Shown here in pieces: positions 1 through 57,816 of a stretch of DNA of 57,816 nt. Origin of the DNA: Candidatus Brennerbacteria bacterium (GTDB taxonomy: Bacteria; Patescibacteriota; Minisyncoccia; UBA6257; GWB1-50-10); assembly GCA_043799565.1 (NCBI GenBank), contig JAZDNP010000004.1:1-57816 (forward strand). The letters are read 5' to 3'. How positions within the stretch are numbered: position 1 is the stretch's first letter; every line of letters begins with the position of its first letter. A program made the position numbers and the translations under genes. Under the pieces are notes generated by a model that ran no database searches, was not told the DNA's origin, and was given only the letters and a program-made list of their open reading frames with translations.

Positions 1-1
1 A

Positions 2-1819
2 ATGCGAGCCGTAATTTATGCTCGTGTCTCTACCGAGGAACAGGCCAAGCATAACTTCAGCTTGGAGTCGCAAGTCGATCTATCTAGAAAATGGGTCACC
101 GACCACCACTTCAAATTGGCCTGTGAACCATTCGTCGATGCTGGTGAGTCAGCCAAGACTATGAATCGTAAAGCTCTGGTCAGACTTTTGGAATACTGCC
201 GGACACATAAAGGTAAAGTAGATGCTGTTCTGATTTATAAAATAGACCGCATTGCCCGAAACATGGCAGACCATGTTGCGATCCGGTCCCTCCTTAGCCA
301 GTACGGCGTAAGAATTTACTCGGTGACCGAACCGATCGGTGGTGACAATTCCACCAGCAAACTTTTGGAAAATGTCATGGCCTCATTTGCTCAGTTTGAT
401 AACGATGCTAAAAGCGAGCGCACCAAAGACGGCATAAATAAAAGAGTGAGCAAGGGCGAGATCTCCTGGGTCGCTCCGGTTGGCTACAACAATGTCATGA
501 AGCCGGGCGGATACAAAACCATCGTACCTGATCCGGAACGTGCGCCGATGGTGAAAAAACTTTTTGAGGAATACGCGAAAGGTATTTATAAAGAGTCGGA
601 AATTACTCGAATGGCAAATAAATTAGGATTCACCACTATCAAAGGCAATAAGATAAGACAACAGGTAATCCATAAGATGCTCCGAAGCAAAATCTATACC
701 GGAACATTTATGCATAAAGGTAAAGAAAACCAGGGTGTGTTTGAACCACTGATCACTACCGAACTATTTGAACGGGTCCAGTTTTATATACGCACTAAAA
801 GCGGCCGACTCACTAACCATCCGAAACGTGCGCTCAATCCGGACTTTCCTCTGCGAGTCACTGCCCGGTGCGTGTGCGGTGGCAGGTTTACCGGAAGCTG
901 GTCACGAGGCCAGCTGGGTGGACGCTATGCCTATTACCACTGTGCTAAATGCCACAAGAAAAGCGTCAAGAAAGAAGTGTTCGAGGAACATTTCATGGAA
1001 TTTCTTACCCGGCTTGCTCCCAAGAAAGAGGAAATGGGAATGTTCAGATCTTTAATTATTGATTATTGGGAAGGCAAGCACACTGAACTCAATACCGACA
1101 TAGCTACCATCGACCGGAATATCGAGAAAGTCGAGGAGGAGAAAGTGCGAGTTGTCGACCTCACCAAGCAAGGAGTCTTTGATGCCGAGACCGCCAAGGA
1201 GGAGCTAGACCGGATCAAAGAGAAAATAACCGTACTCCGATTAAACAGAAACGACTTACAAATCGAGGAGTTCGACGTAGAATCCTGCGTCAACTACTGC
1301 CTGTACTTTATGGTCAATATTTACAAGCTTTGGTACGAGGTAAAACTGACCGACAAGATCAAGTTTCAAGAGATGATTTTTCCAGAAGGCGTTTTATACG
1401 ACTATTCAGCATTTGGAACCACAAAAACAGCCCATATTTACACGCTTAAACAGCTAATTGATACTCCAAATTCTACTATGGTGCCCTCGAGAGGAATCGA
1501 ACCTCTATTACAAGATCCGCAATCTTGCGTCCTATCCGTTGAACGACGAGGGCCGTTCGAAGTTACGCGCTATAAAAGTAACGTATTGCGTAACCTAACG
1601 CAACTTCCTTGCGGGATACATAAGAAGATAACTCTACTACTTCGAACGGCCCGAGGGCGTCTTACAATCCGAGCCAGTCCGCAAATATGTCCAAAAGCGA
1701 TTCCTGGTATTCTTCCTCAGGAAGCCTTTCCGCAAGGAGAGCGCGCGCACGTTTCGCGGTTTCTCGATCCGCGGGGATGCGGAGATAGGGGTTCACATAT
1801 GCGTTTTGTTTCACGATAA
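2..1819 (+). CDS. large serine recombinase; the ORF tail after about nt 1480 reads through a tRNA gene and is probably not part of the functional protein
   Basis: N-terminus MRAVIYARVSTEEQ (catalytic Ser motif) and IYKIDRIARN. Cys-rich CVCGG...YYHCAKC zinc-ribbon-like block, then a coiled-coil-like EKVEEEKVRVVDLTKQ...KEKITVLRL. No stop codon until 1819. Confidence 0.85.
   Translation: MRAVIYARVSTEEQAKHNFSLESQVDLSRKWVTDHHFKLACEPFVDAGESAKTMNRKALVRLLEYCRTHKGKVDAVLIYKIDRIARNMADHVAIRSLLSQYGVRIYSVTEPIGGDNSTSKLLENVMASFAQFDNDAKSERTKDGINKRVSKGEISWVAPVGYNNVMKPGGYKTIVPDPERAPMVKKLFEEYAKGIYKESEITRMANKLGFTTIKGNKIRQQVIHKMLRSKIYTGTFMHKGKENQGVFEPLITTELFERVQFYIRTKSGRLTNHPKRALNPDFPLRVTARCVCGGRFTGSWSRGQLGGRYAYYHCAKCHKKSVKKEVFEEHFMEFLTRLAPKKEEMGMFRSLIIDYWEGKHTELNTDIATIDRNIEKVEEEKVRVVDLTKQGVFDAETAKEELDRIKEKITVLRLNRNDLQIEEFDVESCVNYCLYFMVNIYKLWYEVKLTDKIKFQEMIFPEGVLYDYSAFGTTKTAHIYTLKQLIDTPNSTMVPSRGIEPLLQDPQSCVLSVERRGPFEVTRYKSNVLRNLTQLPCGIHKKITLLLRTARGRLTIRASPQICPKAIPGILPQEAFPQGERAHVSRFLDPRGCGDRGSHMRFVSR
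1479..1553 (-). tRNA. tRNA-Arg(GCG), CCA encoded
   Basis: Hand-folded cloverleaf. Acceptor GCCCTCG/CGAGGGC, T-arm AGAGG-TTCGATT-CCTCT, anticodon arm CAAGA-TTGCGGA-TCTTG, 3' ACCA. Confidence 0.85.
1550..1653. repeat. 14-bp inverted repeat (GGGCCGTTCGAAGT / ACTTCGAACGGCCC) enclosing about 76 nt; MITE-like hairpin abutting the 5' end of tRNA-Arg
   Basis: Perfect 14-bp arms at 1550-1563 and 1640-1653. The 7-nt tRNA 5' acceptor string (plus-strand CGAGGGC) occurs at 1547-1553 and again at 1653-1659. Confidence 0.6.
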
Positions 1820-2153
1820 GTTCATGGAGCGCATCCTTCCGTTCTCGAAGCGAGAACGATTCCAGGCGCTCAAATGCGAAGAATTTTTCTCCGATACCAA
1901 CGCCTTCGGCGGTTATCCTGAATTCAAAAACTTTTGGACGGCGCTTGCCGAAGTTTGCGAGGATAATGCCCGCAAGCGCCACAAAAATCGCAAAGAAATA
2001 GTTTGCTTGCCAGAGCGCGATGATGAAAAGAAGGAGTGCGAGCCCCCCGATCGTGAGGTACCACACGACATCCTTTTCCACGTACTCGTGCTCTGCCGCA
2101 CTCCATGAGAGCTCTTTCGGTACGTGTATTTCCTTTTCTGTTTTTTCTTTCAT
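1662..2153 (-). CDS. hypothetical membrane protein (two TM helices, then a soluble domain)
   Basis: 163-aa ORF with hydrophobic stretch WYLTIGGLALLLFIIALWQANYFFAIFVALAGIILANF. Coding-like composition. No family recognised. Confidence 0.55.
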   Translation of the reverse strand: MKEKTEKEIHVPKELSWSAAEHEYVEKDVVWYLTIGGLALLLFIIALWQANYFFAIFVALAGIILANFGKRRPKVFEFRITAEGVGIGEKFFAFERLESFSLRERKDALHELIVKQNAYVNPYLRIPADRETAKRARALLAERLPEEEYQESLLDIFADWLGL

Positions 2154-2156
2154 GTA

Positions 2157-2174
2157 CTTGTAGCCCCAAGGAGA
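2157..2174 (-). repeat. orphan copy of the tRNA-Glu 3' end (trailer + discriminator + acceptor 3' strand + T-stem)
   Basis: 18-nt CTTGTAGCCCCAAGGAGA is identical to 2308-2325. It lies 4 nt upstream of the start codon of the 1662..2153 gene. Confidence 0.8.
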
Positions 2175-2311
2175 GATCGGCTTTAACTCAATTATGCGTC
2201 GTCACGCATAATCGGTCTAGCCACCGCCTCGCGTACCGTTCTGCCAAACGGCACAAGCTCCGGCGCTCGATTCTCCACGCGAGCCAAGCAGTTGGCTCGC
2301 TTTGGTTCTTG

Positions 2312-2383
2312 TAGCCCCAAGGAGAATCGAACTCCTGTTTATTCCGTGAAAGGGAATTGTCCTAACCACTAGACGATGGGGCC
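2312..2383 (-). tRNA. tRNA-Glu(TTC)
   Basis: GGCCCCATCGTCTAGTGGTTAGGAC...; anticodon arm ATTCC-CTTTCAC-GGAAT; T-arm AGGAG-TTCGATT-CTCCT. No encoded CCA. Confidence 0.9.
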
Positions 2384-2393
2384 TTTAAAATTC

Positions 2394-2416
2394 TGCGGAG
2401 GCGGAAGGCACTCGAA
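2394..2416 (-). repeat. orphan copy of the tRNA-Ser 3' end
   Basis: TGCGGAGGCGGAAGG (2394-2408) is identical to 2589-2603. The next 8 nt match 6/8 (CACTCGAAC vs ATTCGAAC region). The T-stem partner is missing, so this is not a functional tRNA. Confidence 0.75.
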
Positions 2417-2590
2417 CATCGCTCGTATCCACTCGCTCTCCGAAACCCTTCGGTTTCAGTACTTCCGGTACGGGAAACCTCTCCTCTGCGGTTTCCCGGC
2501 CCCTTCCCTGTTCGAATCTTTCCCGCGTCACAATCAATTGTGCCGCTCGCCTCTCGTAAAATCAAATCCGCCTTTCGGCGGATTATTTTG

Positions 2591-2677
2591 CGGAGGCGGA
2601 AGGATTCGAACCTTCGAGGGGATTGCTCCCCTAACATCTTAGCAGGATGCTGCCTTAAACCACTCGGCCACGCCTCC
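2591..2677 (-). tRNA. tRNA-Ser(GCT), long variable arm
   Basis: GGAGGCGTGGCCGAGTGGTTTAAGGCAGCATC-CTGCTAA-GATGT, variable arm GGGGAGCAATCCCC, T-arm GAAGG-TTCGAAT-CCTTC. Confidence 0.9.
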
Positions 2678-2741
2678 TTCGCACAGAACGTGTTGTGTTT
2701 ATAACATTTCTCTGTTACGGTTACAACATTCTTACTTCACC

Positions 2742-4178
2742 ATGACGGAGAAACGACCTCCCGTTGTGGCGATCTTGGGACACGTAGACCATGGGAAAAC
2801 CACTCTCCTCGACTTCATCCGTAAGGCGAACGTAGCGGCACGGGAGGCGGGCGGCATCACCCAGTCGGTCGGTGCTTACGAAATCGCCCACAACGGCAAA
2901 AAGATAACGTTCATTGATACGCCCGGCCACGAGGCGTTTTCCTCTATGCGGAGTCACGGCGCAAAAGTGGCCGATCTTTGCGTCCTTGTGGTTGCGGCGG
3001 ACGACGGTGTGAGGCCGCAAACGAAGGACGCACTCTCCGCGATTACTGTGGCCGAGACGCCCTACATCATCGCGGTGAATAAAGTGGACAAGCCGAGCGC
3101 GAACGTGGAAAAGGTGAAACAGGAACTCTCGGCCAATGGCGTGCAGTTGGAGGGGTACGGAGGTTCCGTTACCTGGCAGGCGGTATCAGCAAAGACCGGT
3201 GAGGGGGTTTCCGAGCTTTTGGACCTCATTCTTCTCGCTACGGACATGCTAGATCTCACATGGGACAAAAGTGCGCCTGCGTCTGGCATCGTGCTCTCAA
3301 GCCGGATTGATGCGCGCCGCGGGGTGTTGGTCGGCGTGGTGTTGAAGAATGGCGTGCTCGCGCAGGGAGAACTTATCACCACCGAAACCGCGAAGGGGAA
3401 GGTGAAGGCATTTGAGGATTTTATGGGGAAGCGCGTGAAAGAATTGTCACCTTCCGCCCCCGCGCTTATTGGCGGTTTTGAAACGGCACCCCAAGTCGGC
3501 GAAGTATTCGTTGCGGGAAGCGGTGCGGGAGCAGGTGAGCTCTATAAAGGAGCGTTGCCCGCAAAAGTTCAGCTTCGCGCAGGCGAAATATCTGCGAAAG
3601 TTGCGGAAGGAATGCCGCTGATTTTGAAGGCCGACGAATCCGGTTCACTGGAAGCGCTCGTGGCGGTGGTCCAAAAAATATCCCGTGAATTTCCTTGCCG
3701 CATCGTGGAGAAAAGCGTGGGCAATATCTATGAAGGCGACGTGAAGTTGGCGGAGAGCACGGGGGCGACCATTCTTGGGTTTGGTATCAAAGCGGACCGC
3801 GCGGCGGAAAATCTTGCGGAAGGGAAGAAAGTGATGATTGAGATCGCTACGATCATTTACGAACTTGAGAAATTCCTGCGCGAGCGGCTCGTCGGCGAGA
3901 AGAAAGAGGAGCTCGCAAAACTTGAGATACTCGCGGTATTTGGGGTTGGCAAGGGCGAAGAACAGATTGTGGGTGGTCGCATCGCAGAAGGGACGGTGAA
4001 GAACCGCACGCTTTTTACGGTGCTTCGGGGTGGGCGGAAGGTGGGCGAGGGGCAGGTTACAAACCTTCAATCCAAGAAAAAGAACGTATCCGAGGCGGGC
4101 GCGGGAATTGAAGTGGGACTTTTGGTTGAAAGCTCTGCAACTATTGAAAAAGGCGATGTGTTGAACTTCGCTTCATAA
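2742..4178 (+). CDS. infB: translation initiation factor IF-2 (short form, starts directly at the G domain)
   Basis: GHVDHGKTTLLD, DTPGHEAF and NKVD GTPase motifs. 478 aa. Followed by rbfA as in the canonical operon. Confidence 0.9.
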   Translation: MTEKRPPVVAILGHVDHGKTTLLDFIRKANVAAREAGGITQSVGAYEIAHNGKKITFIDTPGHEAFSSMRSHGAKVADLCVLVVAADDGVRPQTKDALSAITVAETPYIIAVNKVDKPSANVEKVKQELSANGVQLEGYGGSVTWQAVSAKTGEGVSELLDLILLATDMLDLTWDKSAPASGIVLSSRIDARRGVLVGVVLKNGVLAQGELITTETAKGKVKAFEDFMGKRVKELSPSAPALIGGFETAPQVGEVFVAGSGAGAGELYKGALPAKVQLRAGEISAKVAEGMPLILKADESGSLEALVAVVQKISREFPCRIVEKSVGNIYEGDVKLAESTGATILGFGIKADRAAENLAEGKKVMIEIATIIYELEKFLRERLVGEKKEELAKLEILAVFGVGKGEEQIVGGRIAEGTVKNRTLFTVLRGGRKVGEGQVTNLQSKKKNVSEAGAGIEVGLLVESSATIEKGDVLNFAS

Positions 4179-4185
4179 CGTTTCT

Positions 4186-4479
4186 ATGCGCCCCTATCGC
4201 AATCTAAAAATGGAGGACCTGATTGAAGAGGAATTGGGCAAGCTCATCACGCGCGAGGTATATGTGGAAGGCGCGCTTATCACCATTACCGACGTGTTCA
4301 TTACGCCCGATTTATTGCAGGCAAAGGTGAAGCTTGGTATCATCCCTAAAGCGAAGGAATTGGAGGGTTTTCTCACGGTGGAAAAGAAGTTGCCGGCACT
4401 GCGTCACGCATTAGTACGAAAAATGAACGTGAAGCCGATGCCGCGCCTCTCTTTTTCACTCGATACGAAGAAGGAATAA
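4186..4479 (+). CDS. rbfA: ribosome-binding factor A
   Basis: 97 aa, lies directly after infB. EELGKLITREV...ITITDVFITPDLLQAKV pattern is typical of RbfA. Confidence 0.8.
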   Translation: MRPYRNLKMEDLIEEELGKLITREVYVEGALITITDVFITPDLLQAKVKLGIIPKAKELEGFLTVEKKLPALRHALVRKMNVKPMPRLSFSLDTKKE

Positions 4480-4499
4480 CTCCGCGCGCTTCTCTATAA

Positions 4500-4520
4500 G
4501 AGCTGTCCAGCTCTTTTTTG
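4500..4520 (+). terminator. rho-independent terminator after rbfA
   Basis: GAGCT-GTCC-AGCTC hairpin followed by TTTTTT. Confidence 0.6.
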
Positions 4521-4564
4521 GTTTTGTAGTTGCAGGGTATTTCATTACCACTTATAATTCGGAT

Positions 4565-5299
4565 GTGGGGATTAAATACCACGTGGACGAAAAATTCTTT
4601 GACGGATGGAGTCCTATCATGGCCTACGTGTTGGGGTATTTCTATGCCGATGGGAGTATGTATCCGTCTGTACGAGGCAAATACATCGTGGTAACGAGTA
4701 TAGATCGCTCTACTATCTTGAAGATCAAAAAATGGCTCCACTCCCATCATACGGTCCGTGAAGAATCTTCGACATGGGCGAACGGCAAGAAACGATACAT
4801 ACTCAGGATAGGAAACGCCGCGCTTTATGAGGCATTGAAGTTGCGCGGACTTTACCCAAACAAATCCCTTACCATTAAAATACCGACTATTCCACGTAAA
4901 TTTCTAAAAGACTTCGTTCGAGGTTATTTCGATGGCGATGGATGCGTATACTTGTACCGATCAGCTGGAATTTCTCAACTGCTAATTCTTCGTAAGCTCT
5001 CGATCATATTTACGAGCGGAAGCAAACGTTTTCTCATAGGATTACTCGCACAATTAAAGAAAGAATTGCCATTAAACCAGAAAAACATTTATCGGGGGCA
5101 ACGATCGTTTCAGCTCCGGTTGTCCACCGGAGATAGCGTGTCGCTGTTCAAGTTTATGTATGGAGGGGTTAAATCCGATGTATTCCTCCGGAGAAAATAC
5201 GATACGTTTTCCAGATATTTTAAATTGCGACCACAGCGGATTGATGGGGAGGTGAAAGCCGTACTACAATTCATAGGCAATGGCCACGTGGCGAAGTAG
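4565..5299 (+). CDS. LAGLIDADG homing endonuclease, double-motif, free-standing
   Basis: Two motifs: YVLGYFYADGSMY and FVRGYFDGDGCVY. By eye more A/T-rich than its neighbours. The last 18 nt overlap tRNA-Cys. Confidence 0.85.
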   Translation: MGIKYHVDEKFFDGWSPIMAYVLGYFYADGSMYPSVRGKYIVVTSIDRSTILKIKKWLHSHHTVREESSTWANGKKRYILRIGNAALYEALKLRGLYPNKSLTIKIPTIPRKFLKDFVRGYFDGDGCVYLYRSAGISQLLILRKLSIIFTSGSKRFLIGLLAQLKKELPLNQKNIYRGQRSFQLRLSTGDSVSLFKFMYGGVKSDVFLRRKYDTFSRYFKLRPQRIDGEVKAVLQFIGNGHVAK

Positions 5300-5354
5300 C
5301 AAACGCGGCGGTCTGCAAAACCGCTATTCATGGGTGCAAATCCCATCGTGGCCT
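5282..5354 (+). tRNA. tRNA-Cys(GCA)
   Basis: Acceptor GGCCACG/CGTGGCC, anticodon arm GCGGT-CTGCAAA-ACCGC, discriminator T. T-loop is TGCAAAT (G at position 55). Confidence 0.85.
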
Positions 5355-5359
5355 CAAAT

Positions 5360-5557
5360 ATGAAATTCCCACCGAAAAAGAAGGATGCGTATATTCTCGA
5401 TAATACACAGGACAGAAGAATATTTCGGAAGCTGGGAAAGTTTAAATTTCACAAACTCTCTCTAAGAGAAGAGGAACTTATAAAGTTTTTATACTCTCAA
5501 CTTGAACGTGATTGGCGTACACCTCTTGAGAAATTTATCAATAACTTGCTAAAGTAA
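5360..5557 (+). CDS. small hypothetical protein (65 aa, basic, A/T-rich gene)
   Basis: ORF in the track trimmed to the ATG at 5360 (MKFPPKKKDAY...). Lies between tRNA-Cys and tRNA-Leu. No family recognised. Confidence 0.4.
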   Translation: MKFPPKKKDAYILDNTQDRRIFRKLGKFKFHKLSLREEELIKFLYSQLERDWRTPLEKFINNLLK

Positions 5558-5563
5558 GCACGG

Positions 5564-5646
5564 GTCCGGGTGGCGGAATGGTTTACGCAGGGGACTTAAA
5601 ATCCCTGACCCGAAAGGGTTTGTGGGTTCGACTCCCACCCCGGACA
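5564..5646 (+). tRNA. tRNA-Leu(TAA)
   Basis: GTCCGGGTGGCGGAATGG..., anticodon arm GGGGA-CTTAAAA-TCCCT, long variable arm, T-arm GTGGG-TTCGACT-CCCAC. Confidence 0.9.
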
Positions 5647-5689
5647 CAAAAGTTTGAAGATTTTTTTTCTGTGGGGTAGCATATCATGC

Positions 5690-5881
5690 ATGCAGGGAAA
5701 GGTAATCACTGCACTCGTGGGGCTCTTGATAATTGCGGTTCTTTTGTATGTACTGCTCTCCTCGCTCGCGCCCATCGGCCGTAGCCCGGCAACTGGCGAG
5801 GTGGAGGGAATCAGCGCTCCCCGCGGACCGGTAGGGGATCCGTTTGTGAATGGCCCTATCCCTCCTCCGCCGGAAAATTAA
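5690..5881 (+). CDS. small hypothetical membrane protein
   Basis: ATG-trimmed ORF MQGKVITALVGLLIIAVLLYVLLSSL... with one TM helix and a Pro-rich tail. Confidence 0.4.
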   Translation: MQGKVITALVGLLIIAVLLYVLLSSLAPIGRSPATGEVEGISAPRGPVGDPFVNGPIPPPPEN

Positions 5882-5885
5882 GAAT

Positions 5886-5974
5886 GCGGCCATGGTTCCC
5901 GCCCAAAACGAAGTATTGTGGCGGGTCCGCCTGAATGTCCGCCTTCGGCGGCTTTCGGCGGATAGTGGCAGGAT
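5886..5974 (+). pseudogene. orphan 5' part of tRNA-Gly (nt 1-12 and 13-24) split by a 65-nt hairpin-rich insert
   Basis: GCGGCCATGGTT (5886-5897) equals 6251-6262. TAGTGGCAGGAT (5963-5974) matches 6263-6274 at 11/12. The two blocks are contiguous in the intact tRNA. Confidence 0.75.
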
Positions 5975-5983
5975 GAACTAATA

Positions 5984-6265
5984 ATGTTTTACACGTACGT
6001 TTTGCTATGTGAAGACAGCGCGCGAGGTCGGCGAAAACTTTATGTCGGTTCGACCGATGATTTACACGCCCGTCTCCGAGAACATGAATCGGGGAATGTG
6101 AAAACTACAAAAAGCTTTAGCAAGGTATCGTTAGTGTATTATGAGGCATGCAGGAACAAAAAGGACGCAAAAAAGCGGGAGCTGCAGTTGAAAACAGGCT
6201 TTGGAAGGGGTTACATTAAGAAGCGGATAGAAAGTGACTTAGATAAAGAAGCGGCCATGGTTTAG
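5984..6265 (+). CDS. small GIY-YIG nuclease family protein (93 aa)
   Basis: FYTYVLLC...KLYVGSTDDLHARLREH...YYEAC...KRELQLK pattern (GIY / YIG / Arg / Glu). The last 5 codons overlap the tRNA-Gly 5' end. Confidence 0.85.
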   Translation: MFYTYVLLCEDSARGRRKLYVGSTDDLHARLREHESGNVKTTKSFSKVSLVYYEACRNKKDAKKRELQLKTGFGRGYIKKRIESDLDKEAAMV

Positions 6266-6321
6266 TGGCAGAATACGACCTTGCCAAGGTTGAGACTCGG
6301 GTTCGATTCCCGATGGCCGCA
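6251..6321 (+). tRNA. tRNA-Gly(GCC)
   Basis: GCGGCCATGGTTTAGTGGCAGAATA-CGACC-TTGCCAA-GGTTG, T-arm TCGGG-TTCGATT-CCCGA, acceptor TGGCCGC. Confidence 0.9.
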
Positions 6322-6375
6322 CAAAGCAAAAACTACCAGAAAGGGTACTATAATTAATTATAGTACCCTTTCTGG

Positions 6376-7554
6376 TTACGATATCCTAACCTTTACGAAT
6401 TTTTTCTTCCCTATCTTTAATATGTCGCCATCCCGAATCTCTATCTTTGGGTCGCGTGCCGTTTCACCATTTCGCTTAATTGCACTTTGTGAGAAGAGGC
6501 GTACGGCTTCACTGTTGGAACCCACGCCGGCTGCACGGACGGCCTCCAAGAGTGTCGCACCCTGTTTCACCTTTACCGTATCAACATTGTTCGGCGTTTC
6601 TTTTTTTGAGAACGTTCGTATCCACTCCTCGCGTGCCTTCGCGGCGGCTTTCTGATTGTGATAAAGCTTCACCACTTCGTACGCGAGCGAAAGCTTCGCG
6701 TCGCGCGGATTGCCGTCCCGCTCCATCATTTTTTCAATGTCTTCTATCGCCATCTCGGTGCAAAATTCTGCAACTGGCCTGATTCCTTCATCGGGGAGCG
6801 CCATCAATTTACCGAACATATCATTTGGCTTGTCGTCCAAGCTGATGAGCCCACCCTCACTCTTGTTCATAAGTTTCTTTCCCGTCCTCGGATTTTCCAA
6901 AAGCTTGGTAGTGACAACGAATTTTTCCTTGTTTTTGTATTCACGGAGGAGCTTGCGTCCGGCGAGCATATTGAAGGTTTGGTCGGTGCCGCCAATTTCC
7001 ACGTCCACGTCAAGCGCGACGGAATCGTACCCTTGCATCAAGGGATATAGGAATTCGTGGAGACCGATGGGCTTATCGTTTCTTTTTCTCTCTTGGAACA
7101 TGTCCCGCTCCACCATTTGCTGCTCGGTGAAGTGTGAAGCGAGTTCAATAAGTTTCTCAAACGTCATCTTCGCGTGCCATTTGGAGTTGAATGCGAGTTT
7201 TGCGGCGTTGGTCCCCGAAAAGTTAATTATTTTCGCTGCCTGCTTTTTAAACGTCTTGAGGTTTTGCTTTACCTCGCTTGCGGTGAGCGGCTTGCGTGCC
7301 GCAAGTTTGTCGGTAGGGTCGCCGATGCGTGCGGTGAAGTCGCCGATGAGGAGAATAACTTTATGTCCAAGCGCCTGGAATCTCCGGAGCACGAGAAGGT
7401 TTGTCGCGTGGCCCAAGTGGAGGTGGGGGCCGGTCGGGTCCACACCGAGGTAGACAGTCAGTTTTTTTCCCGACGAGAGCGCTTTTTCAAACGCCTCGCG
7501 CGAAGGGTATATGGTATCAACCGAACGAGTCAGAAGATTGTTGAGCGCGTCCAT
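6376..7554 (-). CDS. tyrS: tyrosyl-tRNA synthetase
   Basis: HLHLGH (HIGH) and KMNKS (KMSKS) motifs. GDFTARIGDPTDK. C-terminal S4-like region. Start trimmed to the ATG at 7554, because the track start at 7584 is TTG. Confidence 0.85.
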   Translation of the reverse strand: MDALNNLLTRSVDTIYPSREAFEKALSSGKKLTVYLGVDPTGPHLHLGHATNLLVLRRFQALGHKVILLIGDFTARIGDPTDKLAARKPLTASEVKQNLKTFKKQAAKIINFSGTNAAKLAFNSKWHAKMTFEKLIELASHFTEQQMVERDMFQERKRNDKPIGLHEFLYPLMQGYDSVALDVDVEIGGTDQTFNMLAGRKLLREYKNKEKFVVTTKLLENPRTGKKLMNKSEGGLISLDDKPNDMFGKLMALPDEGIRPVAEFCTEMAIEDIEKMMERDGNPRDAKLSLAYEVVKLYHNQKAAAKAREEWIRTFSKKETPNNVDTVKVKQGATLLEAVRAAGVGSNSEAVRLFSQSAIKRNGETARDPKIEIRDGDILKIGKKKFVKVRIS

Positions 7555-7650
7555 GTTAGCTCCATTATATAGAAGCTTTACCAAAACAAAAACGCCCTCC
7601 CAGGCGCTATCCCTCGCTACGCTCGGGATGAATTTTAGCGGAGCTCAAAT

Positions 7651-8235
7651 TCACTTCTTCGTTTTGATAATCTCGTCTATGAGGCCGTACTGCTTTGCTT
7701 CTTCTGCGGTAAGGTAGAAGTCGCGGTCGGTGTCGCGCTCAATGCTCGAGAGTTTTTGCCCCGTGTGCTTCGCGAGAATCTGGTTCAGTTTGTCCTTGAT
7801 TTTTACGATGTGCTTTGCGGTAATCTCTATCTCGATTGCCTGACCCTCGGCACCGCCCATCACCTGGTGGAGAAGTATTTCGCAGTTCGGAAGCGCGAGG
7901 CGCTTGCCTTTTTTCCCTGCGGCGAGCAGAACCGCGCCCATGGATGCCGCCATGCCGACGCAGATGGTGGACACCGGGTTCTTCACATATTGCATCGCGT
8001 CGTAGATGGCGAGGCCCGCGGTTACAGAACCGCCCGGTGTGTTCACATATATTTTAATGTCCTTTTTCTGGTCCTCATGTTCCAAGAAGAGGAGTTGTGC
8101 GATAACCGCGTTCGCGACCACGTCGTTGATAGGGCCGCCGAGGAAAATGATGCGGTCCTTCAATAGGCGCGAATAGATGTCGTACGCGCGCTCACCGTAT
8201 CCAGTTTTTTCGATAACGGTAGGTATAAGGTTCAT
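7651..8235 (-). CDS. clpP: ATP-dependent Clp protease proteolytic subunit
   Basis: [22 protein letters not shown]...[19 protein letters not shown]...MGAAS-type motifs. Start trimmed to MNLIPTVIE. Confidence 0.9.
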
Positions 8236-8237
8236 CC

Positions 8238-8711
8238 CTAGTACCTTACCCATTCCACCTCTCTCGCGTCAAATGTTCCTACATTACGAACGTTTTCATC
8301 GCTCCGTACCATAACTGTGTCTCCTACTTTCAGGCTTGAAAAGGTTTGTGGGGTGCGAGAGGGGTTTCCTCGGGCGTCAAGCGAGGAATAATCGATGAGC
8401 GTAAACATAGTATTCGCCGTCACATTGACCGTCCGCGATTCCTTAGTGCGCGGGGAACCGTCAAGGTGAGGGAGATAGTCGTCAATGTTGTCAATTTCAA
8501 GCGTAAACGACGCACCGTAGGCGTTAGTAACGGTGCCGCCGAGCGACTGAATATTTAGAGATGGTTTAGGGAACGCGAGTTCAAGAAATGGGGCAAGTCT
8601 TTGCTCAACCGCCGCGCCGCCGCGCGCCGCGCCGATAAAATATCCCCCCGCGAGTCCGACAATAAGCCCTATAATCCCTACGGTGGCGAGTACATTCCGA
8701 TTGGTCTCCAT
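8238..8711 (-). CDS. hypothetical membrane-anchored protein
   Basis: Trimmed to [27 protein letters not shown] (one TM helix). No family recognised. Confidence 0.5.
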
Positions 8712-8806
8712 TGATTGGATTATACCACACGAAGAAGTAGCGGAGCGGTTGGGAGGCTTGTGGATAATCGGGTTTACGGAGAATGTGCTGTGATATAATA
8801 AAAGCA

Positions 8807-9964
8807 ATGAAAAATCCCTTGGCACGGAACCCGTTTTTCTATGTGAGTATCGTGTTTTCGCTCGCGCTCGGGTTTCAAGTGTACGGCATCGTGTCGGCGC
8901 AAACCAACTGGGTGGGGCCTACTGATGTGCCGCCCACAGCAAACGTTGCACAGCCACTCAACACAGGCGTGAGCCTACAGTACAAGTTGGGATCGTTCGG
9001 CGTCGGGAACGGGAACGAGAACCTCCTTTTAAAGGCAGCTTCGGGAGTAAGAGAGCTTTTTTTCACGGAGGGCGCAAACAATGCGGCGATCAAACTTGAT
9101 GGCACGACAGGGAAGCTCATGTTTCGCAACGCCGGCGAAGGGTTCAAAGAACTTGGCTCGGGCGGCGCGTTTTGGCAGACGGTAAGCGATGGGATTAAGT
9201 ACGATGGCGAAACTGCGCGGGCGAAAAATTTAGTGGCCGAGTCAGTCGTCACAAAAATCGACACTACCTATGCGTACATTTATTCCGGAACCATAGTGGG
9301 GCCTTCGTCGTCCTCCGACCACCCTCAAGGGTGGACTCCGAGACTCTTGTGCGACGGCGGAGTGATTCAGACTTCAGAATGTCCGGATGTGTATAGCGAT
9401 AATGTCACTGCAAGCTCTCCGAACGTTGCATATGATAACTATCTTGCACGCGTGTGTACAGGTAACCTAATAGGAAACTATCAATGTGGCAGCAAATATT
9501 ACGCGAAGGTATATAACAAAATAACCTCGCCGGCGGTTACCTATGTGACGGGCGGGGTCATTAAAGGGAGGGTAATGTCCTATCCATGGACGGGAGGTAG
9601 GCGAACCGTTTGCGTTGATGATACCGCCTCCGTCCGCCTAGTGAACGATGGCACGAGGGCTTATCTCGAGCTGGGAGGAAGAGGGCCCGGAGGCGAATGG
9701 ATGAATAATTGCTCTTACTCGCCTGCAATAAAGACCCCCACGTGGAAATGGGAAAACGTCTCGAACGGCGCAATGAAAATTTGCGTTGAATATGACAATG
9801 ACGGTATCGGTTTTTGGACGACTTGCAAATACGTGACCATCGGCGACCAGTCGAATGAAAACTTTATGTCTTACCAGATTGATGCCACCGAAGGCGAAAG
9901 AGATATATGGGTGACCTGGAGTTTAGAGGGCGCTCCGTTCGCTTTTTCAAGCTACGAGCCATAG
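8807..9964 (+). CDS. secreted hypothetical protein
   Basis: Signal/TM-like N-terminus MKNPLARNPFFYVSIVFSLALGFQVYGIVSA. Cys-rich C-terminal half. Followed by a terminator. Confidence 0.6.
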   Translation: MKNPLARNPFFYVSIVFSLALGFQVYGIVSAQTNWVGPTDVPPTANVAQPLNTGVSLQYKLGSFGVGNGNENLLLKAASGVRELFFTEGANNAAIKLDGTTGKLMFRNAGEGFKELGSGGAFWQTVSDGIKYDGETARAKNLVAESVVTKIDTTYAYIYSGTIVGPSSSSDHPQGWTPRLLCDGGVIQTSECPDVYSDNVTASSPNVAYDNYLARVCTGNLIGNYQCGSKYYAKVYNKITSPAVTYVTGGVIKGRVMSYPWTGGRRTVCVDDTASVRLVNDGTRAYLELGGRGPGGEWMNNCSYSPAIKTPTWKWENVSNGAMKICVEYDNDGIGFWTTCKYVTIGDQSNENFMSYQIDATEGERDIWVTWSLEGAPFAFSSYEP

Positions 9965-9971
9965 AGATTTT

Positions 9972-10003
9972 AAAAGCCGCCCTCGAGGGCGGCTTTTGTT
10001 TTT
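9972..10003 (+). terminator. rho-independent terminator
   Basis: AAAAGCCGCCCTC-GAG-GGCGGCTTTTGTTTTT. Confidence 0.75.
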
Positions 10004-10030
10004 CCGTAACGCCTCGCAAGATTTGATATA

Positions 10031-13000
10031 ATGGAGCTGATGAAAGGAATACGTCATCTTTTTCTCCTCACTATTCTCGCGGGGGTGGCGGGCGCCAGCG
10101 TGTGGTTGGGAGGGTATTTAGTAAAGGCGCAGACGTTGCCTGCAGTGCCCGATCTCCAAAGCGCAAATGCCATTTCGGCCTGCGCGGTAGAGCTTCGCTG
10201 GAACCAGCCAGACAGTGCAGATTATTTCAATTACTCAAGGAACAATTCAAACTCTTCCCTCGTCCCGAACGTTACGGGCGATGGAGCAAAATCGTTCACA
10301 CAAACTCAGCTTCTTCCCGCGCGGAGCTATGTCTATAAAGTGCAGGCGTGCCGGATAGTGGGCGGCACGGGCGGAAACTGCAGCGCATTTTCAAATACAC
10401 AGACCATTTCAACCCTCGCAATCGCGGAACCTCCCGCGACCCCGACCGACCTTCGCGTTGCGCGGTGGGAGTCAAACGGCAGTGCGGCGGTGCTTACTTG
10501 GACGCCCTCCGCAACGCCTCCAAACTCCGGTTTCCGAATTTTCCGTTCGGATGACGGCGGAAACACCTTTGTTCTCGTCACAAACGGGACTATTCCGCTG
10601 AAAAGTTTTCAAGACAATCGGAGTGAGTTTCGCGATGCGGTTTCCACCGACGTATTCCATATTTACAAAATTGCAACGTATCAGACCGATGCCTCATGTG
10701 CTCCCGTTACGAGCGATACGCCTGACGAAAATATCGTGGCGGGACCGGTGCCGGCATATGTGCGGTTCTCTCCGCTCTCCCCGGATTTTGTTGTGCCCCC
10801 ACGGCCCGCATCGGTTTCAGTAAAAGAGGCCAGCAACGATCGGACGAGGGTGAATTTTGAATGGAGCAACGTGGAGGGAGAAAACGCTTTTCAGTTCGAA
10901 ATGTCCGAGTTTGAGGATTTTAGAACACTGGCAACGCCGAATGGGCAGCCCATCGTGAAAAATCAAAACGTTTTGCAAACCGGTTTTTTCACGGTTCAAG
11001 CGCGAAAGGCGCTCCACTATCGTATACGCGCCTGCACCGCCGTGGGATGTTCGGAATATCGCAGGAGTATAGAGCCGTACGTGAGTGGATTCGTTGGTCC
11101 GAGTGAATTGTCCGCTTCCGTAGTGCCGCATGGCGCGAGCGCTGCAGATGTCAGGCTTTCATGGCGCGACTTCGCTGATTACTATCACCGTACGCGCATC
11201 TATCGGAAACTTTCCACCGAGGCGAATTTTCCCGCGATTCCACTTGCGGAACTTCCCGGTTCAGGCTGTTTTGGTAGTCCAATAACGTGTGATTCTTACC
11301 CCGTTTCGTATACCGACGCAAACCTTTCCCTCGGAAACCGAACCTATGAGTATCAGGTCAAATTTCTCGTACTCCCCGCCGCCACTGAGGAAAGTGAGCC
11401 GTCAAAAACCGAGTCGGCAAACTTAAACCTCACTTTTCTCAATCAGTGGGGATGGGCGAACGTGGGTGATGTTCGCGCGAGCACTCCCATTACTGAAATG
11501 CAGTGGGTGGGCGTTACGAGTGCCGGCAATCCGAGAGAAAGTTGCGAGGCGTGGCTTGCGAGGACGGGCCAGTGGAGCCCAGGCGGGGAACTTCCTCGCG
11601 TGAGAGACCTTACGCCGGGGCGGAGCAACCCCCCCGATGCGGGCAAGTGCATCTATATTACGAGCGACCGCTCTTTACTGAGCCCGAGGATTTTTCCTTC
11701 CAATGACGCATCGCGGGATTATTCGCCCGCAAGCGATTACGTGGGCTCTATCGGCGAATATGTGACCGAGGTTCGGCGCGATGTGGTAGTAGGACAGGAA
11801 GAGTCCGTTGTCGGTTATCTTGGCATCGGATGGATACGGTCCGCCTACGACGCGGTGAAGTCGGCGTGGGGCATTTCCGCGGAACCTCCAGACAGCCAGT
11901 CTTATGGCGTTGCGGTAGATGGGAGCGGGAAAATTTCCGGCCACGCGTGGACTCCGAATGGCGGGTGGCTCTCATTCAATAACGCCGAATTGGAAGGATG
12001 TCCGCAGATTCCCGGCGCGGAAGCGCCATGTGAGGCACGCATAAATCTTGTCACGGGGGCGGTTTCCGGGTGGGCGAAGTTTATAGGATGGGGTTCATCG
12101 GATGGATGGGTCAGTTTGTCCGCGAAGTCGGGAGAGCCCGCGTACGGACTCATATATGTGATGACCGACTGGAGCCCAACGACGAGAGTATTAACCGGGC
12201 AAGCGTGGGGCGGTGAAGTAACGGGTTGGCTCTCCTTCGGTGACTACGTGCCGCCTCTCCCGGCGCCAATATTGCGCGTGACATCGCCAACCGAAACTTC
12301 ACTTACCTTGGAATGGGATAATCCTGTGGATTATGAAAAAGTGGCGGTCAGTTATAAGCGTTCGAACGTAACAAATTTCGGTTCCTTGCCAGGAAGCGAC
12401 ATTACGGAGTCCTCTCTTGTCTCCCAAGGCCAAAACAAAAGATTCATTGTACCTGACCTTACATCCAATACTTCCTATGATTTCTTTTTGAGGGGGACGA
12501 AGGGGAGTGAAACCTCCGTTTCGAATATTGCGTCCGGTTCCACGCTCGCGCCAGGTCAGGCGGCCGGATATACCTTCATCTGCCGCGCGAACGGCACCAC
12601 CTCCACGCTCCTTTTGTGGGTTGGGCCGACCGAAAATGTGCGTGGACTTTCAATCTTGCATGGGGCGAGCTCAAGCACGCTCGGCGCGCTTGCAACCCCG
12701 AATCCCGGGAGCGGCTCCATGAACGTAGCGGTGTCTGCGAACGCCACGCGTTACTACCAGCTTGAGGTGGATTACCAGACCGGGCTCGACGTGCGCGTGC
12801 CGCGCGACGGTCCCATTTCATGCACCACACTTGCTCAGATACCACAAAACCCCGAAGGGCTTCAGGTAACACCGCTTGGTCCATCCTCGCTCTATGTAAC
12901 ATGGAAAGACAACGCGACCCGGCCTCACAACTTTGTGTTGGAGCGCATCAAAGTAACGCCGGCGGTCTCAACCGATGTAACGGCGACGAGGAATGGAAAT

Positions 13001-13891
13001 CGCGTAGATCTTTCGTGGAGAAATACTACAAACGATCAGACGTTCCGGAGCCCCTATTACCACAAAATAGAGCGGAGCACAGACATAAATCCTACCTCGC
13101 GTTTCACTGCGGATGATGGGAGCTATCGCACATTTGACGTAGCGTTCTCCGAGGACAGGAACTACAATGCGGCAACGAAGAAGACTACATATCAATGGCC
13201 CGATGCGGCTCCGCCCGCGAGTCCTGTGTATTATCTCGTGAGAGCGTGTTCGCTTATCAAGGTGGATTACGACGGGAACGGTTCGCTGGACGATGTGTGC
13301 ACCGAAGGATACCCACAAGGAGAAGGTGCAGTGGCTTCTGCGGTCTCCGCGCCTTCCGGACGGGTTGCATCGTTCATTGGTGCCGCGAAGGATATGGTGA
13401 GTAATATCGCGTGGAGAATGACGCAGGCCATCTCTCGCATCGCGGACAGGGTATTAGCGCAGAAGGTGCCGGAGAAGTTCGTGACGATCGTGGACGGTGC
13501 GGAGGTAAACCTGAACCTTTATTTTGGACAGTTCCGTGCGGGGACCGGGGGAGTGCTCTCATTTGGAACGAATCCCGGCGTCTATCGCGACAACAATCTT
13601 GTACCGAACTCGGTCTACCTCTATCGCGCAAAAGCAACGTACACGGATACGGCGAGGGGAGAGACCTCATATACGAATGAAGGCGCCGCGAAGACGTTGA
13701 GAGAAAGCGTTGGTCCGCCTGCCCAACCGATCTCGGTTCTCGTCTGCATCCGCAACAACCTCTGCGGATCTATCGAGGGGACGAAAGTTTTCCAGCCTGG
13801 AGTAGGTTTTATTTCTCCTACAAACCAATGCAATACGAACGCGGACTGTAGGAATGTCGGTACCACCCGCCAATTCTTTGAGGAGCAATAA
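10031..13891 (+). CDS. giant secreted surface protein (1286 aa) with fibronectin-III-like repeats
   Basis: N-terminal TM/signal. Repeated motif (L/V)xWxxP...(Y/F)x(I/V)xR and Y.YKV/YRIRAC beta-sandwich-like units. GWLSF-type motifs. Confidence 0.7.
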   Translation: MELMKGIRHLFLLTILAGVAGASVWLGGYLVKAQTLPAVPDLQSANAISACAVELRWNQPDSADYFNYSRNNSNSSLVPNVTGDGAKSFTQTQLLPARSYVYKVQACRIVGGTGGNCSAFSNTQTISTLAIAEPPATPTDLRVARWESNGSAAVLTWTPSATPPNSGFRIFRSDDGGNTFVLVTNGTIPLKSFQDNRSEFRDAVSTDVFHIYKIATYQTDASCAPVTSDTPDENIVAGPVPAYVRFSPLSPDFVVPPRPASVSVKEASNDRTRVNFEWSNVEGENAFQFEMSEFEDFRTLATPNGQPIVKNQNVLQTGFFTVQARKALHYRIRACTAVGCSEYRRSIEPYVSGFVGPSELSASVVPHGASAADVRLSWRDFADYYHRTRIYRKLSTEANFPAIPLAELPGSGCFGSPITCDSYPVSYTDANLSLGNRTYEYQVKFLVLPAATEESEPSKTESANLNLTFLNQWGWANVGDVRASTPITEMQWVGVTSAGNPRESCEAWLARTGQWSPGGELPRVRDLTPGRSNPPDAGKCIYITSDRSLLSPRIFPSNDASRDYSPASDYVGSIGEYVTEVRRDVVVGQEESVVGYLGIGWIRSAYDAVKSAWGISAEPPDSQSYGVAVDGSGKISGHAWTPNGGWLSFNNAELEGCPQIPGAEAPCEARINLVTGAVSGWAKFIGWGSSDGWVSLSAKSGEPAYGLIYVMTDWSPTTRVLTGQAWGGEVTGWLSFGDYVPPLPAPILRVTSPTETSLTLEWDNPVDYEKVAVSYKRSNVTNFGSLPGSDITESSLVSQGQNKRFIVPDLTSNTSYDFFLRGTKGSETSVSNIASGSTLAPGQAAGYTFICRANGTTSTLLLWVGPTENVRGLSILHGASSSTLGALATPNPGSGSMNVAVSANATRYYQLEVDYQTGLDVRVPRDGPISCTTLAQIPQNPEGLQVTPLGPSSLYVTWKDNATRPHNFVLERIKVTPAVSTDVTATRNGNRVDLSWRNTTNDQTFRSPYYHKIERSTDINPTSRFTADDGSYRTFDVAFSEDRNYNAATKKTTYQWPDAAPPASPVYYLVRACSLIKVDYDGNGSLDDVCTEGYPQGEGAVASAVSAPSGRVASFIGAAKDMVSNIAWRMTQAISRIADRVLAQKVPEKFVTIVDGAEVNLNLYFGQFRAGTGGVLSFGTNPGVYRDNNLVPNSVYLYRAKATYTDTARGETSYTNEGAAKTLRESVGPPAQPISVLVCIRNNLCGSIEGTKVFQPGVGFISPTNQCNTNADCRNVGTTRQFFEEQ

Positions 13892-13895
13892 GTTT

Positions 13896-13922
13896 AAAAA
13901 GCCGCTCCAAGAGCGGCTTTTT
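13896..13922 (+). terminator. rho-independent terminator
   Basis: AAAAAGCCGCTC-CAA-GAGCGGCTTTTT. Confidence 0.75.
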
Positions 13923-13963
13923 GTCGGTCAAACTTGACACGCGGTTTATTCGCTGTCGTAATA

Positions 13964-13993
13964 TTGACTTTCACCCCAATTTCGTGGTATAAT
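13964..13993 (+). promoter_or_regulatory. sigma70-like promoter (TTGACT, 18-nt spacer, TGgTATAAT)
   Basis: TTGACT at 13964-13969 and TATAAT at 13988-13993 with an upstream TG. GAAGGAG RBS precedes the ATG at 14045. Confidence 0.5.
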
Positions 13994-14044
13994 ATATCCA
14001 GCGTTGAGATTTAACATCCACTAAACAATTGAAGGAGTACGGTC

Positions 14045-15379
14045 ATGAAAAGGCTCGTGGTGCTTTGGCTTGCATTCGCAAGCATCGTGCCCGCCTTTTC
14101 TGTGCGGGCGCAGGAAATATCAAAGGCTGCAGTGGTCACCAGCGTGAGGAAAGTGTTCCCCGAGTCAGTGAGGGTCGGCATCGGCAGTATCATCTTCACG
14201 TCCCGGGGATATATGTTCGCAGGCGCGGGACCAGGCGGCTACGTATGGCGCTCGTCCGATTTCGGAAATACCTGGAAGAAGCTTACGAGCGGTATCGGCG
14301 GGTGGGCTATGGTGAGCGAACTCATTGAAACCGATTCGGGAAGCATTCTCGCGGGAAATCCCGACGGCGTCTATCGTTCCACCGACAACGGCGATCACTG
14401 GAAAGGCGTGGTACTTGATGAAGACATTTCCTCCGAGTTTGTAAAGAATCGGAATGGCGATATTTTCGTGGGTACCGGAAATGCCGCAAAGCCCCTCTAT
14501 CGTTCAACGGACGAGGGGAGGACATGGACCCTGCTTGCGGAAGGAATTCTCGACAGCTCCCGCGTTCAGGGACTCTGCATCTCGCAGGAAGGTTGGCTCT
14601 ATTTTGGCGCAGGAGGCTTTATGCCGACACTTCCTTATGAACGAGGCGAAGGCATGTTCCTTTCCACCGACAACGGCGCGACATGGAGGGTCATCAACAA
14701 TGGTCTTCCGGTGGTGAGCGGACAGATTCCTATCTGGCCCGTGGCAACCGGTCAGAGCGGTTACCGATATGTCGGAGTGCTGACGAAGGGCATCTATCGC
14801 TCCACCGACTACGGTGAATCGTGGCAGGAGTCGAACGGTGACAACGCCGAACGATATCCCACGGCGCTTCACGTGTCGCGTGAAGGATATGTCTTCGCGG
14901 GATTTGACAATGCGTGGCCCGGTAAAGGAGGGGTGTATCTCTCTCTTGATCGCGGGAATTCATGGCGTTATATCGGAATGAAAGGCATGGGAATTATTTG
15001 GGCGCTCGCGTTCTCTGCCGATTCCAGCTGTCTCTTTGTGGGGACACACCAAGACGGTGTCTGGAGGATTGATCTCAACCTCGTCACGAAAGTGGAGGAG
15101 GTGAGCGATGTCCCAAGTGCGTTCGCGCTTCTAGAGAATTATCCGAACCCCTTCAATCCTTCTACGACCATTGAGTTCACGCTTCCCGAAAGAGCGCTCA
15201 TCACTCTCACAGTGATGAATCTTCTCGGACAGGAAGTCGCGACGCTGGTCAACGAGGAAGTTTCGGCCGGCACCCACCAAGCAACGTGGAATGCTTCCGA
15301 ACTTCCGAGCGGCGTCCACTTCGCCCGCATTGAAGCCAAAAACTTCGTTGCGACGAGGAAGATGGTCCTGCTCCGCTAA
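14045..15379 (+). CDS. secreted BNR/Asp-box beta-propeller protein with a T9SS-type (Por) C-terminal sorting domain
   Basis: Six SxDxGxTW-like boxes (SSDFGNTW, STDNGDHW, STDEGRTW, STDNGATW, STDYGESW, SLDRGNSW). C-terminus LENYPNPFNPSTTIEF...GVHFARIEAKNFVATRKMVLLR. Confidence 0.7.
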   Translation: MKRLVVLWLAFASIVPAFSVRAQEISKAAVVTSVRKVFPESVRVGIGSIIFTSRGYMFAGAGPGGYVWRSSDFGNTWKKLTSGIGGWAMVSELIETDSGSILAGNPDGVYRSTDNGDHWKGVVLDEDISSEFVKNRNGDIFVGTGNAAKPLYRSTDEGRTWTLLAEGILDSSRVQGLCISQEGWLYFGAGGFMPTLPYERGEGMFLSTDNGATWRVINNGLPVVSGQIPIWPVATGQSGYRYVGVLTKGIYRSTDYGESWQESNGDNAERYPTALHVSREGYVFAGFDNAWPGKGGVYLSLDRGNSWRYIGMKGMGIIWALAFSADSSCLFVGTHQDGVWRIDLNLVTKVEEVSDVPSAFALLENYPNPFNPSTTIEFTLPERALITLTVMNLLGQEVATLVNEEVSAGTHQATWNASELPSGVHFARIEAKNFVATRKMVLLR

Positions 15380-15429
15380 CGCGGACGGACAAGTCGCTCA
15401 TGAAGTAGTAGATTCATTATTCATGTTTC

Positions 15430-15461
15430 AAAAGCCCCGTGCAGTAATGCGGGGCTTTTTG
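15430..15461 (+). terminator. rho-independent terminator
   Basis: AGCCCCG-loop-CGGGGCT followed by TTTTTG. Confidence 0.65.
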
Positions 15462-15523
15462 TTGCGCACGCGCCTTGTTTTCCGTTATAACTAGTGGAAA
15501 CATCGGCGGAGGGCCGCTTTTTT

Positions 15524-17287
15524 ATGTCTATGGGGAAAAATAAAAGCCCGGTGAAACGCATACTCGTCCTCATGAAAGGCCAGGGGAAAATGGTCGCGGT
15601 TTTGCTGTTTCTCATTATCGTCGTGACCGCGCTCGACCTCGTGGTTCCCATCATCTCACAACGGCTTATCGACACACTCATCGGCTTTTTCCAGAATGGA
15701 GGCACTCCTCCCACGCGCGCCCTCTTCCTCGCGGTCGCGGGCATCCTCGCCGCCACCATCGCGGGTCGCGCCGTTTCCTCGACATACAACTACCAACTTT
15801 TCAAGACAGTGACGAAGACGGAGGACGCCCTGAAGCACCGCGCGTTCGAAAAATACCTTACCCTCCACGCGCTCTTCCACCACGGGTCTTCGAGCGGTCA
15901 GATGATCGGGAGGTTGGAACGCGGCGCATCCGCGGTCTACTCCATTCTCCACGATGTCGTGGGGCATAACCTCCTCCGACCGCTTATGGTTTTCACGGGC
16001 GTCATTATCGTGCTCCTCTTCAAGAATCCCCTGATCGCGCTCATTGTATTTCTCCCCCTCCCCATCTATGTGTTCCTTGTGAAGCGGCTCTCGAATCGGA
16101 TTTACGAGGTGGAGAAGCGGGCGAATCGGGAATTCGAGGCGGTCGCGAAGGAATCGTACGACGCGGCGTCGAACGTGCTCACCGTGAAAAAGTTTTCACA
16201 GGAAAGTGCTGAAACGAAGACCCAGGTCCGGCTTCAGACGAAGGCACGCGAAACGCAGTACCGCGCCGAGCGCATCTGGACATTGATTGAGAACACGCAA
16301 ACGGCCATCGCGACCATCGGCCGCACTGCGGTCATTCTCCTTGGTGGGTTCCTCGTGCTCCAAGGGAAAAGCACCATCGGCGAACTTGTGCTCTTCATCT
16401 CGCTTCAAAACATGGCCTATGACCCCCTAGGTCGGCTCGCCGTGCTTTTTCCGCGCCTCCGCAGGAACACCGCGCGCGCCGAGCGAATTTTCCAGATTCT
16501 TGACGAACCCGTGCAGGTGACCGACGCGCCGAATGCCGAACCCCTTTCACCGCTCTCGCACGAAATCTCTTTCCGCCACGTGTGGTTTCGCTACGGCGAG
16601 GGAAGGAGTTGGGCGCTCAAGGACATCAACCTGACCGTTCCAGTGCGGACGACGGTGGCGCTCGTGGGGCGTTCGGGAAGCGGCAAGACCACATTTGCAA
16701 ACCTCCTTATGCGTTCATTCGACCCGGTGCGGGGCTCGATCGCGATTGATGGGCATGACCTTAGAGACGCGACGCAGAGGAGCTTGCGGGAGCAGATCGC
16801 TGTGGTGCCGCAGGAGGTGGACCTTTTCTCGCGGACCATTGCGAAGAACATCTCCTACGGGCGCCGGCGAGTTTCTCATGCGCAGATCAAAACGGCGGCG
16901 CGGACCGCGCTCGCACACGATTTCATCATGAAAGCGGAGCGTGGCTACCGAACGATGGTGGGGGAACGCGGCATCAAGCTTTCCGGCGGTGAGCGCCAGC
17001 GAATCGGTATCGCCCGGGCGGTTCTCCGCGACCCGCACATTCTCATCCTCGACGAGGCGACGAGCCACTTGGACACCGAGAGTGAGCGCCTCATCCGCGA
17101 GGCGACCGATGCCCTCATTAAGAACCGGACTTCCTTCATCATCGCGCACCGTCTTTCGACCGTGCTCCACGCCGACCTCATCCTTGTGTTCGACAATGGA
17201 AGTATCGAGGCAATGGGAACGCACGCGGAACTTTTAAAAAAGAGCCCCACCTATAAACGTCTCCACGATCTCCAGTTCGCGAACTAA
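15524..17287 (+). CDS. ABC transporter, fused permease/ATPase (MsbA-like exporter)
   Basis: Walker A GRSGSGKTT, signature LSGGERQR, Walker B ILILDEATS, six-TM N-terminal half. Start trimmed to an ATG (the track start is GTG). Confidence 0.85.
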   Translation: MSMGKNKSPVKRILVLMKGQGKMVAVLLFLIIVVTALDLVVPIISQRLIDTLIGFFQNGGTPPTRALFLAVAGILAATIAGRAVSSTYNYQLFKTVTKTEDALKHRAFEKYLTLHALFHHGSSSGQMIGRLERGASAVYSILHDVVGHNLLRPLMVFTGVIIVLLFKNPLIALIVFLPLPIYVFLVKRLSNRIYEVEKRANREFEAVAKESYDAASNVLTVKKFSQESAETKTQVRLQTKARETQYRAERIWTLIENTQTAIATIGRTAVILLGGFLVLQGKSTIGELVLFISLQNMAYDPLGRLAVLFPRLRRNTARAERIFQILDEPVQVTDAPNAEPLSPLSHEISFRHVWFRYGEGRSWALKDINLTVPVRTTVALVGRSGSGKTTFANLLMRSFDPVRGSIAIDGHDLRDATQRSLREQIAVVPQEVDLFSRTIAKNISYGRRRVSHAQIKTAARTALAHDFIMKAERGYRTMVGERGIKLSGGERQRIGIARAVLRDPHILILDEATSHLDTESERLIREATDALIKNRTSFIIAHRLSTVLHADLILVFDNGSIEAMGTHAELLKKSPTYKRLHDLQFAN

Positions 17288-17297
17288 GCTTCTCGCG

Positions 17298-17951
17298 CTA
17301 CGCCTTTGCGAAGACGAGGGCGGTGATGTGGCGGGCGCCTGAGGATTTCAGTACACGTGTGGCTTCCGCAAGCGTGGCGCCCGAGGTTGTGACGTCGTCT
17401 ACAAGGAGGATATTGTTCCCGCGGACGGATTGTATGTCCGAAACCTCAAAACAGTTCGCCACGTTTTTCTTCCGCGCCTCATAGTCGGGTCTCTCCGTCT
17501 GTGTTTCCGTCTGGCGGACTCGTTGCAACGCCGAAACGAGCGGAACGTGTCGGAATGGTTCATGGTGCTGCAATGCCTCCGCAAAAAGCACGCTTTGATT
17601 GAATCCGCGTTCCCGTTCACGCTTCGGATGGAGTGGTATCGGCGCCATACGCCAGTCGTTATTGGTGAGAAATTCATGTTCCAACGCGTCACGAGTTGCC
17701 GCCGCAGTAATAAGCGCGAGCGTGGATGCAGCTCTTTTGTTGCCGCCGTATTTGAGGGCTTTTATCAACGCCTGCGCTTCGGGTGACCCATACAAAGTTG
17801 CCGCAATGAGCGTGTAGGGAAGTTTAGGGTTGTGGAGGCATAATCCAAAACGCGGAATTCGTGAGATGCACGAGGCACAGAGCGTTTCGCCTCCGGCATC
17901 AAGAAAATCGCCGCATGCGACACAGAGCGAAGGAAAAAGCGTTTCAAGCAT
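17298..17951 (-). CDS. comF: ComF family protein (phosphoribosyltransferase domain)
   Basis: N-terminal Cys pairs CVACGD...CASC and C-terminal ILLVDDVTTSGATL PRTase motif. Start trimmed to MLETLFP, because the track extension runs into the repeat element. Confidence 0.75.
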   Translation of the reverse strand: MLETLFPSLCVACGDFLDAGGETLCASCISRIPRFGLCLHNPKLPYTLIAATLYGSPEAQALIKALKYGGNKRAASTLALITAAATRDALEHEFLTNNDWRMAPIPLHPKRERERGFNQSVLFAEALQHHEPFRHVPLVSALQRVRQTETQTERPDYEARKKNVANCFEVSDIQSVRGNNILLVDDVTTSGATLAEATRVLKSSGARHITALVFAKA

Positions 17952-18011
17952 TACGTGCCACCACGAATACATACATATATATAGTAGCGCGCACGTGTTA
18001 GAATGGGTGTA

Positions 18012-18136
18012 ATGAATCCCGTTAGAAACAACCAAATTTAATGGTTATGCATACCGAAAAACACCTCCGATTGTTTCTAAAGGTCTCGTGTAACATACAC
18101 GGTCGCCTGCAGGCGACCTGTTTCTAACGGGATGAA
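18012..18136 (+). mobile_element. ORF-less mini copy (125 bp) of the ATGAATCCCGTTAGA...TCTAACGGGATGAA element, ending on the pilM start codon
   Basis: 15-bp perfect inverted repeat ATCCCGTTAGAAACA (18016-18030) / TGTTTCTAACGGGAT (18119-18133). ATGAA at both ends. Internal palindrome GGTCGCCTGCAGGCGACC. Confidence 0.8.
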
Positions 18137-19244
18137 TCTCGGTTTTGTTAAGGATTTTTTCACCGACATCAGGAATTTCTTCTCCTTCGGGCGCGTACTC
18201 GGAGTGGATATTGGCACGGTGTCCATAAAACTCGTGGAACTCGCGCGGAAAGGGGATGTCGTTTCTCTCGAGAATTACGGCATGGTTACCTCTAAGGAAT
18301 ACCTGAAGCGTCCGAATGCAGTCGTCCAATCGAGCTCGCTCAAACTCTCCGCGCGCGATGCCGCCCCACTTCTCAAAACATTGGTGGACGAAGTAAAGCC
18401 GAAAGCGAAGAAGGTCATCGCCTCCGTGCCCGCGTTCGCGTCGTTCGCGGTGCCGATAGAAATGCCGCTTATGAGCCGTGAGGATACCGAGAAGTCCATC
18501 GGGTTCCAGGCGCAGCGCTTTATCCCTATGCCGGTCACCGAAGTTTCATTTGAATGGGAAAAGGTGGGGGAATACGAAAGTGCGGAAGGACGGAAGTTCC
18601 AGCGCATTCTCCTTGTTGCGGTACCGAACGAGATCGTGAAGACCTATCGCGAACTTTTTCACGCGGCGGGACTCACCCTTTCCGCATTGGAGGTGGAACA
18701 TACGGCGCTCGCGCGTGCAATAACCTCGCCGTCCTCGCGCCACACGATGCTCGTGGATATCGGGGCCGAATCCACCTCCATCATAGTTACGGAAGGAACG
18801 ACGGTGCGTGCGGTGGGACAGGCGGACTACGGTGCGGTCACTTTAACCCAAGCGCTCGCGCGAAATCTTGGGGTGTCCGAAACGCGTGCGGAAGAGCTGA
18901 AGAAGCGGCGAGGTCTCATGGTGGGTGAGGGAGAATACGAGTTATCCACCTCACTTCTTCCTTTTTTGGATGTTATAATACGAGAGTGCGAAAGGGTGCG
19001 CGCAAGTTATGAGCGCACGTTTGCTCACCCAATCGAGCGTTTCACATTGGTCGGCGGCGGCGCAAATCTGCTCGGCATTGAGCGGTACTTTGCGGAAGCG
19101 CTCGGCATTTCACATGAGCCGGCGCGCCCATTTTCCAAGGTGAGATATGACGCCGGGTTGGAGCCCGCGATGAGGACCTTGAATCACGACCTTGCGGTTG
19201 CAACCGGGCTCGCTTTGAAGGTCTACCTAACCCCTCAACTATGA
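18132..19244 (+). CDS. pilM: type IV pilus assembly protein PilM (actin-like ATPase fold)
   Basis: VLGVDIGTVSIKLVEL N-terminus. 370 aa. First gene of the pilMNO block. Confidence 0.8.
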   Translation: MNLGFVKDFFTDIRNFFSFGRVLGVDIGTVSIKLVELARKGDVVSLENYGMVTSKEYLKRPNAVVQSSSLKLSARDAAPLLKTLVDEVKPKAKKVIASVPAFASFAVPIEMPLMSREDTEKSIGFQAQRFIPMPVTEVSFEWEKVGEYESAEGRKFQRILLVAVPNEIVKTYRELFHAAGLTLSALEVEHTALARAITSPSSRHTMLVDIGAESTSIIVTEGTTVRAVGQADYGAVTLTQALARNLGVSETRAEELKKRRGLMVGEGEYELSTSLLPFLDVIIRECERVRASYERTFAHPIERFTLVGGGANLLGIERYFAEALGISHEPARPFSKVRYDAGLEPAMRTLNHDLAVATGLALKVYLTPQL

Positions 19245-19813
19245 ACGGTATCAATACAACCAACGGAGCTCCCGAAAACGTAGTCGCGGAGCAATTTGCG
19301 CAAGAGCGGTTGCCGGTCGGATGGCCATGGCGCCTTCTTGTTTTTTCCATCGCGCTCTTCGCTTTTTCCATCCTGGTATATTTTGGGATTCGGGTCGGAT
19401 ACTCCGCGTATTTGGAAGATCGCATCGTGGAGGTAGATGCCGCCCTTACCGCGCTTACGAGCGAGGTCACCTCCGCCGACCAGGAGCAGTTCGTGGGTTT
19501 CTATTCGCAGATTGTGAATTTGAAGTCGGTGTTGGAGTGGCATGAATATGGTGCGAACATCTTCACGTTTTTGGAAAAATACACTCTTCCCGAGATTCAG
19601 TTCACGGAAGGTGAGTTGAATGCGGAAGAATTTACACTCTCGCTTCGCGGAAGCGGTGTATCGGTTAATATCGTTGGCCAGCAGCTCGCGGCGCTCGAAA
19701 CGGCGCCCGGAGTTGCGAAGGTGCTTTTGAGGGACGTGAATACGGAAGGGCGTGCTACATTTTCATTCACCATTGTGTTCACTGAAGCGTTCTTTGACCG
19801 CCCATTACTTTAA
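19241..19813 (+). CDS. pilN: PilN-like pilus assembly protein (single TM)
   Basis: ATGA overlap with pilM. TM WRLLVFSIALFAFSILVYFGI. Position in the locus. Confidence 0.6.
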   Translation: MNGINTTNGAPENVVAEQFAQERLPVGWPWRLLVFSIALFAFSILVYFGIRVGYSAYLEDRIVEVDAALTALTSEVTSADQEQFVGFYSQIVNLKSVLEWHEYGANIFTFLEKYTLPEIQFTEGELNAEEFTLSLRGSGVSVNIVGQQLAALETAPGVAKVLLRDVNTEGRATFSFTIVFTEAFFDRPLL

Positions 19814-19818
19814 TCACC

Positions 19819-20388
19819 ATGCGCGTATCCACTAAACGAATTCTTTCCATCCTTGTGGGCCTTGCGTTCCTTATGGGCGCGTTCTTCGTGTACCTCGGGC
19901 TCATTCGCGGGGAGATGACGGAAGCTGAGAGGGTGCGCGGGCTCCTTGCATCCAAAGAAGCTCTTTTCGCGAACCAGGAACGTGCCGTGAATCAGGTGAA
20001 GGATCTCTTGAATGAGTTCAAGAATTTCGCGCGACTTGAAGAAACGGTGAGCCGCGCGGTACCGAACGGCGCATCCACCATTTCCGCACTCCGTCAGTTG
20101 GAAGCGGTAGGGCGTACGGCAGGCGCCGTTATCACAAAATTGGATTTCTCCACTCCCACTCCCAGCTCACGCGGAGCGCCGGGCGCGACGTCGGTAGTGA
20201 AGCGGCTCCGTACGCTTGAGGTAAAAGTGCGTGCAGAAGGTCCCTATGAAAACCTCAAACAATTCACGAAGTTATTGGAAACGAGCGTGCGGGTAGCGAA
20301 CGTTACGCGGCTGAATTATGCGCCGGGAGGCATCGCAAGCTCGGGCGACTCCCTTTCGTTGGAGGTCGATATGTACTATCAAGAATAA
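19819..20388 (+). CDS. pilO: PilO-like pilus assembly protein (single TM + coiled coil)
   Basis: TM ILSILVGLAFLMGAFFVYLGL followed by a coiled-coil-like segment. Position in the locus. Confidence 0.6.
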   Translation: MRVSTKRILSILVGLAFLMGAFFVYLGLIRGEMTEAERVRGLLASKEALFANQERAVNQVKDLLNEFKNFARLEETVSRAVPNGASTISALRQLEAVGRTAGAVITKLDFSTPTPSSRGAPGATSVVKRLRTLEVKVRAEGPYENLKQFTKLLETSVRVANVTRLNYAPGGIASSGDSLSLEVDMYYQE

Positions 20389-20391
20389 TTT

Positions 20392-20679
20392 ATGGCCATC
20401 GTTGTTGAAGAAGAAAAGAAGAAGGCGAACTGGATGACCATCATCTCAGTCGTGGTGTTTCTCGCGGTCGTGTTTTTCGGTGCATACTATCTGTTTTTCA
20501 AACAGCCGGAGCTTATTGATTTGGTCGCACCGGCAGAATTGGAGCGGTTGAGTGCGATATCATCCGTGAAGTTCAACCCCCGCGAAGTGGTGGATGCGCC
20601 CACGTTCAAAGCACTCCGTGATTTTTCCGGCACCAGCACCATACCCCGCACCGGCAAGGCAAATCCATTTGCGCTCTAG
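20392..20679 (+). CDS. small membrane protein of the pilus locus
   Basis: 95 aa with TM WMTIISVVVFLAVVFFGAYYLFF. Tightly packed between pilO and pilB. Confidence 0.5.
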   Translation: MAIVVEEEKKKANWMTIISVVVFLAVVFFGAYYLFFKQPELIDLVAPAELERLSAISSVKFNPREVVDAPTFKALRDFSGTSTIPRTGKANPFAL

Positions 20680-20704
20680 CCCAGGTGAGCGACCATGACT
20701 CTCC

Positions 20705-22432
20705 ATGACCGATCAAGAACTCGCACAAGCACTCGTTACCAAAGGGGTTCTTCGTGACGCCGACCGCGTAGAGCTTGAGAAAGCCACGCGTTTTGGAAGC
20801 ACCTCGCTGGAAGACGCGCTCTACGCGCGTCGTTCTGTTTCGGAAGAGGATATCGCGAGCGTGAAGGCGGAACTTTTGGGAGTGCCCTATCGTGCCGTGG
20901 ATGTGGCCGCTGTTCCCGAAGAGCTTTTCAAAGTAATACCGCGCGAAACGTCGCTCACATACCGCGTGATGCCCATTGAACGCGCGAAGGGGATGCTCGT
21001 AGTCGGCATGCTTCGGCCCGACGATCCCCGCGCACAGGAAGCACTTCGTTTTATTGCAAAACGTGAAGGGGTAAGTTTGGGCGTCTACCTTGTCACTCCT
21101 TCGGCGCTGAACGCCGCATGGCGCAGGTACGCGCCGTATCGCACCGAGGTGGAATCCGCAGTGAAGGAAATCGGTCGTACCAAAGACGACGCGGAGGACC
21201 GCGTGCTCCTTGAAGAGGCGACTGCGGGGGAGGACGCCCCCATTATTAAAATCGTCGCGTCCACGCTCCGCCACGCGGTGGAAGGCGGCGCTTCCGATAT
21301 TCATATTGAACCCCAGCGCTCAAGGGTTCGCATCCGTATGCGCATTGATGGAAAGTTGGAGGAGATAAGCACGTTGCCTCCCTCGCTCGCTCAACCCATC
21401 GTTTCGCGCGTGAAAGTTTTGGCGAGATTGAAGTTGGACGAAACCCGTATTCCGCAGGACGGAAGATTCCGTACGCTCATTCAAGGGCGCGACATTGACT
21501 ACCGCGTTGCCACATTTCCGACGCCTTCGGGCGAGAAAGTTGCCATCCGCGTGCTTGACCCTGCGACCGGGATGAAAGGATTGGACCAGATAGGGCTTGA
21601 GTCGTACCACGCGCCGATTGTGGAGCGCGCGCTCGCGCGACCCTTCGGCATGCTCCTTATCTCCGGCCCCACCGGTTCAGGGAAGACCACTACGCTTTAC
21701 GGCATGATGCAGCGCCTAAACCGCGAGTCGGTCAATATGGTTTCGCTCGAGGACCCGGTTGAATATTTCGTGGAAGGAATGAATCAATCGCAGGTGCGCC
21801 CAGAAATCGGCTACACGTTCGCTTCTGGCCTCCGCCAGATACTTCGGCAGGATCCGGATGTCATTATGGTCGGTGAAATACGCGACGCGGAAACCGCGAA
21901 CTTGGCCGTGAACGCCGCACTCACGGGCCACGTGATGCTCTCCACCATCCATACGAATAATGCGGTGGGCGTCATTCCGCGCCTCATTGATCTTGGTGTT
22001 CCTCCATTTCTCCTTTCCTCTTCGTTGAACTTAATGATGGCCCAGCGTCTTGTGCTCCGGCTTTGTCCGGAGTGTAAGAAAGAGACCAAAGCGCCGAAAG
22101 AAGTGGCCGACGTGATAGACGAAGCGCTCTCTTCGCTTCCCGCGGCAGTAAAGACGGGAGCAAAAATAAAAACACCCTACACCATATGGACCGCGGAACC
22201 GAAAGAAAGTTGTCCGGTGTGCAAAGGGAAGGGTACTGCGGGCCGCGTGGCGCTCTTTGAACTTTTTCAAATGACGCGCGAAGTCGGAGACCTCATTGCG
22301 CGCGCGTTCACCGAAGGGGCGCTCGTGGACGAGGCAAAGCGGCAGGGTATGGTAACCTTACGTCAGGATGGAGTGCTGAAGGCACTCCGAGGCATGGTAT
22401 CAATGGAAGAAGTGATGCGCGAAACCACATAA
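20705..22432 (+). CDS. pilB: type IV pilus assembly ATPase PilB (GspE family)
   Basis: N-terminal T2SS-E N domain. Walker A GPTGSGKTT. Asp/His boxes. Tetracysteine CPEC...CPVCKG. Confidence 0.9.
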   Translation: MTDQELAQALVTKGVLRDADRVELEKATRFGSTSLEDALYARRSVSEEDIASVKAELLGVPYRAVDVAAVPEELFKVIPRETSLTYRVMPIERAKGMLVVGMLRPDDPRAQEALRFIAKREGVSLGVYLVTPSALNAAWRRYAPYRTEVESAVKEIGRTKDDAEDRVLLEEATAGEDAPIIKIVASTLRHAVEGGASDIHIEPQRSRVRIRMRIDGKLEEISTLPPSLAQPIVSRVKVLARLKLDETRIPQDGRFRTLIQGRDIDYRVATFPTPSGEKVAIRVLDPATGMKGLDQIGLESYHAPIVERALARPFGMLLISGPTGSGKTTTLYGMMQRLNRESVNMVSLEDPVEYFVEGMNQSQVRPEIGYTFASGLRQILRQDPDVIMVGEIRDAETANLAVNAALTGHVMLSTIHTNNAVGVIPRLIDLGVPPFLLSSSLNLMMAQRLVLRLCPECKKETKAPKEVADVIDEALSSLPAAVKTGAKIKTPYTIWTAEPKESCPVCKGKGTAGRVALFELFQMTREVGDLIARAFTEGALVDEAKRQGMVTLRQDGVLKALRGMVSMEEVMRETT

Positions 22433-22437
22433 ATAAA

Positions 22438-23508
22438 ATGGATTATCCAAGCAAGCTCAACGAATTACTTCTCATAACCGCGCGGCAAGGCGCGTCGGAC
22501 CTCCACATCGCGGTTGGGCGGAAACCCACCATCCGCGTGGACAGCGTTTTGGTGCCTTTGGAGAAAGAGCCCATTCTTACCAAAGAAGATGCGGAGGGAT
22601 TAGTGAACGCACTGCTTACTCCCGAGCAGAAGGACAAATTTTCCAAACTGAAACAACTGGACTTCTCGTTCAATTATGAGGACAAGGCGCGCTTCCGGGT
22701 GAACGTGTATCTCCAGCGCGGTTTTCTCGCGGCGGCGCTACGTCTCATCCCCGCACAGATACGCACCGTGGATGAGTTGAATCTCCCCCCGCTTCTCCAT
22801 GATTTTTCGAAACTCCATCAAGGATTTGTGCTCGTGGTGGGTCCGGCGGGGCATGGGAAGTCCACCACGCTCGCGGGAATATGCGATGAGGTCAACCACA
22901 CGCGTACCGAGCACATCATCACGGTGGAAGACCCTATAGAATATCTTTTCTCGCAGGACCGTTGCATTATCTCTCAACGTGAAGTGGGGAGTGACGCCGT
23001 GTCGTTCCACGAGGCGCTCCGCGCGGTCCTTCGGCAGGACCCGGGCGTTATCATGATCGGTGAAATGCGCGACCCCGAGACCATCGCCACTGCGATGACC
23101 GCGGCGGAAACGGGACACTTGGTTTTTTCCACGCTCCACACAAATTCCGCTTCGCAGACAATTGACCGCATCATCGACAGTTTTCCTCCGGAACAACAGG
23201 GCCAGGTGGTGTCTCAGCTCGCCTCCACGCTCGTGGGTATTATTTCCCAGCGTTTGGTGCCGCGGATTGGCGGCGGCAGAATGCCCGCGGCAGAGATCAT
23301 GCTTACCAACTCGGCGATCCGGAACCTTATCAGGGAGCGGAAAATCTACCAAATTGACCTCGTGATAGAAACCAGCGTGCAGGAAGGGATGATTTCCCTG
23401 AACCGCTCGCTTGTGAATCTGTTGAAACGGAAGGAAATATCACTTGAAGCGGCGGAATCGTTCTCACTGAATCCCGCTGAACTCCGCATTTTACTTGAAA
23501 GGACGTGA
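22438..23508 (+). CDS. pilT: twitching motility / retraction ATPase PilT
   Basis: 356 aa. ASDLHI, Walker A GPAGHGKST, GEMRD, TGHLVFSTLHTN. Confidence 0.9.
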   Translation: MDYPSKLNELLLITARQGASDLHIAVGRKPTIRVDSVLVPLEKEPILTKEDAEGLVNALLTPEQKDKFSKLKQLDFSFNYEDKARFRVNVYLQRGFLAAALRLIPAQIRTVDELNLPPLLHDFSKLHQGFVLVVGPAGHGKSTTLAGICDEVNHTRTEHIITVEDPIEYLFSQDRCIISQREVGSDAVSFHEALRAVLRQDPGVIMIGEMRDPETIATAMTAAETGHLVFSTLHTNSASQTIDRIIDSFPPEQQGQVVSQLASTLVGIISQRLVPRIGGGRMPAAEIMLTNSAIRNLIRERKIYQIDLVIETSVQEGMISLNRSLVNLLKRKEISLEAAESFSLNPAELRILLERT

Positions 23509-23512
23509 GGTC

Positions 23513-23797
23513 ATGAATCCCGTTAGAGACAACAAAACTTATTATGTTTACGTCTTGCGTAGCACTAAAGATAAACGCTGGTATACTGGACTTACCGATG
23601 ACCTACGGAAGCGCTTCAAGGAACACAATGCCGGACATGTTGGGTGGACAAACGGACGTGGCCCATTCGAGCTCATCTACTACGAAATGTGTAAAAACAT
23701 CACTGATGCAAGGTCGCGAGAGAAGTATTTCAAATCAGGCATGGGCAAGCGCTACTTGAAGAATCGCTTGAAGCGCTTCCTGTCTCTAACGGGATGA
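23513..23797 (+). CDS. GIY-YIG nuclease family protein (94 aa)
   Basis: MNPVRDNKTYYVYVLRS...RWYTGLTDDLRKRFKEH...YYEMC...REKYFK. Start ATG lies in the left arm. Stop TGA overlaps the pilC ATG (ATGA). The track start at 23495 overlaps pilT and is rejected. Confidence 0.85.
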   Translation: MNPVRDNKTYYVYVLRSTKDKRWYTGLTDDLRKRFKEHNAGHVGWTNGRGPFELIYYEMCKNITDARSREKYFKSGMGKRYLKNRLKRFLSLTG

Positions 23798-23798
23798 A
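23513..23798 (+). mobile_element. autonomous-looking copy (286 bp) of the inverted-repeat element, carrying a GIY-YIG ORF, inserted exactly at the pilC start codon
   Basis: 15-bp perfect inverted repeat ATCCCGTTAGAGACA (23517-23531) / TGTCTCTAACGGGAT (23781-23795). ATGAA at both ends. Confidence 0.85.
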
Positions 23799-24999
23799 GT
23801 TCAACTATAAGGCACGTACCGCACAAGGCGAACTCCAGGTGGGAGACGTGGAATCGTCATCGCGCGAAGCGGCGGTGAATATCCTTCTCACGCACGGCCT
23901 CTACGTTTTGACCATTGAGCCGGTGAAGGAGGACAAGTGGTGGAACCGCATTACGGATTTCTTCGAGCGCGTGAAGGTCGCGGACCTTATGATATTCACC
24001 CGGCAGTTCGCGACCTTGATTGCTTCGCAGGTGCCTATCGGCGACTCGCTCCGCTCGCTCTACGAACAGATCACGAAGCCGGTCCTGAAAGAGGTCATTG
24101 CGGAGGTCACTTCCGACATTGAATCGGGTTTCTCGCTTTCGCAGGCGCTCGCGCGGCACCCCGGCGTATTCAACGAATTTTATGTGAATATGGTGAAGTC
24201 CGCCGAAGTCACCGGCCGCCTCTCCGAAGTGCTGGACTTCCTTGCGGACTATCAGGAGAAACAATCCATCCTCATCGGGAAACTGCGGAACGCATTGGTC
24301 TACCCCGCGTTCGTCGTCGGGCTTTTCGTGCTCGTCGTCATCATCATGGTCACCATGGTGCTTCCGCAAATTGCCCCTATTTTTGCAGAAGTATCGGTGG
24401 ACCTCCCATTTTTCACGCGTGTTCTTCTTGCGACGGGTACTTTTATGTCCAACTATTGGTGGGTACTCCTTATTCTCATCGGAGTGCTCGTGGCGCTGGT
24501 CATTGACTACCTTCAAACCACGGAAGGAAAGGCGGTAGTGAACGAAGTGAGTTTGAGAATTCCGTTCGTGGGGAAACTACTCCAAAAGGTTTATATTGCG
24601 CGTTTTGCGGAGTCCGCGCGGGTACTCATTAAGGGAGGTCTTACCATCCCACAAGCGATAGAAATCTCCTCGCATACCATAGGAAACTATGTGTACGAGG
24701 ATATTTTGCACGAAGTGGCACAATCCATCCGGAAAGGGCTCCTTCTTTCGCAGGCCCTGAAAGGCGCTCCCTATTTCCCGCCTTTGGTCTACCAACTGGT
24801 TTCGGTGGGCGAATCCACCGGCAGATTGGAATCAATGTTGGAGCGTGTATCCGCGTTCTACAACCGTCAGGTGGACGACACGGTATCCAATTTGGTGGAG
24901 CTCATTCAGCCCGCGCTCCTTGTGGTCATCGGGCTTATGGTTGCAGGGCTCTTTGCCGCGATACTTTTGCCTCTCTACAACCTTACGAAAGCGTTCTGA
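23794..24999 (+). CDS. pilC: type IV pilus platform protein PilC (GspF family)
   Basis: 401 aa, two GspF-type repeats, three TM segments. Follows pilB and pilT. Confidence 0.9.
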   Translation: MKFNYKARTAQGELQVGDVESSSREAAVNILLTHGLYVLTIEPVKEDKWWNRITDFFERVKVADLMIFTRQFATLIASQVPIGDSLRSLYEQITKPVLKEVIAEVTSDIESGFSLSQALARHPGVFNEFYVNMVKSAEVTGRLSEVLDFLADYQEKQSILIGKLRNALVYPAFVVGLFVLVVIIMVTMVLPQIAPIFAEVSVDLPFFTRVLLATGTFMSNYWWVLLILIGVLVALVIDYLQTTEGKAVVNEVSLRIPFVGKLLQKVYIARFAESARVLIKGGLTIPQAIEISSHTIGNYVYEDILHEVAQSIRKGLLLSQALKGAPYFPPLVYQLVSVGESTGRLESMLERVSAFYNRQVDDTVSNLVELIQPALLVVIGLMVAGLFAAILLPLYNLTKAF

Positions 25000-25045
25000 T
25001 ATAATGAAAACGTCCTGAAAGGTCGAGGAAAAAGATTCAACAAAC

Positions 25046-25453
25046 ATGAAAAACAACCAAAAAGGCTTTACGCTCATTGAAATGCTCGTAGTGGTAGCGA
25101 TCGTTGGGCTTTTGTCCTCGGTCGTAGTGGTCGGGGTAGGCGGCGCGCGTGAAAAAGCGCGTGATGCAAAGCGTGTGGCGGACATCCGTCAGATCCAGAC
25201 CTATCTTGAAGCGGAATACGACAACGGTTATCCTGCGCAAGTAACCTGGCCCACTTCACTTGCCACAGACCCAAGCACGGGAACCGCATACTTCTTCTGT
25301 ACGGCCAACAGCGATTTGTCTTATGTGCTCGGTGCGGATCTGGAGAACCCAGACAATCGCCCCACGGGCGGTATTACGGACGTTACGGGATTGTGCGCGC
25401 CGGCGGGGGTTACCTGTTCAGCGACTGATGCATATTGCGTATCAAACGAGTAA
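25046..25453 (+). CDS. type IV pilin (major pilin candidate 1)
   Basis: Prepilin leader and N-methylation site MKNNQKG/FTLIEMLVVVAIVGLL. Cys pairs in the C-terminal part. Confidence 0.85.
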   Translation: MKNNQKGFTLIEMLVVVAIVGLLSSVVVVGVGGAREKARDAKRVADIRQIQTYLEAEYDNGYPAQVTWPTSLATDPSTGTAYFFCTANSDLSYVLGADLENPDNRPTGGITDVTGLCAPAGVTCSATDAYCVSNE

Positions 25454-25461
25454 GCGTTCTT

Positions 25462-25908
25462 ATGAAAGCGCGTTCAACTTCTGGTTTTACCCTGATAGAG
25501 ATGCTCGTGGTGGTTGCCATCATCGGGCTTCTCTCCTCCATTATTTTGGTGGGGCTTGGGGACGTGAGGAAGGACGCGCGTGATACCCGCCGCCTTGCGG
25601 ACATCCGCCAGCTCCAAAATGCGCTTGAGATTTACTACTCCACGAACGACTCGTATCCGCAGGATGCATACGAGTCGCTCCAAACCGCTCCCTATGATCC
25701 GGTACTGGATCCGCTCACGGGGGCAGTGATGCCATACGGGTATGAGCGGCTCTCGCCGCAAAGTTATATCTTGGGCGCGTGCCTTGAAGGGGAGCGCCAG
25801 ACGGGGGTGAGCCATATCAACGAAAACATCCGGAACGGTATTACGAATTACGGCGAGGGGTGTAATTGTGACGACGAAGACAATCAAGTGTATTGCGTGA
25901 AGAGTTAA
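25462..25908 (+). CDS. type IV pilin (major pilin candidate 2)
   Basis: MKARSTSG/FTLIEMLVVVAIIGLL. Paralog of the preceding pilin. Start trimmed to the ATG at 25462. Confidence 0.85.
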   Translation: MKARSTSGFTLIEMLVVVAIIGLLSSIILVGLGDVRKDARDTRRLADIRQLQNALEIYYSTNDSYPQDAYESLQTAPYDPVLDPLTGAVMPYGYERLSPQSYILGACLEGERQTGVSHINENIRNGITNYGEGCNCDDEDNQVYCVKS

Positions 25909-25911
25909 GAA

Positions 25912-26814
25912 ATGCCCGTACTGTTCTATGTGTGTAGTGCGGTGTTCGGACTTGCGGTAGGCAGTTTTTTGAACGTGCTCACGCTCCGGTACAAGCCGGA
26001 GCGGAGTTTTTTTTCACGTGCGTCATTGGGCGGCCGTTCACGGTGCATGCGGTGCAATGCAACGCTCAAGTGGTACGAACTCGTGCCGCTCCTGAGCTTC
26101 GTAGTGCAGAGAGGGAAGTGTCGCTCGTGCGGTGCACGTTTGTCGCGACAATATCCTATTGTGGAATTCGTGGTTGCGGCCTTTGCCGTCGGCATCCCGC
26201 TTTTTTTCGGCGCATGGCACGGTATGCGCGGTGTGGCAACGCTTGAAGCGCCGCTGTGGTACTACGGGTACCTATTATTGTGGTTTGTGGTTGCGCTGGT
26301 GTGGCTTGCCATCGTTATCGTGGATGCAAAGCATTATATTGTGCCCGATGAACTGAATGTGGTGCTCGCGGGCGTGGGGATAGGGCTTGTGGTACTCATT
26401 GCGCTTCACGAGAGCTCGCTCCCCGTGTTCCGCTTCTCATTTCTCAAACATTACGCGCTCATTTTTACTCCCGGTTTTCTTGAAAGTGTGTGGGCGTCCC
26501 ATATTGCGGGAGCGCTTATCGGAGGCGCGTTCTTTTGGCTCCTCTCGCTCATCCAGCGCGGTGCGGCGATGGGGTTTGGGGATGTGAAGCTCGCGTTCGT
26601 GTCGGGGCTCGTGCTCGGATTCCCTGATATCATTGTGGGGGCGGGCATCGCATTCGTGTTAGGGGGAATATGGGGAGGCGTGCTCATGGCGATCGGAAGA
26701 AAAAAAATGGGTGACAGAATCCCCTTCGCACCGTTTCTGGTGCTCGGGTTTCTTATCACCGTTACGCTCGGTTTTCCGATTCTCTCGTGGTATTTCAAAC
26801 TGCTGAATTTTTAG
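25912..26814 (+). CDS. pilD: prepilin peptidase (A24 family)
   Basis: N-terminal CMRC...CRSC zinc motif, polytopic membrane protein, GFGDVKL aspartyl motif. Confidence 0.85.
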   Translation: MPVLFYVCSAVFGLAVGSFLNVLTLRYKPERSFFSRASLGGRSRCMRCNATLKWYELVPLLSFVVQRGKCRSCGARLSRQYPIVEFVVAAFAVGIPLFFGAWHGMRGVATLEAPLWYYGYLLLWFVVALVWLAIVIVDAKHYIVPDELNVVLAGVGIGLVVLIALHESSLPVFRFSFLKHYALIFTPGFLESVWASHIAGALIGGAFFWLLSLIQRGAAMGFGDVKLAFVSGLVLGFPDIIVGAGIAFVLGGIWGGVLMAIGRKKMGDRIPFAPFLVLGFLITVTLGFPILSWYFKLLNF

Positions 26815-26838
26815 TGAACTGCGGGTATACTAATAGAG

Positions 26839-27354
26839 ATGAGAAACGGGTTCACGCTGGTGGAAACGCTTATCGTGGTTGCAATCACGCTTTTTCTCTC
26901 CGGCATGCTTCTCTCATACAATCGTTCCACCGACAACCAAGTGGTGTTGGCGGCCGAGCAAGCGCGGGTGGCGGGGGTCTTGTTCCGCGCAAAGTCGTTT
27001 GCACTTCAGAAAAATGTGCAGAGAGGGGCTACGGAAGCGTGCGGGTTCGGCGTGCATTTTGAAAAAACGGGAGGCCGTCTCATTCTCTACGGGGATATTC
27101 CCTCGCCGGGAGAAAATTGTGCTGCGAGCGATAATGCCTATGTACCCGGGGAAGAAATTGAAGAAGTGGTTCTGAATCCTCGTGTGGCAATTTATTCGTA
27201 TAGCGAAGACCCTACCGCCACATCTTTCGATATTTTTGTCCGGTCCCCATATCTCGAAACGGTAGGCGCGGGGACGATTACATTGGAACTTACCGCGACC
27301 GGCGATACGCGTGACATTGTGGTAGGCGAAGGCGGCGCTATTGGTACTCCATAA
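26839..27354 (+). CDS. minor pilin / pseudopilin
   Basis: MRNG/FTLVETLIVVAITLFL prepilin N-terminus. Confidence 0.7.
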   Translation: MRNGFTLVETLIVVAITLFLSGMLLSYNRSTDNQVVLAAEQARVAGVLFRAKSFALQKNVQRGATEACGFGVHFEKTGGRLILYGDIPSPGENCAASDNAYVPGEEIEEVVLNPRVAIYSYSEDPTATSFDIFVRSPYLETVGAGTITLELTATGDTRDIVVGEGGAIGTP

Positions 27355-27358
27355 GACC

Positions 27359-27883
27359 ATGAACACCAGACAAACCAGGCATAAAGAAAACGGCAGTTCG
27401 CTTGCAGAGGCCATGGTGGCGCTCGGTCTCGTGATGATGGGCCTTGTCGGTATTGTGGTCCTTTATACGCGTTCGTTCGCACTGAACCGCGACGTGGTGA
27501 ACCGGACCATCGCGGCGGGGCTCGCCGCCGAAGGGGTTGAGATAGTAAAAAACGTGATTGATATTCATATCGCGGAGCGCGCGGGCTTCGCGGCTTTTTT
27601 GGATGAAGGAGATTACGGTCCAGATTATACAAGCGTTACCAATGATGCGGTGGCGCTCCCTCCGCCGAGTGCCCCTCTTCATATGATAGGGAGCGACGCG
27701 TCATGGTGGGCTTATATACGTCAGATACCGAGAGTGAGTACGCCGACCGGTTTTTCGCGCACCGTTTCCATATCATTTCTCTCTCCCGACGAGATTTCCG
27801 TGACGTCCACCGTGGCATGGGCCGACCATGGGGGAACAAAATCGGTAAACATTGAGGACCATTTCTATAATTGGCGCCCATGA
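27359..27883 (+). CDS. minor pilin-like protein
   Basis: Degenerate prepilin N-terminus ...ENG/SSLAEAMVALGLVMMGL. Start trimmed to the ATG at 27359. Confidence 0.55.
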   Translation: MNTRQTRHKENGSSLAEAMVALGLVMMGLVGIVVLYTRSFALNRDVVNRTIAAGLAAEGVEIVKNVIDIHIAERAGFAAFLDEGDYGPDYTSVTNDAVALPPPSAPLHMIGSDASWWAYIRQIPRVSTPTGFSRTVSISFLSPDEISVTSTVAWADHGGTKSVNIEDHFYNWRP

Positions 27884-28454
27884 AAAACGATTTCCGACAA
27901 GGTTTCACAGTGACGGAGCTTATCGTTGCGATGGGTGTGTTCGTGATCATCGTAACTATCGCGGTCGGAGTGTTCGTGAATGCGGTGAAAAGCCAGCGCC
28001 GCCTTACTGAACTTATGGCGGTGAATAACAATGCGGCAGGCGCGCTGGAACAAATGGCGCGCGAGATACGCACCGGATACCGTTTTTGCGGTGTTCAGGA
28101 TCCCGATGCGCCGTGCGATATTCCGAGTGGGGAAACGCTTACATTTGAAAACCACGTGGGAGACGAGGTCACGTATGCGCGTACCACCGAAGGAGCGGTA
28201 ACGCGTTCTGCGGGAGGAGCCCCCGCGTTCGAACTTACCGCACCAGATACGATCGTGACATACCTCGCCTTCGTTGTGAGGCAATACGGGGACGGAGTGA
28301 ACGACGCATGCAATCCATGGCGCATAACGGTTGCGATGGGGGTGAAGCCGAAGAACGACGTGCTCGGAGGCGACGAGGTGAAGCTTCAAACCACCGTAAG
28401 CTCGCGCGTGTTTCCGGTGGAAGCGCCGGGCGCATCCCAAAGCATAATTGAAAT

Positions 28455-28467
<13 letters not shown>
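27880..28467 (+). CDS. minor pilin (PilW-like)
   Basis: MKNDFRQG/FTVTELIVAMGVFVIIV. ATGA overlap with the preceding gene. Confidence 0.7.
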
Positions 28468-30939
<2,472 letters not shown>

Positions 30940-30962
30940 AATAACGGGCATAATACCGAATA

Positions 30963-31247
30963 ATGCTGAATGAAAAGGACGTGGAAAATTTAGCCGAACT
31001 TGCGCGGATACGCCTTACGGAATCAGAAAAGGAGCATGCCCTCTATGATTTGGAGAAGATACTTGCGCACGTTGCCGAATTGAAAGAGGTGGAAACGGAC
31101 GGAATACCGCCGATGGCGGGTGGGACCGCGCTCACGAACGGAGTGCGTGCAGACGAAGGCGACGAGCGTCTCGCGGGTGACGTGGCTCGTGGCGCATTCC
31201 CCGAAGAGAAGGGAGGATTTTTGAAAGTTCCGCCGGTATTTGAATAG
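30963..31247 (+). CDS. gatC: Asp/Glu-tRNA amidotransferase subunit C
   Basis: 94 aa. LARIRLTESEKE...EVETDGIPP pattern. Immediately upstream of gatA. Confidence 0.85.
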   Translation: MLNEKDVENLAELARIRLTESEKEHALYDLEKILAHVAELKEVETDGIPPMAGGTALTNGVRADEGDERLAGDVARGAFPEEKGGFLKVPPVFE

Positions 31248-31249
31248 GT

Positions 31250-32707
31250 ATGGATACAAAAACGTTTACTATCAAGTCGTTCATTGAAGGCCTTCGCGCC
31301 GGAACTTATTCCGCGGTGGACGTGATAAAGAATCACCTTGATGCAATCAAATCGCAGGACGGGGACATTCATGCATACCTTGAAACGTACGGCGGAGAAG
31401 CCCTTTCTCTTGCGGCACATGCGGACGCCGAAATCCGGGAAGGGAGCAGTACAAAGCCGCTTCTCGGCGTTCCGGTGGCGCTGAAAGACAATATGCTGGT
31501 TTCGGGGCATCGCGCCACCGCGGGTTCAAAGATATTGGAGAATTACACGGCAAGTTACGATGCGACGGTCGTGAAGAAATTGCGTGATGCGGGGGCCATA
31601 ATCATCGGGAAGACCAACTTAGATGAATTCGCGATGGGCTCGTCCACCGAGAATTCGGCATTCGGTCCCACAAAGAATCCACACGATGTTTCACGTGTGC
31701 CAGGCGGTTCTTCGGGCGGTTCCGCGGCGGCGGTCGCAGGCGGCATGGCACTTGCGGCGCTCGGAAGCGACACTGGCGGTTCCATACGTCAGCCAGCGGC
31801 GTTCTGTGGTGTGGTGGGGATGAAGCCGACGTACGGGGCGGTTTCACGCCATGGTTTGATTGCGATGGCGTCCAGTTTGGACCAGATTGGTCCGTTCGCG
31901 AGAACGGTTGAGGACGCGGAAATACTTTTTAACGTGATCCGTGGCGGGGATCCATTCGATGCAACAAGCCTGCCTACCGGACAGGCAGGTGCGAAGGAAA
32001 GCGGCGGACGTGAAGAGAAAAAATCATTCACTATCGGCATTCCAAAAGAATATTTCGGAGAGGGATTGGATAAAGACGTGGCGAAAGCGATTGGTGTCGT
32101 CATCGCGCGCTTTAACGAACTGGGATATAAAACAAAGGAGGTTTCGCTTCCTCACACGAAATTCGCACTTTCGGTCTATTACCTTGTGATGCCTGCAGAG
32201 GTTTCGGCGAATCTCGCGCGGTTTGATGGTATCCGCTTTGGGCGCATTCCAGAAGCAGCAGACACTGGAACGCTTCGTGATATTTACGATATCCAGCGTG
32301 GGAAAGGGTTTGGTATGGAGGTGCGCCGCCGCGTGCTTCTTGGCACATTCATACTCTCTGCAGGCTACTACGATGCCTATTACGCGAAAGCACAGAAGGT
32401 GCGGACGCTCATCTCACGTGATTTTGAGAATGTTTTCAAAGATGTGGATGTGCTTCTTGCGCCCACCACGCCTACCCCCGCTTTCAAGTTCGGAGAAAAG
32501 ACGCAGGATCCGGTGCAGATGTATCTTTCCGATATTTTTACCATCCCCGCGAACCTCGCGGGCATTCCCGCCATATCCATCCCGGTTGAAAAATACGAAG
32601 CGGGTTCGGGGAAGCTCCCTATTGGGTTTCAGCTTATGGCGCCGCGTTTCCACGACGCCGACCTTTTCACCCTCGGCAAGAAGTACGACGAGGCATATAG
32701 AAAATAA
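31250..32707 (+). CDS. gatA: Asp/Glu-tRNA amidotransferase subunit A
   Basis: Amidase signature GGSSGGSAAAVA...GSDTGGSIRQPA. 485 aa. Confidence 0.92.
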   Translation: MDTKTFTIKSFIEGLRAGTYSAVDVIKNHLDAIKSQDGDIHAYLETYGGEALSLAAHADAEIREGSSTKPLLGVPVALKDNMLVSGHRATAGSKILENYTASYDATVVKKLRDAGAIIIGKTNLDEFAMGSSTENSAFGPTKNPHDVSRVPGGSSGGSAAAVAGGMALAALGSDTGGSIRQPAAFCGVVGMKPTYGAVSRHGLIAMASSLDQIGPFARTVEDAEILFNVIRGGDPFDATSLPTGQAGAKESGGREEKKSFTIGIPKEYFGEGLDKDVAKAIGVVIARFNELGYKTKEVSLPHTKFALSVYYLVMPAEVSANLARFDGIRFGRIPEAADTGTLRDIYDIQRGKGFGMEVRRRVLLGTFILSAGYYDAYYAKAQKVRTLISRDFENVFKDVDVLLAPTTPTPAFKFGEKTQDPVQMYLSDIFTIPANLAGIPAISIPVEKYEAGSGKLPIGFQLMAPRFHDADLFTLGKKYDEAYRK

Positions 32708-32888
32708 AGGGTTTGTCCAAATTCAAATTAAGTAAAAATACTCCGCCAGGGAGTATCTTGATTTGCACAGTATTTCAGGCAACACAGAACTAAGTTCCTT
32801 CTGCCTGGCTTTCAAATTTATCTACCAAAACCAAAGCCTCGGTTCTGATTTGTCCTAATGTTGTATTTTCATCAATCGGAATTTCAAG

Positions 32889-33212
32889 CTAAACGCCTTT
32901 TTTTGGAACTGAGCCGTGAATCATCCCTTCCTTTCCGATGCTAAGGGCAATTTCCTTATTAACCGGACTTAGTGAATCGAAGTCCAAAGCTATATGGGCG
33001 TACCCTATTCCTACATCTTTTTTATTTGCTGAAGAAAATATTGTTTTTATCCCTTTATCAAAGAATTGCTGGCAAGCCTCAAGTAGCGGTGCCTCAACGA
33101 AAAATTTTAAATCCTCTTTATCTCCAACTATCACCCCACCCTCTTCGATCGGCTCAATTTCACTAAGAGGGGTATCCCCCGATAGCTCATTTCTCTGTTC
33201 AAAATTTTCCAT
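32889..33212 (-). CDS. hypothetical acidic protein (107 aa) in an A/T-rich islet
   Basis: Clean ORF with codon-like periodicity. Composition by eye is much more A/T-rich than the flanks. No family recognised. Confidence 0.45.
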   Translation of the reverse strand: MENFEQRNELSGDTPLSEIEPIEEGGVIVGDKEDLKFFVEAPLLEACQQFFDKGIKTIFSSANKKDVGIGYAHIALDFDSLSPVNKEIALSIGKEGMIHGSVPKKGV

Positions 33213-33230
33213 AGTTGAACGTATTATTTG

Positions 33231-33305
33231 CGCGGGCGATGGGATTTGAACCCACGACCTTCCCCGTGACAGGGGGACACTCTAACCAGGCTGAGCTACG
33301 CCCGC
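33231..33305 (-). tRNA. tRNA-Asp(GTC)
   Basis: GCGGGCGTAGCTCAGCCTGGTTAGAG..., anticodon arm TCCCC-CTGTCAC-GGGGA, T-arm GTGGG-TTCAAAT-CCCAT, discriminator G. Confidence 0.9.
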
Positions 33306-33339
33306 AACAAAACCAATCTACCTTAACCGCGGATGTTTA

Positions 33340-33849
33340 TCAAATTCTAACCACGATTATGCGCTGTTTCCACCCTTTAAGGAATTTCGTGAGCGGAACT
33401 TTTCGAGGGATGGCATGTCGGGTTTTTGAATCAGGGTCGTTATAAAAAACAATATTTTTTTCGAATCCGGTGACGACCACCAAATGTCCTGAAGATCCGT
33501 ACTTGAGGTTTCGATATATGGAAGCGATAACAGGCCCGCGCTTCAGCGCACGAAGCATCGTAATGGAGGCAGATTTTGGTGTTTTTGAGGACCAGTTATA
33601 TTTTTTGCCTTTAAACCCATAACGCATTGCGACGCGTGCGAGTCCGGCGTGCGACCATCCTACGTTTCGAATGTAAGCGTGCGCGCGGATTCGTGCTTTG
33701 ATGAGGCGAGGGAACGTTCGCGTGACCGTGTGTTTTGGTTTGAGAAAATCCAAGACCATTTTGAGCGCCACGATGCCGCAGCTCCGCCGCTTCCACGCGC
33801 GGTTTTTCACGTCTAGATACTGGGAATACGCGGGGACGTTGAAGCGCAT
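33340..33849 (-). CDS. peptidase C39-like (papain-fold) domain protein
   Basis: Catalytic-type SCGIVALKMVL (Cys), GHLVVVTGF (His) and YNDP (Asp) spacing. Confidence 0.6.
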   Translation of the reverse strand: MRFNVPAYSQYLDVKNRAWKRRSCGIVALKMVLDFLKPKHTVTRTFPRLIKARIRAHAYIRNVGWSHAGLARVAMRYGFKGKKYNWSSKTPKSASITMLRALKRGPVIASIYRNLKYGSSGHLVVVTGFEKNIVFYNDPDSKTRHAIPRKVPLTKFLKGWKQRIIVVRI

Positions 33850-34322
33850 CAGAAGCGTTTTATAAGCTCTATGCGGTAGTGGGGGTCTTTGATGAATTCG
33901 GAAAGCGTGCCTTCACGAACCTCGCCGTAGCTTTTCTTTGCCTGAATAATCGACCCGTTGCCGAGATAGAGCGCCACATGGCCGATGTAATGGCGTACAC
34001 CGTCGAAAAGCTCGTCGTCGTAGTGGCCGGCGACGCCGGTCATGAAGAGTAGATCTCCCGGCTCAAGGCTCGAGAGGTCCGGCGCGGGAACGATCGTTTT
34101 TCCCTTTTGATCGGCCGCTTGTAGGATCGAGGAGCGTGGCAGTTCAATGTCTATATTTTTGAAAATATACTGGATAAAGGAAGAGCAATCGAAAACATTC
34201 GGCGCATCTTCCGGTTTTGCACCGTATTCATACGGTTTTCCTACAAGGCCGCGCGCGAGCGAAATAAGCTTTTCTTTTTGTGTCTCGGTCATTTGCTCGT
34301 ATTGTACCAGTTTTATTGACAT
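33849..34322 (-). CDS. NlpC/P60 family cell-wall hydrolase
   Basis: FDCSSFIQYIF (Cys) and GHVALYLG (His) motifs. TGATG overlap with the downstream gene. Confidence 0.7.
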   Translation of the reverse strand: MSIKLVQYEQMTETQKEKLISLARGLVGKPYEYGAKPEDAPNVFDCSSFIQYIFKNIDIELPRSSILQAADQKGKTIVPAPDLSSLEPGDLLFMTGVAGHYDDELFDGVRHYIGHVALYLGNGSIIQAKKSYGEVREGTLSEFIKDPHYRIELIKRF

Positions 34323-34393
34323 TCACCTCGAGCCGCTTTCATACTGGGGAAAGAGCATTTCCACATTCCCTACCAACCTTAAGGGAGGTTAGT

Positions 34394-34606
34394 ATGACAC
34401 GGCCAATTAACCCCGCCGAACGAGCCTATCGGCTCGAAGAGGTCGACAGCGTTATCGTGAAGACCGAGAACAGTAGCGAACTTGTCCGCGCGAAGGTCGT
34501 CGGATTTGACCAACGCAGGGATCATAAATCTCCGATTTTTTCCGTCGTATCAGAAGGGCAGATGAAAGGACGGACGCTCCATTGGTGGCATGTCAGTTTC
34601 ACATGA
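34394..34606 (+). CDS. small hypothetical protein (70 aa)
   Basis: Strong RBS AAGGGAGG 6 nt upstream of the ATG at 34394. A terminator follows. Confidence 0.5.
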   Translation: MTRPINPAERAYRLEEVDSVIVKTENSSELVRAKVVGFDQRRDHKSPIFSVVSEGQMKGRTLHWWHVSFT

Positions 34607-34625
34607 CGAAGGCTTTATCAACCGG

Positions 34626-34655
34626 AACGAGCGAGAAAAATTCTCGCTCGTTTTC
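34626..34655 (+). terminator. rho-independent terminator
   Basis: AACGAGCGAGAA-AAA-TTCTCGCTCGTT followed by TTCATTT. Confidence 0.7.
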
Positions 34656-34678
34656 ATTTCAATTCCCTTACCGATATG

Positions 34679-34974
34679 TTGCGGGGGCGGGAATTGAACC
34701 CGCTGCCTTCTGGTTATGCATCTCGCTACGGCTTTCGCCGCCTCCGACATAAAGTCGTGAGTTTGCGGTCTGGACTATACCTTCACCCCTAAGGGTGCTC
34801 GCCGTCTAGTCTCTACACCTTGTCGCGCGAGGCGACCTTGGCTCGGTATTACCATTTCTCGAATTGAAAAGAAGGCTTCACCGAGTTTGACGAGTGTTCC
34901 ATGAATCCTTTCGGAATCATGAGCCCAAATTGAGCCAGGCGTGCAACCGTTACACTTCCCCGCGGAAAAAGTAT
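34679..34974 (-). tRNA. initiator tRNA-fMet(CAT) interrupted by a 224-nt group I intron in the anticodon loop
   Basis: Exon 1 (34974-34943): CGCGGGGAAGTGTAACGGTTGCACGCCTGGCT. Exon 2 (34718-34679): CATAACCAGAAGGCAGCGGGTTCAATTCCCGCCCCCGCAA. C1:A72 mismatch and A73 as in bacterial initiator tRNA. The spliced loop would be CTCATAA. Confidence 0.85.
34719..34942 (-). ncRNA. group I intron (IC3-like, no ORF)
   Basis: The 5' exon ends in U and the intron ends in G. P2 is CATGATTCC-GAAA-GGATTCATG. Core strings CCGAGCCAAGG and AAGGTGTAGAGACTAGACGG...CCTTAGG...GGTATAG closely resemble the Azoarcus tRNA-Ile intron core as I recall it. Confidence 0.85.
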
Positions 34975-35054
34975 AGCAGTTCGCCTTTGAAACGCAAGCG
35001 AGAAAAAATACCAGCGGAAATGGTACAATTACCTATGTAACGTAGGTATCAAAC

Positions 35055-35735
35055 ATGCGCGTAAAGGAAAAAACCCAGGCCGTTCTTATGCGAAAAAAAG
35101 GAATGAGTATGGGAGAAATTGCAAAGAAACTCCAAGTCAGTAAGGCCTCAATAAGCCGGTGGTCTCGGGGCATAACATTATCTATCGCACAAAGGAAAAA
35201 ACTTGACACACGCCGGCGAGCTATAAGTATTGCTACACTCCGACGTGCCGCGGAAATAAAAAAGGAGGAAAAATCCGCTGAAATAAAAAAAGTTCGCGCG
35301 AACGGAAAAAAGGAGGTCGGCGCATTAAGTGATAGGGATTTTTTCATTGCCGGCCTAGCGTTGTATTGGGGAGAGGGAGGAAAAGGAGGAAAAGCGGGAG
35401 TCGAGTTCACCAATTCAGAGCCTACGAGTATTATGTTTGTCGTGCGATGGCTTAAAAAATTTTATGGAATTTCAAGAAAACATTTAAAACTGCGTGTTAC
35501 CATAAACAGAATACACGAACCGCGCATTCGCGAAGTGTTAAGATTTTGGTCGGGCCTCGTACGTGTATCGTCCTCACAATTTTCCCAAACCAGTTTTGTA
35601 AACACTAGGCAACGCCGATTGTACAAAAATTTTGCTACTCATTACGGCACATTGCGTTTGAACGTAAAAAAGAGCACCAACCTTCACCGCCGAATCATAG
35701 GGTCGATGGAGGTTCTGCAAACGATTGGTAAATAA
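35055..35735 (+). CDS. HTH + LAGLIDADG-like (single-motif) putative homing endonuclease
   Basis: N-terminal HTH MSMGEIAKKLQVSKASISRW. FFIAGLALYWGEGGK resembles a LAGLIDADG motif. A/T-rich gene sandwiched between two CAT-anticodon tRNAs. Confidence 0.55.
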   Translation: MRVKEKTQAVLMRKKGMSMGEIAKKLQVSKASISRWSRGITLSIAQRKKLDTRRRAISIATLRRAAEIKKEEKSAEIKKVRANGKKEVGALSDRDFFIAGLALYWGEGGKGGKAGVEFTNSEPTSIMFVVRWLKKFYGISRKHLKLRVTINRIHEPRIREVLRFWSGLVRVSSSQFSQTSFVNTRQRRLYKNFATHYGTLRLNVKKSTNLHRRIIGSMEVLQTIGK

Positions 35736-35778
35736 ATCTTGCCGTCTCACTTAGTTCAGTTTATGCTGTTTTTGTAGC

Positions 35779-35850
35779 GCCAGGGTAGCTCAGTGGTAGA
35801 GCGAGGGACTCATAAGCCCTAGGTCGGGAGTTCGATCCTCCCCCCTGGTA
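35779..35850 (+). tRNA. elongator tRNA-Met or tRNA-Ile2 (anticodon CAT)
   Basis: GCCAGGGTAGCTCAGTGGTAGAGCG-AGGGA-CTCATAA-GCCCT, T-arm GGGAG-TTCGATC-CTCCC, G1:U72. Confidence 0.85.
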
Positions 35851-35857
35851 CTGATAT

Positions 35858-36997
35858 ATGAAAGAAATCGTCATTGACTCAGCGGAAGAAAAAAAATTAC
35901 GCGCAGAATTGGAGAAACGGACGGACCCCAATGGACTCCGTATGGCGCGGTTTCTCAATATGCCGGACCTCTCGCGACGAGAAGGCAGTCCTATTGCGGA
36001 AATCGTCGCACGCATATTGGCGAGCCCGTATTTCAAAGATCTCGACATTATCAGAACCCCCGAAATCGTGCCGGCGGACGTGAGTTTCGATCTCTTTGAT
36101 TTTCCTTCCGACCATCCCGCACGTAGCCCATCGGACACATATTATGTGAATGATGGGAACATTTTACGCACCCACACCACCATCATGTGGTATTACTACC
36201 TTTTAAATGAAGACGTGAAGGCGCGTATCGCGGTGAGCGAACCGGTGGGCTGTTTCAGCTTCGGGAAGGTGTACCGTAGGGACGAGATAGACAGGAATCA
36301 CATGAACGTGTTCCATCAGATTGACGGCTGGTATCTTGCGCCAAAATCTTTAAAGACGATAGGGATTAAGGAATTGGAAGAGGCGCTTGGCGCTATCGCG
36401 ACCGCGGTATTCGGGCCAAAGGTGAATTTTCGTTTGAACAAAGACACGTTTCCATACACCGACCCTTCGCTTGAAATGGAGGTTGAGATAAACGGAGAAT
36501 GGGTTGAGGTCGTCGGCTGTGGCGTGGTAAAAGGGAGTGTGCTCGAAAAAATGGGCGTTGACTCGTCGAACTATACCGGATGGGCGTTTGGTTTCGGGTT
36601 GGAGCGTTTGGCAATTGTGAGCATGAGCCTTCCCGACATCCGGCTTCTTTGGTCCGAGGACGAACGCGTGAAGCGTCAGCTCAAACTCGGAAACGAGTAT
36701 AAAGAGGTGAGCAAATTCCCTCCCATCACGCGCGACATCTCATTTGTGGTTGATACAGGTTTTGTGCCGAACGATTATTTTGACCTTATCCGGGACATCG
36801 GTGGCGACATCGTGGAAGAAGTAACACTTTTGGATAAGTATGAAGATGAGAAAAAGTTTGGAAGTGGTAAGATAAGCTACACCTACCGAACGGTGTATCG
36901 TTCGAACGAGCGGACGCTTACCGTGGAGGAAATCACTCCGATACAGGAGGACATAACCAAAGAAACAAAAAAGCGGTTCAATGCGCAAGTACGCTGA
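35858..36997 (+). CDS. pheS: phenylalanyl-tRNA synthetase, single-chain form: alpha-type catalytic core fused to a C-terminal FDX-ACB anticodon-binding domain
   Basis: Class II motifs FDFPSDHPARS, GKVYRRDEIDRNHMNVFHQIDGW and GWAFGFGLERLAIV. These are followed by KFPPITRDISFVVD...DLIRDIGGDIVEEVTLLDKY...SYTYRTVYRSNERTLT. Confidence 0.8.
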   Translation: MKEIVIDSAEEKKLRAELEKRTDPNGLRMARFLNMPDLSRREGSPIAEIVARILASPYFKDLDIIRTPEIVPADVSFDLFDFPSDHPARSPSDTYYVNDGNILRTHTTIMWYYYLLNEDVKARIAVSEPVGCFSFGKVYRRDEIDRNHMNVFHQIDGWYLAPKSLKTIGIKELEEALGAIATAVFGPKVNFRLNKDTFPYTDPSLEMEVEINGEWVEVVGCGVVKGSVLEKMGVDSSNYTGWAFGFGLERLAIVSMSLPDIRLLWSEDERVKRQLKLGNEYKEVSKFPPITRDISFVVDTGFVPNDYFDLIRDIGGDIVEEVTLLDKYEDEKKFGSGKISYTYRTVYRSNERTLTVEEITPIQEDITKETKKRFNAQVR

Positions 36998-36998
36998 T

Positions 36999-37430
36999 AT
37001 GACGCCCATCATTAAATTTTTCGACAAACTTGAGGACAAGGTACGCGGATGGCTTTCCCACTATCCGATCCTCTACGGTATCATTGGCGGCATCGGTACG
37101 GTGCTCGCGTGGCGTGGTATTTGGCATACGACGGATTTCATTTCGACCCATTACTTCCAGAACGGCACCGAAGGAGTCCTTGGTACCATGAACTACCCCG
37201 TGCTTTGGGATGGCCTTGCGTCGCTCATTATCGGTGTGGCGATACTTCTTGCGACAGGCCTCTTTGTCGCGGGTTTTATTGGGGATCACATCCTCATCTC
37301 GGGATTGCGTCACGAAAAGAAGGTTACTGAGAAAACCGAGGAGGAAGTTGAAGAAGAGGCGGTGCGATTAAAAGGATTAAAGGTCCAACTGGACAGGATA
37401 GAGAAGCGATTGGAAGAAATGAAAAAATAG
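36999..37430 (+). CDS. hypothetical membrane protein with a C-terminal coiled coil
   Basis: Two TM helices (YPILYGIIGGIGTVLAW, LASLIIGVAILLATGLFVAGFIG), then an EEEVEEEAVRLKGLK segment. ATG lies 1 nt after the pheS stop. Confidence 0.55.
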   Translation: MTPIIKFFDKLEDKVRGWLSHYPILYGIIGGIGTVLAWRGIWHTTDFISTHYFQNGTEGVLGTMNYPVLWDGLASLIIGVAILLATGLFVAGFIGDHILISGLRHEKKVTEKTEEEVEEEAVRLKGLKVQLDRIEKRLEEMKK

Positions 37431-37458
37431 AAAGGGCCCCCGATTTCAAGGAGACCCT

Positions 37459-38103
37459 TTATTGTTTTTGAACCGCTTCTTTGAGCGTGATGCCGACTTC
37501 ATCGTCCGCAAGATAGACGGAGATGAATGGATAATGGAACGGATGGGGATTTGAAGAGACCTCTATCGTGCCGCTCACCTCTGTTTTGCCCGCCGCGTCC
37601 ACTGCCTGCACCGCAAAGCGCGTTCGATCAGGAGGCAGCATTCCATAAGGAATGCGGAACGCGTGCGCCGCGAGCGGTTTTCCGCCGAATGCAAAAGTTC
37701 CATAAAATGCATTTCGCGCATCGTCCTTAAAGAGCCGTTCGCACTCGCGTATGAAGCGAATGACATCAGGGCCGAGCGTCTTCTTCAGTTTTCTCGGAAT
37801 CCATACTGCGGAACGGTAATGGGCGGTATCGGAATGGAATTGTGCCCACACCTTCCCGTTCCCGTCCTTGAGTTCCATGAAGAACTCTTCTCGATTGCCA
37901 GACTTCCAGCGGGTTGCGAGAAGCTCGAACTGTGAAGGCAAAAGCCCCGCAATTCCTCCCAGAATCCGTTCATACCATGCAACGTCCCATTCTGCCTCGT
38001 AGACGGTCCGATGAACGGTTTCTGATGCTTTGGCAGTACGCTGTGCGGTACCGATGGTCGCGACAATGAGCGACAGGAAAAGCACCACCGCGCTATGTTT
38101 CAT
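37459..38103 (-). CDS. secreted hypothetical protein
   Basis: Signal peptide MKHSAVVLFLSLIVATIGTAQRTAKA. No family recognised. Confidence 0.55.
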   Translation of the reverse strand: MKHSAVVLFLSLIVATIGTAQRTAKASETVHRTVYEAEWDVAWYERILGGIAGLLPSQFELLATRWKSGNREEFFMELKDGNGKVWAQFHSDTAHYRSAVWIPRKLKKTLGPDVIRFIRECERLFKDDARNAFYGTFAFGGKPLAAHAFRIPYGMLPPDRTRFAVQAVDAAGKTEVSGTIEVSSNPHPFHYPFISVYLADDEVGITLKEAVQKQ

Positions 38104-38138
38104 TTCTTCCTCCTCGGATGTGAATGACTGGCGCTATT

Positions 38139-40292
38139 TTACTCGAAGTGTACGCGCTTGGCGAATTCCGTAAGCCGGGCACGTAAATTCGGCTCCCGAG
38201 CGAGTTCCGGATCCTTTTTGAGAATAGCTTCGGCCGCCAGGCGGGCTTTTGGCACGAGCGTGGGATGCGCCAAGGCCTTCATCGCAATATCGGGCATTCC
38301 GGTCTGCACGGTACCTAGGAATTCTCCCGGTCCTCGGAGCTTCAGGTCTTTTTCCGCAAGCTCAAAGCCGTTCTTCGCGCACACAACCGCCTCCAGGCGC
38401 TCACGCGTGGCTTTTGTGGAGGATTCGGTGAAGAGAAAGCAGAACGACTGGTGGAAGCTTCTGCCCACGCGCCCGCGAAACTGGTAGAGTTGGGCGAGGC
38501 CGAAGCGCTCGGCACTTTCCACTATCATCACGGTCGCGTTTGGCACGTCCACGCCCACCTCCACGACGGAGGTGGCGACGAGAATGTCGGTCGTGCCTTC
38601 CGCAAACCGCCGCATGATCTCCGCTTTTTCTTTTGCCTTCAGCTTTCCGTGGAGCATCTCAACTTTTAGGTCGGGAAATATTTTTTTTGAGAGCTTCTCG
38701 TATTCCTCCGTCACGTTTTTCATTTCGAGCCGTGCGAGCGTTAAAGGGTCGAGCGTTTCCCCGGTCTCAATGTTGGTAGGTTGAATGCGTGGGCAGATGA
38801 CGAACGCCTGCCTCCCCTTTTTCACGAATTCCTTAATGAACGAGTAGGCCTTCATGCGATTCTCTGGAGCCACCACCTTTGTGAGGATCTCTTTCCTGTC
38901 CTTCGGGAGCTCGGTGATCTGTGAAACGGTAAGGTTGCCGAAGAGAGTAAGAGCGAGCGTGCGGGGAATAGGAGTTGCGGACATGGAGAGGAAGTGGGGA
39001 GCGGCGCCGTCCTTTGCGAGCGCGGCTCGCTGCGCCACGCCGAAACGGTGTTGTTCATCCACCACCACAAACGCGAGGCGATGGAAGCTTACCCCCTTCT
39101 CGATGAGTGCGTGGGTGCCTATGGTAATAGCAACCTTCCCTGCTTTCAGTAACGCGCGAAGTTCCTCTTTTTTTATCTCTCGCTCCAATCCCTCGCCGAG
39201 AAAAATATATGTTTCGCTTCCGGTGAAAAGAGCGATACCTTCCTCAAAGTCGGGGAAGAATTTTTTGAGCGTCGCGTAGTGCTGGAGTGCGAGTATCTCG
39301 GTCGGCGCCATAAAAGCCGTTTGGTACCCCGCTCCCGCGACTGCGCGCGCCGCGATGGCCGCTACCACGGTTTTCCCCGACCCCACGTCTCCTTGGAGAA
39401 GCCGGTTCATCGGGTGAGGAGCGGTTATATCGTCCAGTATCTCGTGGAGCGCTACCACTTGTGTATCGGTAAGCGTGAAGGGAAGTTTCGCAATCACCTC
39501 TTCTAAACGTTTTTTAGGAAAACGAATTGGATTCGCGTTCTGCTGTTTTATGCGCGCGCGTTCGCGGGCGTTCACGAACTCAAGAAGAAAAAGGTCTTCA
39601 AATGCAAAACGCCGCCTCGCTTCTTCGGCCTCTGTGAGTTCATCAGGGAAATGCGCGTGGCGAAGCGCAACGTCGAGCGGAGGGAGTCCTTCCTTTTTGC
39701 GTATCTCGTGCGGGAGAAATTCCTCCGCATCGGCAGATTCGAGGATTGGGCGAAGGATATAGCGGATACCTTTGGATGTGAGCCCGCGCGTTTCTGGATA
39801 AATGGGGACGATGCGCGCGGTGTGGGTGGGGCTAGCCCGGCGCTCGGTCGCCCAAGGGTCGTGGCGTTCGTGCTCGCGCACGAACTCGAACGCGGGATTG
39901 GAGAAGTAAAGTTCGCCGTTCTCGCCCTCCGACACTTTGCCGGAGAAGTTCGCCCTGATGCCGGGACGGAGCGTGTTCGAGAGGTATGGTTGGTTGAACC
40001 ACACCGCGCGGATGAAGTCCTCGCCGTCCGTGATGACGGCTTCCGTAACGTAGTAGGTGCGGCGCCATGTTTTTCGGCCCGTTATCTCATAGATCTCGCC
40101 TTGAATGGTCGCGTCCTGGCGCGGCTCCAGTTCCGCGATGCGGTACACGTGTGAATAGTCCTCATACCGCGAAGGAAAATGGTAGAGGAGATTGCGGACG
40201 GTGGTGATGTTAAGGCGTTTTAATGACGCAAGATAGCGCGGCGCGATGCCGTGGATGTCTGCGAGAGACGTCTCAAGCGCGATTCCACCCAT
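38139..40292 (-). CDS. recG: ATP-dependent DNA helicase RecG
   Basis: Wedge/OB N-terminal domain, Walker A GDVGSGKT, DEQHRFG, and helicase C motifs QFRGRVGR. Confidence 0.92.
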   Translation of the reverse strand: MGGIALETSLADIHGIAPRYLASLKRLNITTVRNLLYHFPSRYEDYSHVYRIAELEPRQDATIQGEIYEITGRKTWRRTYYVTEAVITDGEDFIRAVWFNQPYLSNTLRPGIRANFSGKVSEGENGELYFSNPAFEFVREHERHDPWATERRASPTHTARIVPIYPETRGLTSKGIRYILRPILESADAEEFLPHEIRKKEGLPPLDVALRHAHFPDELTEAEEARRRFAFEDLFLLEFVNARERARIKQQNANPIRFPKKRLEEVIAKLPFTLTDTQVVALHEILDDITAPHPMNRLLQGDVGSGKTVVAAIAARAVAGAGYQTAFMAPTEILALQHYATLKKFFPDFEEGIALFTGSETYIFLGEGLEREIKKEELRALLKAGKVAITIGTHALIEKGVSFHRLAFVVVDEQHRFGVAQRAALAKDGAAPHFLSMSATPIPRTLALTLFGNLTVSQITELPKDRKEILTKVVAPENRMKAYSFIKEFVKKGRQAFVICPRIQPTNIETGETLDPLTLARLEMKNVTEEYEKLSKKIFPDLKVEMLHGKLKAKEKAEIMRRFAEGTTDILVATSVVEVGVDVPNATVMIVESAERFGLAQLYQFRGRVGRSFHQSFCFLFTESSTKATRERLEAVVCAKNGFELAEKDLKLRGPGEFLGTVQTGMPDIAMKALAHPTLVPKARLAAEAILKKDPELAREPNLRARLTEFAKRVHFE

Positions 40293-40306
40293 AAAGTCGG
40301 CATATT

Positions 40307-40413
40307 ATACCCCGTTCAAAGTAGTAGTTCAACGGAAAAATTTACTCGCGGTTGTATAGCGTGTGTTTATACGAAGCTTCAGAACCCAAACCCAAAACTT
40401 TGAACGGGGTTAT
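40307..40413. repeat. inverted repeat ATACCCCGTTCAAAGT / ACTTTGAACGGGGTTAT enclosing about 75 nt (MITE-like or structured RNA)
   Basis: Arms at 40307-40322 and 40397-40413 (15-16 matching positions with one indel), between the recG start and the tRNA-Lys 3' end. Confidence 0.55.
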
Positions 40414-40440
40414 AGCCGATTTTTTCTGGATTTTCTATTG

Positions 40441-40511
40441 TGCCCCCACTAGGAATCGGACCTAGATACACCGCTTAAGAGGCGGGTGCTTTACCATTAA
40501 GCTATGGGGGC
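40441..40511 (-). tRNA. tRNA-Lys(CTT)
   Basis: GCCCCCATAGCTTAATGGTAAAGCA-CCCGC-CTCTTAA-GCGGT. T-arm CTAGG-TCCGATT-CCTAG (C at position 55). Confidence 0.8.
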
Positions 40512-40597
40512 AATGATATGAACTGGCGGGACAAAAAACAGTATATCCGATATGCTGGAATCAGTTCAACCACAACTTCATTTACAGGGAGAAAGAC

Positions 40598-40820
40598 CAT
40601 GGCGAGGCAAAAGAGCGCGCGCAACCGGAAATCGCGGAAATCTGCAAGGGTCAGTTTGCAGGAAAGAATGGATAGAATTGGTAAGATCAGAGAAAAGATT
40701 AGGAATGTCAGAAATTTCCGGTCGCTTCTCACGAAAGGCCAGAAGAAACGCCTTGATCGCAGACATCGGCGTTTCATGAGCGGCAGAGCGAAAATGTGGT
40801 GCGTCGGCGATTTTTTGTGA
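40598..40820 (+). CDS. possible small, highly basic protein (74 aa)
   Basis: GGGAGA RBS-like string upstream of the ATG at 40598. MARQKSARNRKSRKS... The region has overlapping ORFs on both strands, so coding status is uncertain. Confidence 0.3.
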
Positions 40821-41082
40821 ACGCGCCAGGCGCACATAATTATTCCACGACCGCCTAATCTCCACGGAGGCCCGTATGGCATGTTCAAAGTTCTTTCACA
40901 GTACAAAACCCTGGCTCCGTCTTCTCTCGAAGTCCGAGAAGAAACAGGTTAGGGAATTTGGGGACGCTCTCGCGCGTGGAAAGATTAGAAAGTGGGTGCT
41001 TTCCACACAAGTGGAACGTGCTGGTACCTGTGCTGGTGATTGACCTCATGAAAGGCTGCACGATGTGCGGCCTTTCCTATTT

Positions 41083-41955
41083 TTATGAACTTATTGCCGA
41101 GAGGAAAATGACGCTCGCGATGGTGACCACGACGCCCACAACTTGGTGCCACTTAAGGCGTTCCTTGTTCATAAAAACGCCGAGGAGTACGGCAAGCACG
41201 ATGTAGCTCTCACTTATGGTGGTGGCAATGGCAATAGGGATGTAGGTGGTAGCAACTGCGAATGATATCCACGCAAGGTTGTCTAAAACACAGACGCCGA
41301 GGATAGGAACGGTGTGAGCTCGGATGTCTGCCACGAGTTCGCGGAGCTTATGGTGACGCGCGAGATAGACAAGGCAGACTGCGGTAAAGAGAAGGTTGGT
41401 GAACCATACCGTGAGGAGAGGCGAGGTCTCCTGACTCCCGACGCCGACGAGAAAATTGAAAAGCCCCATTCCGATCGCTCCGAGGCCTGCGAATACCACC
41501 CCTTTCTCTATCCTGATGCGGCGGTGGTAGTGAAGGTGAGTATGGTGCTCGGTGACCGCAAGCACGATGCCGATGAGCGTCGCGAGCGCGAGGAGTAGTT
41601 GCACGAGGGTGATATTCTCGCCCCAGATGAGCGTGGAAAGGCCAACAGTGATGACAAGTTCGAATCCAAGGACCGGTTCCACTATCGCGAGCTTGCCGCG
41701 ACGTAGCGATTCGAATTCAAACAGAGCGGTGAAAAGTACCACTATACCCGCGAGCGAGAGAAGGGCGAGGTGTTTGGGAGAACCGAAAAGATCGTCGAGT
41801 TCCCCAATGATGAACGGGAAGATGGTGACAATCCCGGCGACGCCAATGAAAAACAGCGCTTTCCATATGCCGACTGCGCGGCTGGAACGTTGGATAAAAA
41901 AATCGCCGAACCCCCATGCGAAAAGTGCTCCGAGCGCAAAGAAAATGCCGGTCAT
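41083..41955 (-). CDS. EamA/DMT family transporter
   Basis: 290 aa, about 10 TM helices in two repeated halves. WGFGDFF and similar EamA-like segments. Confidence 0.7.
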   Translation of the reverse strand: MTGIFFALGALFAWGFGDFFIQRSSRAVGIWKALFFIGVAGIVTIFPFIIGELDDLFGSPKHLALLSLAGIVVLFTALFEFESLRRGKLAIVEPVLGFELVITVGLSTLIWGENITLVQLLLALATLIGIVLAVTEHHTHLHYHRRIRIEKGVVFAGLGAIGMGLFNFLVGVGSQETSPLLTVWFTNLLFTAVCLVYLARHHKLRELVADIRAHTVPILGVCVLDNLAWISFAVATTYIPIAIATTISESYIVLAVLLGVFMNKERLKWHQVVGVVVTIASVIFLSAISS

Positions 41956-41965
41956 AAATTTATAG

Positions 41966-42037
41966 TGCCCTCGCCCCGATTCGAACGGGGAATAGCTGCT
42001 TCGAAGGCAGCCGTGATATCCGTTTCACCACGAGGGC
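41966..42037 (-). tRNA. tRNA-Arg(TCG)
   Basis: GCCCTCGTGGTGAAACGGATATCACG-GCTGC-CTTCGAA-GCAGC, T-arm CCCCG-TTCGAAT-CGGGG. Confidence 0.88.
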
Positions 42038-42083
42038 GAACGAGACGTTTCCTTGTTCCGCATTCAATGTACAATGAGAAATG

Positions 42084-42197
42084 ATGAATCCCGTTAGAAA
42101 TTGTGGTGCTATTCATCCTATACGCATGAACTATTCAATACTATATCCTGCGAACATCAAGCAGTCGAGCATGCCCTACTATTTCTAACGGGATGAA
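42084..42197 (+). mobile_element. ORF-less mini copy (114 bp) of the inverted-repeat element, ending on the cca start codon
   Basis: 14-bp perfect inverted repeat ATCCCGTTAGAAAT (42088-42101) / ATTTCTAACGGGAT (42181-42194). ATGAA at both ends. Confidence 0.8.
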
Positions 42198-43647
42198 GTT
42201 CAATGTTCCGAAGGAAGTGAAGACCGTTTCGGAAACGCTCCAAAAGAATGGCCACCAGGCGTATCTGGTGGGCGGGTGCCTGCGTGATCTTCTCCTTAAG
42301 CGTGAACCGAAGGACTGGGATATCGCGACGGACGCGCGTCCCGAGGAGATCCAGAAATTATTCCCGGAGAGCGTCTACGAGAACACGTTCGGCACCGTGG
42401 GTGTGAAGACGGAATCCGACGACCAGAAGCTCAAAGTGGTGGAAGTAACGACGTTCCGCATTGAAGGCCACTACACCGACCTTCGCCACCCCGATGAGGT
42501 GAAGTTCGCGAAAACGATAGATGAGGACCTCTCCCGTCGCGATTTTACGGTGAATGCAATCGCCGCGAACCTGGAAGGCGAGCTCACAGATCCGCACGAA
42601 GGTGCCGCGGACCTCAAGGCGAAGCTCATCCGCGCGGTGGGGGACCCCAAAAGGCGTTTTGAAGAGGATGCGCTCCGGCTCATGCGCGCGGTACGGCTCG
42701 CGGCGGAGCTTGGGTTTGAGATGGAGAAAAATACGAAAGAAGCCATAGCCCACCACGCCGGTCTTCTTGAAGCCATCGCAAAGGAGCGCATCCGTGATGA
42801 GTTCGTGAAATTGATAGAGAGCCCGCGTGCGGCGGAAGGTGTTGTCGCGATGGAAGACCTCGGACTCCTAAAGTTCGTTGTTCCCGAACTCCGCGAAGGA
42901 ATTGGGTGTGGCCAGAACAAGCATCATATCTACACCGTCTTTGACCACAATGTGCGTGCTTTGAATTATGCGGCGGAGAAGGAATACTCGTTTGAGGTTC
43001 GCCTCGCCTCGCTCCTTCATGACGTGGGAAAGCCGAAAACAAAGCACGGCGACGGGCCCGACTCCACCTTCTATAACCACGAGGTCGTTGGTGCGAAGAT
43101 GGCGGCAATTATCATGGACCGTTTGCGGTTCGGGAAGGATGTCACGGAACGTGTGGTGCACCTCGTGCGGCATCACCTTTTCTACTACAACGTGGGCGAG
43201 GTTTCGGAGGCGGGTGTGCGCCGCTTCATCGCGCGTGTGGGGCCGGGATACATCGGTGACCTCCTGAAGGTTCGCGAGGGAGACCGTATTGGTTCCGGCG
43301 TGCCGAAGGCATTCCCGTACAAACTTCGCCATCTCCTCTTTATGATGGAGAAGGTGAAGAAGGACCCCATTCATCCCAAGATGTTGGCGCTCAAAGGCGA
43401 TGACGTTATGAAGATTCTCGGCATCCCCGCGGGTCCTAAGATCGGCAAGATCCTCGGAGTGCTTTTAGAGGAGGTGTTGGATGACCCGAAGCGGAACACC
43501 CGCGGATATTTGGAACCGCGCGTGCGGGAGCTTGCGAACCTGAAAGATGATGAATTGGAAACGCTTGCCCGCGCGGCACGAGAGAAAAAAGAGGAATTTG
43601 AGAGTGGAGTGGAGGATGAGATGAAAAGGAGATACTACGTGAAATGA
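42193..43647 (+). CDS. cca: CCA-adding enzyme (tRNA nucleotidyltransferase with HD domain)
   Basis: YLVGGCLRDLLLKREPKDWDIAT head domain. HDVGK HD motif. 484 aa. Confidence 0.88.
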   Translation: MKFNVPKEVKTVSETLQKNGHQAYLVGGCLRDLLLKREPKDWDIATDARPEEIQKLFPESVYENTFGTVGVKTESDDQKLKVVEVTTFRIEGHYTDLRHPDEVKFAKTIDEDLSRRDFTVNAIAANLEGELTDPHEGAADLKAKLIRAVGDPKRRFEEDALRLMRAVRLAAELGFEMEKNTKEAIAHHAGLLEAIAKERIRDEFVKLIESPRAAEGVVAMEDLGLLKFVVPELREGIGCGQNKHHIYTVFDHNVRALNYAAEKEYSFEVRLASLLHDVGKPKTKHGDGPDSTFYNHEVVGAKMAAIIMDRLRFGKDVTERVVHLVRHHLFYYNVGEVSEAGVRRFIARVGPGYIGDLLKVREGDRIGSGVPKAFPYKLRHLLFMMEKVKKDPIHPKMLALKGDDVMKILGIPAGPKIGKILGVLLEEVLDDPKRNTRGYLEPRVRELANLKDDELETLARAAREKKEEFESGVEDEMKRRYYVK

Positions 43648-44594
43648 GCGTGGGTCTACGAGAGATTCTTGTTGGAGCGGTAGGCGTGTGCCTCGCGCTT
43701 CTCGCGGTCCTATGGCAGCCGAGCGCTTTTCAAGAGGCAGGCAGTTTTTTCGCCGCGCTCGTGGTTCCCGAACGCGTGACGCCCGAAACGCTCCATGCAA
43801 AGTATGAGATGCAAGCTCCCATCAATGTCCTCGTGGTGCCGGGACATGACGATGAATTCTGGGGTACGGAGTATCGGGGGCTCCGTGAGGCGGATATCAC
43901 TTTGGAGCTCGCGGGAATGGTAAGGGACAGTTTTGCGGGAGACCCGCGTTTTTCGGTCACCATCACACGGGAGGGAGGTGGGTATACGGAGGAGTTCGTG
44001 GGGCATTTCGATGTTTATTCCTCGCTCATATGGGAGTTCCGCGACTATGCGCGCACGGTTTTCGCGAGCGCGGTGTTGCGTGGTGATGTGGTCCCGAAGA
44101 CCGAGAATTTTCACGGATTCGCTTCCAGCGAAATCGCGCGGCGGCTCTACGGAGTGAATATGTGGGCGAACGACCACCGCGTAGACGTGGTACTCCACGT
44201 ACACTTCAATGATTATCCACGCGCGCGGCAAGCGAGGGCGGGGAAGTATAAAGGGTTCAGTATCTATATTCCAGAGTCGCAATTTCCGAACGCGCGGGCA
44301 AGTCGGGTAATCGCGGAAAAGGTTGTGGAGCGGCTTCGGACCGCGCTTCCGATAAGTAACTATCCGCAGGAGGCGGCCGGGGTCGTGGAAGACCAAGAGC
44401 TCATCGCGGTGGGCTCTTACGGCTCGCTCTATCCCGCGTCACTCCTCATTGAGTACGGTTACATTTATGAACCTCACTTCATGGAGCCGAATCTCCGTAC
44501 ACAACTTTTTCCATCGCTCGCGACGCTCACATACCAGGGCGTAGTGGATTTTTTTGAGGTGTCGGGGTTTAATGGAGAGCGGAACGGGGAGTAG
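43644..44594 (+). CDS. N-acetylmuramoyl-L-alanine amidase-like protein (Amidase_3-like)
   Basis: N-terminal TM. VLVVPGHDDEFWGTE and VVLHVHFND metal-ligand-like strings. ATGA overlap with cca. The stop codon lies inside tRNA-Pro. Confidence 0.5.
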   Translation: MSVGLREILVGAVGVCLALLAVLWQPSAFQEAGSFFAALVVPERVTPETLHAKYEMQAPINVLVVPGHDDEFWGTEYRGLREADITLELAGMVRDSFAGDPRFSVTITREGGGYTEEFVGHFDVYSSLIWEFRDYARTVFASAVLRGDVVPKTENFHGFASSEIARRLYGVNMWANDHRVDVVLHVHFNDYPRARQARAGKYKGFSIYIPESQFPNARASRVIAEKVVERLRTALPISNYPQEAAGVVEDQELIAVGSYGSLYPASLLIEYGYIYEPHFMEPNLRTQLFPSLATLTYQGVVDFFEVSGFNGERNGE

Positions 44595-44655
44595 TATAGT
44601 GGCAGTACGCGGGGTTCGGGACTCCGTAGTCCGGGTTCGATTCCCGGCTCCCCGA
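44585..44655 (+). tRNA. tRNA-Pro(CGG)
   Basis: CGGGGAGTAGTATAGTGGCAGTACG-CGGGG-TTCGGGA-CTCCG, T-arm CCGGG-TTCGATT-CCCGG. Confidence 0.88.
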
Positions 44656-44656
44656 C

Positions 44657-44730
44657 GGGCCTGTAGTAAAGTGGCATTACGCGGCATTCGCATTGCCGAG
44701 TCGGGAGTCCGATTCTCCCCAGGTCCACCA
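44657..44730 (+). tRNA. tRNA-Ala(CGC), CCA encoded
   Basis: GGGCCTG acceptor with G3:U70, anticodon arm CGGCA-TTCGCAT-TGCCG. T-arm GGGAG-TCCGATT-CTCCC (C at position 55). 3' ACCA. Confidence 0.85.
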
Positions 44731-44762
44731 AAGACGCGCGCGTGAGGCGCGTCTTTTTTGTA
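44731..44762 (+). terminator. rho-independent terminator after the tRNA pair
   Basis: GACGCGC-GCGTGAG-GCGCGTC followed by TTTTTTG. Confidence 0.7.
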
Positions 44763-44774
44763 CAATTAAGAGCA

Positions 44775-46463
44775 ATGGCAACAGGGATCATTGAACTTGC
44801 GGCGGTCGTGATGCTCGCGGCAATCATCGGGATAGCGATGAAGCTTTTGAAGCAGCCGGTCATCCTCGCGTACCTCGCGACGGGGGTGGTGATCGGCGCC
44901 CTCGGTTTCACCGACCTTATTACACAGGAAACGTTCCGTGTGTTCTCCAGCTTGGGTATCATGCTCCTCCTCTTCATGGTGGGGCTGGAAATAAACTACA
45001 CTTCGCTCCGTCTCGTGGGGAAGGAGTCCATTTTCGTGGGACTTGGGCAGATCGTATTCACGGCGCTCATTGGGTATGGTCTTGCCACGCTTCTCGGATT
45101 CGAAACGCTCCCCGCGCTCTATCTCGCAATCGCGCTTACCTTTTCCTCCACCATCATCGTCGTGAAACTTCTCTCCGACCGGAAGGATCTCCAAAGCTTG
45201 TATGGGCGCATCAGCGTGGGATTTCTCTTAGTGCAGGACGCGGTTGCCATCCTCATCCTGCTTTTCCTTGCGGGAGCAGGTTCGGGAATGGGGTCGGGAG
45301 ATGCGGGGATAAATCCTCTCCTCGCCGCCGTGCTTACCATCGCGGAGGGGATTCTCCTTTTTGCGGTCATGCTGTGGCTCGGGAGGAAGGTCCTTCCGCC
45401 TCTTTTTGACCGGGTCGCTCGCTCGGAGGAGCTTCTCTTTCTCATCTCGCTCGCGTGGTTGTTCGCGGTCGTGGTTGCGGTTTCCAAGCTCGGGTTTTCC
45501 ATAGAGATCGCGGGGTTCATGGCAGGTCTTGCGCTCGCAAACTCATCCGAACGTTTTCAGATTGCAAGTCGTATTGCGCCATTGCGTGATTTCTTTATCC
45601 TCATCTTCTTCGTTATTCTCGGCTCGTCGGTTGCCTTCTCAAGTATCGCCGGACTCGTCGTTCCAATCATTGTACTCTCGCTTTTCGTACTTATCGGGAA
45701 TCCTTTAATTGTCCTCATTGTTATGGGGCTCATGGGATATCGGAAGCGTACGAGCTTTTTTTCAGGCATTACCGTTGCGCAGATATCGGAGTTCAGTTTG
45801 ATATTGGTTGCAATGGGGGTGACGGTGGGGCATGTGGGGCAGGACGTGGTTGCGGTCACTACCGCGGTTGGTGTTATCACAATAGCGATATCGGTTTACG
45901 CCATTGTGCACGCGGACGGGTTTTATCGGCGACTTGCGCCATTCCTTTCTATTTTTGAGAGGAAGCACACGACGGAAGCTCACATTCCAGAATCCGGGTT
46001 TCACAAACCCATCGTTTTAATCGGCGGGCATCGCACGGGTGAAGTTATCGCAATGAGTTTGCCGCGCGACGACGTGCTCATTGTGGACTTTGACCCGGCG
46101 GTTGTGAGACGAATGGCTGGGCGGGGATACGCATGCCTTTTCGGAGACGCGCGCGACCGTGAGATCATGGAAACCGCGGATGTGGCTGCGGCGCGACTTC
46201 TCATCTCCACAAGTCCAGACCTTGAGGACAATCTCACTCTTCTTGAGGAGCTCACGAAGCAAACGGTTCGGCCGAAGCTCGTGGTGCGCGCGGAAACGGA
46301 GGAAGAGGCGCGTATTCTTTATGCCGCGCAGGCGGACTATGTGCTTCTCCCGCACTTCACTGCGGGTCAATATTTTGGCCGTACACTAGGTCTTGATCCG
46401 GAGATGAAGGTGCTCTCCGAGCTCAAATCACGCGACCTCTCGCTCCTCGCGAAAAAGGAATAA
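44775..46463 (+). CDS. cation:proton antiporter (CPA2/Kef-type) with a C-terminal RCK/TrkA-N domain
   Basis: About 12 TM helices starting LKQPVILAYLATGVVIG. C-terminal IVLIGGHRTGEV Rossmann-like domain. Start trimmed to an ATG (the track start is GTG). Confidence 0.8.
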   Translation: MATGIIELAAVVMLAAIIGIAMKLLKQPVILAYLATGVVIGALGFTDLITQETFRVFSSLGIMLLLFMVGLEINYTSLRLVGKESIFVGLGQIVFTALIGYGLATLLGFETLPALYLAIALTFSSTIIVVKLLSDRKDLQSLYGRISVGFLLVQDAVAILILLFLAGAGSGMGSGDAGINPLLAAVLTIAEGILLFAVMLWLGRKVLPPLFDRVARSEELLFLISLAWLFAVVVAVSKLGFSIEIAGFMAGLALANSSERFQIASRIAPLRDFFILIFFVILGSSVAFSSIAGLVVPIIVLSLFVLIGNPLIVLIVMGLMGYRKRTSFFSGITVAQISEFSLILVAMGVTVGHVGQDVVAVTTAVGVITIAISVYAIVHADGFYRRLAPFLSIFERKHTTEAHIPESGFHKPIVLIGGHRTGEVIAMSLPRDDVLIVDFDPAVVRRMAGRGYACLFGDARDREIMETADVAAARLLISTSPDLEDNLTLLEELTKQTVRPKLVVRAETEEEARILYAAQADYVLLPHFTAGQYFGRTLGLDPEMKVLSELKSRDLSLLAKKE

Positions 46464-46892
46464 CACAACAACGGCAGCGCCCACAGCGTCCAGAGCGAGG
46501 TCGGAGAGCGTGTCAATTGTCGGTTGGAAGAAATTGAGGTCGCCGAAACGCGCCGTGGCCCACAGGGCAAATCCATACTCGTAAATTTCCCAAAGTCCTC
46601 CAGCGATGAGGACAAGAAAGACGATACGAAGCACGTACCGGAAGGGGGGAAACCCAATAAAAAACGATGGGTATCGTAGGGGGCCAAGTGCCGCGAATAT
46701 TGAAGCAAGCCATGCTCCGCCAAGCGCGTGGAGAACCATGTCGAACCACGAAAATTGTGTGTAAAGCGAGAAAAACGAGCCAATTCCATAAAGCGCAAGA
46801 AGGAAAAGGGTGAGGATAACTAATATGGGTGTGCCGGTTGCCATGTGGTATACTGGTTCGCGTAAGGCTTCAAAGGTCGATTCAAATTCCAT
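46428..46892 (-). CDS. hypothetical polytopic membrane protein
   Basis: 154 aa with four hydrophobic helices. Convergent 36-nt overlap with the antiporter gene. Confidence 0.5.
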   Translation of the reverse strand: MEFESTFEALREPVYHMATGTPILVILTLFLLALYGIGSFFSLYTQFSWFDMVLHALGGAWLASIFAALGPLRYPSFFIGFPPFRYVLRIVFLVLIAGGLWEIYEYGFALWATARFGDLNFFQPTIDTLSDLALDAVGAAVVVLFLFREEREVA

Positions 46893-46905
46893 TTATTATA
46901 TACCA

Positions 46906-47589
46906 ATGGTTCTTCAAGATTGGACTTCGGTCATCGTAGCTTCGCTCCAGAGTTTGTGGGGCGGCACGTTGGGCGTTATCGCGAACATCGTGGGCGCGCT
47001 CATCGTGCTTATCATTGGGCTCATCGTGGCTTCTGGATTGGGAACGCTCGTCGAACGGGTGATTGCGCTTATAAAGCTCGATCGTGGCCTCGTGAGTTTG
47101 GGGGTAAAGCAGTATTTTGACCGCGCAGGGATGCAGTTGAATAGCGCGCGGTTTTTCGGGAAACTCGTGTACTGGTTCTTGGTGGTTGTGTTCTTGCTAG
47201 CGGCAAGCGACATCTTGGGCTTCTACTCGCTTTCCTCCTTCCTTCGGGAAGTGTTGCTCTACATTCCGAACGTCATCGTAGCGGTGCTTATCATGCTCGC
47301 CGCGGTGGTCATCGGGAACGCTCTTCGGCATGTGGTACGCGCATCCGTAAAGGGCGCCCAGCTTCACGCGTCGAACTTTTTGGGTTCGCTCACGTGGTGG
47401 GCGGTGGTGGTATTTGGGTTCCTCGCCTCGCTGTCCCAGCTCGGGATTGCGACGGCGATTGTGAACTCTATCGTCACCGGCTTTGTAGCCATGCTCGCAC
47501 TTGCGGGAGGCATCGCCTTCGGCTTGGGCGGCAAGGATTACGCCGCGTCGCTTGTGAATCGCCTTCGCGAACACACGGAGCAGCGCTAA
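46906..47589 (+). CDS. membrane protein with repeated TM-helix units
   Basis: Trimmed to MVLQDWTSVIVASLQSLWGG... Repeated GxxIxxIVGALIVLIIG-type helices. Confidence 0.5.
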   Translation: MVLQDWTSVIVASLQSLWGGTLGVIANIVGALIVLIIGLIVASGLGTLVERVIALIKLDRGLVSLGVKQYFDRAGMQLNSARFFGKLVYWFLVVVFLLAASDILGFYSLSSFLREVLLYIPNVIVAVLIMLAAVVIGNALRHVVRASVKGAQLHASNFLGSLTWWAVVVFGFLASLSQLGIATAIVNSIVTGFVAMLALAGGIAFGLGGKDYAASLVNRLREHTEQR

Positions 47590-47613
47590 TACGAGAGTTC
47601 TTTGACTCTGACC

Positions 47614-47645
47614 CCGCCCCGACTCAAATCGGGGCGGGTTTCGTT
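47614..47645 (+). terminator. rho-independent terminator
   Basis: CCGCCCCGA-CTCAAA-TCGGGGCGG followed by GTTTCGTT. Confidence 0.6.
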
Positions 47646-47690
47646 CCATAATTTGACTATTGTTTCCTCCTCCGCTTTAATGGACTGGCT

Positions 47691-47999
47691 ATGAAATTTG
47701 CGATTATCGAAACAGGAGGAAAGCAGTATCTTGCGGCGCAAGGTACCGTGCTTACCGTTGAAAGACTTCCTGAAGGGAAGGGGAATGGCGTGAAGTTTGA
47801 AAAGGTGCTCCTTGTTGCGGACGGGGAAAAAGTGGAAGTGGGTGCACCCTACGTGAATGGTGCGGATGTGGAGGGGCGCGTGGTGGACGAAGGGAGGGGA
47901 GATAAGAAAATTGTGTTCCGTTACCACGCGAAGACGCGTTATCGGAAGATGAAGACCCACCGCCAGCAGTTCACGAAAGTGGAAATTACGAAGATATAA
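47691..47999 (+). CDS. rplU: 50S ribosomal protein L21
   Basis: MKFAIIETGGKQYLA...GDKKIVFRYHAKTRYRKMKTHRQQFTKVEI. Confidence 0.92.
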   Translation: MKFAIIETGGKQYLAAQGTVLTVERLPEGKGNGVKFEKVLLVADGEKVEVGAPYVNGADVEGRVVDEGRGDKKIVFRYHAKTRYRKMKTHRQQFTKVEITKI

Positions 48000-48020
48000 A
48001 ACCCCAATAAATGGGGTTTT
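47998..48020. terminator. bidirectional hairpin terminator between rplU and recR
   Basis: AAAACCCCA-ATAA-ATGGGGTTTT. Confidence 0.65.
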
Positions 48021-48618
48021 AGTTTCTCCCATCCAACGCACTCCCTAATGTTTCCTCGTCCGCGAACTCTATCTCGCCTCCCGTGGGGATACCCCTCCCC
48101 AAACGCGATATTCTAGTCGCTTTGCTCTTAAATCCTTCTGTGATGAGGCCTGCCACGAAGTCGCCGAAGGTCGTGGGGTTGAGTGCGAGTATCAATTCGT
48201 CCACCTTCCCGCCGAGCTCGGCGTCAATGCGCTTCATGAGCGTCGCAAGGCGGAGCTTGTGTGCGGTTTCCAATATTCCCCGCTCGGGAAGCTCGCCGAA
48301 GACAAGATAGTGACCCTTGAAACGCCCGGTGCGCTCCAGAGAAAGAACGTCGGTATCCTTTTCCACCACCGCGATGGTCTTCGCATTTCTTCCGGGCGCG
48401 GAACAAATGGCGCACGCTTTTTCTCGGCGTTCCTTGAGGAAAAAACAGCGCGGGCATCGGTCCAAGTCCTTGAGCCCCGAAAGTCCTGTAACAAGAGTTT
48501 CAAACGTGCTTTTGTCCAATCCCACCATATGGAACGCGAGGCGCGTTGCGGTACGCGGCCCGAAAGAAGGAAGTTTTTCGAATGCTGCAACGAATTTTTG
48601 TATCGCGTCCGGGATCAT
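48019..48618 (-). CDS. recR: recombination protein RecR
   Basis: HhH N-terminus FGPRTATRLAFH. Zn finger CPRC...CAIC. Toprim domain. Confidence 0.9.
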   Translation of the reverse strand: MIPDAIQKFVAAFEKLPSFGPRTATRLAFHMVGLDKSTFETLVTGLSGLKDLDRCPRCFFLKERREKACAICSAPGRNAKTIAVVEKDTDVLSLERTGRFKGHYLVFGELPERGILETAHKLRLATLMKRIDAELGGKVDELILALNPTTFGDFVAGLITEGFKSKATRISRLGRGIPTGGEIEFADEETLGSALDGRN

Positions 48619-48622
48619 AAAA

Positions 48623-48654
48623 TAGGCATTAGGCGCTAGGCATTAGGCGTTAGC
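48623..48654. repeat. left arm of inverted heptad-repeat array (TAGGCAT TAGGCGC TAGGCAT TAGGCGT TAGC)
   Basis: Tandem 7-nt units. 27/32 positions are complementary to the right arm at 49007-49038. Confidence 0.75.
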
Positions 48655-49001
48655 TGAGAAATCATGGTATTCAGCATTCTCATAACTCCGTCTAATAACA
48701 ATGAAACTTTGGCACAGTTTTCTTCATTTACCAAGCCGAGTTTCTTTGAGGCCTCAAGTTGAGTTTCTAATTCTCCCCCTGAACCAAACGCAATGAGGAG
48801 AAACTTGCGCAACTCCTTGTCTGAACCCCTTAGTTTTCCCTCGGCGATATTAGAGGGAATTGAAATTGCCGCTCGTCTCATCTGTGAAGTGAGTCCGTAC
48901 AGCTCCTCCTTGGGAAATTTTTCTGTGAGTTTGTACATTTCAACGGTGAGCGTTACTCCTTTCTGCCATACGGTAAGATCCCGGTAAGTATGGGTTTTCA
49001 T
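48636..49001 (-). CDS. four-helix-bundle protein (23S rRNA intervening-sequence protein family)
   Basis: YRDLTVWQKG...FPKEELYGLTSQMRRAAISIPSNIAEG...F...A.GS..ELETQL, a pattern typical of the family. Confidence 0.85.
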   Translation of the reverse strand: MKTHTYRDLTVWQKGVTLTVEMYKLTEKFPKEELYGLTSQMRRAAISIPSNIAEGKLRGSDKELRKFLLIAFGSGGELETQLEASKKLGLVNEENCAKVSLLLDGVMRMLNTMISQLTPNA

Positions 49002-49006
49002 GTTGT

Positions 49007-49038
49007 GCTAATGCCTAGAGCCTAACGCCTAGTGCCTA
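49007..49038. repeat. right arm of inverted heptad-repeat array (GCTAATGCC TAGAGCC TAACGCC TAGTGCC TA)
   Basis: Reverse complement TAGGCACTAGGCGTTAGGCTCTAGGCATTAGC aligns with the left arm. It contains the dnaB stop codon. Confidence 0.75.
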
Positions 49039-50385
49039 CTCTTCTATGTGGCGCGTATCCACATTTTTGAAGCTCACCTTCTCCTGGTCAAAGTGAAGTT
49101 CCACGGAACCCAAAGGACCGTTCCGGTGTTTTGCGATAATGATCTCTACGCGATTTTGGTCCTCCGCCGGCACGTCACCTCGTTCGCGGTCCTTACGGTA
49201 TATAAAGAGCACCACGTCCGCATCCTGCTCGAGCGAGCCGGATTCGCGGAGGTCGGAAAGGCGGGGAATCTTTACCTCACGCTGGTCAACGGCGCGCGAG
49301 AGCTGGGAAACCGCGATGACGGGAATAGAAAGTTCTCGCGCGAGCGCTTTCAGTCCGTGCGATATCTCGGTCACTTGAGTCACCATATTGTCCGAATTGG
49401 TGCGCGACTGGACGAGTTGGAGATAGTCCACAATGACGAGATCCAACCCGTGCTCTATTTGGAGCCGCCGCGCCATGGAACGCATCTGGAGCACGGTAGG
49501 GGATGCCGAGTCGTCAATGAAAAGTTTTGCTTTGGAAAGCTCGTCCAATGCTTGCTGTACCAGTGCGAATTCAAGGTCGTCGGTGAGTTTGCCGGTACGG
49601 AGGCGCCAGAGCGGAATCTGTGCCTGGCTTGCGATAAGCCGGTCCACGATCTGGTCCTTAGACATCTCGAGCGAAAAAATACCGACGGATTTTCCTTGGA
49701 GCGCGACGTGTCGCGCAACGTCCAATGCAAGCGTGGTTTTTCCGTATGAGGGCCGTGCCCCCACAATTATAAGGTCGGAGCGTTGAAGGCCTGAAAGAAT
49801 ATTGTCCAGTCCTGTGAATCCTGTGGGGATGCCTCGGTAACCTCCATGTTCGCCGCGGTGGAGCTTTTCCAGTCGTTCATAGGCACCGGGGAGTTCGCTT
49901 TGCACGGGAATGAATTTCTGCGGCCGCGAGCGCTCCGAAATGCCGAACACCTTTGATTCCACCTTGTCCAAAAGTGTTTCAAAATCATCGGAATCCAGCG
50001 AGAGCTCGTTGATAATGGACGATGCTTCAATAAGGTCGCGGCGCACGCGTTTTTCTTTCACCATTTCCGCATAGTGTTCCACGTGCGCGGCGGTTGGTAC
50101 TTTCTCCACAAGCTCGGTCAAGTAGTCCGCGCCTCCCACCTCCTGCACGAACTTTTTATCTTTGAGGTCGTGAGAGACGGTGAGAAGATCGATGGGCTTG
50201 CCGCGTTCAAAAAGCCCTAAGATGCTCGCATAGATTTTTTGGTGTCCCGGATGGTAAAAGTCCTCGGGCGAAAGCGAATCCGCGATTTTTACTATCGCGG
50301 TTTTGTCCAACATCAATGCGCCGAGTACCGAGCGTTCGGCTTCAAGATCTTGCGGAGGAAGTTTTATTCTTTTTTCCGGTGGCAT
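49036..50385 (-). CDS. dnaB: replicative DNA helicase DnaB
   Basis: PPQDLEAERSVLGALML N-terminus. Walker A GARPSYGKTT. 449 aa. Confidence 0.92.
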   Translation of the reverse strand: MPPEKRIKLPPQDLEAERSVLGALMLDKTAIVKIADSLSPEDFYHPGHQKIYASILGLFERGKPIDLLTVSHDLKDKKFVQEVGGADYLTELVEKVPTAAHVEHYAEMVKEKRVRRDLIEASSIINELSLDSDDFETLLDKVESKVFGISERSRPQKFIPVQSELPGAYERLEKLHRGEHGGYRGIPTGFTGLDNILSGLQRSDLIIVGARPSYGKTTLALDVARHVALQGKSVGIFSLEMSKDQIVDRLIASQAQIPLWRLRTGKLTDDLEFALVQQALDELSKAKLFIDDSASPTVLQMRSMARRLQIEHGLDLVIVDYLQLVQSRTNSDNMVTQVTEISHGLKALARELSIPVIAVSQLSRAVDQREVKIPRLSDLRESGSLEQDADVVLFIYRKDRERGDVPAEDQNRVEIIIAKHRNGPLGSVELHFDQEKVSFKNVDTRHIEE

Positions 50386-51742
50386 GAGGGGTGATGATGG
50401 GTCCTTGCGGCGTATCGTCTACCGTGTATCCTAACGCACCGATACGTGTCCGCAAGGTGTCGGAGAGCGCAAACTGTTTATTACGTCTGCATAACTCGCG
50501 CTCGGAGGCAAGTTTCCTGATTTCTGCGGGGATTGTACGCGGTTTTTTCACATCCTTGAGCCCCAACCCCAGAACCTCGTCGTAGGAAAGGAGGAGCGAG
50601 AGTTTTTCCCGTGGCGCGAGTTTGGTGCTGTTCACCGTGTCCCAGAGGCAGGCAAGCGCGCGTGCGGTGTTGAGGTCGTCGGCGAGCGCGTTATTAAAAC
50701 GTTTTGTGTATGAACGCACTTGCGTGCTCATAGTGTGTGGCGTGTGTGTGCCGCTCCCTTTCAGCGCCGCGACTGCGCGGCGCAATTTTCCGAACGCTTG
50801 TGCTGCCGCGTGGAGCGCATCCCACGTGAAGTTAAGTTGTGTGCGGTAGTGGGCGCCGAGAACGAAGTAGCGATACGCGAGCGGATCCTCGCCGCGCGCG
50901 GCGAGATCGCGGAGCGTGTAAATATTTCCGAGCGACTTGGACATTTTCTTTCCGTCCACGAGCAAGTGTTCGCCGTGAACAAAGTATTTTACGAAAGGTT
51001 TCCCCGTCGCGGCTTCCGATTGTGCAATTTCGTTCTCGTGGTGGGGGAATATAAGGTCTACGGCGCCCGCGTGGATGTCCACGGTTGTCCCGAGGTATTT
51101 CATGCTCATCGCCGAACACTCAATGTGCCATCCCGGTCGCCCGCGTCCCCATGGACTTGGCCATGAGGGTTCTCCCGGCTTCGCCGCTTTCCACAGCACA
51201 AAATCCTGCGCGTCCTCTTTCGCATACTCATCGGAACTTACCCGCGCGCCCTGCTTTATGGTCCGCAGGGCAAGTCGTGAAAGTGCTCCATAGGACTTGA
51301 ATTTCCGTATATTGAAATACACAGAGCCGTCCTCTCCACGATATGCGATTCCACGAGCCGCGAGCTTGGTAATGAGAGTAATGATGGGTTTGATATGGCT
51401 CGTAGCCGCTGGGTAATGGTTGGCGCGCCCAATATTGAGTTTTTTCAAGTCCTTATGGAACGCTTTTGTGAAAGGAGCGGTGACGGCGCGAATATTTTTA
51501 TTCTCACGACGCGCGCGCGCGATTATCTTGTCCTCAACGTCCGTGATGTTCATCACGTGCGTTACCTTGAAATGTTCTCGCAAGAGCACGCGCTTTAGCA
51601 CGTCTTCAAAAAGGTAGGTGCGAAGGTTGCCGATGTGGGCGTAGTTGTAGACCGTCGGGCCGCAGGTATAGAGTCCTACCGTTTTTTTATGGAGAGGCCG
51701 GAACGTTTCCTTTCGCCGCGTGAGGGTGTTGAAAATTTTCAT
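50342..51742 (-). CDS. cysS: cysteinyl-tRNA synthetase
   Basis: CGPTVYNYAHIGN (HIGH region) and KMSKSLGN. 466 aa. 44-nt overlap with dnaB. Confidence 0.9.
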   Translation of the reverse strand: MKIFNTLTRRKETFRPLHKKTVGLYTCGPTVYNYAHIGNLRTYLFEDVLKRVLLREHFKVTHVMNITDVEDKIIARARRENKNIRAVTAPFTKAFHKDLKKLNIGRANHYPAATSHIKPIITLITKLAARGIAYRGEDGSVYFNIRKFKSYGALSRLALRTIKQGARVSSDEYAKEDAQDFVLWKAAKPGEPSWPSPWGRGRPGWHIECSAMSMKYLGTTVDIHAGAVDLIFPHHENEIAQSEAATGKPFVKYFVHGEHLLVDGKKMSKSLGNIYTLRDLAARGEDPLAYRYFVLGAHYRTQLNFTWDALHAAAQAFGKLRRAVAALKGSGTHTPHTMSTQVRSYTKRFNNALADDLNTARALACLWDTVNSTKLAPREKLSLLLSYDEVLGLGLKDVKKPRTIPAEIRKLASERELCRRNKQFALSDTLRTRIGALGYTVDDTPQGPIITPHATGKKNKTSSARS

Positions 51743-51746
51743 CCCG

Positions 51747-52730
51747 TTACTTTGACCAAATCAGCACGATGTCCTCGATGGTCGGCGTGTCCGTTTGGAG
51801 CGTGTTCGTGCGGAGCCGCACCTTGTAGCGAAGGTAGCGCGCGGAGCCGATTTTCTTGTCTACACAGATTGCTTTGTCGGGACCGGCGGCAGACGAAGAA
51901 ATGCCGACAAGCGGGCACTCCACGCCATAGTACCCGCTGGTGCTTGCGCCAGGACCTCGGAAGGTCCAAGGACCTGAAGACGAAGAAGATGTGGCGATTT
52001 GAAAATCAACGGACGTGCCCGAGGGTTGCGAACCTTGCCAGACAATACTTTGGAGCACGCTGCCGCTCGTGAGTTGAGTGTCAAAGACCGAGGATTCAAG
52101 AAATGCATAGGTGGAAGTCGCGCGCCAGGAAGTTGCAACCTTGTAGTCGGAGTCGTTGCAGTCGCCGCCGCCGGTGTTGCCGCAGTTGAAGCTTATCCAC
52201 CCGACGGTGTCATTCCATGCGTAGCCCGATAATTCGCCATTCGCATCTATCGTGACTGCGTAGTCGTTAGGACCAACGCAGGTGTCGGTGCCTCCTTCAT
52301 GCGAAGAGTTGTCGCAGTTGAAACTGATCCATCCAATAGTGTCATTCCACGCGTATCCGGTGAGTTCGCCGGTGCCGTCTCCTGAGTCACATGTGCCGTC
52401 GAGATTTAGTGGATCCTTTGGTCCTGGACCGTTGCAAATGCCGTAGTTTGAAGAACCGCAGATATTTCCCGATGCAGTAGTGGCGCAGTCAAGAGACATA
52501 TCGCCCACCGTTGAGCTCGCGTATCCCTCAATGCGTGTGCCGAACACCGTTACCGAGTCCGTGTTATAGAAATCCCACCATCCATTCACGTCGTCCCATG
52601 CCAGATGTTCGGTAGAGGTTGCGGAAGTGTTGGTTGTGGCGTCTACTCGAAGCGCAGCAAAAAGCGCGAGGAGAAGAGTGATCCCGACAAGTATCCACAG
52701 CGCGATTTTGAGCGGTCTCATCAGTTTCAT
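51747..52730 (-). CDS. secreted protein with GYAWNDTxGWISFNC repeats
   Basis: Trimmed to MKLMRPLKIALWILVGITLLLALFAALRVDA. Two near-identical GYAWNDT(I/V)GWISFNC units plus one degenerate unit. Confidence 0.6.
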   Translation of the reverse strand: MKLMRPLKIALWILVGITLLLALFAALRVDATTNTSATSTEHLAWDDVNGWWDFYNTDSVTVFGTRIEGYASSTVGDMSLDCATTASGNICGSSNYGICNGPGPKDPLNLDGTCDSGDGTGELTGYAWNDTIGWISFNCDNSSHEGGTDTCVGPNDYAVTIDANGELSGYAWNDTVGWISFNCGNTGGGDCNDSDYKVATSWRATSTYAFLESSVFDTQLTSGSVLQSIVWQGSQPSGTSVDFQIATSSSSSGPWTFRGPGASTSGYYGVECPLVGISSSAAGPDKAICVDKKIGSARYLRYKVRLRTNTLQTDTPTIEDIVLIWSK

Positions 52731-52765
52731 TATAACGCAAGGCACGCAGGCGAATACAGGAGTAC

Positions 52766-52782
52766 TCACTTCGTAACATATG
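52766..52782. repeat. 17-bp direct repeat TCACTTCGTAACATATG, copy 1 (upstream of the PaaX-like gene)
   Basis: Identical to 53373-53389. Preceded by AGTAC, whose inverted partner GTGAGTACT follows copy 2. Confidence 0.7.
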
Positions 52783-52797
52783 TGATAAACTGAATAC

Positions 52798-53322
52798 ATG
52801 GCAAAAACGGCACGTGATGGATATCGGCATGCCCAAATGTGGATTGACTTCTTTTATGATGTGGGGACGGCAACCGAGGAGATGGTGAAGGAAGTTGTTG
52901 TCGCCTCGAAACAGGCGCGGTATGTACGCCAGAGTTTAAAGCGTCTTGAGCAGAGAGGGTTTGTGGTAAAAAAAGGAAACCGTTTTGCGCTCTCGCGTGA
53001 AGGAAAGAAGTTTTCGGAGCGGTACGCGCGTCGTGAAGCGGTTGAAAAGGCGCACGGCAAGTGGGATGGAAAATGGCGGTTGGTCAGTTTTGACGTGCCA
53101 GTGGTGCAAAACCGCGCGCGTCATCAACTCCGCGTGCTTCTCATTGAGTTCGGCTTCTACCCACTCCATAAAAGTGTGTGGGCAAGTCCCTATGCGGTGG
53201 AAGGACTCTTTTGGCATGCGGTGGTGGATGAGAATCTTCAGCCGTTTTGTAAGGCAATGGTGGTGGAAATCATTGAGGGTGACGAGGAACTTCGGAGAAA
53301 TTTTAAGCTACCACTCGCTTAA
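52798..53322 (+). CDS. PaaX-like transcriptional regulator (winged helix + PaaX C-terminal-like domain)
   Basis: KWDGKWRLVSFDVPVVQNRARHQLRVLLIEFGFYPLHKSVWASP matches the WDGxWxxVxFDxP...R..LR..L...GF..L..SVW pattern as I recall it. Confidence 0.6.
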   Translation: MAKTARDGYRHAQMWIDFFYDVGTATEEMVKEVVVASKQARYVRQSLKRLEQRGFVVKKGNRFALSREGKKFSERYARREAVEKAHGKWDGKWRLVSFDVPVVQNRARHQLRVLLIEFGFYPLHKSVWASPYAVEGLFWHAVVDENLQPFCKAMVVEIIEGDEELRRNFKLPLA

Positions 53323-53372
53323 AACGCATAAAGGCACAAAGAGGATGCGGGGGAGAAATAATGGAGATGTAT

Positions 53373-53389
53373 TCACTTCGTAACATATG
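53373..53389. repeat. 17-bp direct repeat TCACTTCGTAACATATG, copy 2 (downstream of the PaaX-like gene)
   Basis: Identical to 52766-52782. Forms hairpin TCACTT...AAGTGA with the following sequence. Confidence 0.7.
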
Positions 53390-53546
53390 CGGGAAAGTGA
53401 GTACTTATGGCATTGTCATGGTCTATTATGCACTGTTACGGCGCTGTTATGACGCTGGCATGACACTAATATGGCGCTGTACGCCGTTGAGGAGGTTTTT
53501 GCCGCACATCCTTCGCCATCTTTGATATAATTGATTGATAGAGCCG

Positions 53547-54083
53547 ATGTCCCGGAAACAACTCATTATTCTCGCCTCGCTTGGAGGATTCATCGTCCTC
53601 GTGGTGGTGTTCGGATTTATCTCGGGGAACGAAATGATGCCCGGAGTCCTTGTCCCCTCCGGAGGAGATGAAGCTCCAGGAACAATAGAAGGTGCTCTCA
53701 ATGGCGGGCAAATCTTCACGTCAGAAGTGCCGGAGAGCGCGGTTTTGACCACTCCAACGCAGACTATTGAGATCGTGAATCAGCCGGGCGAACGTCCAGG
53801 GGTGAAATTTCGTATTTTCCAGATCGTGGCGAATAGGAACGGATACACTCCCTCGTCGCTCACGGTTAATAGAGGAGATACGGTTGAAATCAACCTCAAT
53901 GCCGATGGGGAATCCTATGACATGTTTTCTTCAAGCGCTGGATTTTATGCGAGTGCGGCGCCCAATGCGCCAGGGAAGGTGAGTTTTAAGGCCGGTACCG
54001 GAGGGACATTTCTTTTTGAATGCCGCGATCACTGTCCGCCGGGCGACAAAATAAAGGGAACGCTTATCGTAATTTCCGAATGA
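53547..54083 (+). CDS. membrane-anchored cupredoxin-like domain protein
   Basis: TM LIILASLGGFIVLVVVFGFI. C-terminal YTPSSLTVNRGDTVEINL...GTFLFECRDHC...GTLIV pattern. Start trimmed to an ATG. Confidence 0.55.
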   Translation: MSRKQLIILASLGGFIVLVVVFGFISGNEMMPGVLVPSGGDEAPGTIEGALNGGQIFTSEVPESAVLTTPTQTIEIVNQPGERPGVKFRIFQIVANRNGYTPSSLTVNRGDTVEINLNADGESYDMFSSSAGFYASAAPNAPGKVSFKAGTGGTFLFECRDHCPPGDKIKGTLIVISE

Positions 54084-57013
54084 GCCACATGAAAGTTCCT
54101 CTCTCTATATTGCGTGCGGCACTTACCGTATTTCTCGTGTTTGGTGCTGCTACTACTGCGCACGCGTTCATCGGCCCCGGCACGCAATCCCCGGGTTCTG
54201 GTGGCGGACTTTTCTACGTTGACCCAAACAGGAACATCGGGTTCGGGACTTCATCCTCAACGCCCGTTTCCACATTCAACCCGACATCCACAGAGAGCGG
54301 GCCATCCAATTTCGGGTACGTGTTCACGGTGGCGTCCACTTCAAACCCCGGTATCGCCGTTAAGAAAACCAGTGCCACTGGTTTTGGGTATGTGCAGTAC
54401 ATATGGTCGGTGCGTGATTTCGGCAATCTCCAACTCTACCGCGAGGCCTCGAACCTCCCTGGCTTCGCTATCTTTGATATAAACCCATATGGTGACGTTG
54501 CGATTGGGCAAAAGGCGACGTCTACCGGAGTGGGAGTGCCGGCCCGACTTTTTGTGGGTGGCAGTATAAAAGCAGCTGAAAATGTTATAGCAAGTAGCTC
54601 GTTCATCGGGAACGCGGCGAATCTCACCGGCGTTTCTCCCCTCTCGATTTCCGGCGGATTTTTTCAGAATGCGGTGTACGCATTCCCCGGCCCTGGCGGA
54701 GGGGCCGCCTCTCTTGCAGTTGGTACTTCTACGATCGCTAATTTGCCCCAAGTTCTCTCTGTATACGGCGGCGGGTATTTTAGCGGCTCGGTCGGCATCG
54801 GGACGACCACACCGGCTACAACCCTGCAAATAGTCTCAAGCGGGAATAACGGCGTTGCAATAGGTACCACCGGTTACCCATCTTGGATGGGAAACAATGG
54901 TTTGTACGTTGATGGAGCTTTTAGGGCCGGCACTTACTTGGTTGCTAGCGGAGGGAGTGTAACTTGGGGCGCGTCGACGGCTTATATTGTGGGATATAGT
55001 TCCGGTTCGTCCATGAATCTTCGGTTTTATACATCAAGTACAGAAAGAGTACGCATCGCAGAAAGCGGCAACGTCGGCATCGGCACCACCACGCCCGCTT
55101 CGCGCCTTACCGTAATCGGCTCCAGTACCATTACCGATGATATTTACTTGACCGACAGCAAATCTCTCCGGTTGGATTCGGCCGCCGCGACCACGCTTTT
55201 GATTGGTAACTATAACAGCGGCAGTTTTACCTACGGTACTGGCGCGGGCACCGCTTCGCTCGCGGTAGAAGGGGATGTGAAAGGCAATCGCTTATGCTTC
55301 GGCGACGCGGATTGTCAAACCTCCTGGTCCGGCATCGTGGGCGCGGGCGGGGGTAATTATTGGATACAGTCCGGAAGCAACCTCTACCCCTCCAGCACGA
55401 GCTGGAACGTGGGGATTGGGACGACGACACCTTCCGCACAATTACACCTTTACAGCACAAATGTTCCTGAGATCAGATTGCAGGATGATAGTAGCGCCGA
55501 TTATTCATATCTTACTACAAATACCGGTCAGGATTTTGTTTTAGCCGTTACGGGCTCTAACCCGATAAGGTTTTATACAAATGGGAATGAAAGAGTGCGA
55601 TTTGATGAAAATGGTAATGTCGGTATCGGGACCTCGACGCCATCACAAAAGCTCACAATAGTGGGGAATATAGAAATTAACAATACTATTGCCGGAGTTC
55701 CTCAAATAAGGTTCTTTGAATCTGATTCCGCTTATACAGAATCTATGAGATTGTTAAGGAATAATGATAAATTAAGCTTGACTTATGGTCATAATGCAAA
55801 TGAGGAAGCATTAACCATTACCAATACCGGTAATGTCGGCATCGGCACCACCACCCCCTCTAAGAAACTGCACGTCGAGTCCGGCGGAGCGAACTCCGCC
55901 ATCTTCAGCGATCCCATCACCATCGGGTACACCTTTGCCTCCACCGACGCGGCCCGCAAGGACTACGTAGACAACAATTTCGCCCCCATCGGCGGCGCAA
56001 GTGGGGTGTGGCAACTCTCCGGCTCCAACCTCTACGCCTCCAGCACGAGCTGGAATGTGGGGATTGGGACCTCGACGCCAGTAGCCGCCCTCAATGTTCT
56101 TTCGTCTTCCAATGACATTTCCCGCTTAGCGGGGACTGCGGTAACAGGTGGGTATCAGTCATTCTATGACAACGCCTCGGGAACCACTCGTGGCTATGTG
56201 GGGTACGGCTCAACCCTGTTTACCGCGCAACCCATCACAACGTTTGGTATCCGCTCGCAGGGCGCTTTGGCTCTCGGCCGTTCCGGCTCAGCGATTTCGA
56301 TGTTGATAGACACTTCCGGCAACGTCGGCATCGGCACCACCACGCCTGCCAAGAAACTGCATGTCGAGTCCGGCGGGGCGAACTCCGCCATCTTCAGCGA
56401 TCCCATCACCATCGGGTACCCCGCCTCTTCCACCGACGCCGCGCGGAAGGACTACGTGGACTTGGCGATAGGTGCGGTCAGTAGCTCTACCGCCACCGCT
56501 TACGCGACGAGTTCCGGCGCATGCGATATAGACGCTACCTGCGAGATGAACGGTGCAAATCTCCAAGGAGGAGACATTTTGGGAGTAGACAAGCTCACCG
56601 TAACTACCATCGACCCGCTCTATCAAATCGGGGCCGTGAAGTATGCAACGTATGCCGCATCCATCGCGGGCGGCGTGAAGGAAGAATATGTCGGGAGTGC
56701 GACCCTCGCGAGGTTCAATAAAAAAGCGGACGCATATGAATATACGATCGACTTTGACGCCATAAACGACGGCTCTTCGCTCTGGGTGTGGAGGAAAACG
56801 GTTGAGTTCGGGAAAGACACCGTGCAGGTTTTGATGACGCCGTACGGTCAGTCCGCAAATCTCTACTATCTTATTCAGGACAATAAGCTTGTGCTTCGGG
56901 GAGATAAACCGGCAGAATTTTCCTTCCGGCTCATCGGCAACCGTTTTGACTGGCGTGATTGGCCAACGCTTGCAAAGGACCAAACCGAGCGCGCGGGTCT
57001 CTACATTAAATGA
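54080..57013 (+). CDS. large secreted fibre-like repeat protein (about 977 aa)
   Basis: Signal peptide MSHMKVPLSILRAALTVFLVFGAATTAHA. About 8 copies of the GNVGIGTTTPxxxL motif. ATGA overlap with the upstream gene. Confidence 0.7.
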   Translation: MSHMKVPLSILRAALTVFLVFGAATTAHAFIGPGTQSPGSGGGLFYVDPNRNIGFGTSSSTPVSTFNPTSTESGPSNFGYVFTVASTSNPGIAVKKTSATGFGYVQYIWSVRDFGNLQLYREASNLPGFAIFDINPYGDVAIGQKATSTGVGVPARLFVGGSIKAAENVIASSSFIGNAANLTGVSPLSISGGFFQNAVYAFPGPGGGAASLAVGTSTIANLPQVLSVYGGGYFSGSVGIGTTTPATTLQIVSSGNNGVAIGTTGYPSWMGNNGLYVDGAFRAGTYLVASGGSVTWGASTAYIVGYSSGSSMNLRFYTSSTERVRIAESGNVGIGTTTPASRLTVIGSSTITDDIYLTDSKSLRLDSAAATTLLIGNYNSGSFTYGTGAGTASLAVEGDVKGNRLCFGDADCQTSWSGIVGAGGGNYWIQSGSNLYPSSTSWNVGIGTTTPSAQLHLYSTNVPEIRLQDDSSADYSYLTTNTGQDFVLAVTGSNPIRFYTNGNERVRFDENGNVGIGTSTPSQKLTIVGNIEINNTIAGVPQIRFFESDSAYTESMRLLRNNDKLSLTYGHNANEEALTITNTGNVGIGTTTPSKKLHVESGGANSAIFSDPITIGYTFASTDAARKDYVDNNFAPIGGASGVWQLSGSNLYASSTSWNVGIGTSTPVAALNVLSSSNDISRLAGTAVTGGYQSFYDNASGTTRGYVGYGSTLFTAQPITTFGIRSQGALALGRSGSAISMLIDTSGNVGIGTTTPAKKLHVESGGANSAIFSDPITIGYPASSTDAARKDYVDLAIGAVSSSTATAYATSSGACDIDATCEMNGANLQGGDILGVDKLTVTTIDPLYQIGAVKYATYAASIAGGVKEEYVGSATLARFNKKADAYEYTIDFDAINDGSSLWVWRKTVEFGKDTVQVLMTPYGQSANLYYLIQDNKLVLRGDKPAEFSFRLIGNRFDWRDWPTLAKDQTERAGLYIK
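55829..55972 (+). repeat. 144-nt intragenic repeat, copy 1
   Basis: GGTAATGTCGGCATCGGCACCACCACCCCCTCTAAGAAACTGCACGTCGAGTCCGGCGG... is nearly identical to 56318-56461. Confidence 0.8.
56318..56461 (+). repeat. 144-nt intragenic repeat, copy 2
   Basis: Encodes GNVGIGTTTPAKKLHVESGGANSAIFSDPITIGY...STDAARKDYVD, as does copy 1. Confidence 0.8.
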
Positions 57014-57067
57014 TGTGGTACAATGGAATTACAGTCGTAAAGGTCGTTGCTAATTATTCAATACGCT

Positions 57068-57628
57068 ATGGATGAAAATAAAAAAGTAGTGTGGTGGATC
57101 GTGGGCGGCGTGATACTCGGCGTGGTGGTCATCTACTTCGCGGTCTCGGGCGGTGTTGACCTCTCGGGAACACCATCATATGAAGGCGTGCAAACCGAGC
57201 AAGGCACGGTGGTGGTGCCGGGAACGAACCCAGTATCTGACGAGGGCGTGGTAGTGAACGAACAGGGGGTGGAGGTGCAGTCGGACGCTCCGTACGGTTC
57301 CGCCGAGGCGCCCCAGCAGTCCGCGTTGGTGAACAAAGAAGAGTTGCCGGATTCGGTCATACAGATAGAGCAATTATCCAATAGCTTCTCGCCGTCCCAG
57401 TTCACCGTGAATGCGGGGAGAGCGGTCGTGCTTTCGGTGACGGCGCAAAGTGGTTGCAGTTTTCGTTTCCAGGACGCGGCTTTGAGCGCCATCGGAGTGG
57501 GTGTTGGTCCCGGCGAGACGAGGGTAGTGCCTTTCAACGCTCCGGAGATAAAAGGGAGGTACCAGTTCTTCTGTGACATTCCGGGGTATGAAACTCGCGG
57601 TTGGGTTGGCACGATGATAGTTGAATAG
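57068..57628 (+). CDS. membrane-anchored cupredoxin-like domain protein (degenerate metal site)
   Basis: TM VVWWIVGGVILGVVVIYFAV. C-terminal FSPSQFTVNAGRAVVLSV...YQFFCDIPGYETRGWVGTMIVE. Start trimmed to an ATG. Confidence 0.55.
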   Translation: MDENKKVVWWIVGGVILGVVVIYFAVSGGVDLSGTPSYEGVQTEQGTVVVPGTNPVSDEGVVVNEQGVEVQSDAPYGSAEAPQQSALVNKEELPDSVIQIEQLSNSFSPSQFTVNAGRAVVLSVTAQSGCSFRFQDAALSAIGVGVGPGETRVVPFNAPEIKGRYQFFCDIPGYETRGWVGTMIVE

Positions 57629-57715
57629 TAGAAGCTGATAACGCGGAATTGTACGCGGATAAACGCAGACAAACGGACGAGTTTTGACTTGTCCGGTTGG
57701 TTTATAATTACATCA

Positions 57716-57816
57716 ATGCCAGGACACCTCATTTATAAAGATCTAAGCTATCAAATCAGAGGGTCTTGTTGTGAGGTGTATAAGAAATTTGGCGGCGATT
57801 TTAAGGAAAGTGTTAT
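57716..57816 (+). CDS. GxxExxY family protein, 5' fragment (runs off the window)
   Basis: MPGHLIYKDLSYQIRGSCCEVYKKFGGDFKESV resembles the N-terminus typical of GxxExxY (PD-(D/E)XK-like) proteins. Confidence 0.5.
   Translation, partial: MPGHLIYKDLSYQIRGSCCEVYKKFGGDFKESV

Follow-up and report, generated by a model that had tools for sequence, protein, structure and literature searches.

Endonuclease ORFs, hairpin elements, and integrative elements in or beside genes have been described in several systems. In fungal mitochondria, mobile-ORF (mORF) elements have been described in atp6 of Allomyces macrogynus, in atp6, atp9, cox2, and nad3 of Glomus, in atp9 of Rhizopus, and in cox2 of Mortierella (PMC3630166), and the mitochondrial DNA of Allomyces contains double-hairpin elements (Paquin, Laforest and Lang 2000, as cited in PMC7218506). 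T4-like phages encode free-standing GIY-YIG nucleases, among them SegB, which lies in a tRNA cluster and whose activity drives the preferential inheritance of its gene and of the adjoining tRNA region (PMC2330249, PMC13096335). In rRNA genes of CPR bacteria, GIY-YIG ORFs occur in non-intron insertion sequences, where they are sparse and were judged not to have been spread by homing (PMC11270868), and in Caldiarchaeum, a 5' fragment of tRNA-Thr is found beside a 1.8 kb element with a recombinase (PMC3293823). Our full-text searches of the literature returned no description of GIY-YIG/tRNA-Gly cassettes in CPR, and we found no report of a mobile-element role or a tRNA linkage of UPF0213 proteins in the searched papers.

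Here, we analyze a locus in a 57.8-kb stretch of DNA (the window) from an ultra-small bacterium of the CPR (Patescibacteria) in which, as comparison with related loci shows, a compact cassette is lodged inside the resident tRNA-Gly gene. We interpret this element as a mobile, homing-like selfish cassette that disrupts a tRNA gene and makes it whole again, and we assign a probability of about 0.6 to this reading.

Organization of the locus

The features are compiled in Table 1. From left to right, the cassette comprises the displaced, presumably native 5' part of the tRNA (nt 1-24), which is interrupted between nt 12 and 13 by a double-hairpin module termed M, then a linker, the nuclease gene, and the complete tRNA-Gly. 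As the cassette supplies this complete tRNA, the tRNA remains functional despite the insertion.

Table 1. Features of the tRNA-Gly locus and its neighborhood, with positions in the window
Feature	Position	Strand	Remarks
Promoter-like site	5526-5555		Before tRNA-Leu(TAA)
tRNA-Leu(TAA)	5564-5647	+	Upstream neighbor; ARAGORN/Rfam
Small membrane-protein ORF (MQGKVITALVGLL...)	5690-5881	+	Kept in the empty-site locus L082; left edge of the insertion
Orphan tRNA-Gly nt 1-12	5886-5897	+	Exact copy
Double-hairpin module M	5898-5962	.	Hairpin 1, 5898-5925, CCCGCC..GGCGGG; hairpin 2, 5926-5962, TCCGCC..GGCGGA, inner CCGCC-TTCG-GGCGG
Orphan tRNA-Gly nt 13-24	5963-5974	+	One mismatch
9-nt linker GAACTAATA	5975-5983	+	From the orphan to the start codon
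Stand-alone GIY-YIG nuclease ORF, 93 aa	5984-6265	+	UPF0213-like
Intact, functional-looking tRNA-Gly(GCC)	6251-6322	+	ARAGORN and Rfam
19-bp perfect palindrome, terminator-like	6335-6376	.	Between tRNA-Gly and the convergent tyrS

A preliminary description of this DNA had proposed that nt 1-24 of tRNA-Gly are copied upstream of the intact gene, that a 93-aa GIY-YIG ORF lies between the two copies, and that the last codons of this ORF double as the tRNA 5' end, and our analysis bears out all three points. The sequence GCGGCCATGGTT occurs exactly twice in the window when both strands are considered, at 5886-5897 and at 6251-6262, and TAGTGGCAGGAT (5963-5974) is identical in 11 of 12 positions to tRNA nt 13-24 (TAGTGGCAGAAT, 6263-6274), with the mismatch at 5972. 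This A-to-G change yields AGGA 10 nt ahead of the ATG, which makes it a possible Shine-Dalgarno site. The final codons of the ORF, GCG GCC ATG GTT TAG, are nt 1-15 of the tRNA, and the stop codon thus corresponds to tRNA nt 13-15.

Transcription through the cassette likely starts at the promoter-like site before tRNA-Leu(TAA). We also considered a promoter for the tRNA within the 3' end of the ORF (TTGAAA-18-TACATT at 6188-6217), but the Leu-Lys codons that would form its -35 element are free to change in relatives, and the idea is therefore unsupported. For the window, we also set aside a three-way junction with the tRNA D-stem as its closing helix, since the predicted pairing GCCAU/GUGGC looks fortuitous. 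In the region 5500-6400, Rfam searches up to an E-value of 1 gave just the two tRNAs and an antisense chance match, and on this basis we dropped a riboswitch and a group I intron; the latter would have a ribozyme core and interrupt the tRNA, whereas the functional tRNA is uninterrupted. The palindrome before tyrS belongs to the right-hand context and lies outside the element.

Direct repeats of a tRNA segment that flank an insert could in principle be att-type repeats of an integrase-driven element or of its remnant, and archaea offer an example in which the 5' fragment of a tRNA precedes an element with a recombinase (PMC3293823). However, the repeat-bounded segment here is just 365 nt long, with the GIY-YIG gene as the sole ORF with a family match inside, no recombinase is encoded within or next to the repeat pair, equally minimal cassettes are found in ~70 loci, and the viral contigs of IMG/VR gave no relatives, which led us to reject carriage by phages as well. 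We regard an origin of this kind as very improbable.

Empty sites in related loci

If the segment is an insertion, related loci without it should exist, and an uninterrupted tRNA-Leu/tRNA-Gly site was found in locus L082, whose TyrRS is 78% identical. This locus contains tRNA-Leu, the small membrane ORF, and an intact tRNA-Gly that differs from the tRNA-Gly(GCC) of the window by 2 nt, and it is devoid of the 365-nt insert. The orphan nt 1-12 of the window begin 4 nt past the stop of the small ORF, which is the point where the tRNA starts in L082. The loci L081 (TyrRS 84% identical) and L083 (67%) lack a tRNA-Gly in the neighborhood of tyrS and hence are uninformative on the insertion site.

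We also scanned metagenomic DNA with a degenerate 24-nt tRNA pattern. Of 70 evaluable loci with this tRNA-Gly type, 66 were empty, and the other 4 held GIY-YIG ORFs that are more distant but arranged alike. A lone M was present in one more locus. The same scan with a 40-nt tRNA pattern gave no matches.

Recurrence of the arrangement in Patescibacteria

Relatives of the cassette ORF were found at 426 loci in GTDB species genomes, distributed over many CPR phyla, and the design extends to hundreds of related species. The best 80 of these 426 loci, all from other Patescibacteria, were compared in detail. Among these best 80, the ORF ends at the start of a same-strand tRNA in 65 of the 77 evaluable loci, the offset between ORF and tRNA is -9 in 40 loci and -14, as in the window, in 7, the stop codon lies at tRNA nt 8-10 in 40 loci, and the associated tRNA is tRNA-Gly in 62 of 71. 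The C-termini of the homologues read as tRNA 5' ends in translation. The idea that further GIY-YIG ORFs would overlap tRNA 5' ends is thus supported by the 65 of 77 loci.

To score upstream orphans, the resident tRNA was aligned, with splicing allowed, to the stretch of 260 nt that precedes the ORF, with a threshold score of at least 28. An upstream orphan of the 5' part of the resident tRNA scored above every control in 45 of 67 loci, whereas none of the controls reached the threshold (reverse complement 0/67, shuffled 0/67, far upstream 0/62). The upstream matches are therefore reproduced at homologous loci, as the preliminary description had demanded. The repeat in the window is small, which is the sole point in favor of the view that the upstream matches arose by chance or by a one-off slippage duplication and that the overlap of ORF and tRNA is accidental. 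An arrangement present in dozens of independent loci and absent from the controls stands against it, as do the ordered matches of 12/12 and 11/12 nt less than 100 nt upstream of the ORF, which are very improbable by chance. By these sequence comparisons, a chance origin of the upstream matches is excluded, and the slippage view as a whole has practically no probability left.

The double-hairpin module M

The 65 nt that split the orphan had been described as a hairpin-rich insert. They do split the orphan and fold into two hairpins, but they represent a conserved module and not a secondary accident. In relatives, the unit is 54-70 nt long with two helices, and in 72 of 81 sequences it precedes the ATG of the ORF by 59-127 nt. 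For its 21 pairs, 97% of the cells in the alignment are paired, and 16 pairs show compensatory changes, which none of 500 shuffles reached. The share of G-U pairs in M is only 0.7%, as compared to 7.0% in 161 tRNAs of the same loci (p 1.6e-13). The strong covariation and the near absence of G-U pairs indicate that M is probably a structure formed at the DNA level, with Watson-Crick pairs only.

M marks the real breakpoint, which lies not at nt 24 but at nt 12/13 in the window and at nt 34/35 in most relatives. In the window, it sits cleanly between the two tRNA nucleotides, without target duplication. In relatives, the module interrupts the D-arm in some cases and in others separates the second base of the anticodon from the third (nt 34/35), and M was found in D-loop positions 11-22 of tRNA-Asn, Val, Thr, and Glu. 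In ~10 loci, M bounds the unit on both sides, it occurs in either orientation, and its loops resemble GCGAAGC. Units of M plus tRNA that lack the ORF, and a lone M copy, exist as well (L002, L049, L152), and there is a GIY-YIG subfamily with a single hairpin (L108, L121).

On the basis of these properties, M could itself be the primary mobile unit, with the GIY-YIG protein as its structure-specific nuclease or transposase, and the element would then be a DNA transposon with hairpin ends rather than a homing system. The protein would cut extruded DNA hairpins, either of M or of the D and anticodon arms, in single-stranded or cruciform DNA, the M-bounded unit would enter tRNA loops, and the carried tRNA would be a repair kit that makes such hits survivable. 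The exact position of M at every breakpoint, clean within loops, its occurrence on both sides and in either orientation, the Watson-Crick-only pairing with GCGAAGC-like loops, the ORF-less units and the lone copy, and the presence of the junction-cutting Slx1 and HIGLE among the nearest folds of the protein (see below) all speak for such a transposon. However, we know of no GIY-YIG transposase, and neither target-site duplications nor excision footprints were seen. M is not dispersed as would be expected from free transposition, since the window holds a single copy and only two stray copies occur in ~430 kb of flanks, and the insertions are always in the cognate tRNA, which better fits homology-guided repair. 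Hairpin-directed transposition is in our view doubtful, and we are equally reserved about the related idea that M and the 93-aa protein constitute a new DNA transposon whose spare tRNA makes the host an addict by gene replacement.

Probable movement of cassettes and foreign tRNAs

Comparisons of locus pairs argue for movement. In L012 and L014, the shared block extends exactly from orphan nt 1 to tRNA nt 72 with 87% identity, whereas the homologous flanks are ~64% identical and inverted relative to this block, and the cassettes of L066 and L076 are 91-95% identical in unrelated flanks. The pair L048/L059 has similar flanks and looks vertical.

Orphans that are unlike the functional tRNA would pair badly with the 3' strand of that tRNA (4-5 of 7 pairs), and the functional tRNA is self-consistent in every case where the orphan differs. 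In L016, L011, and L009, the upstream orphan and its downstream counterpart complement each other to one native tRNA that is split at nt 34/35 around a foreign tRNA, and native tRNA halves flank a foreign tRNA also in L004. Full-length copies consist of M, SD, ORF, whole tRNA, a short tRNA piece, and again M, placed between native tRNA halves, which shows that the element can bring along an entire spare tRNA. Some copies of the cassette are degenerate, some lack the ORF, and some have been invaded serially. The window lacks a downstream orphan, and its upstream orphan is near-identical to the functional copy, so that the native piece cannot be recognized from this locus alone. The many cassettes with 34/34 identity of orphan and tRNA could also be explained by gene conversion during long vertical residence.

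Vertical-looking pairs such as L048/L059 would suit a host-serving operon in which the GIY-YIG protein has a role in repair or in tRNA/RNA metabolism and is co-transcribed with tRNA-Gly, while the orphans and hairpins would be relics of duplications at the locus or regulatory leaders. The purifying selection on the ORF with its invariant catalytic residues, the occurrence of the arrangement in many CPR phyla, and the fusion of a prokaryotic Slx1-like domain to a TrmH tRNA methyltransferase (PMC1564403) are compatible with this. Yet the cassette is absent from L082 and from 66 of the 70 loci that have this type of tRNA, orphans stem from foreign tRNAs and native tRNAs are split around foreign ones, the cassette is far more conserved than its flanks and can be inverted relative to them, and the degenerate, ORF-less, and serially invaded copies are difficult to reconcile with a vertical operon, as is the DNA-like pairing of M, which is unlike that of an RNA leader. 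We consider such an operon improbable.

The GIY-YIG nuclease

The 93-aa protein matches Pfam PF01541 with 51.7 bits (cut-off 22.6, E 1e-13). In an alignment of 26 relatives, Y5, Y20, G22, R30, H34, and E66 are invariant, which correspond to the GIY Tyr, the Tyr-x-Gly, the Arg, the His, and the metal-binding Glu, and the ORF is under clear purifying selection. The AF2 model (pLDDT 84) has the topology E-E-H-E-H-H, with the three-stranded sheet and flanking helices of the GIY-YIG superfamily fold. Its best fold matches are UPF0213, At-HIGLE, the catalytic domain of I-TevI, Slx1, and the N-terminal domain of UvrC (top PDB entries 1ZG2, 7WME, 1LN0, 7CQ2, 4XLG, and 1YD6). The sole sequence matches in the PDB are the UPF0213 proteins BH0048 and EF2693 (E 0.004 and 0.009), and the fold and PDB sequence matches are weak overall (E 0.003-0.05). 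No NCBIfam family scored above its cut-off; TIGR01453, a model of 215 positions, reached 19 bits (cut-off 56).

According to the AF2 model, the 93 residues form the catalytic domain plus one helix, and the linker-joined C-terminal DNA-binding domain of classical homing endonucleases (I-TevI, Seg proteins) is absent. As this small nuclease has no DNA-binding domain and the cassettes occur in several tRNAs with two breakpoint sites, sequence-specific homing in the sense of I-TevI is unlikely.

A proposed cassette that breaks and restores a tRNA gene

The original proposal that a cassette entered the tRNA gene together with a replacement for the displaced 5' end is supported by the empty site in L082, the overlap of ORF and tRNA, and the recurrent orphans. 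In our favored reading of a mobile cassette that breaks and restores the tRNA gene, the ORF would lack its own promoter, start context, and stop. It would be read from the promoter of the tRNA operon via the orphan and M, with the short linker doubling as ribosome-binding site, and its translation would end in the tRNA. RNase P cleavage at tRNA +1 would remove the stop codon, so that the output of nuclease would be limited.

The route of movement that we infer starts with a break made by the nuclease in the tRNA gene or at a site beside it. In its repair, a filled allele or DNA imported by the cell would serve as the template from which the cassette is copied, and the 5' part in the orphan and the 3' part of the tRNA would act as homology arms. 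Cleavage of the ORF-less allele followed by copying of the ORF is indirectly supported by the filled and empty alleles and by the cassettes that are more conserved than their flanks. The host would survive because the unit brings its own tRNA, or the 5' part of it, and may come to depend on the tRNA copy carried by the element. M is probably recognized by the Slx1/HIGLE-like structure-specific nuclease, or it may prevent recombination between the two direct repeats from excising the element. A point against this cassette reading is the shortness of the homology arms (12-38 nt). No immunity feature was identified at the locus, and the restored tRNA would be a target as well if the nuclease cuts intact tRNA-Gly.

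Such a cassette would represent a different way of living in an essential gene, as neither intron nor intein nor integrase is needed: the element carries the replacement for the part that it breaks and borrows the promoter, the ribosome-binding site, and the stop codon from the host. Many CPR annotations as 'GIY-YIG nuclease family protein' and many stray tRNA fragments would now be explained, and these cassettes may carry tRNA genes from one lineage to another. The nuclease is very small and has a defined DNA hairpin as its partner, and its specificity might prove useful.

As a side aspect, a LAGLIDADG family does the equivalent at tRNA-Cys in the same window. A tRNA-Cys orphan ahead of the LAGLIDADG ORF was rejected, as only the palindromic 8-mer CCACGTGG matches, which lies in coding sequence and which we take as a chance match. 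Together with the 426 cassette loci, this family makes tRNA genes look like a major and overlooked arena of selfish elements in the reduced CPR genomes.

Comparison with known systems

Within the window, the cassette had been likened to a 'start-codon element', which is reasonable: the nuclease of the latter (23513-23797) shows 40% identity, and it lies between 12-nt inverted repeats, with a regenerated ATG. With the integrase-type element of Caldiarchaeum, too, the insertion leaves a fragment of a tRNA next to an intact one, but the cassette spans 365 nt instead of 1.8 kb and has a GIY-YIG nuclease and no recombinase. The insertions in CPR rRNA genes come from the same bacterial group and involve the same nuclease superfamily, structural-RNA genes, and stem-loops without an intron ribozyme. 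They interrupt the rRNA, however, and a duplicated gene segment or a tRNA target is not described for them.

The UPF0213/COG2827 proteins (BH0048, 1ZG2; EF2693, 1YWL) comprise ~90-110 aa; the 93-aa nuclease resembles them in size and, by its model, in the single-domain fold, but the similarity is weak. SegB resembles the cassette nuclease in that its gene adjoins tRNA genes. Seg proteins, however, far exceed 93 aa in length and contain DNA-binding domains, and their genes lie between genes and not in a tRNA, without orphan, hairpin module, or ORF-tRNA overlap.

By analogy, the closest counterparts are the fungal mitochondrial mORF elements together with the double-hairpin elements of Allomyces. 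As in the mORF elements, an endonuclease ORF (GIY-YIG or LAGLIDADG in fungi) has entered a host gene and brings along a substitute for the segment that it displaces, the native segment persists nearby as a relic, the inserted segment can be foreign, as is evident in relatives rather than in the window itself, and presence or absence varies among close relatives. The host gene is a bacterial tRNA gene, in contrast to the mitochondrial protein genes of the fungi, and it is the 5' end or the whole gene that is replaced, as opposed to the 3' (C-terminal) part. The ORF of the cassette lies upstream and overlaps the tRNA 5' end, whereas the fungal ORF is downstream and often in phase, and the 93-aa single-domain nuclease, the double hairpin at the breakpoint, and the stop codon borrowed from the tRNA set the cassette further apart.

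The Allomyces elements described by Paquin, Laforest and Lang are reportedly short, G+C-rich double hairpins that are optional, thought to be mobile, and situated near mobile endonuclease ORFs. They are dispersed in many mitochondrial copies, whereas M is essentially confined to the cassette; the likeness is one of layout, in that M, too, consists of two adjacent G+C-rich hairpins of tens of nucleotides.

A GIY-YIG ORF ends inside tRNA-Gly, behind a split copy of the tRNA 5' part

The preliminary description had reported two 12-nt matches to tRNA-Gly upstream of the gene, a hairpin-rich insert of 65 nt between them, and a 93-aa GIY-YIG ORF that ends in the tRNA 5' end. All of these features are present, one of the matches with a single change. 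We refer to the split copy as the orphan, to the double hairpin as module M, and to orphan, M, ORF, and tRNA together as the cassette. Nucleotides 1-15 of the tRNA are the five final codons of the ORF (GCG GCC ATG GTT TAG). On the other side of the tRNA, a perfect palindrome that looks like a two-way terminator separates tRNA-Gly from the convergent tyrS.

Features of the window at and around the tRNA-Gly cassette, and further nuclease genes
Feature	Position	Strand	Remarks
LAGLIDADG ORF, 244 aa	4565-5299	+	
tRNA-Cys	5282-5355		
Promoter-like site before tRNA-Leu	5526-5555		
Small membrane ORF	5690-5881		
Orphan, tRNA-Gly nt 1-12, GCGGCCATGGTT	5886-5897	+	Exact; sole further copy in 57.8 kb, both strands
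Module M, two adjoining hairpins	5898-5962		65 nt separating the orphan pieces; folding
Orphan, tRNA-Gly nt 13-24	5963-5974	+	1 change, A to G at 5972
GIY-YIG ORF, 93 aa	5984-6265	+	Pfam E 1e-13
tRNA-Gly(GCC)	6251-6322	+	ARAGORN, Rfam
Palindrome, 19 bp, ACCAGAAAGGGTACTATAATTAATTATAGTACCCTTTCTGGT	6335-6376		
Second GIY-YIG ORF, 94 aa	23513-23797	+	Inverted repeat arms 23519-23530 and 23782-23793

The site is empty in the nearest usable relative (L082), whose TyrRS is 78% identical to that of the window. There, the end of tRNA-Leu is followed by a homologue of the small membrane ORF, 16 nt, and an intact tRNA-Gly(GCC) differing from the window's at 2 positions, and this locus has the same local order without orphan, hairpins, or GIY-YIG ORF. 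As the window orphan starts 4 nt past the stop of the small ORF, where the tRNA of L082 begins, the window has about 365 extra nt. A metagenome scan with the first 24 nt of the window's tRNA-Gly type gave 80 loci, 70 of which had enough upstream sequence to be judged; 66 were empty and 4 filled, with more distant GIY-YIG ORFs (31-41% identical) arranged on the same plan. One of the 66 (L152) has a double-hairpin module on its own, 42-97 nt ahead of tRNA-Gly; it lacks a nuclease ORF and a clear orphan and is probably a decayed cassette. So sporadic a distribution would be expected of a mobile element rather than of a housekeeping gene.

Other GIY-YIG subfamilies (31-41% identical) were seen at the same tRNA-Gly(GCC) in L108, L121, L097, and L163. 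The first two have orphan nt 1-23 followed by a single hairpin, CCCCGATGGCCATCGGGG, and L108 has orphan plus hairpin on both sides of the ORF. L097 and L163 share the C-terminus NNAAMV with the window and have only a degenerate orphan and no module.

The arrangement recurs throughout the nuclease family

We found at least 752 relatives of the 93-aa protein, and every source that is named belongs to the Patescibacteria. By the sources of these and of its TyrRS relatives, the organism of the window itself falls within this group (CPR). The C-termini of many relatives read as translated tRNA 5' ends, either AGMV, AGLV, or AGVVQW, or a codon ending in G, then R-D/V/E and the stop. A scan of one genome per species yielded 426 loci, the best 80 of which were examined. 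Of the 77 among these 80 that could be evaluated, 65 have a tRNA on the same strand that starts between -50 and +14 nt as counted from the last base of the stop codon. The offset is -9 in 40 loci, which makes the stop codon TAG nt 8-10 of the tRNA, and -14, the value of the window, in 7. Most of the nearby tRNAs in this sample are tRNA-Gly (62 of 71; CCC 51, TCC 9, GCC 2), and more distant members lie at tRNA-Asn, Val, Thr, Glu, Gln, and Asp. In L020, C2 and C71 in the acceptor stem of the functional tRNA-Gly (3275-3348) do not match (GCGGGTA with TACCCCC), which may be a sequencing error or the trace of a hybrid tRNA.

Orphans recur as well. When the resident tRNA was aligned to the 260 nt upstream with at least one long gap allowed, orphans were recognisable (score of at least 28) in 45 of 67 loci and in none of three control sets (0/67, 0/67, and 0/62); in about 15 loci, tRNA nt 1-34 recur without any change 100-160 nt upstream of the ATG. 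The gap in the orphan is always filled by M, a pair of neighbouring hairpins whose consensus is TCCGCCAAAAGC-loop-GCATTTTGGCGGA, then CCCGCCnAAATGC-loop-GCTTTTGGCGGG. About 32 loci have M at linear nt 34/35, between the second and third anticodon bases. In about 20, among them the window and the cassettes at tRNA-Asn, Val, Thr, and Glu, M interrupts the D-arm or D-loop somewhere from nt 12/13 to about nt 22, and in a few it occupies both places. M is cleanly inserted, with the tRNA sequence picking up exactly at the point of interruption, and the orphan continues beyond M for only 5-16 nt, with the ATG 5-15 nt further on. Of 81 sequences searched with a profile of M, 72 have a match 59-127 nt before the ATG; the flanking DNA, about 430 kb in all, contains only 2 further copies, and the entire window only the one. 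M is a component of the cassette, not a genome-wide repeat.

Upstream of the ORF in L017, L031, L056, L072, L075, L077, and L078, another type of hairpin, CTGCCCGCA...TGCAGGCGGGC, interrupts orphans or M itself; in L017 it lies between tRNA nt 24 and 25.

Module M is maintained as a structure

In 28 aligned copies of M, 97.3% of the cells at the 21 predicted pairs are paired, and compensatory double changes occur at 16 of these pairs. Double-change cells number 76, compared with 14 in shuffles, none of 500 of which reached 76, and with 4-8 after sliding of the partners. Single-side changes and G-U pairs make up only 4 of 572 paired cells (0.7%), whereas the G-U share is 7.0% in tRNA stems of these loci (161 tRNAs) (binomial p 1.6e-13, indicative only, as cells are not independent). 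Such Watson-Crick-only pairing is expected if both strands must fold, as in a cruciform, or if single-stranded DNA folds. Many apical loops are GCGAAGC or GCAAAGC, and d(GCGAAGC) is a highly stable DNA mini-hairpin. The fold of the window M has a z of -3.9 with DNA parameters and of -2.2 with RNA parameters. The covariation shows that the folding of M is under selection, and the pairing suggests that M probably folds as DNA; it could be a recognition site, a barrier to recombination between the repeats, or the truly mobile part.

Signs of cassette movement, with a complete tRNA as possible cargo

A block of 87.5% identity between L012 and L014 extends exactly from orphan nt 1 to tRNA nt 72; the homologous genes around it reach only about 64% identity and are inverted relative to the block. 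Likewise, the tRNA-Asn cassettes of L066 and L076 are 91-95% identical in unrelated flanks. In about 20 loci the orphan differs from the functional tRNA, whose acceptor stem is perfect in all; these orphans could form only 4-5 of 7 pairs with its 3' strand, and several keep a compensated D-stem of their own. On sequence grounds, such orphans are the 5' halves of a different tRNA-Gly and not decayed copies.

In about 10 loci, a short stretch of tRNA (nt 27-34 or 3-12) directly follows the functional tRNA; next come a second M and the remaining tRNA 3' part. The upstream and downstream orphans of L016, L011, and L009 complement one another in the acceptor stem (GCGGGAT/ATCCCGC or GCGGAAT/ATTCCGC) and enclose a functional tRNA with a different acceptor stem. 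Each of these three loci is a native tRNA split at nt 34/35 by M-SD-ORF-complete foreign tRNA-M. Of this double-M structure, only the left half remains in most loci, among them the window. L004 (3262-3480) has a tRNA gene within a tRNA gene without a hairpin module: the ORF overlaps tRNA nt 1-41 (acceptor GCGGGAT), 30 nt later a complete, different tRNA-Gly (GCGAGCA) follows, and after 36 nt comes the matching 3' half, nt 35-72 (..ATCCCGC). In L002 and L049, the tRNA overlapped by the ORF was invaded a second time.

Two further arrangements were seen downstream of tRNAs. L007 (3347-3600) has a tandem array after the functional tRNA, with two units of 12-nt linker, tRNA nt 27-34, M, and tRNA nt 35-74; the second unit stems from another tRNA-Gly, as its terminal acceptor strand differs. 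The other arrangement, an insertion of another type at tRNA 3' ends, occurs in L014 (3317-3550), L036, L056, L058, L060, and L076, where tRNA nt 52-72 (plus about 26 nt in L014) are repeated 115-160 nt downstream after about 130 nt of DNA with an antisense T-arm copy (e.g. ggagaatcgaa), tandemly repeated in L036.

Proposed working of the cassette

As there is no room for a promoter between M and the ATG, the ORF must be read from upstream; in the window, the promoter-like site that precedes tRNA-Leu is the probable start of transcription. Downstream of M and 8-15 nt ahead of the ATG, the retained tRNA nucleotides read CAAGG or CAAGGAG in the anticodon class, and in the window the single mismatch creates AGGA among them; they would probably serve as ribosome-binding site. 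As the stop codon lies inside the mature tRNA, RNase P processing would give a stop-less mRNA, possibly a brake on nuclease production.

For the spread of the cassette, the sequences are best fitted by a break-and-copy model. A filled allele would be the template for repair of a break in a tRNA gene, and its orphan 5' part and tRNA 3' part would provide the homology arms. Such a model would explain why the edges of the conserved block are tRNA boundaries, why there are single-M as well as double-M products, and why insertion is always in the cognate tRNA. The main rival, a transposon directed by the hairpins, would account for M at each breakpoint and at the bounds of the unit, but M is not dispersed.

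The nuclease is a GIY-YIG domain only

Y5, Y20, G22, R30, H34, and E66 are invariant in 26 aligned relatives and correspond to the catalytic GIY, YIG, Arg, His, and Glu residues of I-TevI. The only PDB sequence matches were the UPF0213 proteins BH0048 and EF2693. For the AlphaFold2 model (pLDDT 84), the best fold matches, with modest scores, were UPF0213, the catalytic domains of At-HIGLE and I-TevI, Slx1, and UvrC-N, so that the nearest predicted folds include enzymes that cut branched DNA. As the 93-aa protein has no space for a DNA-binding domain and scores far under the cut-off of the NCBIfam group I intron endonuclease model, it is not a classical homing endonuclease.

The window contains further nuclease genes. 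The LAGLIDADG ORF ends in tRNA-Cys, with ...GNGHVAK encoded by tRNA nt 1-15 and TAG as nt 16-18. Nearly all inspected members of its 748 homologues end in GHVAK or GHVVK, and some continue through tRNA-Cys; L084, L085, and L086 have the same 18-nt overlap in different neighbourhoods. Neither orphan nor hairpin module was seen in this arrangement, which, by its overlap with tRNA-Cys, represents a second nuclease family with a tRNA 5'-end habit. The second GIY-YIG ORF, 40% identical to the first and located between pilT-like and pilC-like genes, is what the preliminary description called a start-codon element. A 12-nt inverted repeat (CCCGTTAGAGAC / GTCTCTAACGGG) flanks this ORF, and the ATGAA at its start recurs at its end, where the sequence ATGA provides both its stop codon TGA and the regenerated ATG of the gene downstream.

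Comparison with known systems

The anatomy, the empty site, the recurrence across the family, the covariation of M, and the signs of horizontal movement are shown by comparison. The original observation is real, and its interpretation as a nuclease cassette in tRNA-Gly that brings a replacement 5' part is supported by the empty site of L082 and the family-wide orphans. No account of this GIY-YIG/tRNA cassette family was found in the open full-text literature, and the finding points to a class of parasites of tRNA genes that is widespread among CPR bacteria and for which the literature searched gave no description.

Several known systems share single traits. T4 SegB is a GIY-YIG homing enzyme within a tRNA cluster (PMC2330249), GIY-YIG ORFs occur in non-intron insertions of CPR rRNA genes (PMC11270868), and at an archaeal tRNA-Thr locus a 5' fragment adjoins a recombinase element (PMC3293823). 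Mobile double-hairpin elements of Allomyces mitochondria are mentioned by way of citation in PMC7218506. Closest in logic are the mobile ORFs of fungal mitochondria, which supply atp6, atp9, cox2, or nad3 with a substitute C-terminus, the native one persisting as a relic (PMC3630166). We place the cassettes among the endonuclease elements that bring a replacement gene segment. A bacterial tRNA target, replacement of the 5' side or the whole gene, a domain-only nuclease, and a dedicated DNA double hairpin are combined in none of the compared systems, and there is a reasonable chance that the hairpin-plus-nuclease mechanism is new in kind.

Follow-up and report, generated by a model that had tools for sequence, protein, structure and literature searches.

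Between a divergent gene for a ComF-like phosphoribosyltransferase and pilM, the window (the whole stretch of 57,816 nucleotides from Candidatus Brennerbacteria that was analysed) carries a 125-bp sequence closed by inverted repeats, the last bases of which belong to the pilM start codon (Table 1). The initial annotation had described this sequence as bearing 15-nt perfect arms, a partial internal copy of the arm, a perfect palindrome, the codons MNPVR followed by an early TAA and a terminal ATG that serves as the initiation codon of pilM, and as lacking the nuclease gene of a longer element at 23513. All the features described are there, with one small coordinate correction. The left arm has its exact complement at the right end; the palindrome and the internal arm copy were both recovered; the first frame reads MNPVRNNQI*; the absence of the nuclease gene is borne out by the presence of frames of 9 and 28 codons only; and the AT that ends the right arm, completed by a G, opens the 370-aa reading frame with the PilM_2 match. 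The TAGAAT hexamer, placed 7 nt before the ATG of the element, was likewise found (17999-18004) and is preceded by TGT.

Table 1. Positions in the window of the copy at the pilM start, its parts and neighbours, the other copies and an unoccupied target
Feature	Position	Strand	Remarks
Unoccupied target ATGAA at the start of the clpP-like gene of the window	8231-8235	-	The 84% identical L042 gene carries the element
ComF-like phosphoribosyltransferase with zinc ribbon, divergent upstream gene	17298-17951	-	Pfam Pribosyltran + DZR_2
Extended -10-like box TGTTAGAAT	17996-18004	+	TGT before TAGAAT; 7 nt upstream of the captured ATG
Copy at the pilM start	18012-18136	+	125 bp; nuclease gene absent
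Upstream ATGAA, copy of the duplicated target	18012-18016	+	Original pilM start codon, now start of a uORF
uORF1, MNPVRNNQI*	18012-18041	+	Stop TAA overlaps the next ATG (TAATG, 18039-18043)
Left inverted-repeat arm ATCCCGTTAGAAACA	18016-18030	+	Codons 2-6 of MNPVRN
uORF2, 28 codons	18041-18127	+	Ends on the right-arm TAA, the first base of which is 7 nt upstream of the A of the pilM ATG
Internal arm-like copy TGTTTCTAAAGG	18072-18083	+	Matches the arm at 11/12 positions; read from the sequence
Subterminal hairpin GGTCGCC-TGCA-GGCGACC, GGTCGCCTGCAGGCGACC	18101-18118	+	Adjoins the right arm
Right inverted-repeat arm TGTTTCTAACGGGAT	18119-18133	+	TAA at 18125-18127; last two bases are the AT of the pilM ATG
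Downstream ATGAA, copy of the duplicated target	18132-18136	+	First 5 nt of pilM
pilM	18132-19244	+	370-aa ORF; PilM_2 Pfam match, E = 7e-36
Nuclease-coding, putatively autonomous copy, 285 bp	23513-23797	+	94-aa GIY-YIG ORF, from arm to arm
Second ORF-less copy	42084-42197	+	Between tRNA-Arg (minus strand) and the gene of the CCA-adding enzyme, ATG 42193

Folding had been suggested as a check on the initial description. The sequence is predicted to form one long hairpin closed by the arms, both as RNA (-46.2 kcal/mol, z = -6.3) and as single-stranded DNA (-26.5 kcal/mol, z = -6.5), with the A and U of the pilM AUG paired in the terminal stem. A fuzzy scan for the arm also flags the region of the internal arm-like copy, as a right-arm match with three mismatches. 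This copy could pair with the left arm in place of the right one; no counterpart was seen on viewing the sequence of the element that stands at the pilM start of a more distant relative (L121; numbers of this kind designate the loci compared). A known RNA family was also considered and rejected: Rfam gave no match at the gathering score over the whole window, and the best that a search of 17980-18170 returned at E-values up to 10 was an unrelated sRNA model (E = 0.23). A simple promoter scan found no -35/-10 pair. The arrangement TGNTAGAAT-N7-ATG is conserved in L121 and in the relatives L131-L133, at filled and empty sites alike, and the extended -10-like box upstream of the element would imply a leaderless or nearly leaderless transcript.

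The 15-mer of the arm (up to two mismatches) has six matches in the window against 0.13 expected, a number reached by none of 100 shuffles. They make up three elements, two short copies and a full one within 58 kb, the copy at 42084-42197 being additional to the two of the initial annotation. Each has a right arm whose final AT, followed by G, gives the ATG of a long reading frame (pilM, pilC and the gene of a CCA-adding enzyme). The second short copy has a 34-codon upstream frame that runs uninterrupted from the captured ATG to the TAA of the arm. The full copy sits between the stop of pilT (23508) and pilC, and the TGA of its gene overlaps the pilC ATG (ATGA, 23794). The first and last six codons of the nuclease gene (MNPVRD and LSLTG-stop) are the inverted-repeat arms themselves, and the extensions of the arms differ within the window (AGAGACA in the nuclease-coding copy versus AGAAACA and AGAAAT in the short ones). 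Every full-length copy examined has the ATGA overlap with the next gene, including the nuclease copies of L123-L129 and L131, and these downstream genes are unrelated (glycosyltransferase, SmpB, sugar transferase, PilC). The nuclease copy of L131 occupies the same pilT/pilC junction as that of the window; the two proteins are 92.6% identical and the DNA of the two elements 89.8%, with the flanking genes at 79-82%.

Empty sites, placement and distribution of the family

The comF-pilM region of relatives had been named as the place to look for an empty site. An exact look-up gave no record for the PilM of the window itself; relatives were collected by a protein search with PilM, after which the contigs were fetched. 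In four of them (L130-L133), where PilM is 85-88% identical and the ComF-like neighbour is also present, comF and pilM are separated by 23-39 nt and the element is absent. Three (L131-L133) show the box TGTTAGAAT, seven bases and a single unoccupied ATGAAC; the fourth (L130) has a single ATGCAT at the pilM start and no TGTTAGAAT box. The window has TGTTAGAAT, seven bases and then ATGAA-T-CCCG...CGGG-ATGAA-TCTC, with ATGAA on both sides. Seen against these empty sites, 18012-18136 is an insertion with a 5-bp duplication at the pilM start. The opposite outcome, the same 125 nt conserved as a leader, was also looked for in the relatives, and they do not conserve it. A second empty/filled pair was provided by the clpP-like gene, the start of which is an unoccupied ATGAAC in the window (8235, minus strand) and is filled in L042, a Jorgensenbacteria MAG. 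A metagenome scan with PilM yielded two loci, one of which (L121, PilM 76% identical) is filled and not empty; its element, also at the pilM start, has the same arms and a largely different interior. Either the pilM site was hit twice, or the lineage of L130-L133 has precisely lost an old insertion, and mobility is involved under either reading.

The wider family was retrieved with a scan in which each species was represented by one genome and the 11-nt arm cores had to be exact, paired and separated by 75-105 nt. At least 120 loci have exact paired arms, mostly across CPR lineages (Patescibacteria). The matches listed include Saccharibacteria, Kaiser-, Nomura-, Wolfe-, Yanofsky-, Kerfeld- and Levyibacteria and others, as well as a few MAGs labelled Sedimentisphaerales/Planctomycetes, Omnitrophota or WOR-3, and several of the assemblies among them give two to four loci each. 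The paired-arm pattern scan of viral contigs gave no matches. Placement at random, the case that had been set against the description of the element, is not what the copies show: among the matches listed, about 85-90% end exactly on the ATG of a gene. When the copies of the window are added to these loci, the terminal ATG is the exact start of a reading frame of 60 aa or more in 126 of 152 copies, and the exceptions among the matches listed are mostly locus ends or upstream members of tandem pairs. In a 140-kb sample, about 45% of the genes begin with ATGRA, and of the ATGRA sites that fall outside coding sequence 39% are start codons; a short target, together with the loss of gene-disrupting insertions, accounts for much, not all, of the start-codon bias. 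The copies of the Omnitrophota- and WOR-3-labelled MAGs among the matches listed have ATAAA flanks and are not at starts. The genes downstream of the elements, 129 among the matches listed, match 118 different Pfam families, with mild recurrences of glycosyltransferases (5), PilC/T2SSF (4) and PheT (3). Given this span of families, the elements do not form a regulon.

The flanks have the form ATGxA-T-CCCG... on the left and ...CGGG-ATGxA on the right, where x is A, G or C. Among the matches listed, the variable base is equal on both flanks in about 94 of 96 copies and the length of the duplication goes from 4 to 6 bp, with a few copies showing 4- or 6-nt repeats. The boundary is equally well described as a 5-bp duplication with an asymmetric end or as a duplication of 4 bp (TGNA) around an element that has the symmetric ends T...A. 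The tandem copies of L062, L014 and L012 share a single ATGAA, so that the rebuilt site is itself a target.

The 11-nt core of the arm is identical in all 77 aligned copies, which had been retrieved by an exact match to that core, and arm positions 12-14 covary with the other arm across these 77 copies, extending the pairing. The conservation of the arms is partly an ascertainment effect, as the pattern scan demanded perfect arms. Among copies that were not selected by pattern, about 18 have perfect arms, 15 have one or two mismatches and some have three or four; control palindromes of equal composition gave no pairs with fewer than four mismatches. The interiors are barely alignable, even within one genome (median identity of 59% within genomes versus 56% between genomes), from which it follows that most copies are old. 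Near-identical pairs of copies on the same contig, in L064 (judged by eye) and L070 (95% identical), point to recent copying. The evidence for current activity comes from a few such pairs only. An attempt to define sub-families and orientation from the similarity of the interiors failed, as blastn found an alignable partner for only 14 of the 126 interiors among the matches listed. Orientation was instead judged from the side of the subterminal hairpin. Among the matches listed, 37 of 122 copies have a perfect hairpin of at least 6 bp beside the gene-proximal arm and 11 have it on the opposite, distal side; 27 of the 37 hairpins are in one register, and the 37 comprise 28 different stem sequences. 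The orientation of the element is biased, not fixed.

The nuclease, its short derivatives and their reading frames

The ORF of the 23513 copy encodes a GIY-YIG protein (PF01541, Pfam E = 1.8e-16) of the UPF0213 type. Its 94-aa homologues number in the thousands and nearly all of them are exactly 94 aa long. Their ends are conserved above the core (89% for MNPVRD and 89-96% for the last 24 residues, including RFLSLTG, against about 62% for the core), which fits ends that serve as both protein and DNA signals. The catalytic-type residues Y13, Y24, G26, R34, H38, E58 and N84 are invariant in 41 sequences. UPF0213/COG2827 structures have been solved since 2005, and we know of no function assigned to UPF0213 proteins; the only solved relatives found by sequence are two structural-genomics proteins of this family (1zg2, 1ywl). 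The AlphaFold2 model of the 94-aa protein (pLDDT = 85) matches the fold of the UPF0213 protein BH0048 first and then those of Slx1 and At-HIGLE (probability 1.00, TM ~0.6; entries 7cq2, 6seh, 4xlg and 7wme), the catalytic domains of UvrC and I-TevI being far weaker matches. In NCBIfam, the only match is a sub-threshold one to a group I intron endonuclease. Apart from a basic C-terminal helix, the protein consists of the nuclease domain alone, and domains for DNA binding or joining are absent. Branched DNA is the substrate of Slx1 and HIGLE, and a bare nuclease domain would suit the recognition of the arm hairpin or of a cruciform. Since no strand-joining activity is evident in the 94 residues, host repair or another factor would be needed.

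The short copies retain the start of the gene past the arm (AGA-RAY-AAC-CAAA, codons RDNK), their AGAAACAACCAAA corresponding to AGAGACAACAAAA (codons RDNK) of the nuclease gene. At the other end, ACGG-hairpin-CCTGTTTCTAACGGG corresponds to ...GAAGCGCTTCCTGTCTCTAACGGG (codons LKRFLSLTG) and the hairpin beside the right arm to the palindrome GAAGCGCTTC (codons LKRF) of the gene. From this correspondence, the short copies look like internal-deletion derivatives of the nuclease element. The 18012 copy has arms and subterminal sequence in common with the 23513 element, which encodes the GIY-YIG nuclease, and it shows the descriptive features of a MITE: a length of 125 bp, 15-nt perfect arms, a target-site duplication seen against an empty site, and several dispersed copies. 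Its partner, on the other hand, encodes no recognised transposase. The earlier view that it is a non-autonomous derivative of the 23513 element is supported by the empty sites, the shared ends and the start-codon placement, and we hold with high confidence that 18012-18136 is a non-autonomous copy of a mobile element. As to its label of MITE/REPIN-like, the MITE half is carried by the anatomy and the REPIN half holds by analogy only, since the enzyme is a GIY-YIG nuclease and not a RAYT.

The right arm (TCTAACGGGATGA) contains a TAA in one frame, a TGA in the second and an ATG in the third. Of 96 copies among the matches listed, 33 have no stop anywhere in the element in the frame of the captured ATG; for the other frames the figure is about 10, and for shuffled interiors 9.3 +/- 2.9. 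The control was confined to the interiors, and to shuffles of them, since those two other frames are already closed by the left arm. In 72 of 126 copies a frame of 25 codons or more ends on the TAA or TGA of the arm (41.6 +/- 5.1 when shuffled), and in 7 of 126 the frame that is in phase with the host gene stays open (23.1 +/- 4.2 when shuffled), both among the matches listed. About two thirds of the copies with a left ATG have no uninterrupted uORF among the matches listed, and allowing for relay reinitiation across internal stops adds only four cases family-wide in the same set. The L121 element at pilM has a single uninterrupted frame of 39 codons. The peptides of the uORFs share nothing past MNPVR, so the act of translation, and not its product, appears to be selected. 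The excess of captured-ATG frames would fit termination-reinitiation onto the host gene, and on the reading frames seen we have moderate confidence that translational coupling keeps pilM expressed. Shine-Dalgarno-like motifs precede only about 13% of the starts, and leaderless starts look common. A preference of the element for leaderless genes was considered and set aside, the signal being modest (a -10-like box 4-10 nt upstream at 32% of the element sites versus 21-24% of the control starts).

Proposed explanation and alternatives

Several scenarios may explain these observations. The one that we find quite probable as a whole is that the 125 bp are an internally deleted copy of a palindromic element that settles on start codons, is mobilised by its nuclease and is coupled to the host gene. 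The element would target ATGRA, in practice start codons, with a duplication of about 5 bp. The ATG on the upstream side would then retain the initiation signals of the host and start the nuclease gene or, in the short copies, a short frame, and the downstream ATG, rebuilt at the end of the right arm, would still be the start of the host gene. In the RNA, the arms would pair and bury the host ATG; ribosomes coming from the captured ATG would melt this stem, terminate on a stop codon that either lies 7 nt ahead of the host ATG or overlaps it, and begin again at that ATG. In the pilM copy, a nearly leaderless transcript would begin at the captured ATG, 7 nt past the TGNTAGAAT box, and the relay may go from uORF1 across TAATG to uORF2, and from the TAA of the arm to pilM. 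The Slx1-like nuclease probably recognises the hairpin or cruciform made by the arms, and that it mobilises the element family is proposed with moderate confidence, on the grounds of sequence and modelled fold. A broader reading is more tentative, and we give it slightly less than an even chance: the elements would belong to an undescribed class of prokaryotic mobile element, in which the autonomous unit is one 94-codon Slx1-like nuclease gene bounded and partly encoded by its own repeats, a specialist of start codons that borrows the initiation signals of its host and returns the ribosome by termination-reinitiation.

Alternatively, the palindromic unit could be primary and moved by host recombination or repair or by an unrelated transposase, the GIY-YIG gene being a passenger or a homing gene. 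GIY-YIG genes are classic homing passengers, the nuclease has neither a DNA-binding nor a joining domain, the sampled loci contain many more short copies than nuclease copies, and within about 1 Mb a GIY-YIG gene with arms was found only in the window and in L073 among the matches listed. A Y1 transposase gene also lies near one nuclease copy, in L124, yet it is a single and probably chance neighbour. What makes this alternative unlikely in our view is that the arms code for part of the protein and are preserved in thousands of homologues with a fixed length of 94 aa, and that the short copies hold subterminal sequence from both coding ends, as deletion derivatives do; moreover, the nearest characterised folds are branched-DNA nucleases, apt for a hairpin-forming element.

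It could also be supposed that the 125 nt are mainly a regulatory leader kept by the host, which gates the translation of pilM by hiding its AUG, and that the mobile origin is incidental. The stem does bury the AUG and the uORF frames are kept open, and the internal arm-like copy could be an alternative pairing partner, yet the L121 sequence shows no counterpart of it. The presence of an element at the pilM start of L121 as well, at pilC starts in several lineages (the window, L055 and L020) and upstream of four T2SSF matches in 129 downstream genes (among the matches listed) would agree with such a role; nevertheless, the downstream genes are functionally unrelated, the interiors are not conserved and Rfam offers no match. 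Since the four closest relatives do without the element and have the same ATG (and, in L131-L133, the same promoter box), we find this account highly improbable. A leader is unlikely as the primary identity of the 125 nt; the host may still make secondary use of the element as one. A chance inverted repeat or an assembly artefact has a negligible probability, given the six arm matches in the window against 0.13 expected, the recurrence of the same structure in at least 120 independent assemblies and the failure of control palindromes to give pairs with fewer than four mismatches.

If the nuclease mobilises the elements, as the preferred explanation proposes, GIY-YIG would join the DDE, HUH, serine and tyrosine enzymes that drive the spread of bacterial repeats, and the 285-bp element would rank among the smallest self-contained mobile units known. 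An insertion at a start codon that passes the ribosomes on would be a new low-damage niche in genomes with almost no spare DNA and, should the reading as an undescribed class be true, this near-harmlessness would explain the persistence of the elements in hundreds of genome-reduced lineages. The elements may also point to a function for the UPF0213/COG2827 family, and they constitute natural experiments on translation initiation in CPR, where Shine-Dalgarno motifs are rare. In practice, gene callers will misplace starts or call spurious MNPVR... peptides at many CPR genes.

Relation to known repeats and mobile elements

No description of such an element was found in open-access full text, the arm sequence included, and a prior description elsewhere is possible; the family is apparently undescribed, and it is widespread in CPR. 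Its anatomy recalls the bacterial MITEs (Correia/NEMIS of Neisseria, ERIC, BOX, RUP), which also measure about 100-150 bp, have terminal inverted repeats and a short flanking duplication, occur in many copies without an enzyme gene, and give hairpin-forming transcripts with effects on the expression of neighbours. Contrary to them, the partner here encodes a GIY-YIG nuclease, an enzyme outside the recognised classes of transposase, the full element has just 285 bp and coding arms, the copies are on start codons and not at TA or in general intergenic DNA, and the arm holds the stops and the start for a translational hand-over. A survey of MITEs in 183,232 genomes (PMC11602168) and a review of these elements (PMC10969869) mention neither GIY-YIG, nor start codons, nor CPR.

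The REPIN/RAYT system resembles the family in that a low-copy gene of nuclease type is flanked by palindromic repeats that are also present as many short hairpins, most copies looking old. Nevertheless, RAYTs are HUH/Y1 enzymes and the gene flanked here is a GIY-YIG gene (PF01541), and REPINs are doublets of REP sequences in extragenic space, typically after genes, whereas the present element, also hairpin-forming, overlaps a start codon and has flanking duplications. The GIY-YIG homing genes (T4 Seg proteins, I-TevI) have the same domain in a small selfish gene between host genes, a likeness that concerns the 23513 copy only, as the 18012 copy is without the gene. Homing enzymes, however, have a long DNA-binding domain and one cognate site, spread by homologous repair, and come without inverted repeats, duplications or non-coding derivatives; the copies described here stand at 118 gene families among the matches listed, with inverted repeats and duplications. 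The closest sequence and fold matches to the nuclease are the UPF0213 proteins (YhbQ/YazA, COG2827) together with Slx1 and HIGLE; yet Slx1 has Slx4 as its partner and bears a RING domain, and no link to a mobile element is known for either Slx1 or HIGLE.

The Rickettsia palindromic elements are comparable in size (about 100-150 bp), in their occurrence in reduced genomes and in occupying gene space without destroying the gene. They do so in-frame inside coding sequences and are translated in the protein, whereas the present element avoids being read in-frame (7 of 126 copies versus 23 expected, among the matches listed) and stays outside the protein. Finally, the IS200/IS605 elements and their short derivatives, the PATEs, share with it a very small size, subterminal hairpins, a short specific target and recognition through single-strand structure. 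IS200/IS605 elements encode a Y1 transposase and lack both terminal inverted repeats and a duplication, and the element at the pilM start belongs to a family that is the opposite on all three points.

Gene starts occupied by the element

Distantly related genomes carry the element at the start of the same gene, either pilC or pilM (Table), with PilC proteins that are 44-54% identical. These shared occupied starts may correspond to target hot spots or to very old insertions. One start codon from another assembly (locus L012) bears a series of elements, the middle one of which has the variant arms CCCGTAGTAG and CACTACGGG. The ORF-less copy at the CCA-adding enzyme gene contains an uninterrupted frame of 34 codons, whose stop is the TAA of the arm, and TGTACAAT is found 8 nt upstream of this copy.

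Initiation signals were surveyed in a control set of 827 gene starts from all loci. Only ~13% of them are preceded by an SD-like motif, and ~21% have a -10-like box at a distance of 4-10 nt on the upstream side. These frequencies hint that initiation in these genomes is commonly leaderless or SD-independent.

Coordinates of the features discussed (L, loci from other assemblies)
Feature	Sequence	Position	Remarks
Three elements in series	L012	5897-6280	One start codon
pilC start with element	Window	23794	
	L055	206	
	L020	1123	
pilM start with element	Window	18132	
	L121	1028	
ORF-less copy	Window	42084-42197	On start codon of CCA-adding enzyme gene
Copy with ATAAA-like flanks	L015	4497-4605	
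	L060	1169-1282	
	L066	5438-5556	MAG labelled Saccharibacteria
Second GIY-YIG gene	Window	5984-6265 (+)	93 aa, 40% identical
tRNA-Gly	Window	6251-6322	Directly 3' of the 93-aa gene
Region noted with these two	Window	5886-5974	
Group I intron match	Window	34755-34942 (-)	

Target and host range

Three copies, none of them at a start codon, have ATAAA-like repeats on their flanks instead of ATGAA, which suggests that the target is looser than ATGRA, namely ATRRA. Apart from the Saccharibacteria one, their MAGs are labelled Omnitrophota or WOR-3. Copies are also present in four MAGs labelled Sedimentisphaerales/Planctomycetes (L063, L078, L079 and L089). Since three of these (all except L079) share the arm extension AGACCT/AGGTCT and a location at start codons, the family may reach beyond CPR, taxa being those of the MAG labels.

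Other candidate elements of the window

The Rfam group I intron match scores 50.2 bits (gathering score, 50), and no long ORF is listed for its region. The 93-aa GIY-YIG gene is devoid of CCCGTTAGA arms. The first 24 nt of the adjacent tRNA-Gly occur again upstream as two pieces, separated by ~65 nt of GC-rich hairpins, and a similar GIY-YIG gene in locus L004 has tRNA-like sequences on both sides. These tRNA-associated genes may represent a separate family of GIY-YIG elements.

Follow-up and report, generated by a model that had tools for sequence, protein, structure and literature searches.

Three short repeats lie at the ATGs of pilM, pilC and cca (copies A, B and C, respectively) in a 57,816-nt stretch of a Candidatus Brennerbacteria genome (GCA_043799565.1 JAZDNP010000004.1:1-57816; hereafter the window), and they raise the question of what kind of entity sits so exactly where translation begins. 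Copy B carries the gene of a 94-residue GIY-YIG nuclease, whereas copies A and C are without it. The exact 11-mer ATCCCGTTAGA has six matches in the window against 0.78 expected by chance, a number attained in none of 100 shuffles, and these matches form three inverted pairs (18016/18133, 23517/23795 and 42088/42194). As argued below, the three copies are probably members of a widely distributed family of tiny selfish elements that resemble IS. Their features and host genes are as follows.

17999..18004, + strand: -10-like box TAGAAT ahead of copy A, 7 nt before its captured ATG, suggesting a leaderless-type arrangement
18012..18041, + strand: first mini-ORF of copy A, 9 codons, opened by the captured ATG (MNPVRNNQI*), with a stop that overlaps the following ATG (TAATG)
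18013..18016, + strand: left target-site duplication (TSD) of copy A, TGAA, giving the captured ATG with host A18012
18017..18132, + strand: copy A, a 116-nt mini element lacking the nuclease gene, with T...A ends, flanked by comF (minus strand) and pilM
18017..18030, + strand: left arm of copy A, TCCCGTTAGAAACA
18041..18127, + strand: second mini-ORF of copy A, 28 codons, closed by the TAA of the right arm, 4 nt ahead of the pilM ATG (18132)
18101..18118, + strand: subterminal GC hairpin of copy A, GGTCGCCTGCAGGCGACC, adjoining the right arm
18119..18132, + strand: right arm of copy A, TGTTTCTAACGGGA, with the TAA inside at 18125-18127
18132..19244, + strand: host gene pilM (PilM_2), start codon kept in relatives
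18133..18136, + strand: right TSD of copy A, TGAA, under the 4-bp TSD model
23513..23797, + strand: GIY-YIG nuclease ORF in copy B, 94 aa, from the captured ATG; its TGA overlaps the pilC ATG (23794)
23514..23517, + strand: left TSD of copy B, TGAA
23518..23794, + strand: copy B, the full element of 277 nt with T...A ends, flanked by pilT and pilC
23518..23531, + strand: left arm of copy B, TCCCGTTAGAGACA, coding N-P-V-R-D
23781..23794, + strand: right arm of copy B, TGTCTCTAACGGGA, coding L-S-L-T-G
23794..24999, + strand: host gene pilC (T2SSF), homologs all 401 aa
23795..23798, + strand: right TSD of copy B, TGAA
42070..42075, + strand: putative -10-like box TACAAT ahead of copy C, 8 nt before its captured ATG
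42084..42188, + strand: mini-ORF of copy C, 34 codons, opened by the captured ATG and closed by the TAA of the arm (42186-42188), 4 nt ahead of the cca ATG (42193)
42085..42088, + strand: left TSD of copy C, TGAA
42089..42193, + strand: copy C, a 105-nt mini element lacking the nuclease gene, flanked by tRNA-Arg (minus strand) and cca
42193..43647, + strand: host gene cca, tRNA nucleotidyltransferase (PolyA_pol and HD domains)
42194..42197, + strand: right TSD of copy C, TGAA

A sequence-only reading of the window had proposed these ORF coordinates and stop-to-ATG distances, which were confirmed, and had pointed out mirrored arm changes (AGAAACA/TGTTTCT in A, AGAGACA/TGTCTCT in B, AGAAAT/ATTTCT in C) that are indeed present. 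Folded as single-stranded DNA, copy A is closed by a stem of its arms (z = -6.5), and copy C likewise yields a low score (z = -4.2). The duplication, then described as ATGAA, is real but actually consists of a host A plus a site-dependent 4-bp TSD; in the window it is a TGAA direct repeat beside an inverted repeat of 13 bp with T:A as its outermost pair, and the final base of copy A is the A of the pilM ATG (18132).

In 200 related loci plus the window, 255 elements were found, in size classes of about 25, 66, 110 and 277 nt. Each is bounded by a perfect terminal inverted repeat (TIR) of 13 bp, T/C followed by CCCGTTAGANNN, also written T/C-CCCGTTAGA-NNN. The form of about 277 bp codes for the 94-aa nuclease and no other protein, the first and last codons of the ORF being contained in the arms, while the smaller classes (minis) lack the nuclease gene and, in the related loci, are far commoner than full copies. 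One mini (L087) still codes for GIY-YIG remnants, and we propose that minis are internal-deletion or hairpin derivatives of the full form. Both arm cores surround the ORF in 70 of the 80 loci picked on protein similarity alone, which come from Patescibacteria, Omnitrophota, Planctomycetota and Thermodesulfobacteriota; element hosts are mostly Patescibacteria, and the matching architecture is found in hundreds of independent assemblies (NCBI, JGI, ENA, Logan).

The elements are true DNA insertions, as evidenced by target duplications and empty sites. Of 130 unbiased elements, 77 have an exact 4-bp duplication, mostly TGAA, yet 11 different tetramers occur, varying by site (TGAA, TTTA, TCAA, TGGA, TGCG and others). 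The site of copy A is empty in the syntenic relatives L201, L203 and L204, that of copy B in L201, L202, L203, L207 and L208, and in one syntenic relative with an empty site PilC is 95% identical. Elsewhere, over 20 homologous genes likewise have empty sites, at which the target is present once (for example ATGCG or ATGAGT). Tandem arrays, in which a single ATGAA is common to neighbouring elements, together with the TSDs imply repeated insertion.

Several insertions are common to different species at one host gene (L019/L029, L044/L053, L021/L038, L035/L045), and many copies must therefore be old. Such age would fit a domesticated genome-dynamics system which, like SsnA/NTS of Neisseria, serves its host, for instance by limiting or shaping how incoming ssDNA recombines at marked genes, and is no longer selfish. 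Along the same line, NTS-gene-NTS configurations lower transformation in Neisseria, where SsnA cuts NTS ssDNA (PMC11893778), copies A and B flank the type IV pilus and competence genes comF, pilM, pilT and pilC, and the nuclease is under purifying selection, with saturated synonymous sites and a conserved protein. We nevertheless regard domestication as unlikely: the genes adjoining elements are of many kinds (topA, pyrG, cca, pilins and others), close relatives that lack the insertions thrive, arrays and TSDs speak of repeated insertion, and a host function would leave the capture of start codons unaccounted for.

The copy B protein matches Pfam PF01541 (E 1.8e-16) and has 3535 homologs, mostly of 94 aa. 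Its AlphaFold model (pLDDT 83.5) resembles UPF0213 (1zg2) best, then Slx1 (7cq2/6seh), and its best sequence match in the PDB is again 1zg2 (E 2.4e-9); UPF0213 and the Ssn family (cd10448) are both candidate assignments. The NCBIfam group I intron endonuclease model scores well short of its threshold, at 21.7 bits against 56. It is also 40% identical to GIY-YIG proteins of 94-96 aa in Neorhizobium and Planktothrix (E 6e-12 and 4e-13). The Neorhizobium gene has NTS-like hairpins on its flanks that fit the published SRM pattern, and that of Planktothrix has GTCAT-bearing repeats.

The arms are constrained at the DNA level: their codons stay fixed at synonymous positions, whereas adjacent codons vary freely, and in the right arm of the copy B type Leu92 is CTA, and Thr93 ACG, in 76 of 76 loci. 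Across 150 distinct arm pairs, double-sided changes number 62, 51 and 59 at positions 10, 11 and 12, with only 4-5 unpaired cells, and covariation scores 0.226, compared with 0.104 +/- 0.005 in shuffled arms (0 of 500 reach the observed value); the compensatory changes first noticed in three copies are thus borne out in a larger set as an excess at positions 10-12. In 29 of the 37 cases in which a mini resides with a full element, its arms depart from those of that element at positions 9-12, pairing being retained.

This pairing bears on a further alternative, namely a non-autonomous MITE family with ordinary TIRs, moved by an unlinked transposase (e.g. DDE), in which the GIY-YIG ORF rides along as cargo or as a homing-type hitchhiker. 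TIRs with a 4-bp TSD are the classic signature of DDE transposition, minis far outnumber full copies, and GIY-YIG nucleases hydrolyse DNA and are not known to perform strand transfer, a point against mobility driven by the nuclease. However, related loci totalling about 1.9 Mb yielded no larger element with identical ends, the association of ORF and arms spans several phyla with the arms overlapping the ORF ends, and TIRs read by a protein would not predict strict Watson-Crick covariation at three variable positions. Moreover, the related Ssn nucleases specifically recognise their own flanking hairpins (PMC11893778), and an unlinked transposase appears quite unlikely.

As to position, 77 of 88 T..A-type elements are placed precisely at the ATG that opens an ORF of 60 aa or more, C..G-type minis occurring in non-start and intergenic settings, and elements at start codons always have the orientation of the host gene. 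The host ATGs in the window are true starts, as the sequence-only reading had assumed: PilM and PilC homologs in syntenic relatives start at the same codon. Occupancy of start codons could reflect survivorship instead of targeting. TANNNT -10-like boxes peak 6-9 nt upstream of the captured ATG (67 of 176 elements), while SD-like motifs accompany only 19 of the 176. In 130 non-redundant minis the captured frame is open to the arm stop or the host ATG in 62, against 16 +/- 3.6 in shuffles; interiors are free of stops in 65 in the captured frame and in 27 and 15 in the other two. In-frame fusions are depleted, the geometry existing in 28 of the 130 but open in only 5. That the internal ORFs always terminate in the right arm is true of the copies but carries no independent signal, being built into the arm itself, where TGTCTCTAACGGGATGA holds a stop in each of two frames (TAA and TGA), the third being in frame with the host ATG. 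The proposed termination-reinitiation relay gains from the open-frame excess as a tendency; since the captured frame has internal stops in about half of the minis, coupling cannot be obligatory.

Such geometry might instead indicate a cassette acting in RNA, the arms forming an mRNA processing or regulatory stem (e.g. an RNase III site or a translational switch) conserved for reasons other than mobility. The stems could form in RNA too, start-codon elements are co-transcribed with the host mRNA, the open frames and stop-to-ATG distances suggest a role in expression, and minis are polar relative to the host gene, a hairpin abutting the host-proximal arm in 35 of 138 and the left arm in 8. Yet TSDs and empty sites attest insertion of DNA, C..G-type minis occur away from starts, no Rfam family was matched, and the sense strand has no wobble excess among non-Watson-Crick arm cells (4 G:T against 10 A:C). 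Ssn enzymes, for their part, do not act on dsDNA or RNA, nor do they bind RNA (PMC11893778). Of the hairpin in ssDNA or RNA that had been suggested, the pairing is supported, and because there is no G:T excess and Ssn acts on ssDNA only, the data favour DNA; a purely RNA-level cassette is very unlikely, although RNA effects may coexist with DNA mobility. Finally, that short palindromes near start codons have no biological unity, by chance or assembly artefact, has only the shortness of the arms in its favour and is of virtually no probability, refuted as it is by the 11-mer excess and by recurrence across hundreds of independent assemblies.

Most likely, then, these are selfish, IS/REPIN-like elements that capture start codons. 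The arms would pair into a stem in ssDNA, the presumed substrate; the nuclease, as the putative mobilising enzyme, would read the conserved first 9 bp by sequence and positions 10-12 through pairing alone, and cut beside the stem as in the biochemistry of related Ssn nucleases. Minis might be kept or mobilised in trans, like REPINs by RAYTs. In the Patescibacteria lineage, elements with T...A ends would prefer the target TGAA within A|TGAA, and this combination recreates ATGAA at both sides after insertion. The left ATGAA would retain the host promoter and initiation signals, often leaderless-like, and drive the element ORF, while the host gene would probably be expressed by translational coupling, through termination-reinitiation at an ATGA overlap in full copies and at TAA-N4-ATG or ATGA in minis.

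Among known systems, free-standing GIY-YIG homing genes (I-TevI, Seg) are likewise selfish nuclease genes between or ahead of host genes, but they have a DNA-binding domain of their own, home by recombination to one allelic site, and lack TIR, TSD and nuclease-less miniature copies. UPF0213 proteins (YhbQ/YazA; PDB 1zg2, 1ywl) and Slx1 share a small catalytic core acting on structured or branched DNA; UPF0213 genes, however, are single-copy in a housekeeping context (e.g. yazA beside trmNF), with no flanking repeats that we know of, and Slx1 has extra domains and the partner Slx4. Bacterial MITEs and small IS, such as the Correia elements of Neisseria, resemble the minis in their short TIRs, short target duplications, length of 60-130 nt, and habit of adjoining genes and affecting their expression, whereas here the full element measures only about 277 bp, has no DDE, serine or tyrosine recombinase, and has arms that covary as a stem.

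The comparison with RAYT/REPIN drawn in the sequence-only reading is apt: one enzyme-bearing copy accompanies many short hairpin-forming copies without it, part of the stem is conserved as pairing rather than sequence, and the substrate is presumably ssDNA. RAYTs, though, are HUH Y1 tyrosine transposases related to IS200/IS605, unlike a hydrolytic GIY-YIG nuclease, and insertion at start codons is peculiar to the elements described here. IS200/IS605 elements have neither TIR nor TSD, whereas those of the present family have TIRs and a 4-bp TSD.

The published counterpart, and the closest known relative, is the Ssn nuclease/NTS (SRM) hairpin-repeat system (Chenal et al., Nat Commun 2025, PMC11893778), whose authors themselves remark the IS-like NTS-ssnA-NTS layout and the RAYT/REP parallel. 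SsnA of Neisseria meningitidis is a GIY-YIG nuclease of 94 aa that is specific for ssDNA hairpins and has hairpin repeats on either side of its gene, and Ssn enzymes cut ssDNA next to hairpins even if the stem is made of two separate strands (PMC11893778). Shared features are the single-domain 94-aa GIY-YIG protein, stem-forming inverted repeats that bracket its gene, further repeats scattered over the genome, and the 40% identity of the window protein to the Neorhizobium protein with SRM-pattern hairpins. The differences are that each arm is here half a stem, an NTS being a self-contained hairpin; that the arms lie inside the ORF ends; that the published SRM pattern has no match in the window or any element, arm CCCGTTAGA not fitting it; that the elements lie at or just ahead of host start codons; and that the hosts are mostly Patescibacteria, absent from PMC11893778. 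Insertion, which that paper did not show, is demonstrated here, and what the present family adds to the Ssn/NTS picture is mobility directly evidenced through 4-bp target duplications and empty sites.

Six exact matches to the 11-mer ATCCCGTTAGA occur in the window as three inverted pairs (18016/18133, 23517/23795 and 42088/42194), against a chance expectation of 0.78, and none of 100 shuffles reaches six. The pairs belong to three copies of one element, copy A lying directly 5' of pilM, copy B before pilC and copy C directly 5' of a cca-type nucleotidyltransferase gene. Copy B is a full element with a nuclease gene:

23513-23797: nuclease ORF of copy B, 94 aa, GIY-YIG PF01541 (E 1.8e-16) as the sole domain of the protein, its TGA overlapping the T2SSF/pilC ATG

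The sequence-only reading had pointed to arm differences mirrored between the two ends of each copy, and to small ORFs which start at the captured ATG (the start codon at the left end, made of a host A and TGAA) and always terminate in the right arm. The mirrored differences are confirmed in the window sequence, and the small ORFs and their stop positions match the earlier description. Termination in the right arm is true as seen, but it is built into that arm and is weaker than it looks: TGTCTCTAACGGGATGA holds a TAA in one frame and a TGA in the second, and the third continues into the host ATG; therefore, any frame reaching the arm must either stop or fuse with the host protein. On the other side of copy A, the longest comF-like ORF (17298-18035, minus strand, TTG start at 18035) extends into the left arm; alignment with relatives places the real comF start at about 17972 (MYSWWH...), and, relative to them, the second zinc-ribbon segment of the window ComF is about 21 residues short.

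Detectable homologs of the nuclease number 3535, nearly all of 94 aa, and those with a source name come mostly from Patescibacteria/Parcubacteria; their N-termini MNPVRD and C-termini KRFLSLTG (89/120) are translated arms. Scanning one genome per species by protein similarity returned at least 599 stretches, at least 472 of them encoding relatives, of which the best 80 loci were taken, and a metagenome pattern scan for nuclease-less copies (minis) returned at least 120 stretches. Altogether, 255 elements were collected from 200 related loci (designated L) and the window, in several size classes: ORF-bearing full elements (about 277 bp), minis of ~100-125 nt and of ~60-75 nt, and hairpins of ~20-30 nt. 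The ORF is surrounded by a 13-bp inverted repeat in 70 of the 80 protein-defined loci, and minis are present in the same loci. GIY-YIG motifs are still recognisable in the coding sequence of the mini at L087; therefore, minis derive from full copies via internal deletion. Those of ~110 nt have an AT-rich interior and a GC hairpin, which abuts the host-proximal arm in 35 cases versus 8 at the other arm. The minimal ~20-30-nt hairpins consist of the arm core alone (CCCCGTTA-GAAAG-TAACGGGG) and adjoin genes, as at L032 556-580 and other loci. The only ORF of the full element is the GIY-YIG gene, no DDE or other recombinase transposase being encoded. A search of about 1.9 Mb of related loci for a longer element bounded by these ends met only neighbouring or degenerate arms, hence nothing points to a conventional transposase parent. 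A candidate for such a larger parent, a pair of arms 1055 bp apart in L032, was rejected, being a solo 20-nt hairpin and a separate mini.

Insertion is best seen at the pilus genes, where PilC homologs with 77-95% identity lie in syntenic comF-pilMNO-pilB-pilT-pilC loci. The pilT-pilC gap is only a short spacer in five relatives, L201 (Candidatus Brennerbacteria), L202, L203, L207 and L208, and the comF-pilM gap measures 26-89 nt in L201, L203 and L204. In the closest relative (95% PilC identity, 83% DNA identity) the junction reads ...GAAAGGACGTAGAATGGATAT|ATGAAGTTCAACTAT... where the window carries the 277-bp element. The syntenic relatives with empty sites begin the host genes at the same ATG, which bears out the host ATGs as true starts. 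Elsewhere, more than 20 host proteins have element-free homologs starting at the ATG that follows the right arm, and in element-free homologous genes the duplicated bases are single-copy (e.g. ATGCG, ATGAGT). The comparison of filled and empty sites thus demonstrates genomic insertion of the elements. Tandem arrays also occur, with a second element following directly upon a full or mini one and a single ATGAA common to the two (...CTAACGGGATGAATCCCGTTAG...):

L037, 5262-5661: tandem array
L071, 2136-2534: tandem array
L062, about 9993-10285: tandem array
L047, about 9985-10268: tandem array

Ends and target-site duplications were analysed in 130 elements not selected by their flank; the loci of the metagenome scan, which demanded ATGAAT...ATG, were for this reason left out of the statistics. 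The best model has a 13-bp inverted repeat with an outer pair T:A (88 elements) or C:G (34), and a 4-bp direct repeat which is exact in 77 of the 130 and comprises eleven different tetramers: TGAA 54 times, TTTA 4, TAAA, TCAA, TGAG and TGGA 3 each, TGCG and TTGA twice, and TGAT, CTGG and CAAG once each. Models with a 6-bp (ATGAAT) or a 5-bp (ATGAA) duplication fit more poorly when the C..G type is included. The duplication of ATGAA proposed from the three window copies is accordingly real as a duplication, but only TGAA is duplicated, the preceding A being a host base; once inserted, the element ends on the A of the host ATG. Where C..G-type elements sit at a start-codon TGAA, the host ATG has become GTG (...CGGGG|TGAA...), as in L042 4118-4186, L065 10219-10297 and L076 6572-6847. 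Given this GTG, the T..A ends of the Patescibacteria lineage suggest an adaptation that restores the ATG. Two full C..G-type copies (L050 9985-10263 and L054 7362-7639), with a TTTA duplication, lie within the prepilin leader motif G|FTLIE in pilin-like genes, and their left arm reads in frame as G-F-T-P-L-E-I, a mimic of that motif.

Since the element finder demanded CCCGTTAG and CTAACGGG, arm positions 1-8 are fixed by the detection pattern and uninformative in tests of covariation and wobble. Compensatory changes, claimed earlier from the three copies, recur in a larger set of 150 distinct arm pairs: two-sided changes number 62, 51 and 59 at positions 10, 11 and 12, with only 4-5 unpaired cells and three or four Watson-Crick pair types at each. 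Arm covariation amounts to 0.226, compared to 0.104 ± 0.005 after shuffling (0/500 shuffles as high), and slid registers collapse. In an independent test, on the 80 loci picked by protein similarity, Leu92 is CTA in 76/76 and Thr93 ACG in 76/76; beside the arm, Arg88 is CGC in 37 and CGT in 37, and the body codons employ all synonyms. Minis differ from full copies of the same locus at arm positions 9-12 in 29 of 37 comparisons, pairing being kept, which is what a structure-reading enzyme would tolerate. Were the pairing that of an RNA stem, G:T cells might be expected on the sense strand; the non-Watson-Crick cells there are 4 G:T versus 10 A:C, with no wobble excess, which argues against RNA as the main constraint and leaves the RNA-structure reading unsupported. 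Moreover, a search with Rfam at gathering thresholds over the whole window gave no family at the arms. When copies A and C are folded as ssDNA, the arms form the closing stem (z -6.5 and -4.2). The probable substrate of the nuclease is ssDNA; indirect hints that it would cut ssDNA next to the stem come from the covariation of the arms and their lack of a G:T excess.

As to position, 77 of the 88 T..A-type elements are placed precisely on a start ATG whose ORF has 60 aa or more, and full C..G-type copies lie a few nt upstream of a start codon, with a stop codon from the duplication. Upstream of the captured ATG, TANNNT boxes have a spacing peak at 6-9 nt (67/176) and SD-like motifs are rare (19/176), an arrangement also seen at empty sites; such motifs would fit frequent leaderless-type starts at captured ATGs. 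A literature search for leaderless translation in Patescibacteria gave no match.

Openness of the captured frame cannot be judged on whole elements against the other two frames, a control discarded as invalid because the left arm carries TGA and TAG in those frames; it was replaced by an interior-only comparison and by shuffles. The captured-ATG frame is open to the arm stop or the host ATG in 62 of 130 non-redundant minis, versus 16 ± 3.6 with shuffled interiors, and interiors free of stops number 65 in the captured frame versus 27 and 15 in the other two. By frame class, the captured frame corresponds to the arm TAA in 59 minis (38 of them open), to the arm TGA in 43 (19 open) and to the host reading frame in 28 (5 open), and the mini-ORF peptides are not conserved beyond the arms. 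Selection therefore acts, although not universally, to hold ribosomes on the transcript as far as the host ATG, and it acts against N-terminal fusions. The termination-reinitiation relay put forward earlier is therefore upheld as a statistical tendency, not as a rule, and the mini-ORF or nuclease ORF is probably coupled in translation to the host gene.

Other cassettes and features were observed in the window:

34690-34965, minus strand: tRNA-like gene, apparently interrupted by a group I intron (Rfam RF00028 at 34755-34942, 50.2 bits), with exon-like flanks GCGGGGAAGTGTAACGG...CTCAAT and ...GGTTCAATTCCCGCCCCCGCA; ARAGORN gave no call here
48636-49001, minus strand: 121-aa 23S_rRNA_IVP ORF (PF05635, E 3e-36) inside a 24-nt inverted repeat (48623-48646 / 49008-49031), between two minus-strand genes
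52761-53405: 174-aa ORF with a PaaX_M / Cas2-like domain (52798-53322, E 2.6e-15), flanked by a 39-nt inverted repeat, 77% complementary (52761-52799 / 53367-53405)
54020-57013, plus strand: 997-aa ORF without Pfam match, made up of repeat units that carry (S/N)GNVGIGTTTP (direct repeat families D1-D6)

The 23S_rRNA_IVP unit (48623-49031) is another cassette of small ORF plus inverted repeat in the same genome, and a motif similar to that of the 997-aa ORF recurs in the ORF downstream of the L032 mini. An analogous element with a different nuclease family is found in L204 (Candidatus Jorgensenbacteria, GCA_043807585.1), where a 131-aa PD-(D/E)XK ORF (PF13366 PDDEXK_3, 7557-8000) occupies the pilT-pilC junction, equivalent to the site of copy B. 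That ORF is flanked by inverted repeats of its own (GATGCGAATATACGAAT... / ...ATTCGTATATTCGCATC), and 5 nt separate its end from the pilC ATG.

The predicted structure of the 94-aa protein is a compact GIY-YIG fold. The phmmer match in the PDB is 1zg2 (UPF0213; E 2.4e-9, residues 6-57 only), which is also the top Foldseek match (TM 0.50), followed by Slx1; the C-terminal half (KSGMGKRYLKNRLKRFLSLTG) is family-specific. Identity is 40% with both a Neorhizobium 96-aa protein (E 6e-12) and a 94-aa Planktothrix protein (E 4e-13), and similarity to UPF0213 (YhbQ/YazA; reference proteins BH0048 / EF2693) is of the same order. No NCBIfam family scored above cut-off (the group I intron endonuclease model TIGR01453, 21.7 bits versus 56), and tblastn against plasmids and phages gave only weak matches, of about 40% identity.

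Taken together, the earlier finding is real and its reading largely right. The nuclease probably has a role in mobility, and A|TGAA start-codon capture is a Patescibacteria-specific habit of the element. A joint reading, offered tentatively and with some doubt, is that the elements would be autonomous transposons representing a new mechanistic class and, at ~277 bp, the smallest known. In place of a DDE, HUH, serine or tyrosine recombinase, they would rely solely on a GIY-YIG ssDNA nuclease that recognises hairpins and acts by hydrolysis. Insertion would be at T-N-N-A with a 4-bp duplication and, in Patescibacteria, would have become specialised on the A|TGAA of (often leaderless) starts, the host initiation site being taken over and the ribosomes passed on to the host gene by termination-reinitiation. 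Should the nuclease itself drive mobilisation, transposition would here proceed without any known recombinase, in an element of less than 300 bp. Start-codon capture shows how a parasite can stay nearly neutral in the tiny, gene-dense CPR genomes, and predicts measurable translational coupling. The elements also cause gene-calling errors (false N-terminal extensions, ORFs of 30-40 codons, GIY-YIG genes labelled 'excinuclease ABC subunit C'), and the stem, conserved apart from a 3-bp segment that varies freely, is a ready substrate for defining the specificity of a new ssDNA nuclease.

Among known systems, a published GIY-YIG precedent exists for the RAYT/REPIN-like pairing suggested earlier, namely the Ssn family of Chenal et al. 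2025 (PMC11893778). Its N. meningitidis member, SsnA, has 94 aa and a GIY-YIG domain only (CDD cd10448), family membership being defined by cd10448 as top CDD match or blastp E<1e-10 to SsnA CAX49033.1 (PMC11893778). In ssDNA, SsnA attaches to the NTS hairpin repeat and cleaves on its upstream side; the enzyme is inactive on dsDNA and RNA, and cutting persists when the stem is made from two separate oligonucleotides (PMC11893778). Genes of Ssn homologs typically have SRM repeats, of pattern HGTCWYN(0-2)YYVSBRHN(0-5)WNVSBRGN(0-2)RNCYNB, on both sides, and the authors noted NTS-ssnA-NTS as insertion-sequence-like, comparing it with RAYT/REP; they left the mobility of nuclease-hairpin units open, and Patescibacteria, start codons and target duplications are not mentioned (PMC11893778). 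The target-site duplications, empty sites, tandem arrays and deletion derivatives described here are the first clear sign that this kind inserts into genomes. The window nuclease is likewise a single-domain GIY-YIG protein of 94 aa, its gene is bracketed by stem-forming inverted repeats with extra copies elsewhere, and the ~20-30-nt arm-core hairpins are the form nearest to the short SRM hairpins of the Ssn paper. On both sides of the Neorhizobium gene lie copies of CGTCATCCTCGGGCTCGACCCGAGGATCCAC in inverted orientation, and these fit the SRM pattern. The present elements differ from Ssn in that each arm is only half a stem, in that the best PDB matches of the nuclease are UPF0213 (1zg2), then Slx1, and in that the SRM pattern is unmatched: its regex found the Neorhizobium control hairpins and gave 0 matches across the window and the sets of 169 minis and 77 full elements.

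The RAYT/REPIN enzyme is an HUH Y1 (IS200/IS605-type) transposase. The likeness lies in an enzyme gene flanked by the same repeats that occur dispersed without the gene, but the only ORF of the present elements is GIY-YIG. Classical TIR insertion sequences and MITEs share the inverted repeats, a fixed-length target duplication of variable sequence and the single target copy at empty sites, but the full element has no DDE or other recombinase gene. GIY-YIG homing endonuclease genes, in which the nuclease is fused to a DNA-binding domain and homes to a single cognate site, do not fit a 94-aa protein with no extra domain and insertions before many unrelated genes. A search of the literature on GIY-YIG with MITE, inverted repeats, start codon, Patescibacteria or the arm sequence gave no description of the element. 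It is filed with the Ssn/hairpin-repeat kind, sequence likeness being judged via the Neorhizobium and Planktothrix homologs, as a distinct IS-like form: its stem is split between two ends that lie within the ORF, its target duplication measures 4 bp, its insertions can be demonstrated, and it has miniature derivatives.

Follow-up and report, generated by a model that had tools for sequence, protein, structure and literature searches.

Features of the pilT-pilC junction

The stretch of DNA analysed here (the window) comprises 57,816 bp from a genome of a Candidatus Brennerbacteria bacterium (GCA_043799565.1, JAZDNP010000004.1:1-57816). A gene for a pilT-like ATPase (22438..23508, plus strand; T2SSE), whose product is 79% identical to the L133 orthologue, ends with a TGA at 23506-23508 and is followed on the same strand by a gene for a pilC-like platform protein (23794..24999; T2SSF). 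These two host genes are separated by an insert of 286 bp that lies on the start codon of pilC. The insert, designated E2 (23513..23797, plus strand), is a full-length element and consists in its entirety of an ORF for a 94-aa GIY-YIG protein (MNPVRD...RFLSLTG; PF01541). Its ends are formed by the arms ATCCCGTTAGAGACA (23517..23531, plus strand; ORF codons 2-7) and TGTCTCTAACGGGAT (23781..23795, plus strand; the last ORF codons and the AT of the pilC ATG), which are complementary at 15 of 15 positions and constitute helix 1; complementarity stops at 15 bp, without further extension. Helix 2 pairs 23607..23620 (LRKRFK codons) with 23767..23780 (LKRFL codons), both on the plus strand, at 14 of 14 positions, and is present in the MFE and the centroid folds. 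Its 3' strand directly abuts the 3' arm of helix 1, giving a coaxial stack of about 29 bp in the RNA folds.

The sequence ATGAA is present at both ends on the plus strand. The left copy (23513..23517) contains the start codon of the nuclease ORF and may be a target copy or a recognition flank; the right copy (23794..23798) contains the pilC start codon, rebuilt at the right end of E2. The TGA of the nuclease ORF (23795-23797) overlaps this ATG. The pilC start is backed by orthologues, in which the same codon opens MKF(N/D)YKART, and an exact-protein look-up with the PilC of the window retrieved no record. The original prediction had described the 15-bp perfect inverted repeat, the 94-codon ORF, the arm-encoded protein ends, the two ATGAA copies and the ATGA overlap, and all of these hold. 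Its further statement, that the insert takes over the translation start and regenerates a coupled one for pilC, is right at the sequence level and applies to every full-length copy, the coupled translation itself being inferred. It had also singled out a good ribosome-binding site. AGGA about 9 nt and GAGG 2 nt upstream of the ATG are indeed found; since they fall within the last pilT codons and SD use is seemingly weak in these genomes (a crude check found no SD-like motif at about 76% of control ORF starts), the point is plausible but uninformative.

Further copies in the window

When the arm sequence was searched with up to three mismatches, six sites were found in the window against 1.1 expected, a number reached in none of 100 shuffles. 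The six sites form three pairs (E1, E2 and E3), each of which abuts a start codon. E1 (18012..18131, plus strand, 120 bp; ATGAATCCCGTTAGAAACA...TGTTTCTAACGGGATGAAT) occupies the comF|pilM junction on the start codon of pilM (18132-19244; PilM_2, E=7e-36). It has arms at 18016-18030 and 18119-18133, a helix-2 hairpin (18101-18107 with 18112-18118) and a degenerate internal arm at 18072-18086. E3 (42084..42192, plus strand, 109 bp; ATGAATCCCGTTAGAAAT...ATTTCTAACGGGATGAAG) has arms at 42088-42101 and 42181-42194 and lies on the start codon of 42193-43647, a gene of the CCA-adding/poly(A) polymerase family (PolyA_pol/HD). Both are too short to hold the nuclease ORF and thus lack it. Two of the three copies, at comF|pilM and pilT|pilC, are located in a type IV pilus/competence cluster.

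Compared with shuffled sequences, the RNA folds of E1 and E3 gave z=-6.3 and z=-4.0, respectively. RNA and DNA folds of both strands of these two elements were equally significant and allowed no discrimination. Rfam yielded no match at gathering threshold at E1, E2 or E3, and an E-value scan of E1 returned only noise; a group I intron or another Rfam RNA family was rejected on the absence of a covariance-model match at the three elements.

Orthologous junctions in related genomes

The two closest PilC orthologues provide the empty sites that the original prediction had called for, reading spacer-ATGAAATTT without an insert. In L140/L146 (PilC identity 90%) the junction consists of TAA, 47 nt and ATGAAATTTGAC, and in L141/L142 (Ca. 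Brennerbacteria, 86%) of TAA, 23 nt and ATGAAATTTAAT. The junction of L134 (51%) is empty as well. L143/L144 (78%) carry an ORF for a PF05635 protein (23S rRNA IVS protein) between long inverted repeats at this position, and L145 (77%) a PDDEXK_3 ORF between inverted repeats. The GIY element is present in L133 (67%), with a nuclease 77% and a PilT 79% identical to those of the window; from the similarity of these two values, long vertical persistence at pilT-pilC appears possible. At the pilM site, E1 is absent from the 90% relative L146, and the motifs CCCGTTAG and CTAACGGG were not found anywhere across 20 kb of the 90% relative.

Homologues of the nuclease are found at other junctions. The nearest ones with context are P0002 (84%), which follows def, and P0004 (82%), which has a SHOCT gene on one side and DsrE on the other; further sites are flippase|glycosyltransferase, MurJ-like|Bac_transf and MreD-like|PBP2 junctions. 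The DNA termini are the same at every one of these unrelated junctions, and the stop always overlaps the ATG of the next gene. Judged from these comparisons, the 286-bp unit is a real inserted element that is polymorphic among relatives. Had relatives always carried the sequence as a syntenic gene, the prediction would have been refuted; the empty junctions of the 90% and 86% relatives speak otherwise. It is hardly tenable that the ORF simply belongs to the pilus operon as a conserved host gene and that its inverted repeat arose by chance. The ORF is intact, and one distant relative (L133) has it in synteny, but the junctions of the closest relatives are empty, unrelated loci and copies without an ORF have the same termini, and chance is disfavoured by the shuffles of both arm counts and helix pairing.

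Structure of the stem

The core of the stem, TCCCGTTAGA...TCTAACGGGA, is invariant, and its inner part covaries. Positions 12-14 are occupied by four Watson-Crick pair types with few mismatches, and in 1344 stem pairs G:T (9) and A:C (7) are equally rare. Across 10 elements, 98.7% of helix 1 is paired, and two of its pairs are compensatory; helix 2 has four compensatory pairs, several of them at synonymous sites. Taken together, the two helices of ten full-length copies are 95.5% paired, as against at most 45% when slid, with six compensatory pairs, and none of 500 shuffles matched the observed score. The covariation extends to the encoded protein: among the best 120 of 3540 homologues, residues 6 and 91 vary as pairing predicts (D-S 63, N-F 3, G-P 2, A-A 2), and the change is visible in the DNA, where L002 has GAGGCA/TGCCTC and the window GAGACA/TGTCTC. 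A copy with a pseudogenised nuclease (L113) retains both helices.

By these comparisons, the nucleic acid of the element is under structural constraint. Which strand folds, and whether as RNA or as DNA, is not settled by the sequences, although the low tolerance of wobble pairs leans against an RNA helix. The original prediction had spoken of terminal inverted repeats. The arms are complementary, as it said; the notion of two protein-binding repeats was not borne out, the ends behaving like a single folded stem that covaries and is accompanied by a second helix.

The nuclease and its homologues

The 94-aa ORF matches Pfam PF01541 (GIY-YIG) with E=1.8e-16 as a single domain, and 3540 homologues were retrieved at E<=1e-3. 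Among the best 120 of these 3540, most named ones come from Patescibacteria MAGs, 95 have a length of exactly 94 aa, 100 start with MNPVR or MSPVR and 97 end with LSLTG. Y11, Y13, Y24, G26, R32, H38, E58, E70 and N84 are invariant across 24 homologues, as are the termini, and the criteria of the GIY-YIG superfamily are fulfilled (catalytic Tyr of GIY, Tyr-x-Gly of YIG, Arg, metal-binding Glu, and Asn). The AF2 model (pLDDT 87) has the order beta-beta-alpha-beta-alpha-alpha. Residues 1-9 are unstructured in this model, so the nucleic acid offers a better explanation of their conservation than the protein does.

In a PDB profile search the best matches were 1zg2 (E=5.3e-10), 1ywl (2.1e-5) and the Slx1 structure 7wme (1.9e-3). 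Foldseek ranked 1zg2 (UPF0213 protein BH0048) first, followed by Slx1 (7cq2 and 6seh; TMq 0.61-0.64), with I-TevI and UvrC far lower at E of about 1. The UPF0213/Slx1-like branch is thus nearest to the nuclease in both sequence and fold; TIGR01453 scored 21.7 bits against a cutoff of 56. A tblastn search of plasmids with the nuclease gave only six weak matches, whose annotations, where present, read UPF0213/YazA-type or the generic 'GIY-YIG nuclease family protein', and the best annotated match in that collection is B. subtilis yazA. Substitution values of pN 0.11-0.33 against pS 0.53-0.95, with saturated synonymous differences outside the helices, indicate that the nuclease protein is under purifying selection.

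Distribution and signs of mobility

A genome collection was scanned with the pattern ATGAATCCCGTTAG, which gave at least 120 stretches, and left ends were paired with CTAACGGGATG within 700 bp; the search patterns already included the left-end ATG and the right-end GGATG. At least 96 paired elements were obtained, most of them 33-136 bp long, with 34 at 120-129 bp and most others at 33-119 bp. At least nine elements measure 260-290 bp; in seven of these the nuclease ORF is intact, the other two being a pseudogenised copy (L113) and a decayed one (L065). Paired copies among the matches listed come from many lineages of Patescibacteria (among them Paceibacteria groups, Saccharibacteria, Levyibacteriota, Kerfeldbacteria and Moranbacteria) and, outside this group, from Planctomycetota and Omnitrophota. 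The unpaired matches are partly from unrelated taxa and chance-like, and partly from Patescibacteria MAGs in which the right end was missed by the pattern. A scan of viral contigs gave 60 matches, only five of which are real paired elements; these are short and distributed over four contigs. In Planctomycetota, Omnitrophota and viral contigs, a subfamily is found with a perfect SD, AAGGAGGT, 8 nt before the rebuilt ATG. As judged from such matches, subfamilies of E2-type elements also occur in Planctomycetota and Omnitrophota.

Motif pairs without any association with start codons would likewise have counted against the prediction. All three pairs in the window are so associated, and among the matches listed the right-end ATG opens an ORF of at least 80 aa, or one running off the contig, in 85 of 96 elements. 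The downstream proteins of the 96 elements listed start with MK (60) or MN (33), and positions +4 and +5, both unconstrained by the search, are A in 100% and 96%, respectively. Flank logos of the elements listed revealed no target preference beyond ATGA(A). On the upstream side, again among the matches listed, the TGA of the preceding gene falls within the left ATGA in 17 elements, and about 40 elements lie no more than 7 nt from a co-directional upstream ORF. First-ATG ORFs end with TAA (-4) or TGA (+4) in 39 of the 96 matches listed, the right end thus having stops in two frames.

Several arrangements are suggestive of mobility. Tandem copies with an ATGA in common are present in L106, L025, L020 and L028, and hairpin modules of the type TCCCGTTAGA...TCTAACGGGA are nested, without ATG, inside other copies in L041, L049, L103 and L061. 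The minimal hairpin has 33 nt (L034). Short copies keep ACGGAAA...TTTCC, which is what is left of the second helix of the coding parent. Forward orientation is seen in 47 copies and the flipped one in three; a dependence of orientation on replication direction alone was rejected because L017 has two opposite copies 5.5 kb apart. The formal criteria of a MITE or TIR element (terminal inverted repeats, multiple copies and empty sites in relatives) are fulfilled. The direct repeat (A)TGAA is compatible with a duplication of 2 bp (GA), 4 bp (TGAA) or 5 bp, or with recognition flanks that belong to the element. The sole protein encoded by the element is the GIY-YIG hydrolase.

Interpretation

E2 is probably a full-length copy of a large and seemingly undescribed family of hairpin-bounded insertions that is widespread in the ultra-small Patescibacteria (CPR) and sits on start codons. 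The mechanism is inferred, without enzymatic or in vivo evidence. The common plan is a stem bordered by single-stranded flanks, ATGA on the 5' side and GAA on the 3' side; in full-length copies the loop is the nuclease gene, whose first and last codons form the stem, and most copies are ORF-less derivatives. As far as genome comparison reaches, it is demonstrated that insertions are polymorphic, that they form a structured family associated with start codons, that the structure of the nucleic acid is constrained and that the protein evolves under purifying selection.

The mechanism proposed on this basis starts from the placement of copies at the (A)TGAA of start codons, where the last A of the stem together with TGAA would rebuild ATGAA, so that the host gene keeps its start. 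In a full-length copy the nuclease would be read from the original start, and its TGA over the rebuilt ATG would allow termination-reinitiation, which may explain the neutrality of full-length copies. By analogy with the Ssn nucleases (see below), the protein is inferred to bind the stem when this folds in DNA that is single-stranded in the course of replication or uptake, and to cut in the conserved 5' ATGA flank. Host repair or ligation would then finish copying or excision, and selection would retain only those insertions that are harmless, namely those on start codons. Integration has to rely on an unknown host step because a GIY-YIG hydrolase cannot perform strand transfer. A bolder formulation, which is possible and can only be put forward tentatively, is that the family represents an undescribed class of autonomous single-strand hairpin transposons. 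The only protein of such an element would be the 94-aa GIY-YIG enzyme in the loop, with specialisation on start codons through a rebuilt ATG(A) stop-start overlap and, in some lineages, an SD of its own; thousands of genes annotated 'GIY-YIG nuclease family protein' and of ORF-less hairpins in Patescibacteria, Planctomycetota and Omnitrophota would then be accounted for.

Several other explanations have to be weighed. The system may be a domesticated one of the Ssn type that is no longer mobile, with the hairpins as host tags and the nuclease as a host enzyme for restriction of single-stranded DNA or control of recombination, for example of transformation at tagged genes. In its favour, SsnA and its NTS hairpins modulate transformation in Neisseria (PMC11893778), E1 and E2, two of the three copies in the window, belong to the type IV pilus/competence cluster, purifying selection on the protein is strong, and the element persists at pilT-pilC in a relative with 67% PilC identity. 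It remains an unlikely explanation, however, as presence and absence vary at two sites between relatives of 86-90% identity, as the dynamics look parasitic (copies in tandem, nested, flipped or decayed, and a nuclease turned pseudogene), and as a tag function leaves the exact start-codon position unexplained. The stem may alternatively act in mRNA, as a processing site of the RNase III type (compare 23S IVS and Correia elements) or by masking and unmasking the downstream start, with the nuclease as a homing-endonuclease-like passenger in a translationally neutral hairpin. All copies are co-oriented, and presumably co-transcribed, with the downstream gene. The stacked helices in the RNA folds, the right-end stops in two frames and the SD subfamily can be read in this sense as well, and so can the pilT-pilC junctions of relatives that carry a 23S-IVS-protein cassette between long inverted repeats. 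We nevertheless regard it as improbable: G:U is tolerated no more than A:C, an unusual finding for an RNA helix under selection, some copies are flipped and some nested ones have no ATG, spread to new sites is not explained by an RNA function alone, the closest characterised enzymes (Ssn) leave RNA untouched, and an Rfam match is lacking.

Classical mobile DNA, finally, would be either a free-standing homing endonuclease cutting its cognate double-stranded DNA or a cut-and-paste TIR transposon with duplex-bound ends. Small GIY-YIG ORFs are inserted between conserved genes in phage T4 (the seg genes), and the present ORF is likewise a small one between conserved genes, with inverted repeats and a short direct repeat. 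This reading has very little to recommend it beyond that, however. The 94 aa contain no DNA-binding domain, the many unrelated loci occupied share just (A)TGAA, covarying non-conserved stem positions and an internal helix are unexpected for recognition of duplex TIRs, and the fold is closer to Slx1/UPF0213 than to I-TevI.

Should the nuclease of the start-codon insertion family indeed mobilise the hairpins, a minimal GIY-YIG enzyme of the hydrolytic kind would be the driver of a transposable element, and selfish DNA would have a new route to harmlessness, that of occupying a start codon and re-creating it. The family accounts for many small 'GIY-YIG nuclease' and 'excinuclease ABC subunit C' annotations in CPR genomes and for mis-called gene starts in the vicinity, such as def in L147, which was called from within an element. 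It would extend the newly found biology of the Ssn type to a large radiation of uncultured bacteria and add another hairpin specificity, a point of practical interest for single-stranded DNA tools, and it offers a link between hairpin repeats and DNA uptake that is testable in the naturally competent, genetically tractable Saccharibacteria.

Comparison with known systems

The best PDB match of the nuclease in sequence and fold is the UPF0213/YhbQ-YazA group. UPF0213 genes differ in being single-copy and of unknown function, and to our knowledge they have not been described as repeat-bounded. Slx1, the other structural neighbour, differs by a RING/zinc domain and an Slx4 partner. The homing GIY-YIG genes (T4 seg, I-TevI) share with E2 a small, selfish ORF wedged between host genes that are not disrupted, but they have a DNA-binding domain and one cognate site, and neither a terminal stem nor ORF-less derivatives. 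A homing endonuclease of the I-TevI type was rejected, given that the protein has only 94 aa and that the occupied sites have just ATGAA in common.

A single small ORF within a long inverted repeat is also the arrangement of the 23S rRNA IVS cassettes (PF05635 ORF in a long stem), which occur at the pilT-pilC junction of L143 and at the recR-dnaB junction of the window. Their protein family is unrelated, however, their repeats are long and imperfect, and their known role is RNase III excision from rRNA. MITEs and other palindromic repeats (Correia/NEMIS, ERIC, RPE) resemble the short copies in their length of 50-150 bp, hairpin folding, multiple copies and co-transcription with neighbours, and bacterial MITEs include internal-deletion derivatives of a coding parent. 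Their parents, in contrast, are DDE transposases or unknown, their targets are TA or unspecific, and rebuilding of start codons has not been reported for them. A large survey of MITEs mentions neither Patescibacteria nor GIY-YIG (PMC11602168).

The REP/BIME-RAYT and IS200/IS605 systems are closer in their single-strand logic, being defined by hairpins with short, specific flanking tetra- or pentanucleotides and having many ORF-less hairpins per enzyme gene. They use a covalent HUH tyrosine transposase (HUH Y1 on single-stranded DNA hairpins) instead of a hydrolytic GIY-YIG enzyme, and have two subterminal hairpins where the present elements have one terminal stem and a start-codon position. 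Membership of E2 in either was rejected, as the element encodes only PF01541 and no HUH Y1 transposase.

The original prediction knew of no described class of mobile elements that combines these features. A related class was described in 2025, the Ssn nucleases (CDD cd10448; SsnA from Neisseria meningitidis), which are single-domain 94-aa GIY-YIG proteins whose hairpin repeats (NTS/SRM) flank the genes and occur as hundreds of orphan copies (PMC11893778). SsnA binds the hairpin in single-stranded DNA only, cuts just upstream of it and needs specific flanking nucleotides; it is inactive on the reverse strand, on double-stranded DNA and on RNA, and accepts a hairpin built from two molecules (PMC11893778). 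Its authors noted an IS-like layout and drew a comparison with REP/RAYT (PMC11893778). Patescibacteria and start codons are not mentioned there (PMC11893778). The literature searched contained no description of the present element, neither of its gene-inside-the-hairpin layout nor of its placement on start codons. The SRM consensus HGTCWYN(0-2)YYVSBRHN(0-5)WNVSBRGN(0-2)RNCYNB, applied as a regular expression, had no match on either strand of the window, against 0.35 in shuffles.

The present elements differ from Ssn in motif and geometry, and no link to start codons is reported for Ssn. Ssn genes lie between two complete hairpins, whereas the E2 gene lies inside one, with arms that overlap its own start and stop. 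E2-type hairpins, moreover, are placed on start codons, the E2 family has documented insertion polymorphism and deletion derivatives, and the nearest solved structures to the E2 nuclease are UPF0213 and Slx1. Both systems nonetheless have a 94-aa single-domain GIY-YIG protein without an extra DNA-binding domain, hairpin inverted repeats that bracket the gene, many orphan hairpins, a directional motif with conserved single-stranded flanks, and a common core TCCCG...CGGGA. The Ssn family is the closest characterised analogue, and the original reading of the locus, which was largely right, fits as a variant of these recently described GIY-YIG/hairpin-repeat systems.

Cassettes at operon junctions

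The junction between pilT and pilC is a hot spot at which three unrelated small ORFs are each enclosed by repeats. The window carries there the full-length canonical element, a hairpin-bounded insertion encoding a 94-aa GIY-YIG nuclease. In the related loci L143/L144, whose PilC is 78% identical to that of the window, the junction (1028-1500) holds a PF05635 ORF enclosed by long inverted repeats of the ACGAC/ACAAC type, and in L145 (PilC 77% identical; 1057-1500) a PDDEXK_3 ORF enclosed by GATGCGAATATACGAAT inverted repeats.

Variant copies of the element

Copies with altered flanks were found at L147 (1852-1970), L151 (1394-1497) and L145 (2766-2875). One of them lies at the start of def with ATGG on either side, and the gene caller placed the def start within the element; in another the core reads CCCCG...CGGGG and the start codon after it is GTG, and one is intergenic without an adjoining called start. 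The element family is therefore wider than the single 14-mer from the left end of the element that was used to scan the genome collection. In three other loci (L040, a 125-bp copy, L105 and L118) the left arm is adjoined by AGG and the hairpin of helix 2, the inner helix, and the interior is reversed relative to the flanking ATGA...GAA, which suggests either that the element inserted the other way round or that the segment between its arms was inverted. Short elements of 47-110 bp in Omnitrophota, Planctomycetota and IMG/VR contigs (L060, L077, L107, L126 and L127; viral contigs L162, L176, L190 and L200) form a subfamily. Its members have a Shine-Dalgarno-like sequence in the 3' arm region, with the rebuilt ATG of the downstream host gene 8 nt further on; L126, L176 and L200 carry the full AAGGAGGT, and weaker variants of it occur elsewhere in the subfamily.

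Other features of the window and of L147

A second, divergent GIY-YIG ORF (5984-6265, + strand, 93 aa), with approximately 40% identity to the first GIY-YIG protein, lies between tRNA-Leu and tRNA-Gly genes, its end overlapping the latter. It lacks the canonical termini, and no convincing repeat was found at its flanks. L147 also has a second GIY-YIG gene (1187-1483, 98 aa), with termini differing from the canonical ones and located 1 kb from a canonical element on the same contig; one genome can hold several GIY-YIG subfamilies. Immediately downstream of tRNA-Gly is a perfect palindrome of 21+21 nt with zero spacer (ACCAGAAAGGGTACTATAATT/AATTATAGTACCCTTTCTGGT; 6335-6376). A borderline Rfam match to a group I intron (34755-34942, - strand) scored 50.2 bits against a gathering score of 50.

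Between recR (48019-48618) and dnaB (49036-50385) lies a cassette of another type (48623-49038), again a single ORF enclosed by repeats within an operon. Its inverted repeats, 24 nt long and 92% complementary, are built from TAGGCATTAGGCG units and lie on either side of an ORF on the - strand (48636-49001, 121 aa), whose product resembles the 23S rRNA intervening-sequence (PF05635-type) proteins and matches the L143 protein with E=8.5e-12 (tblastn).
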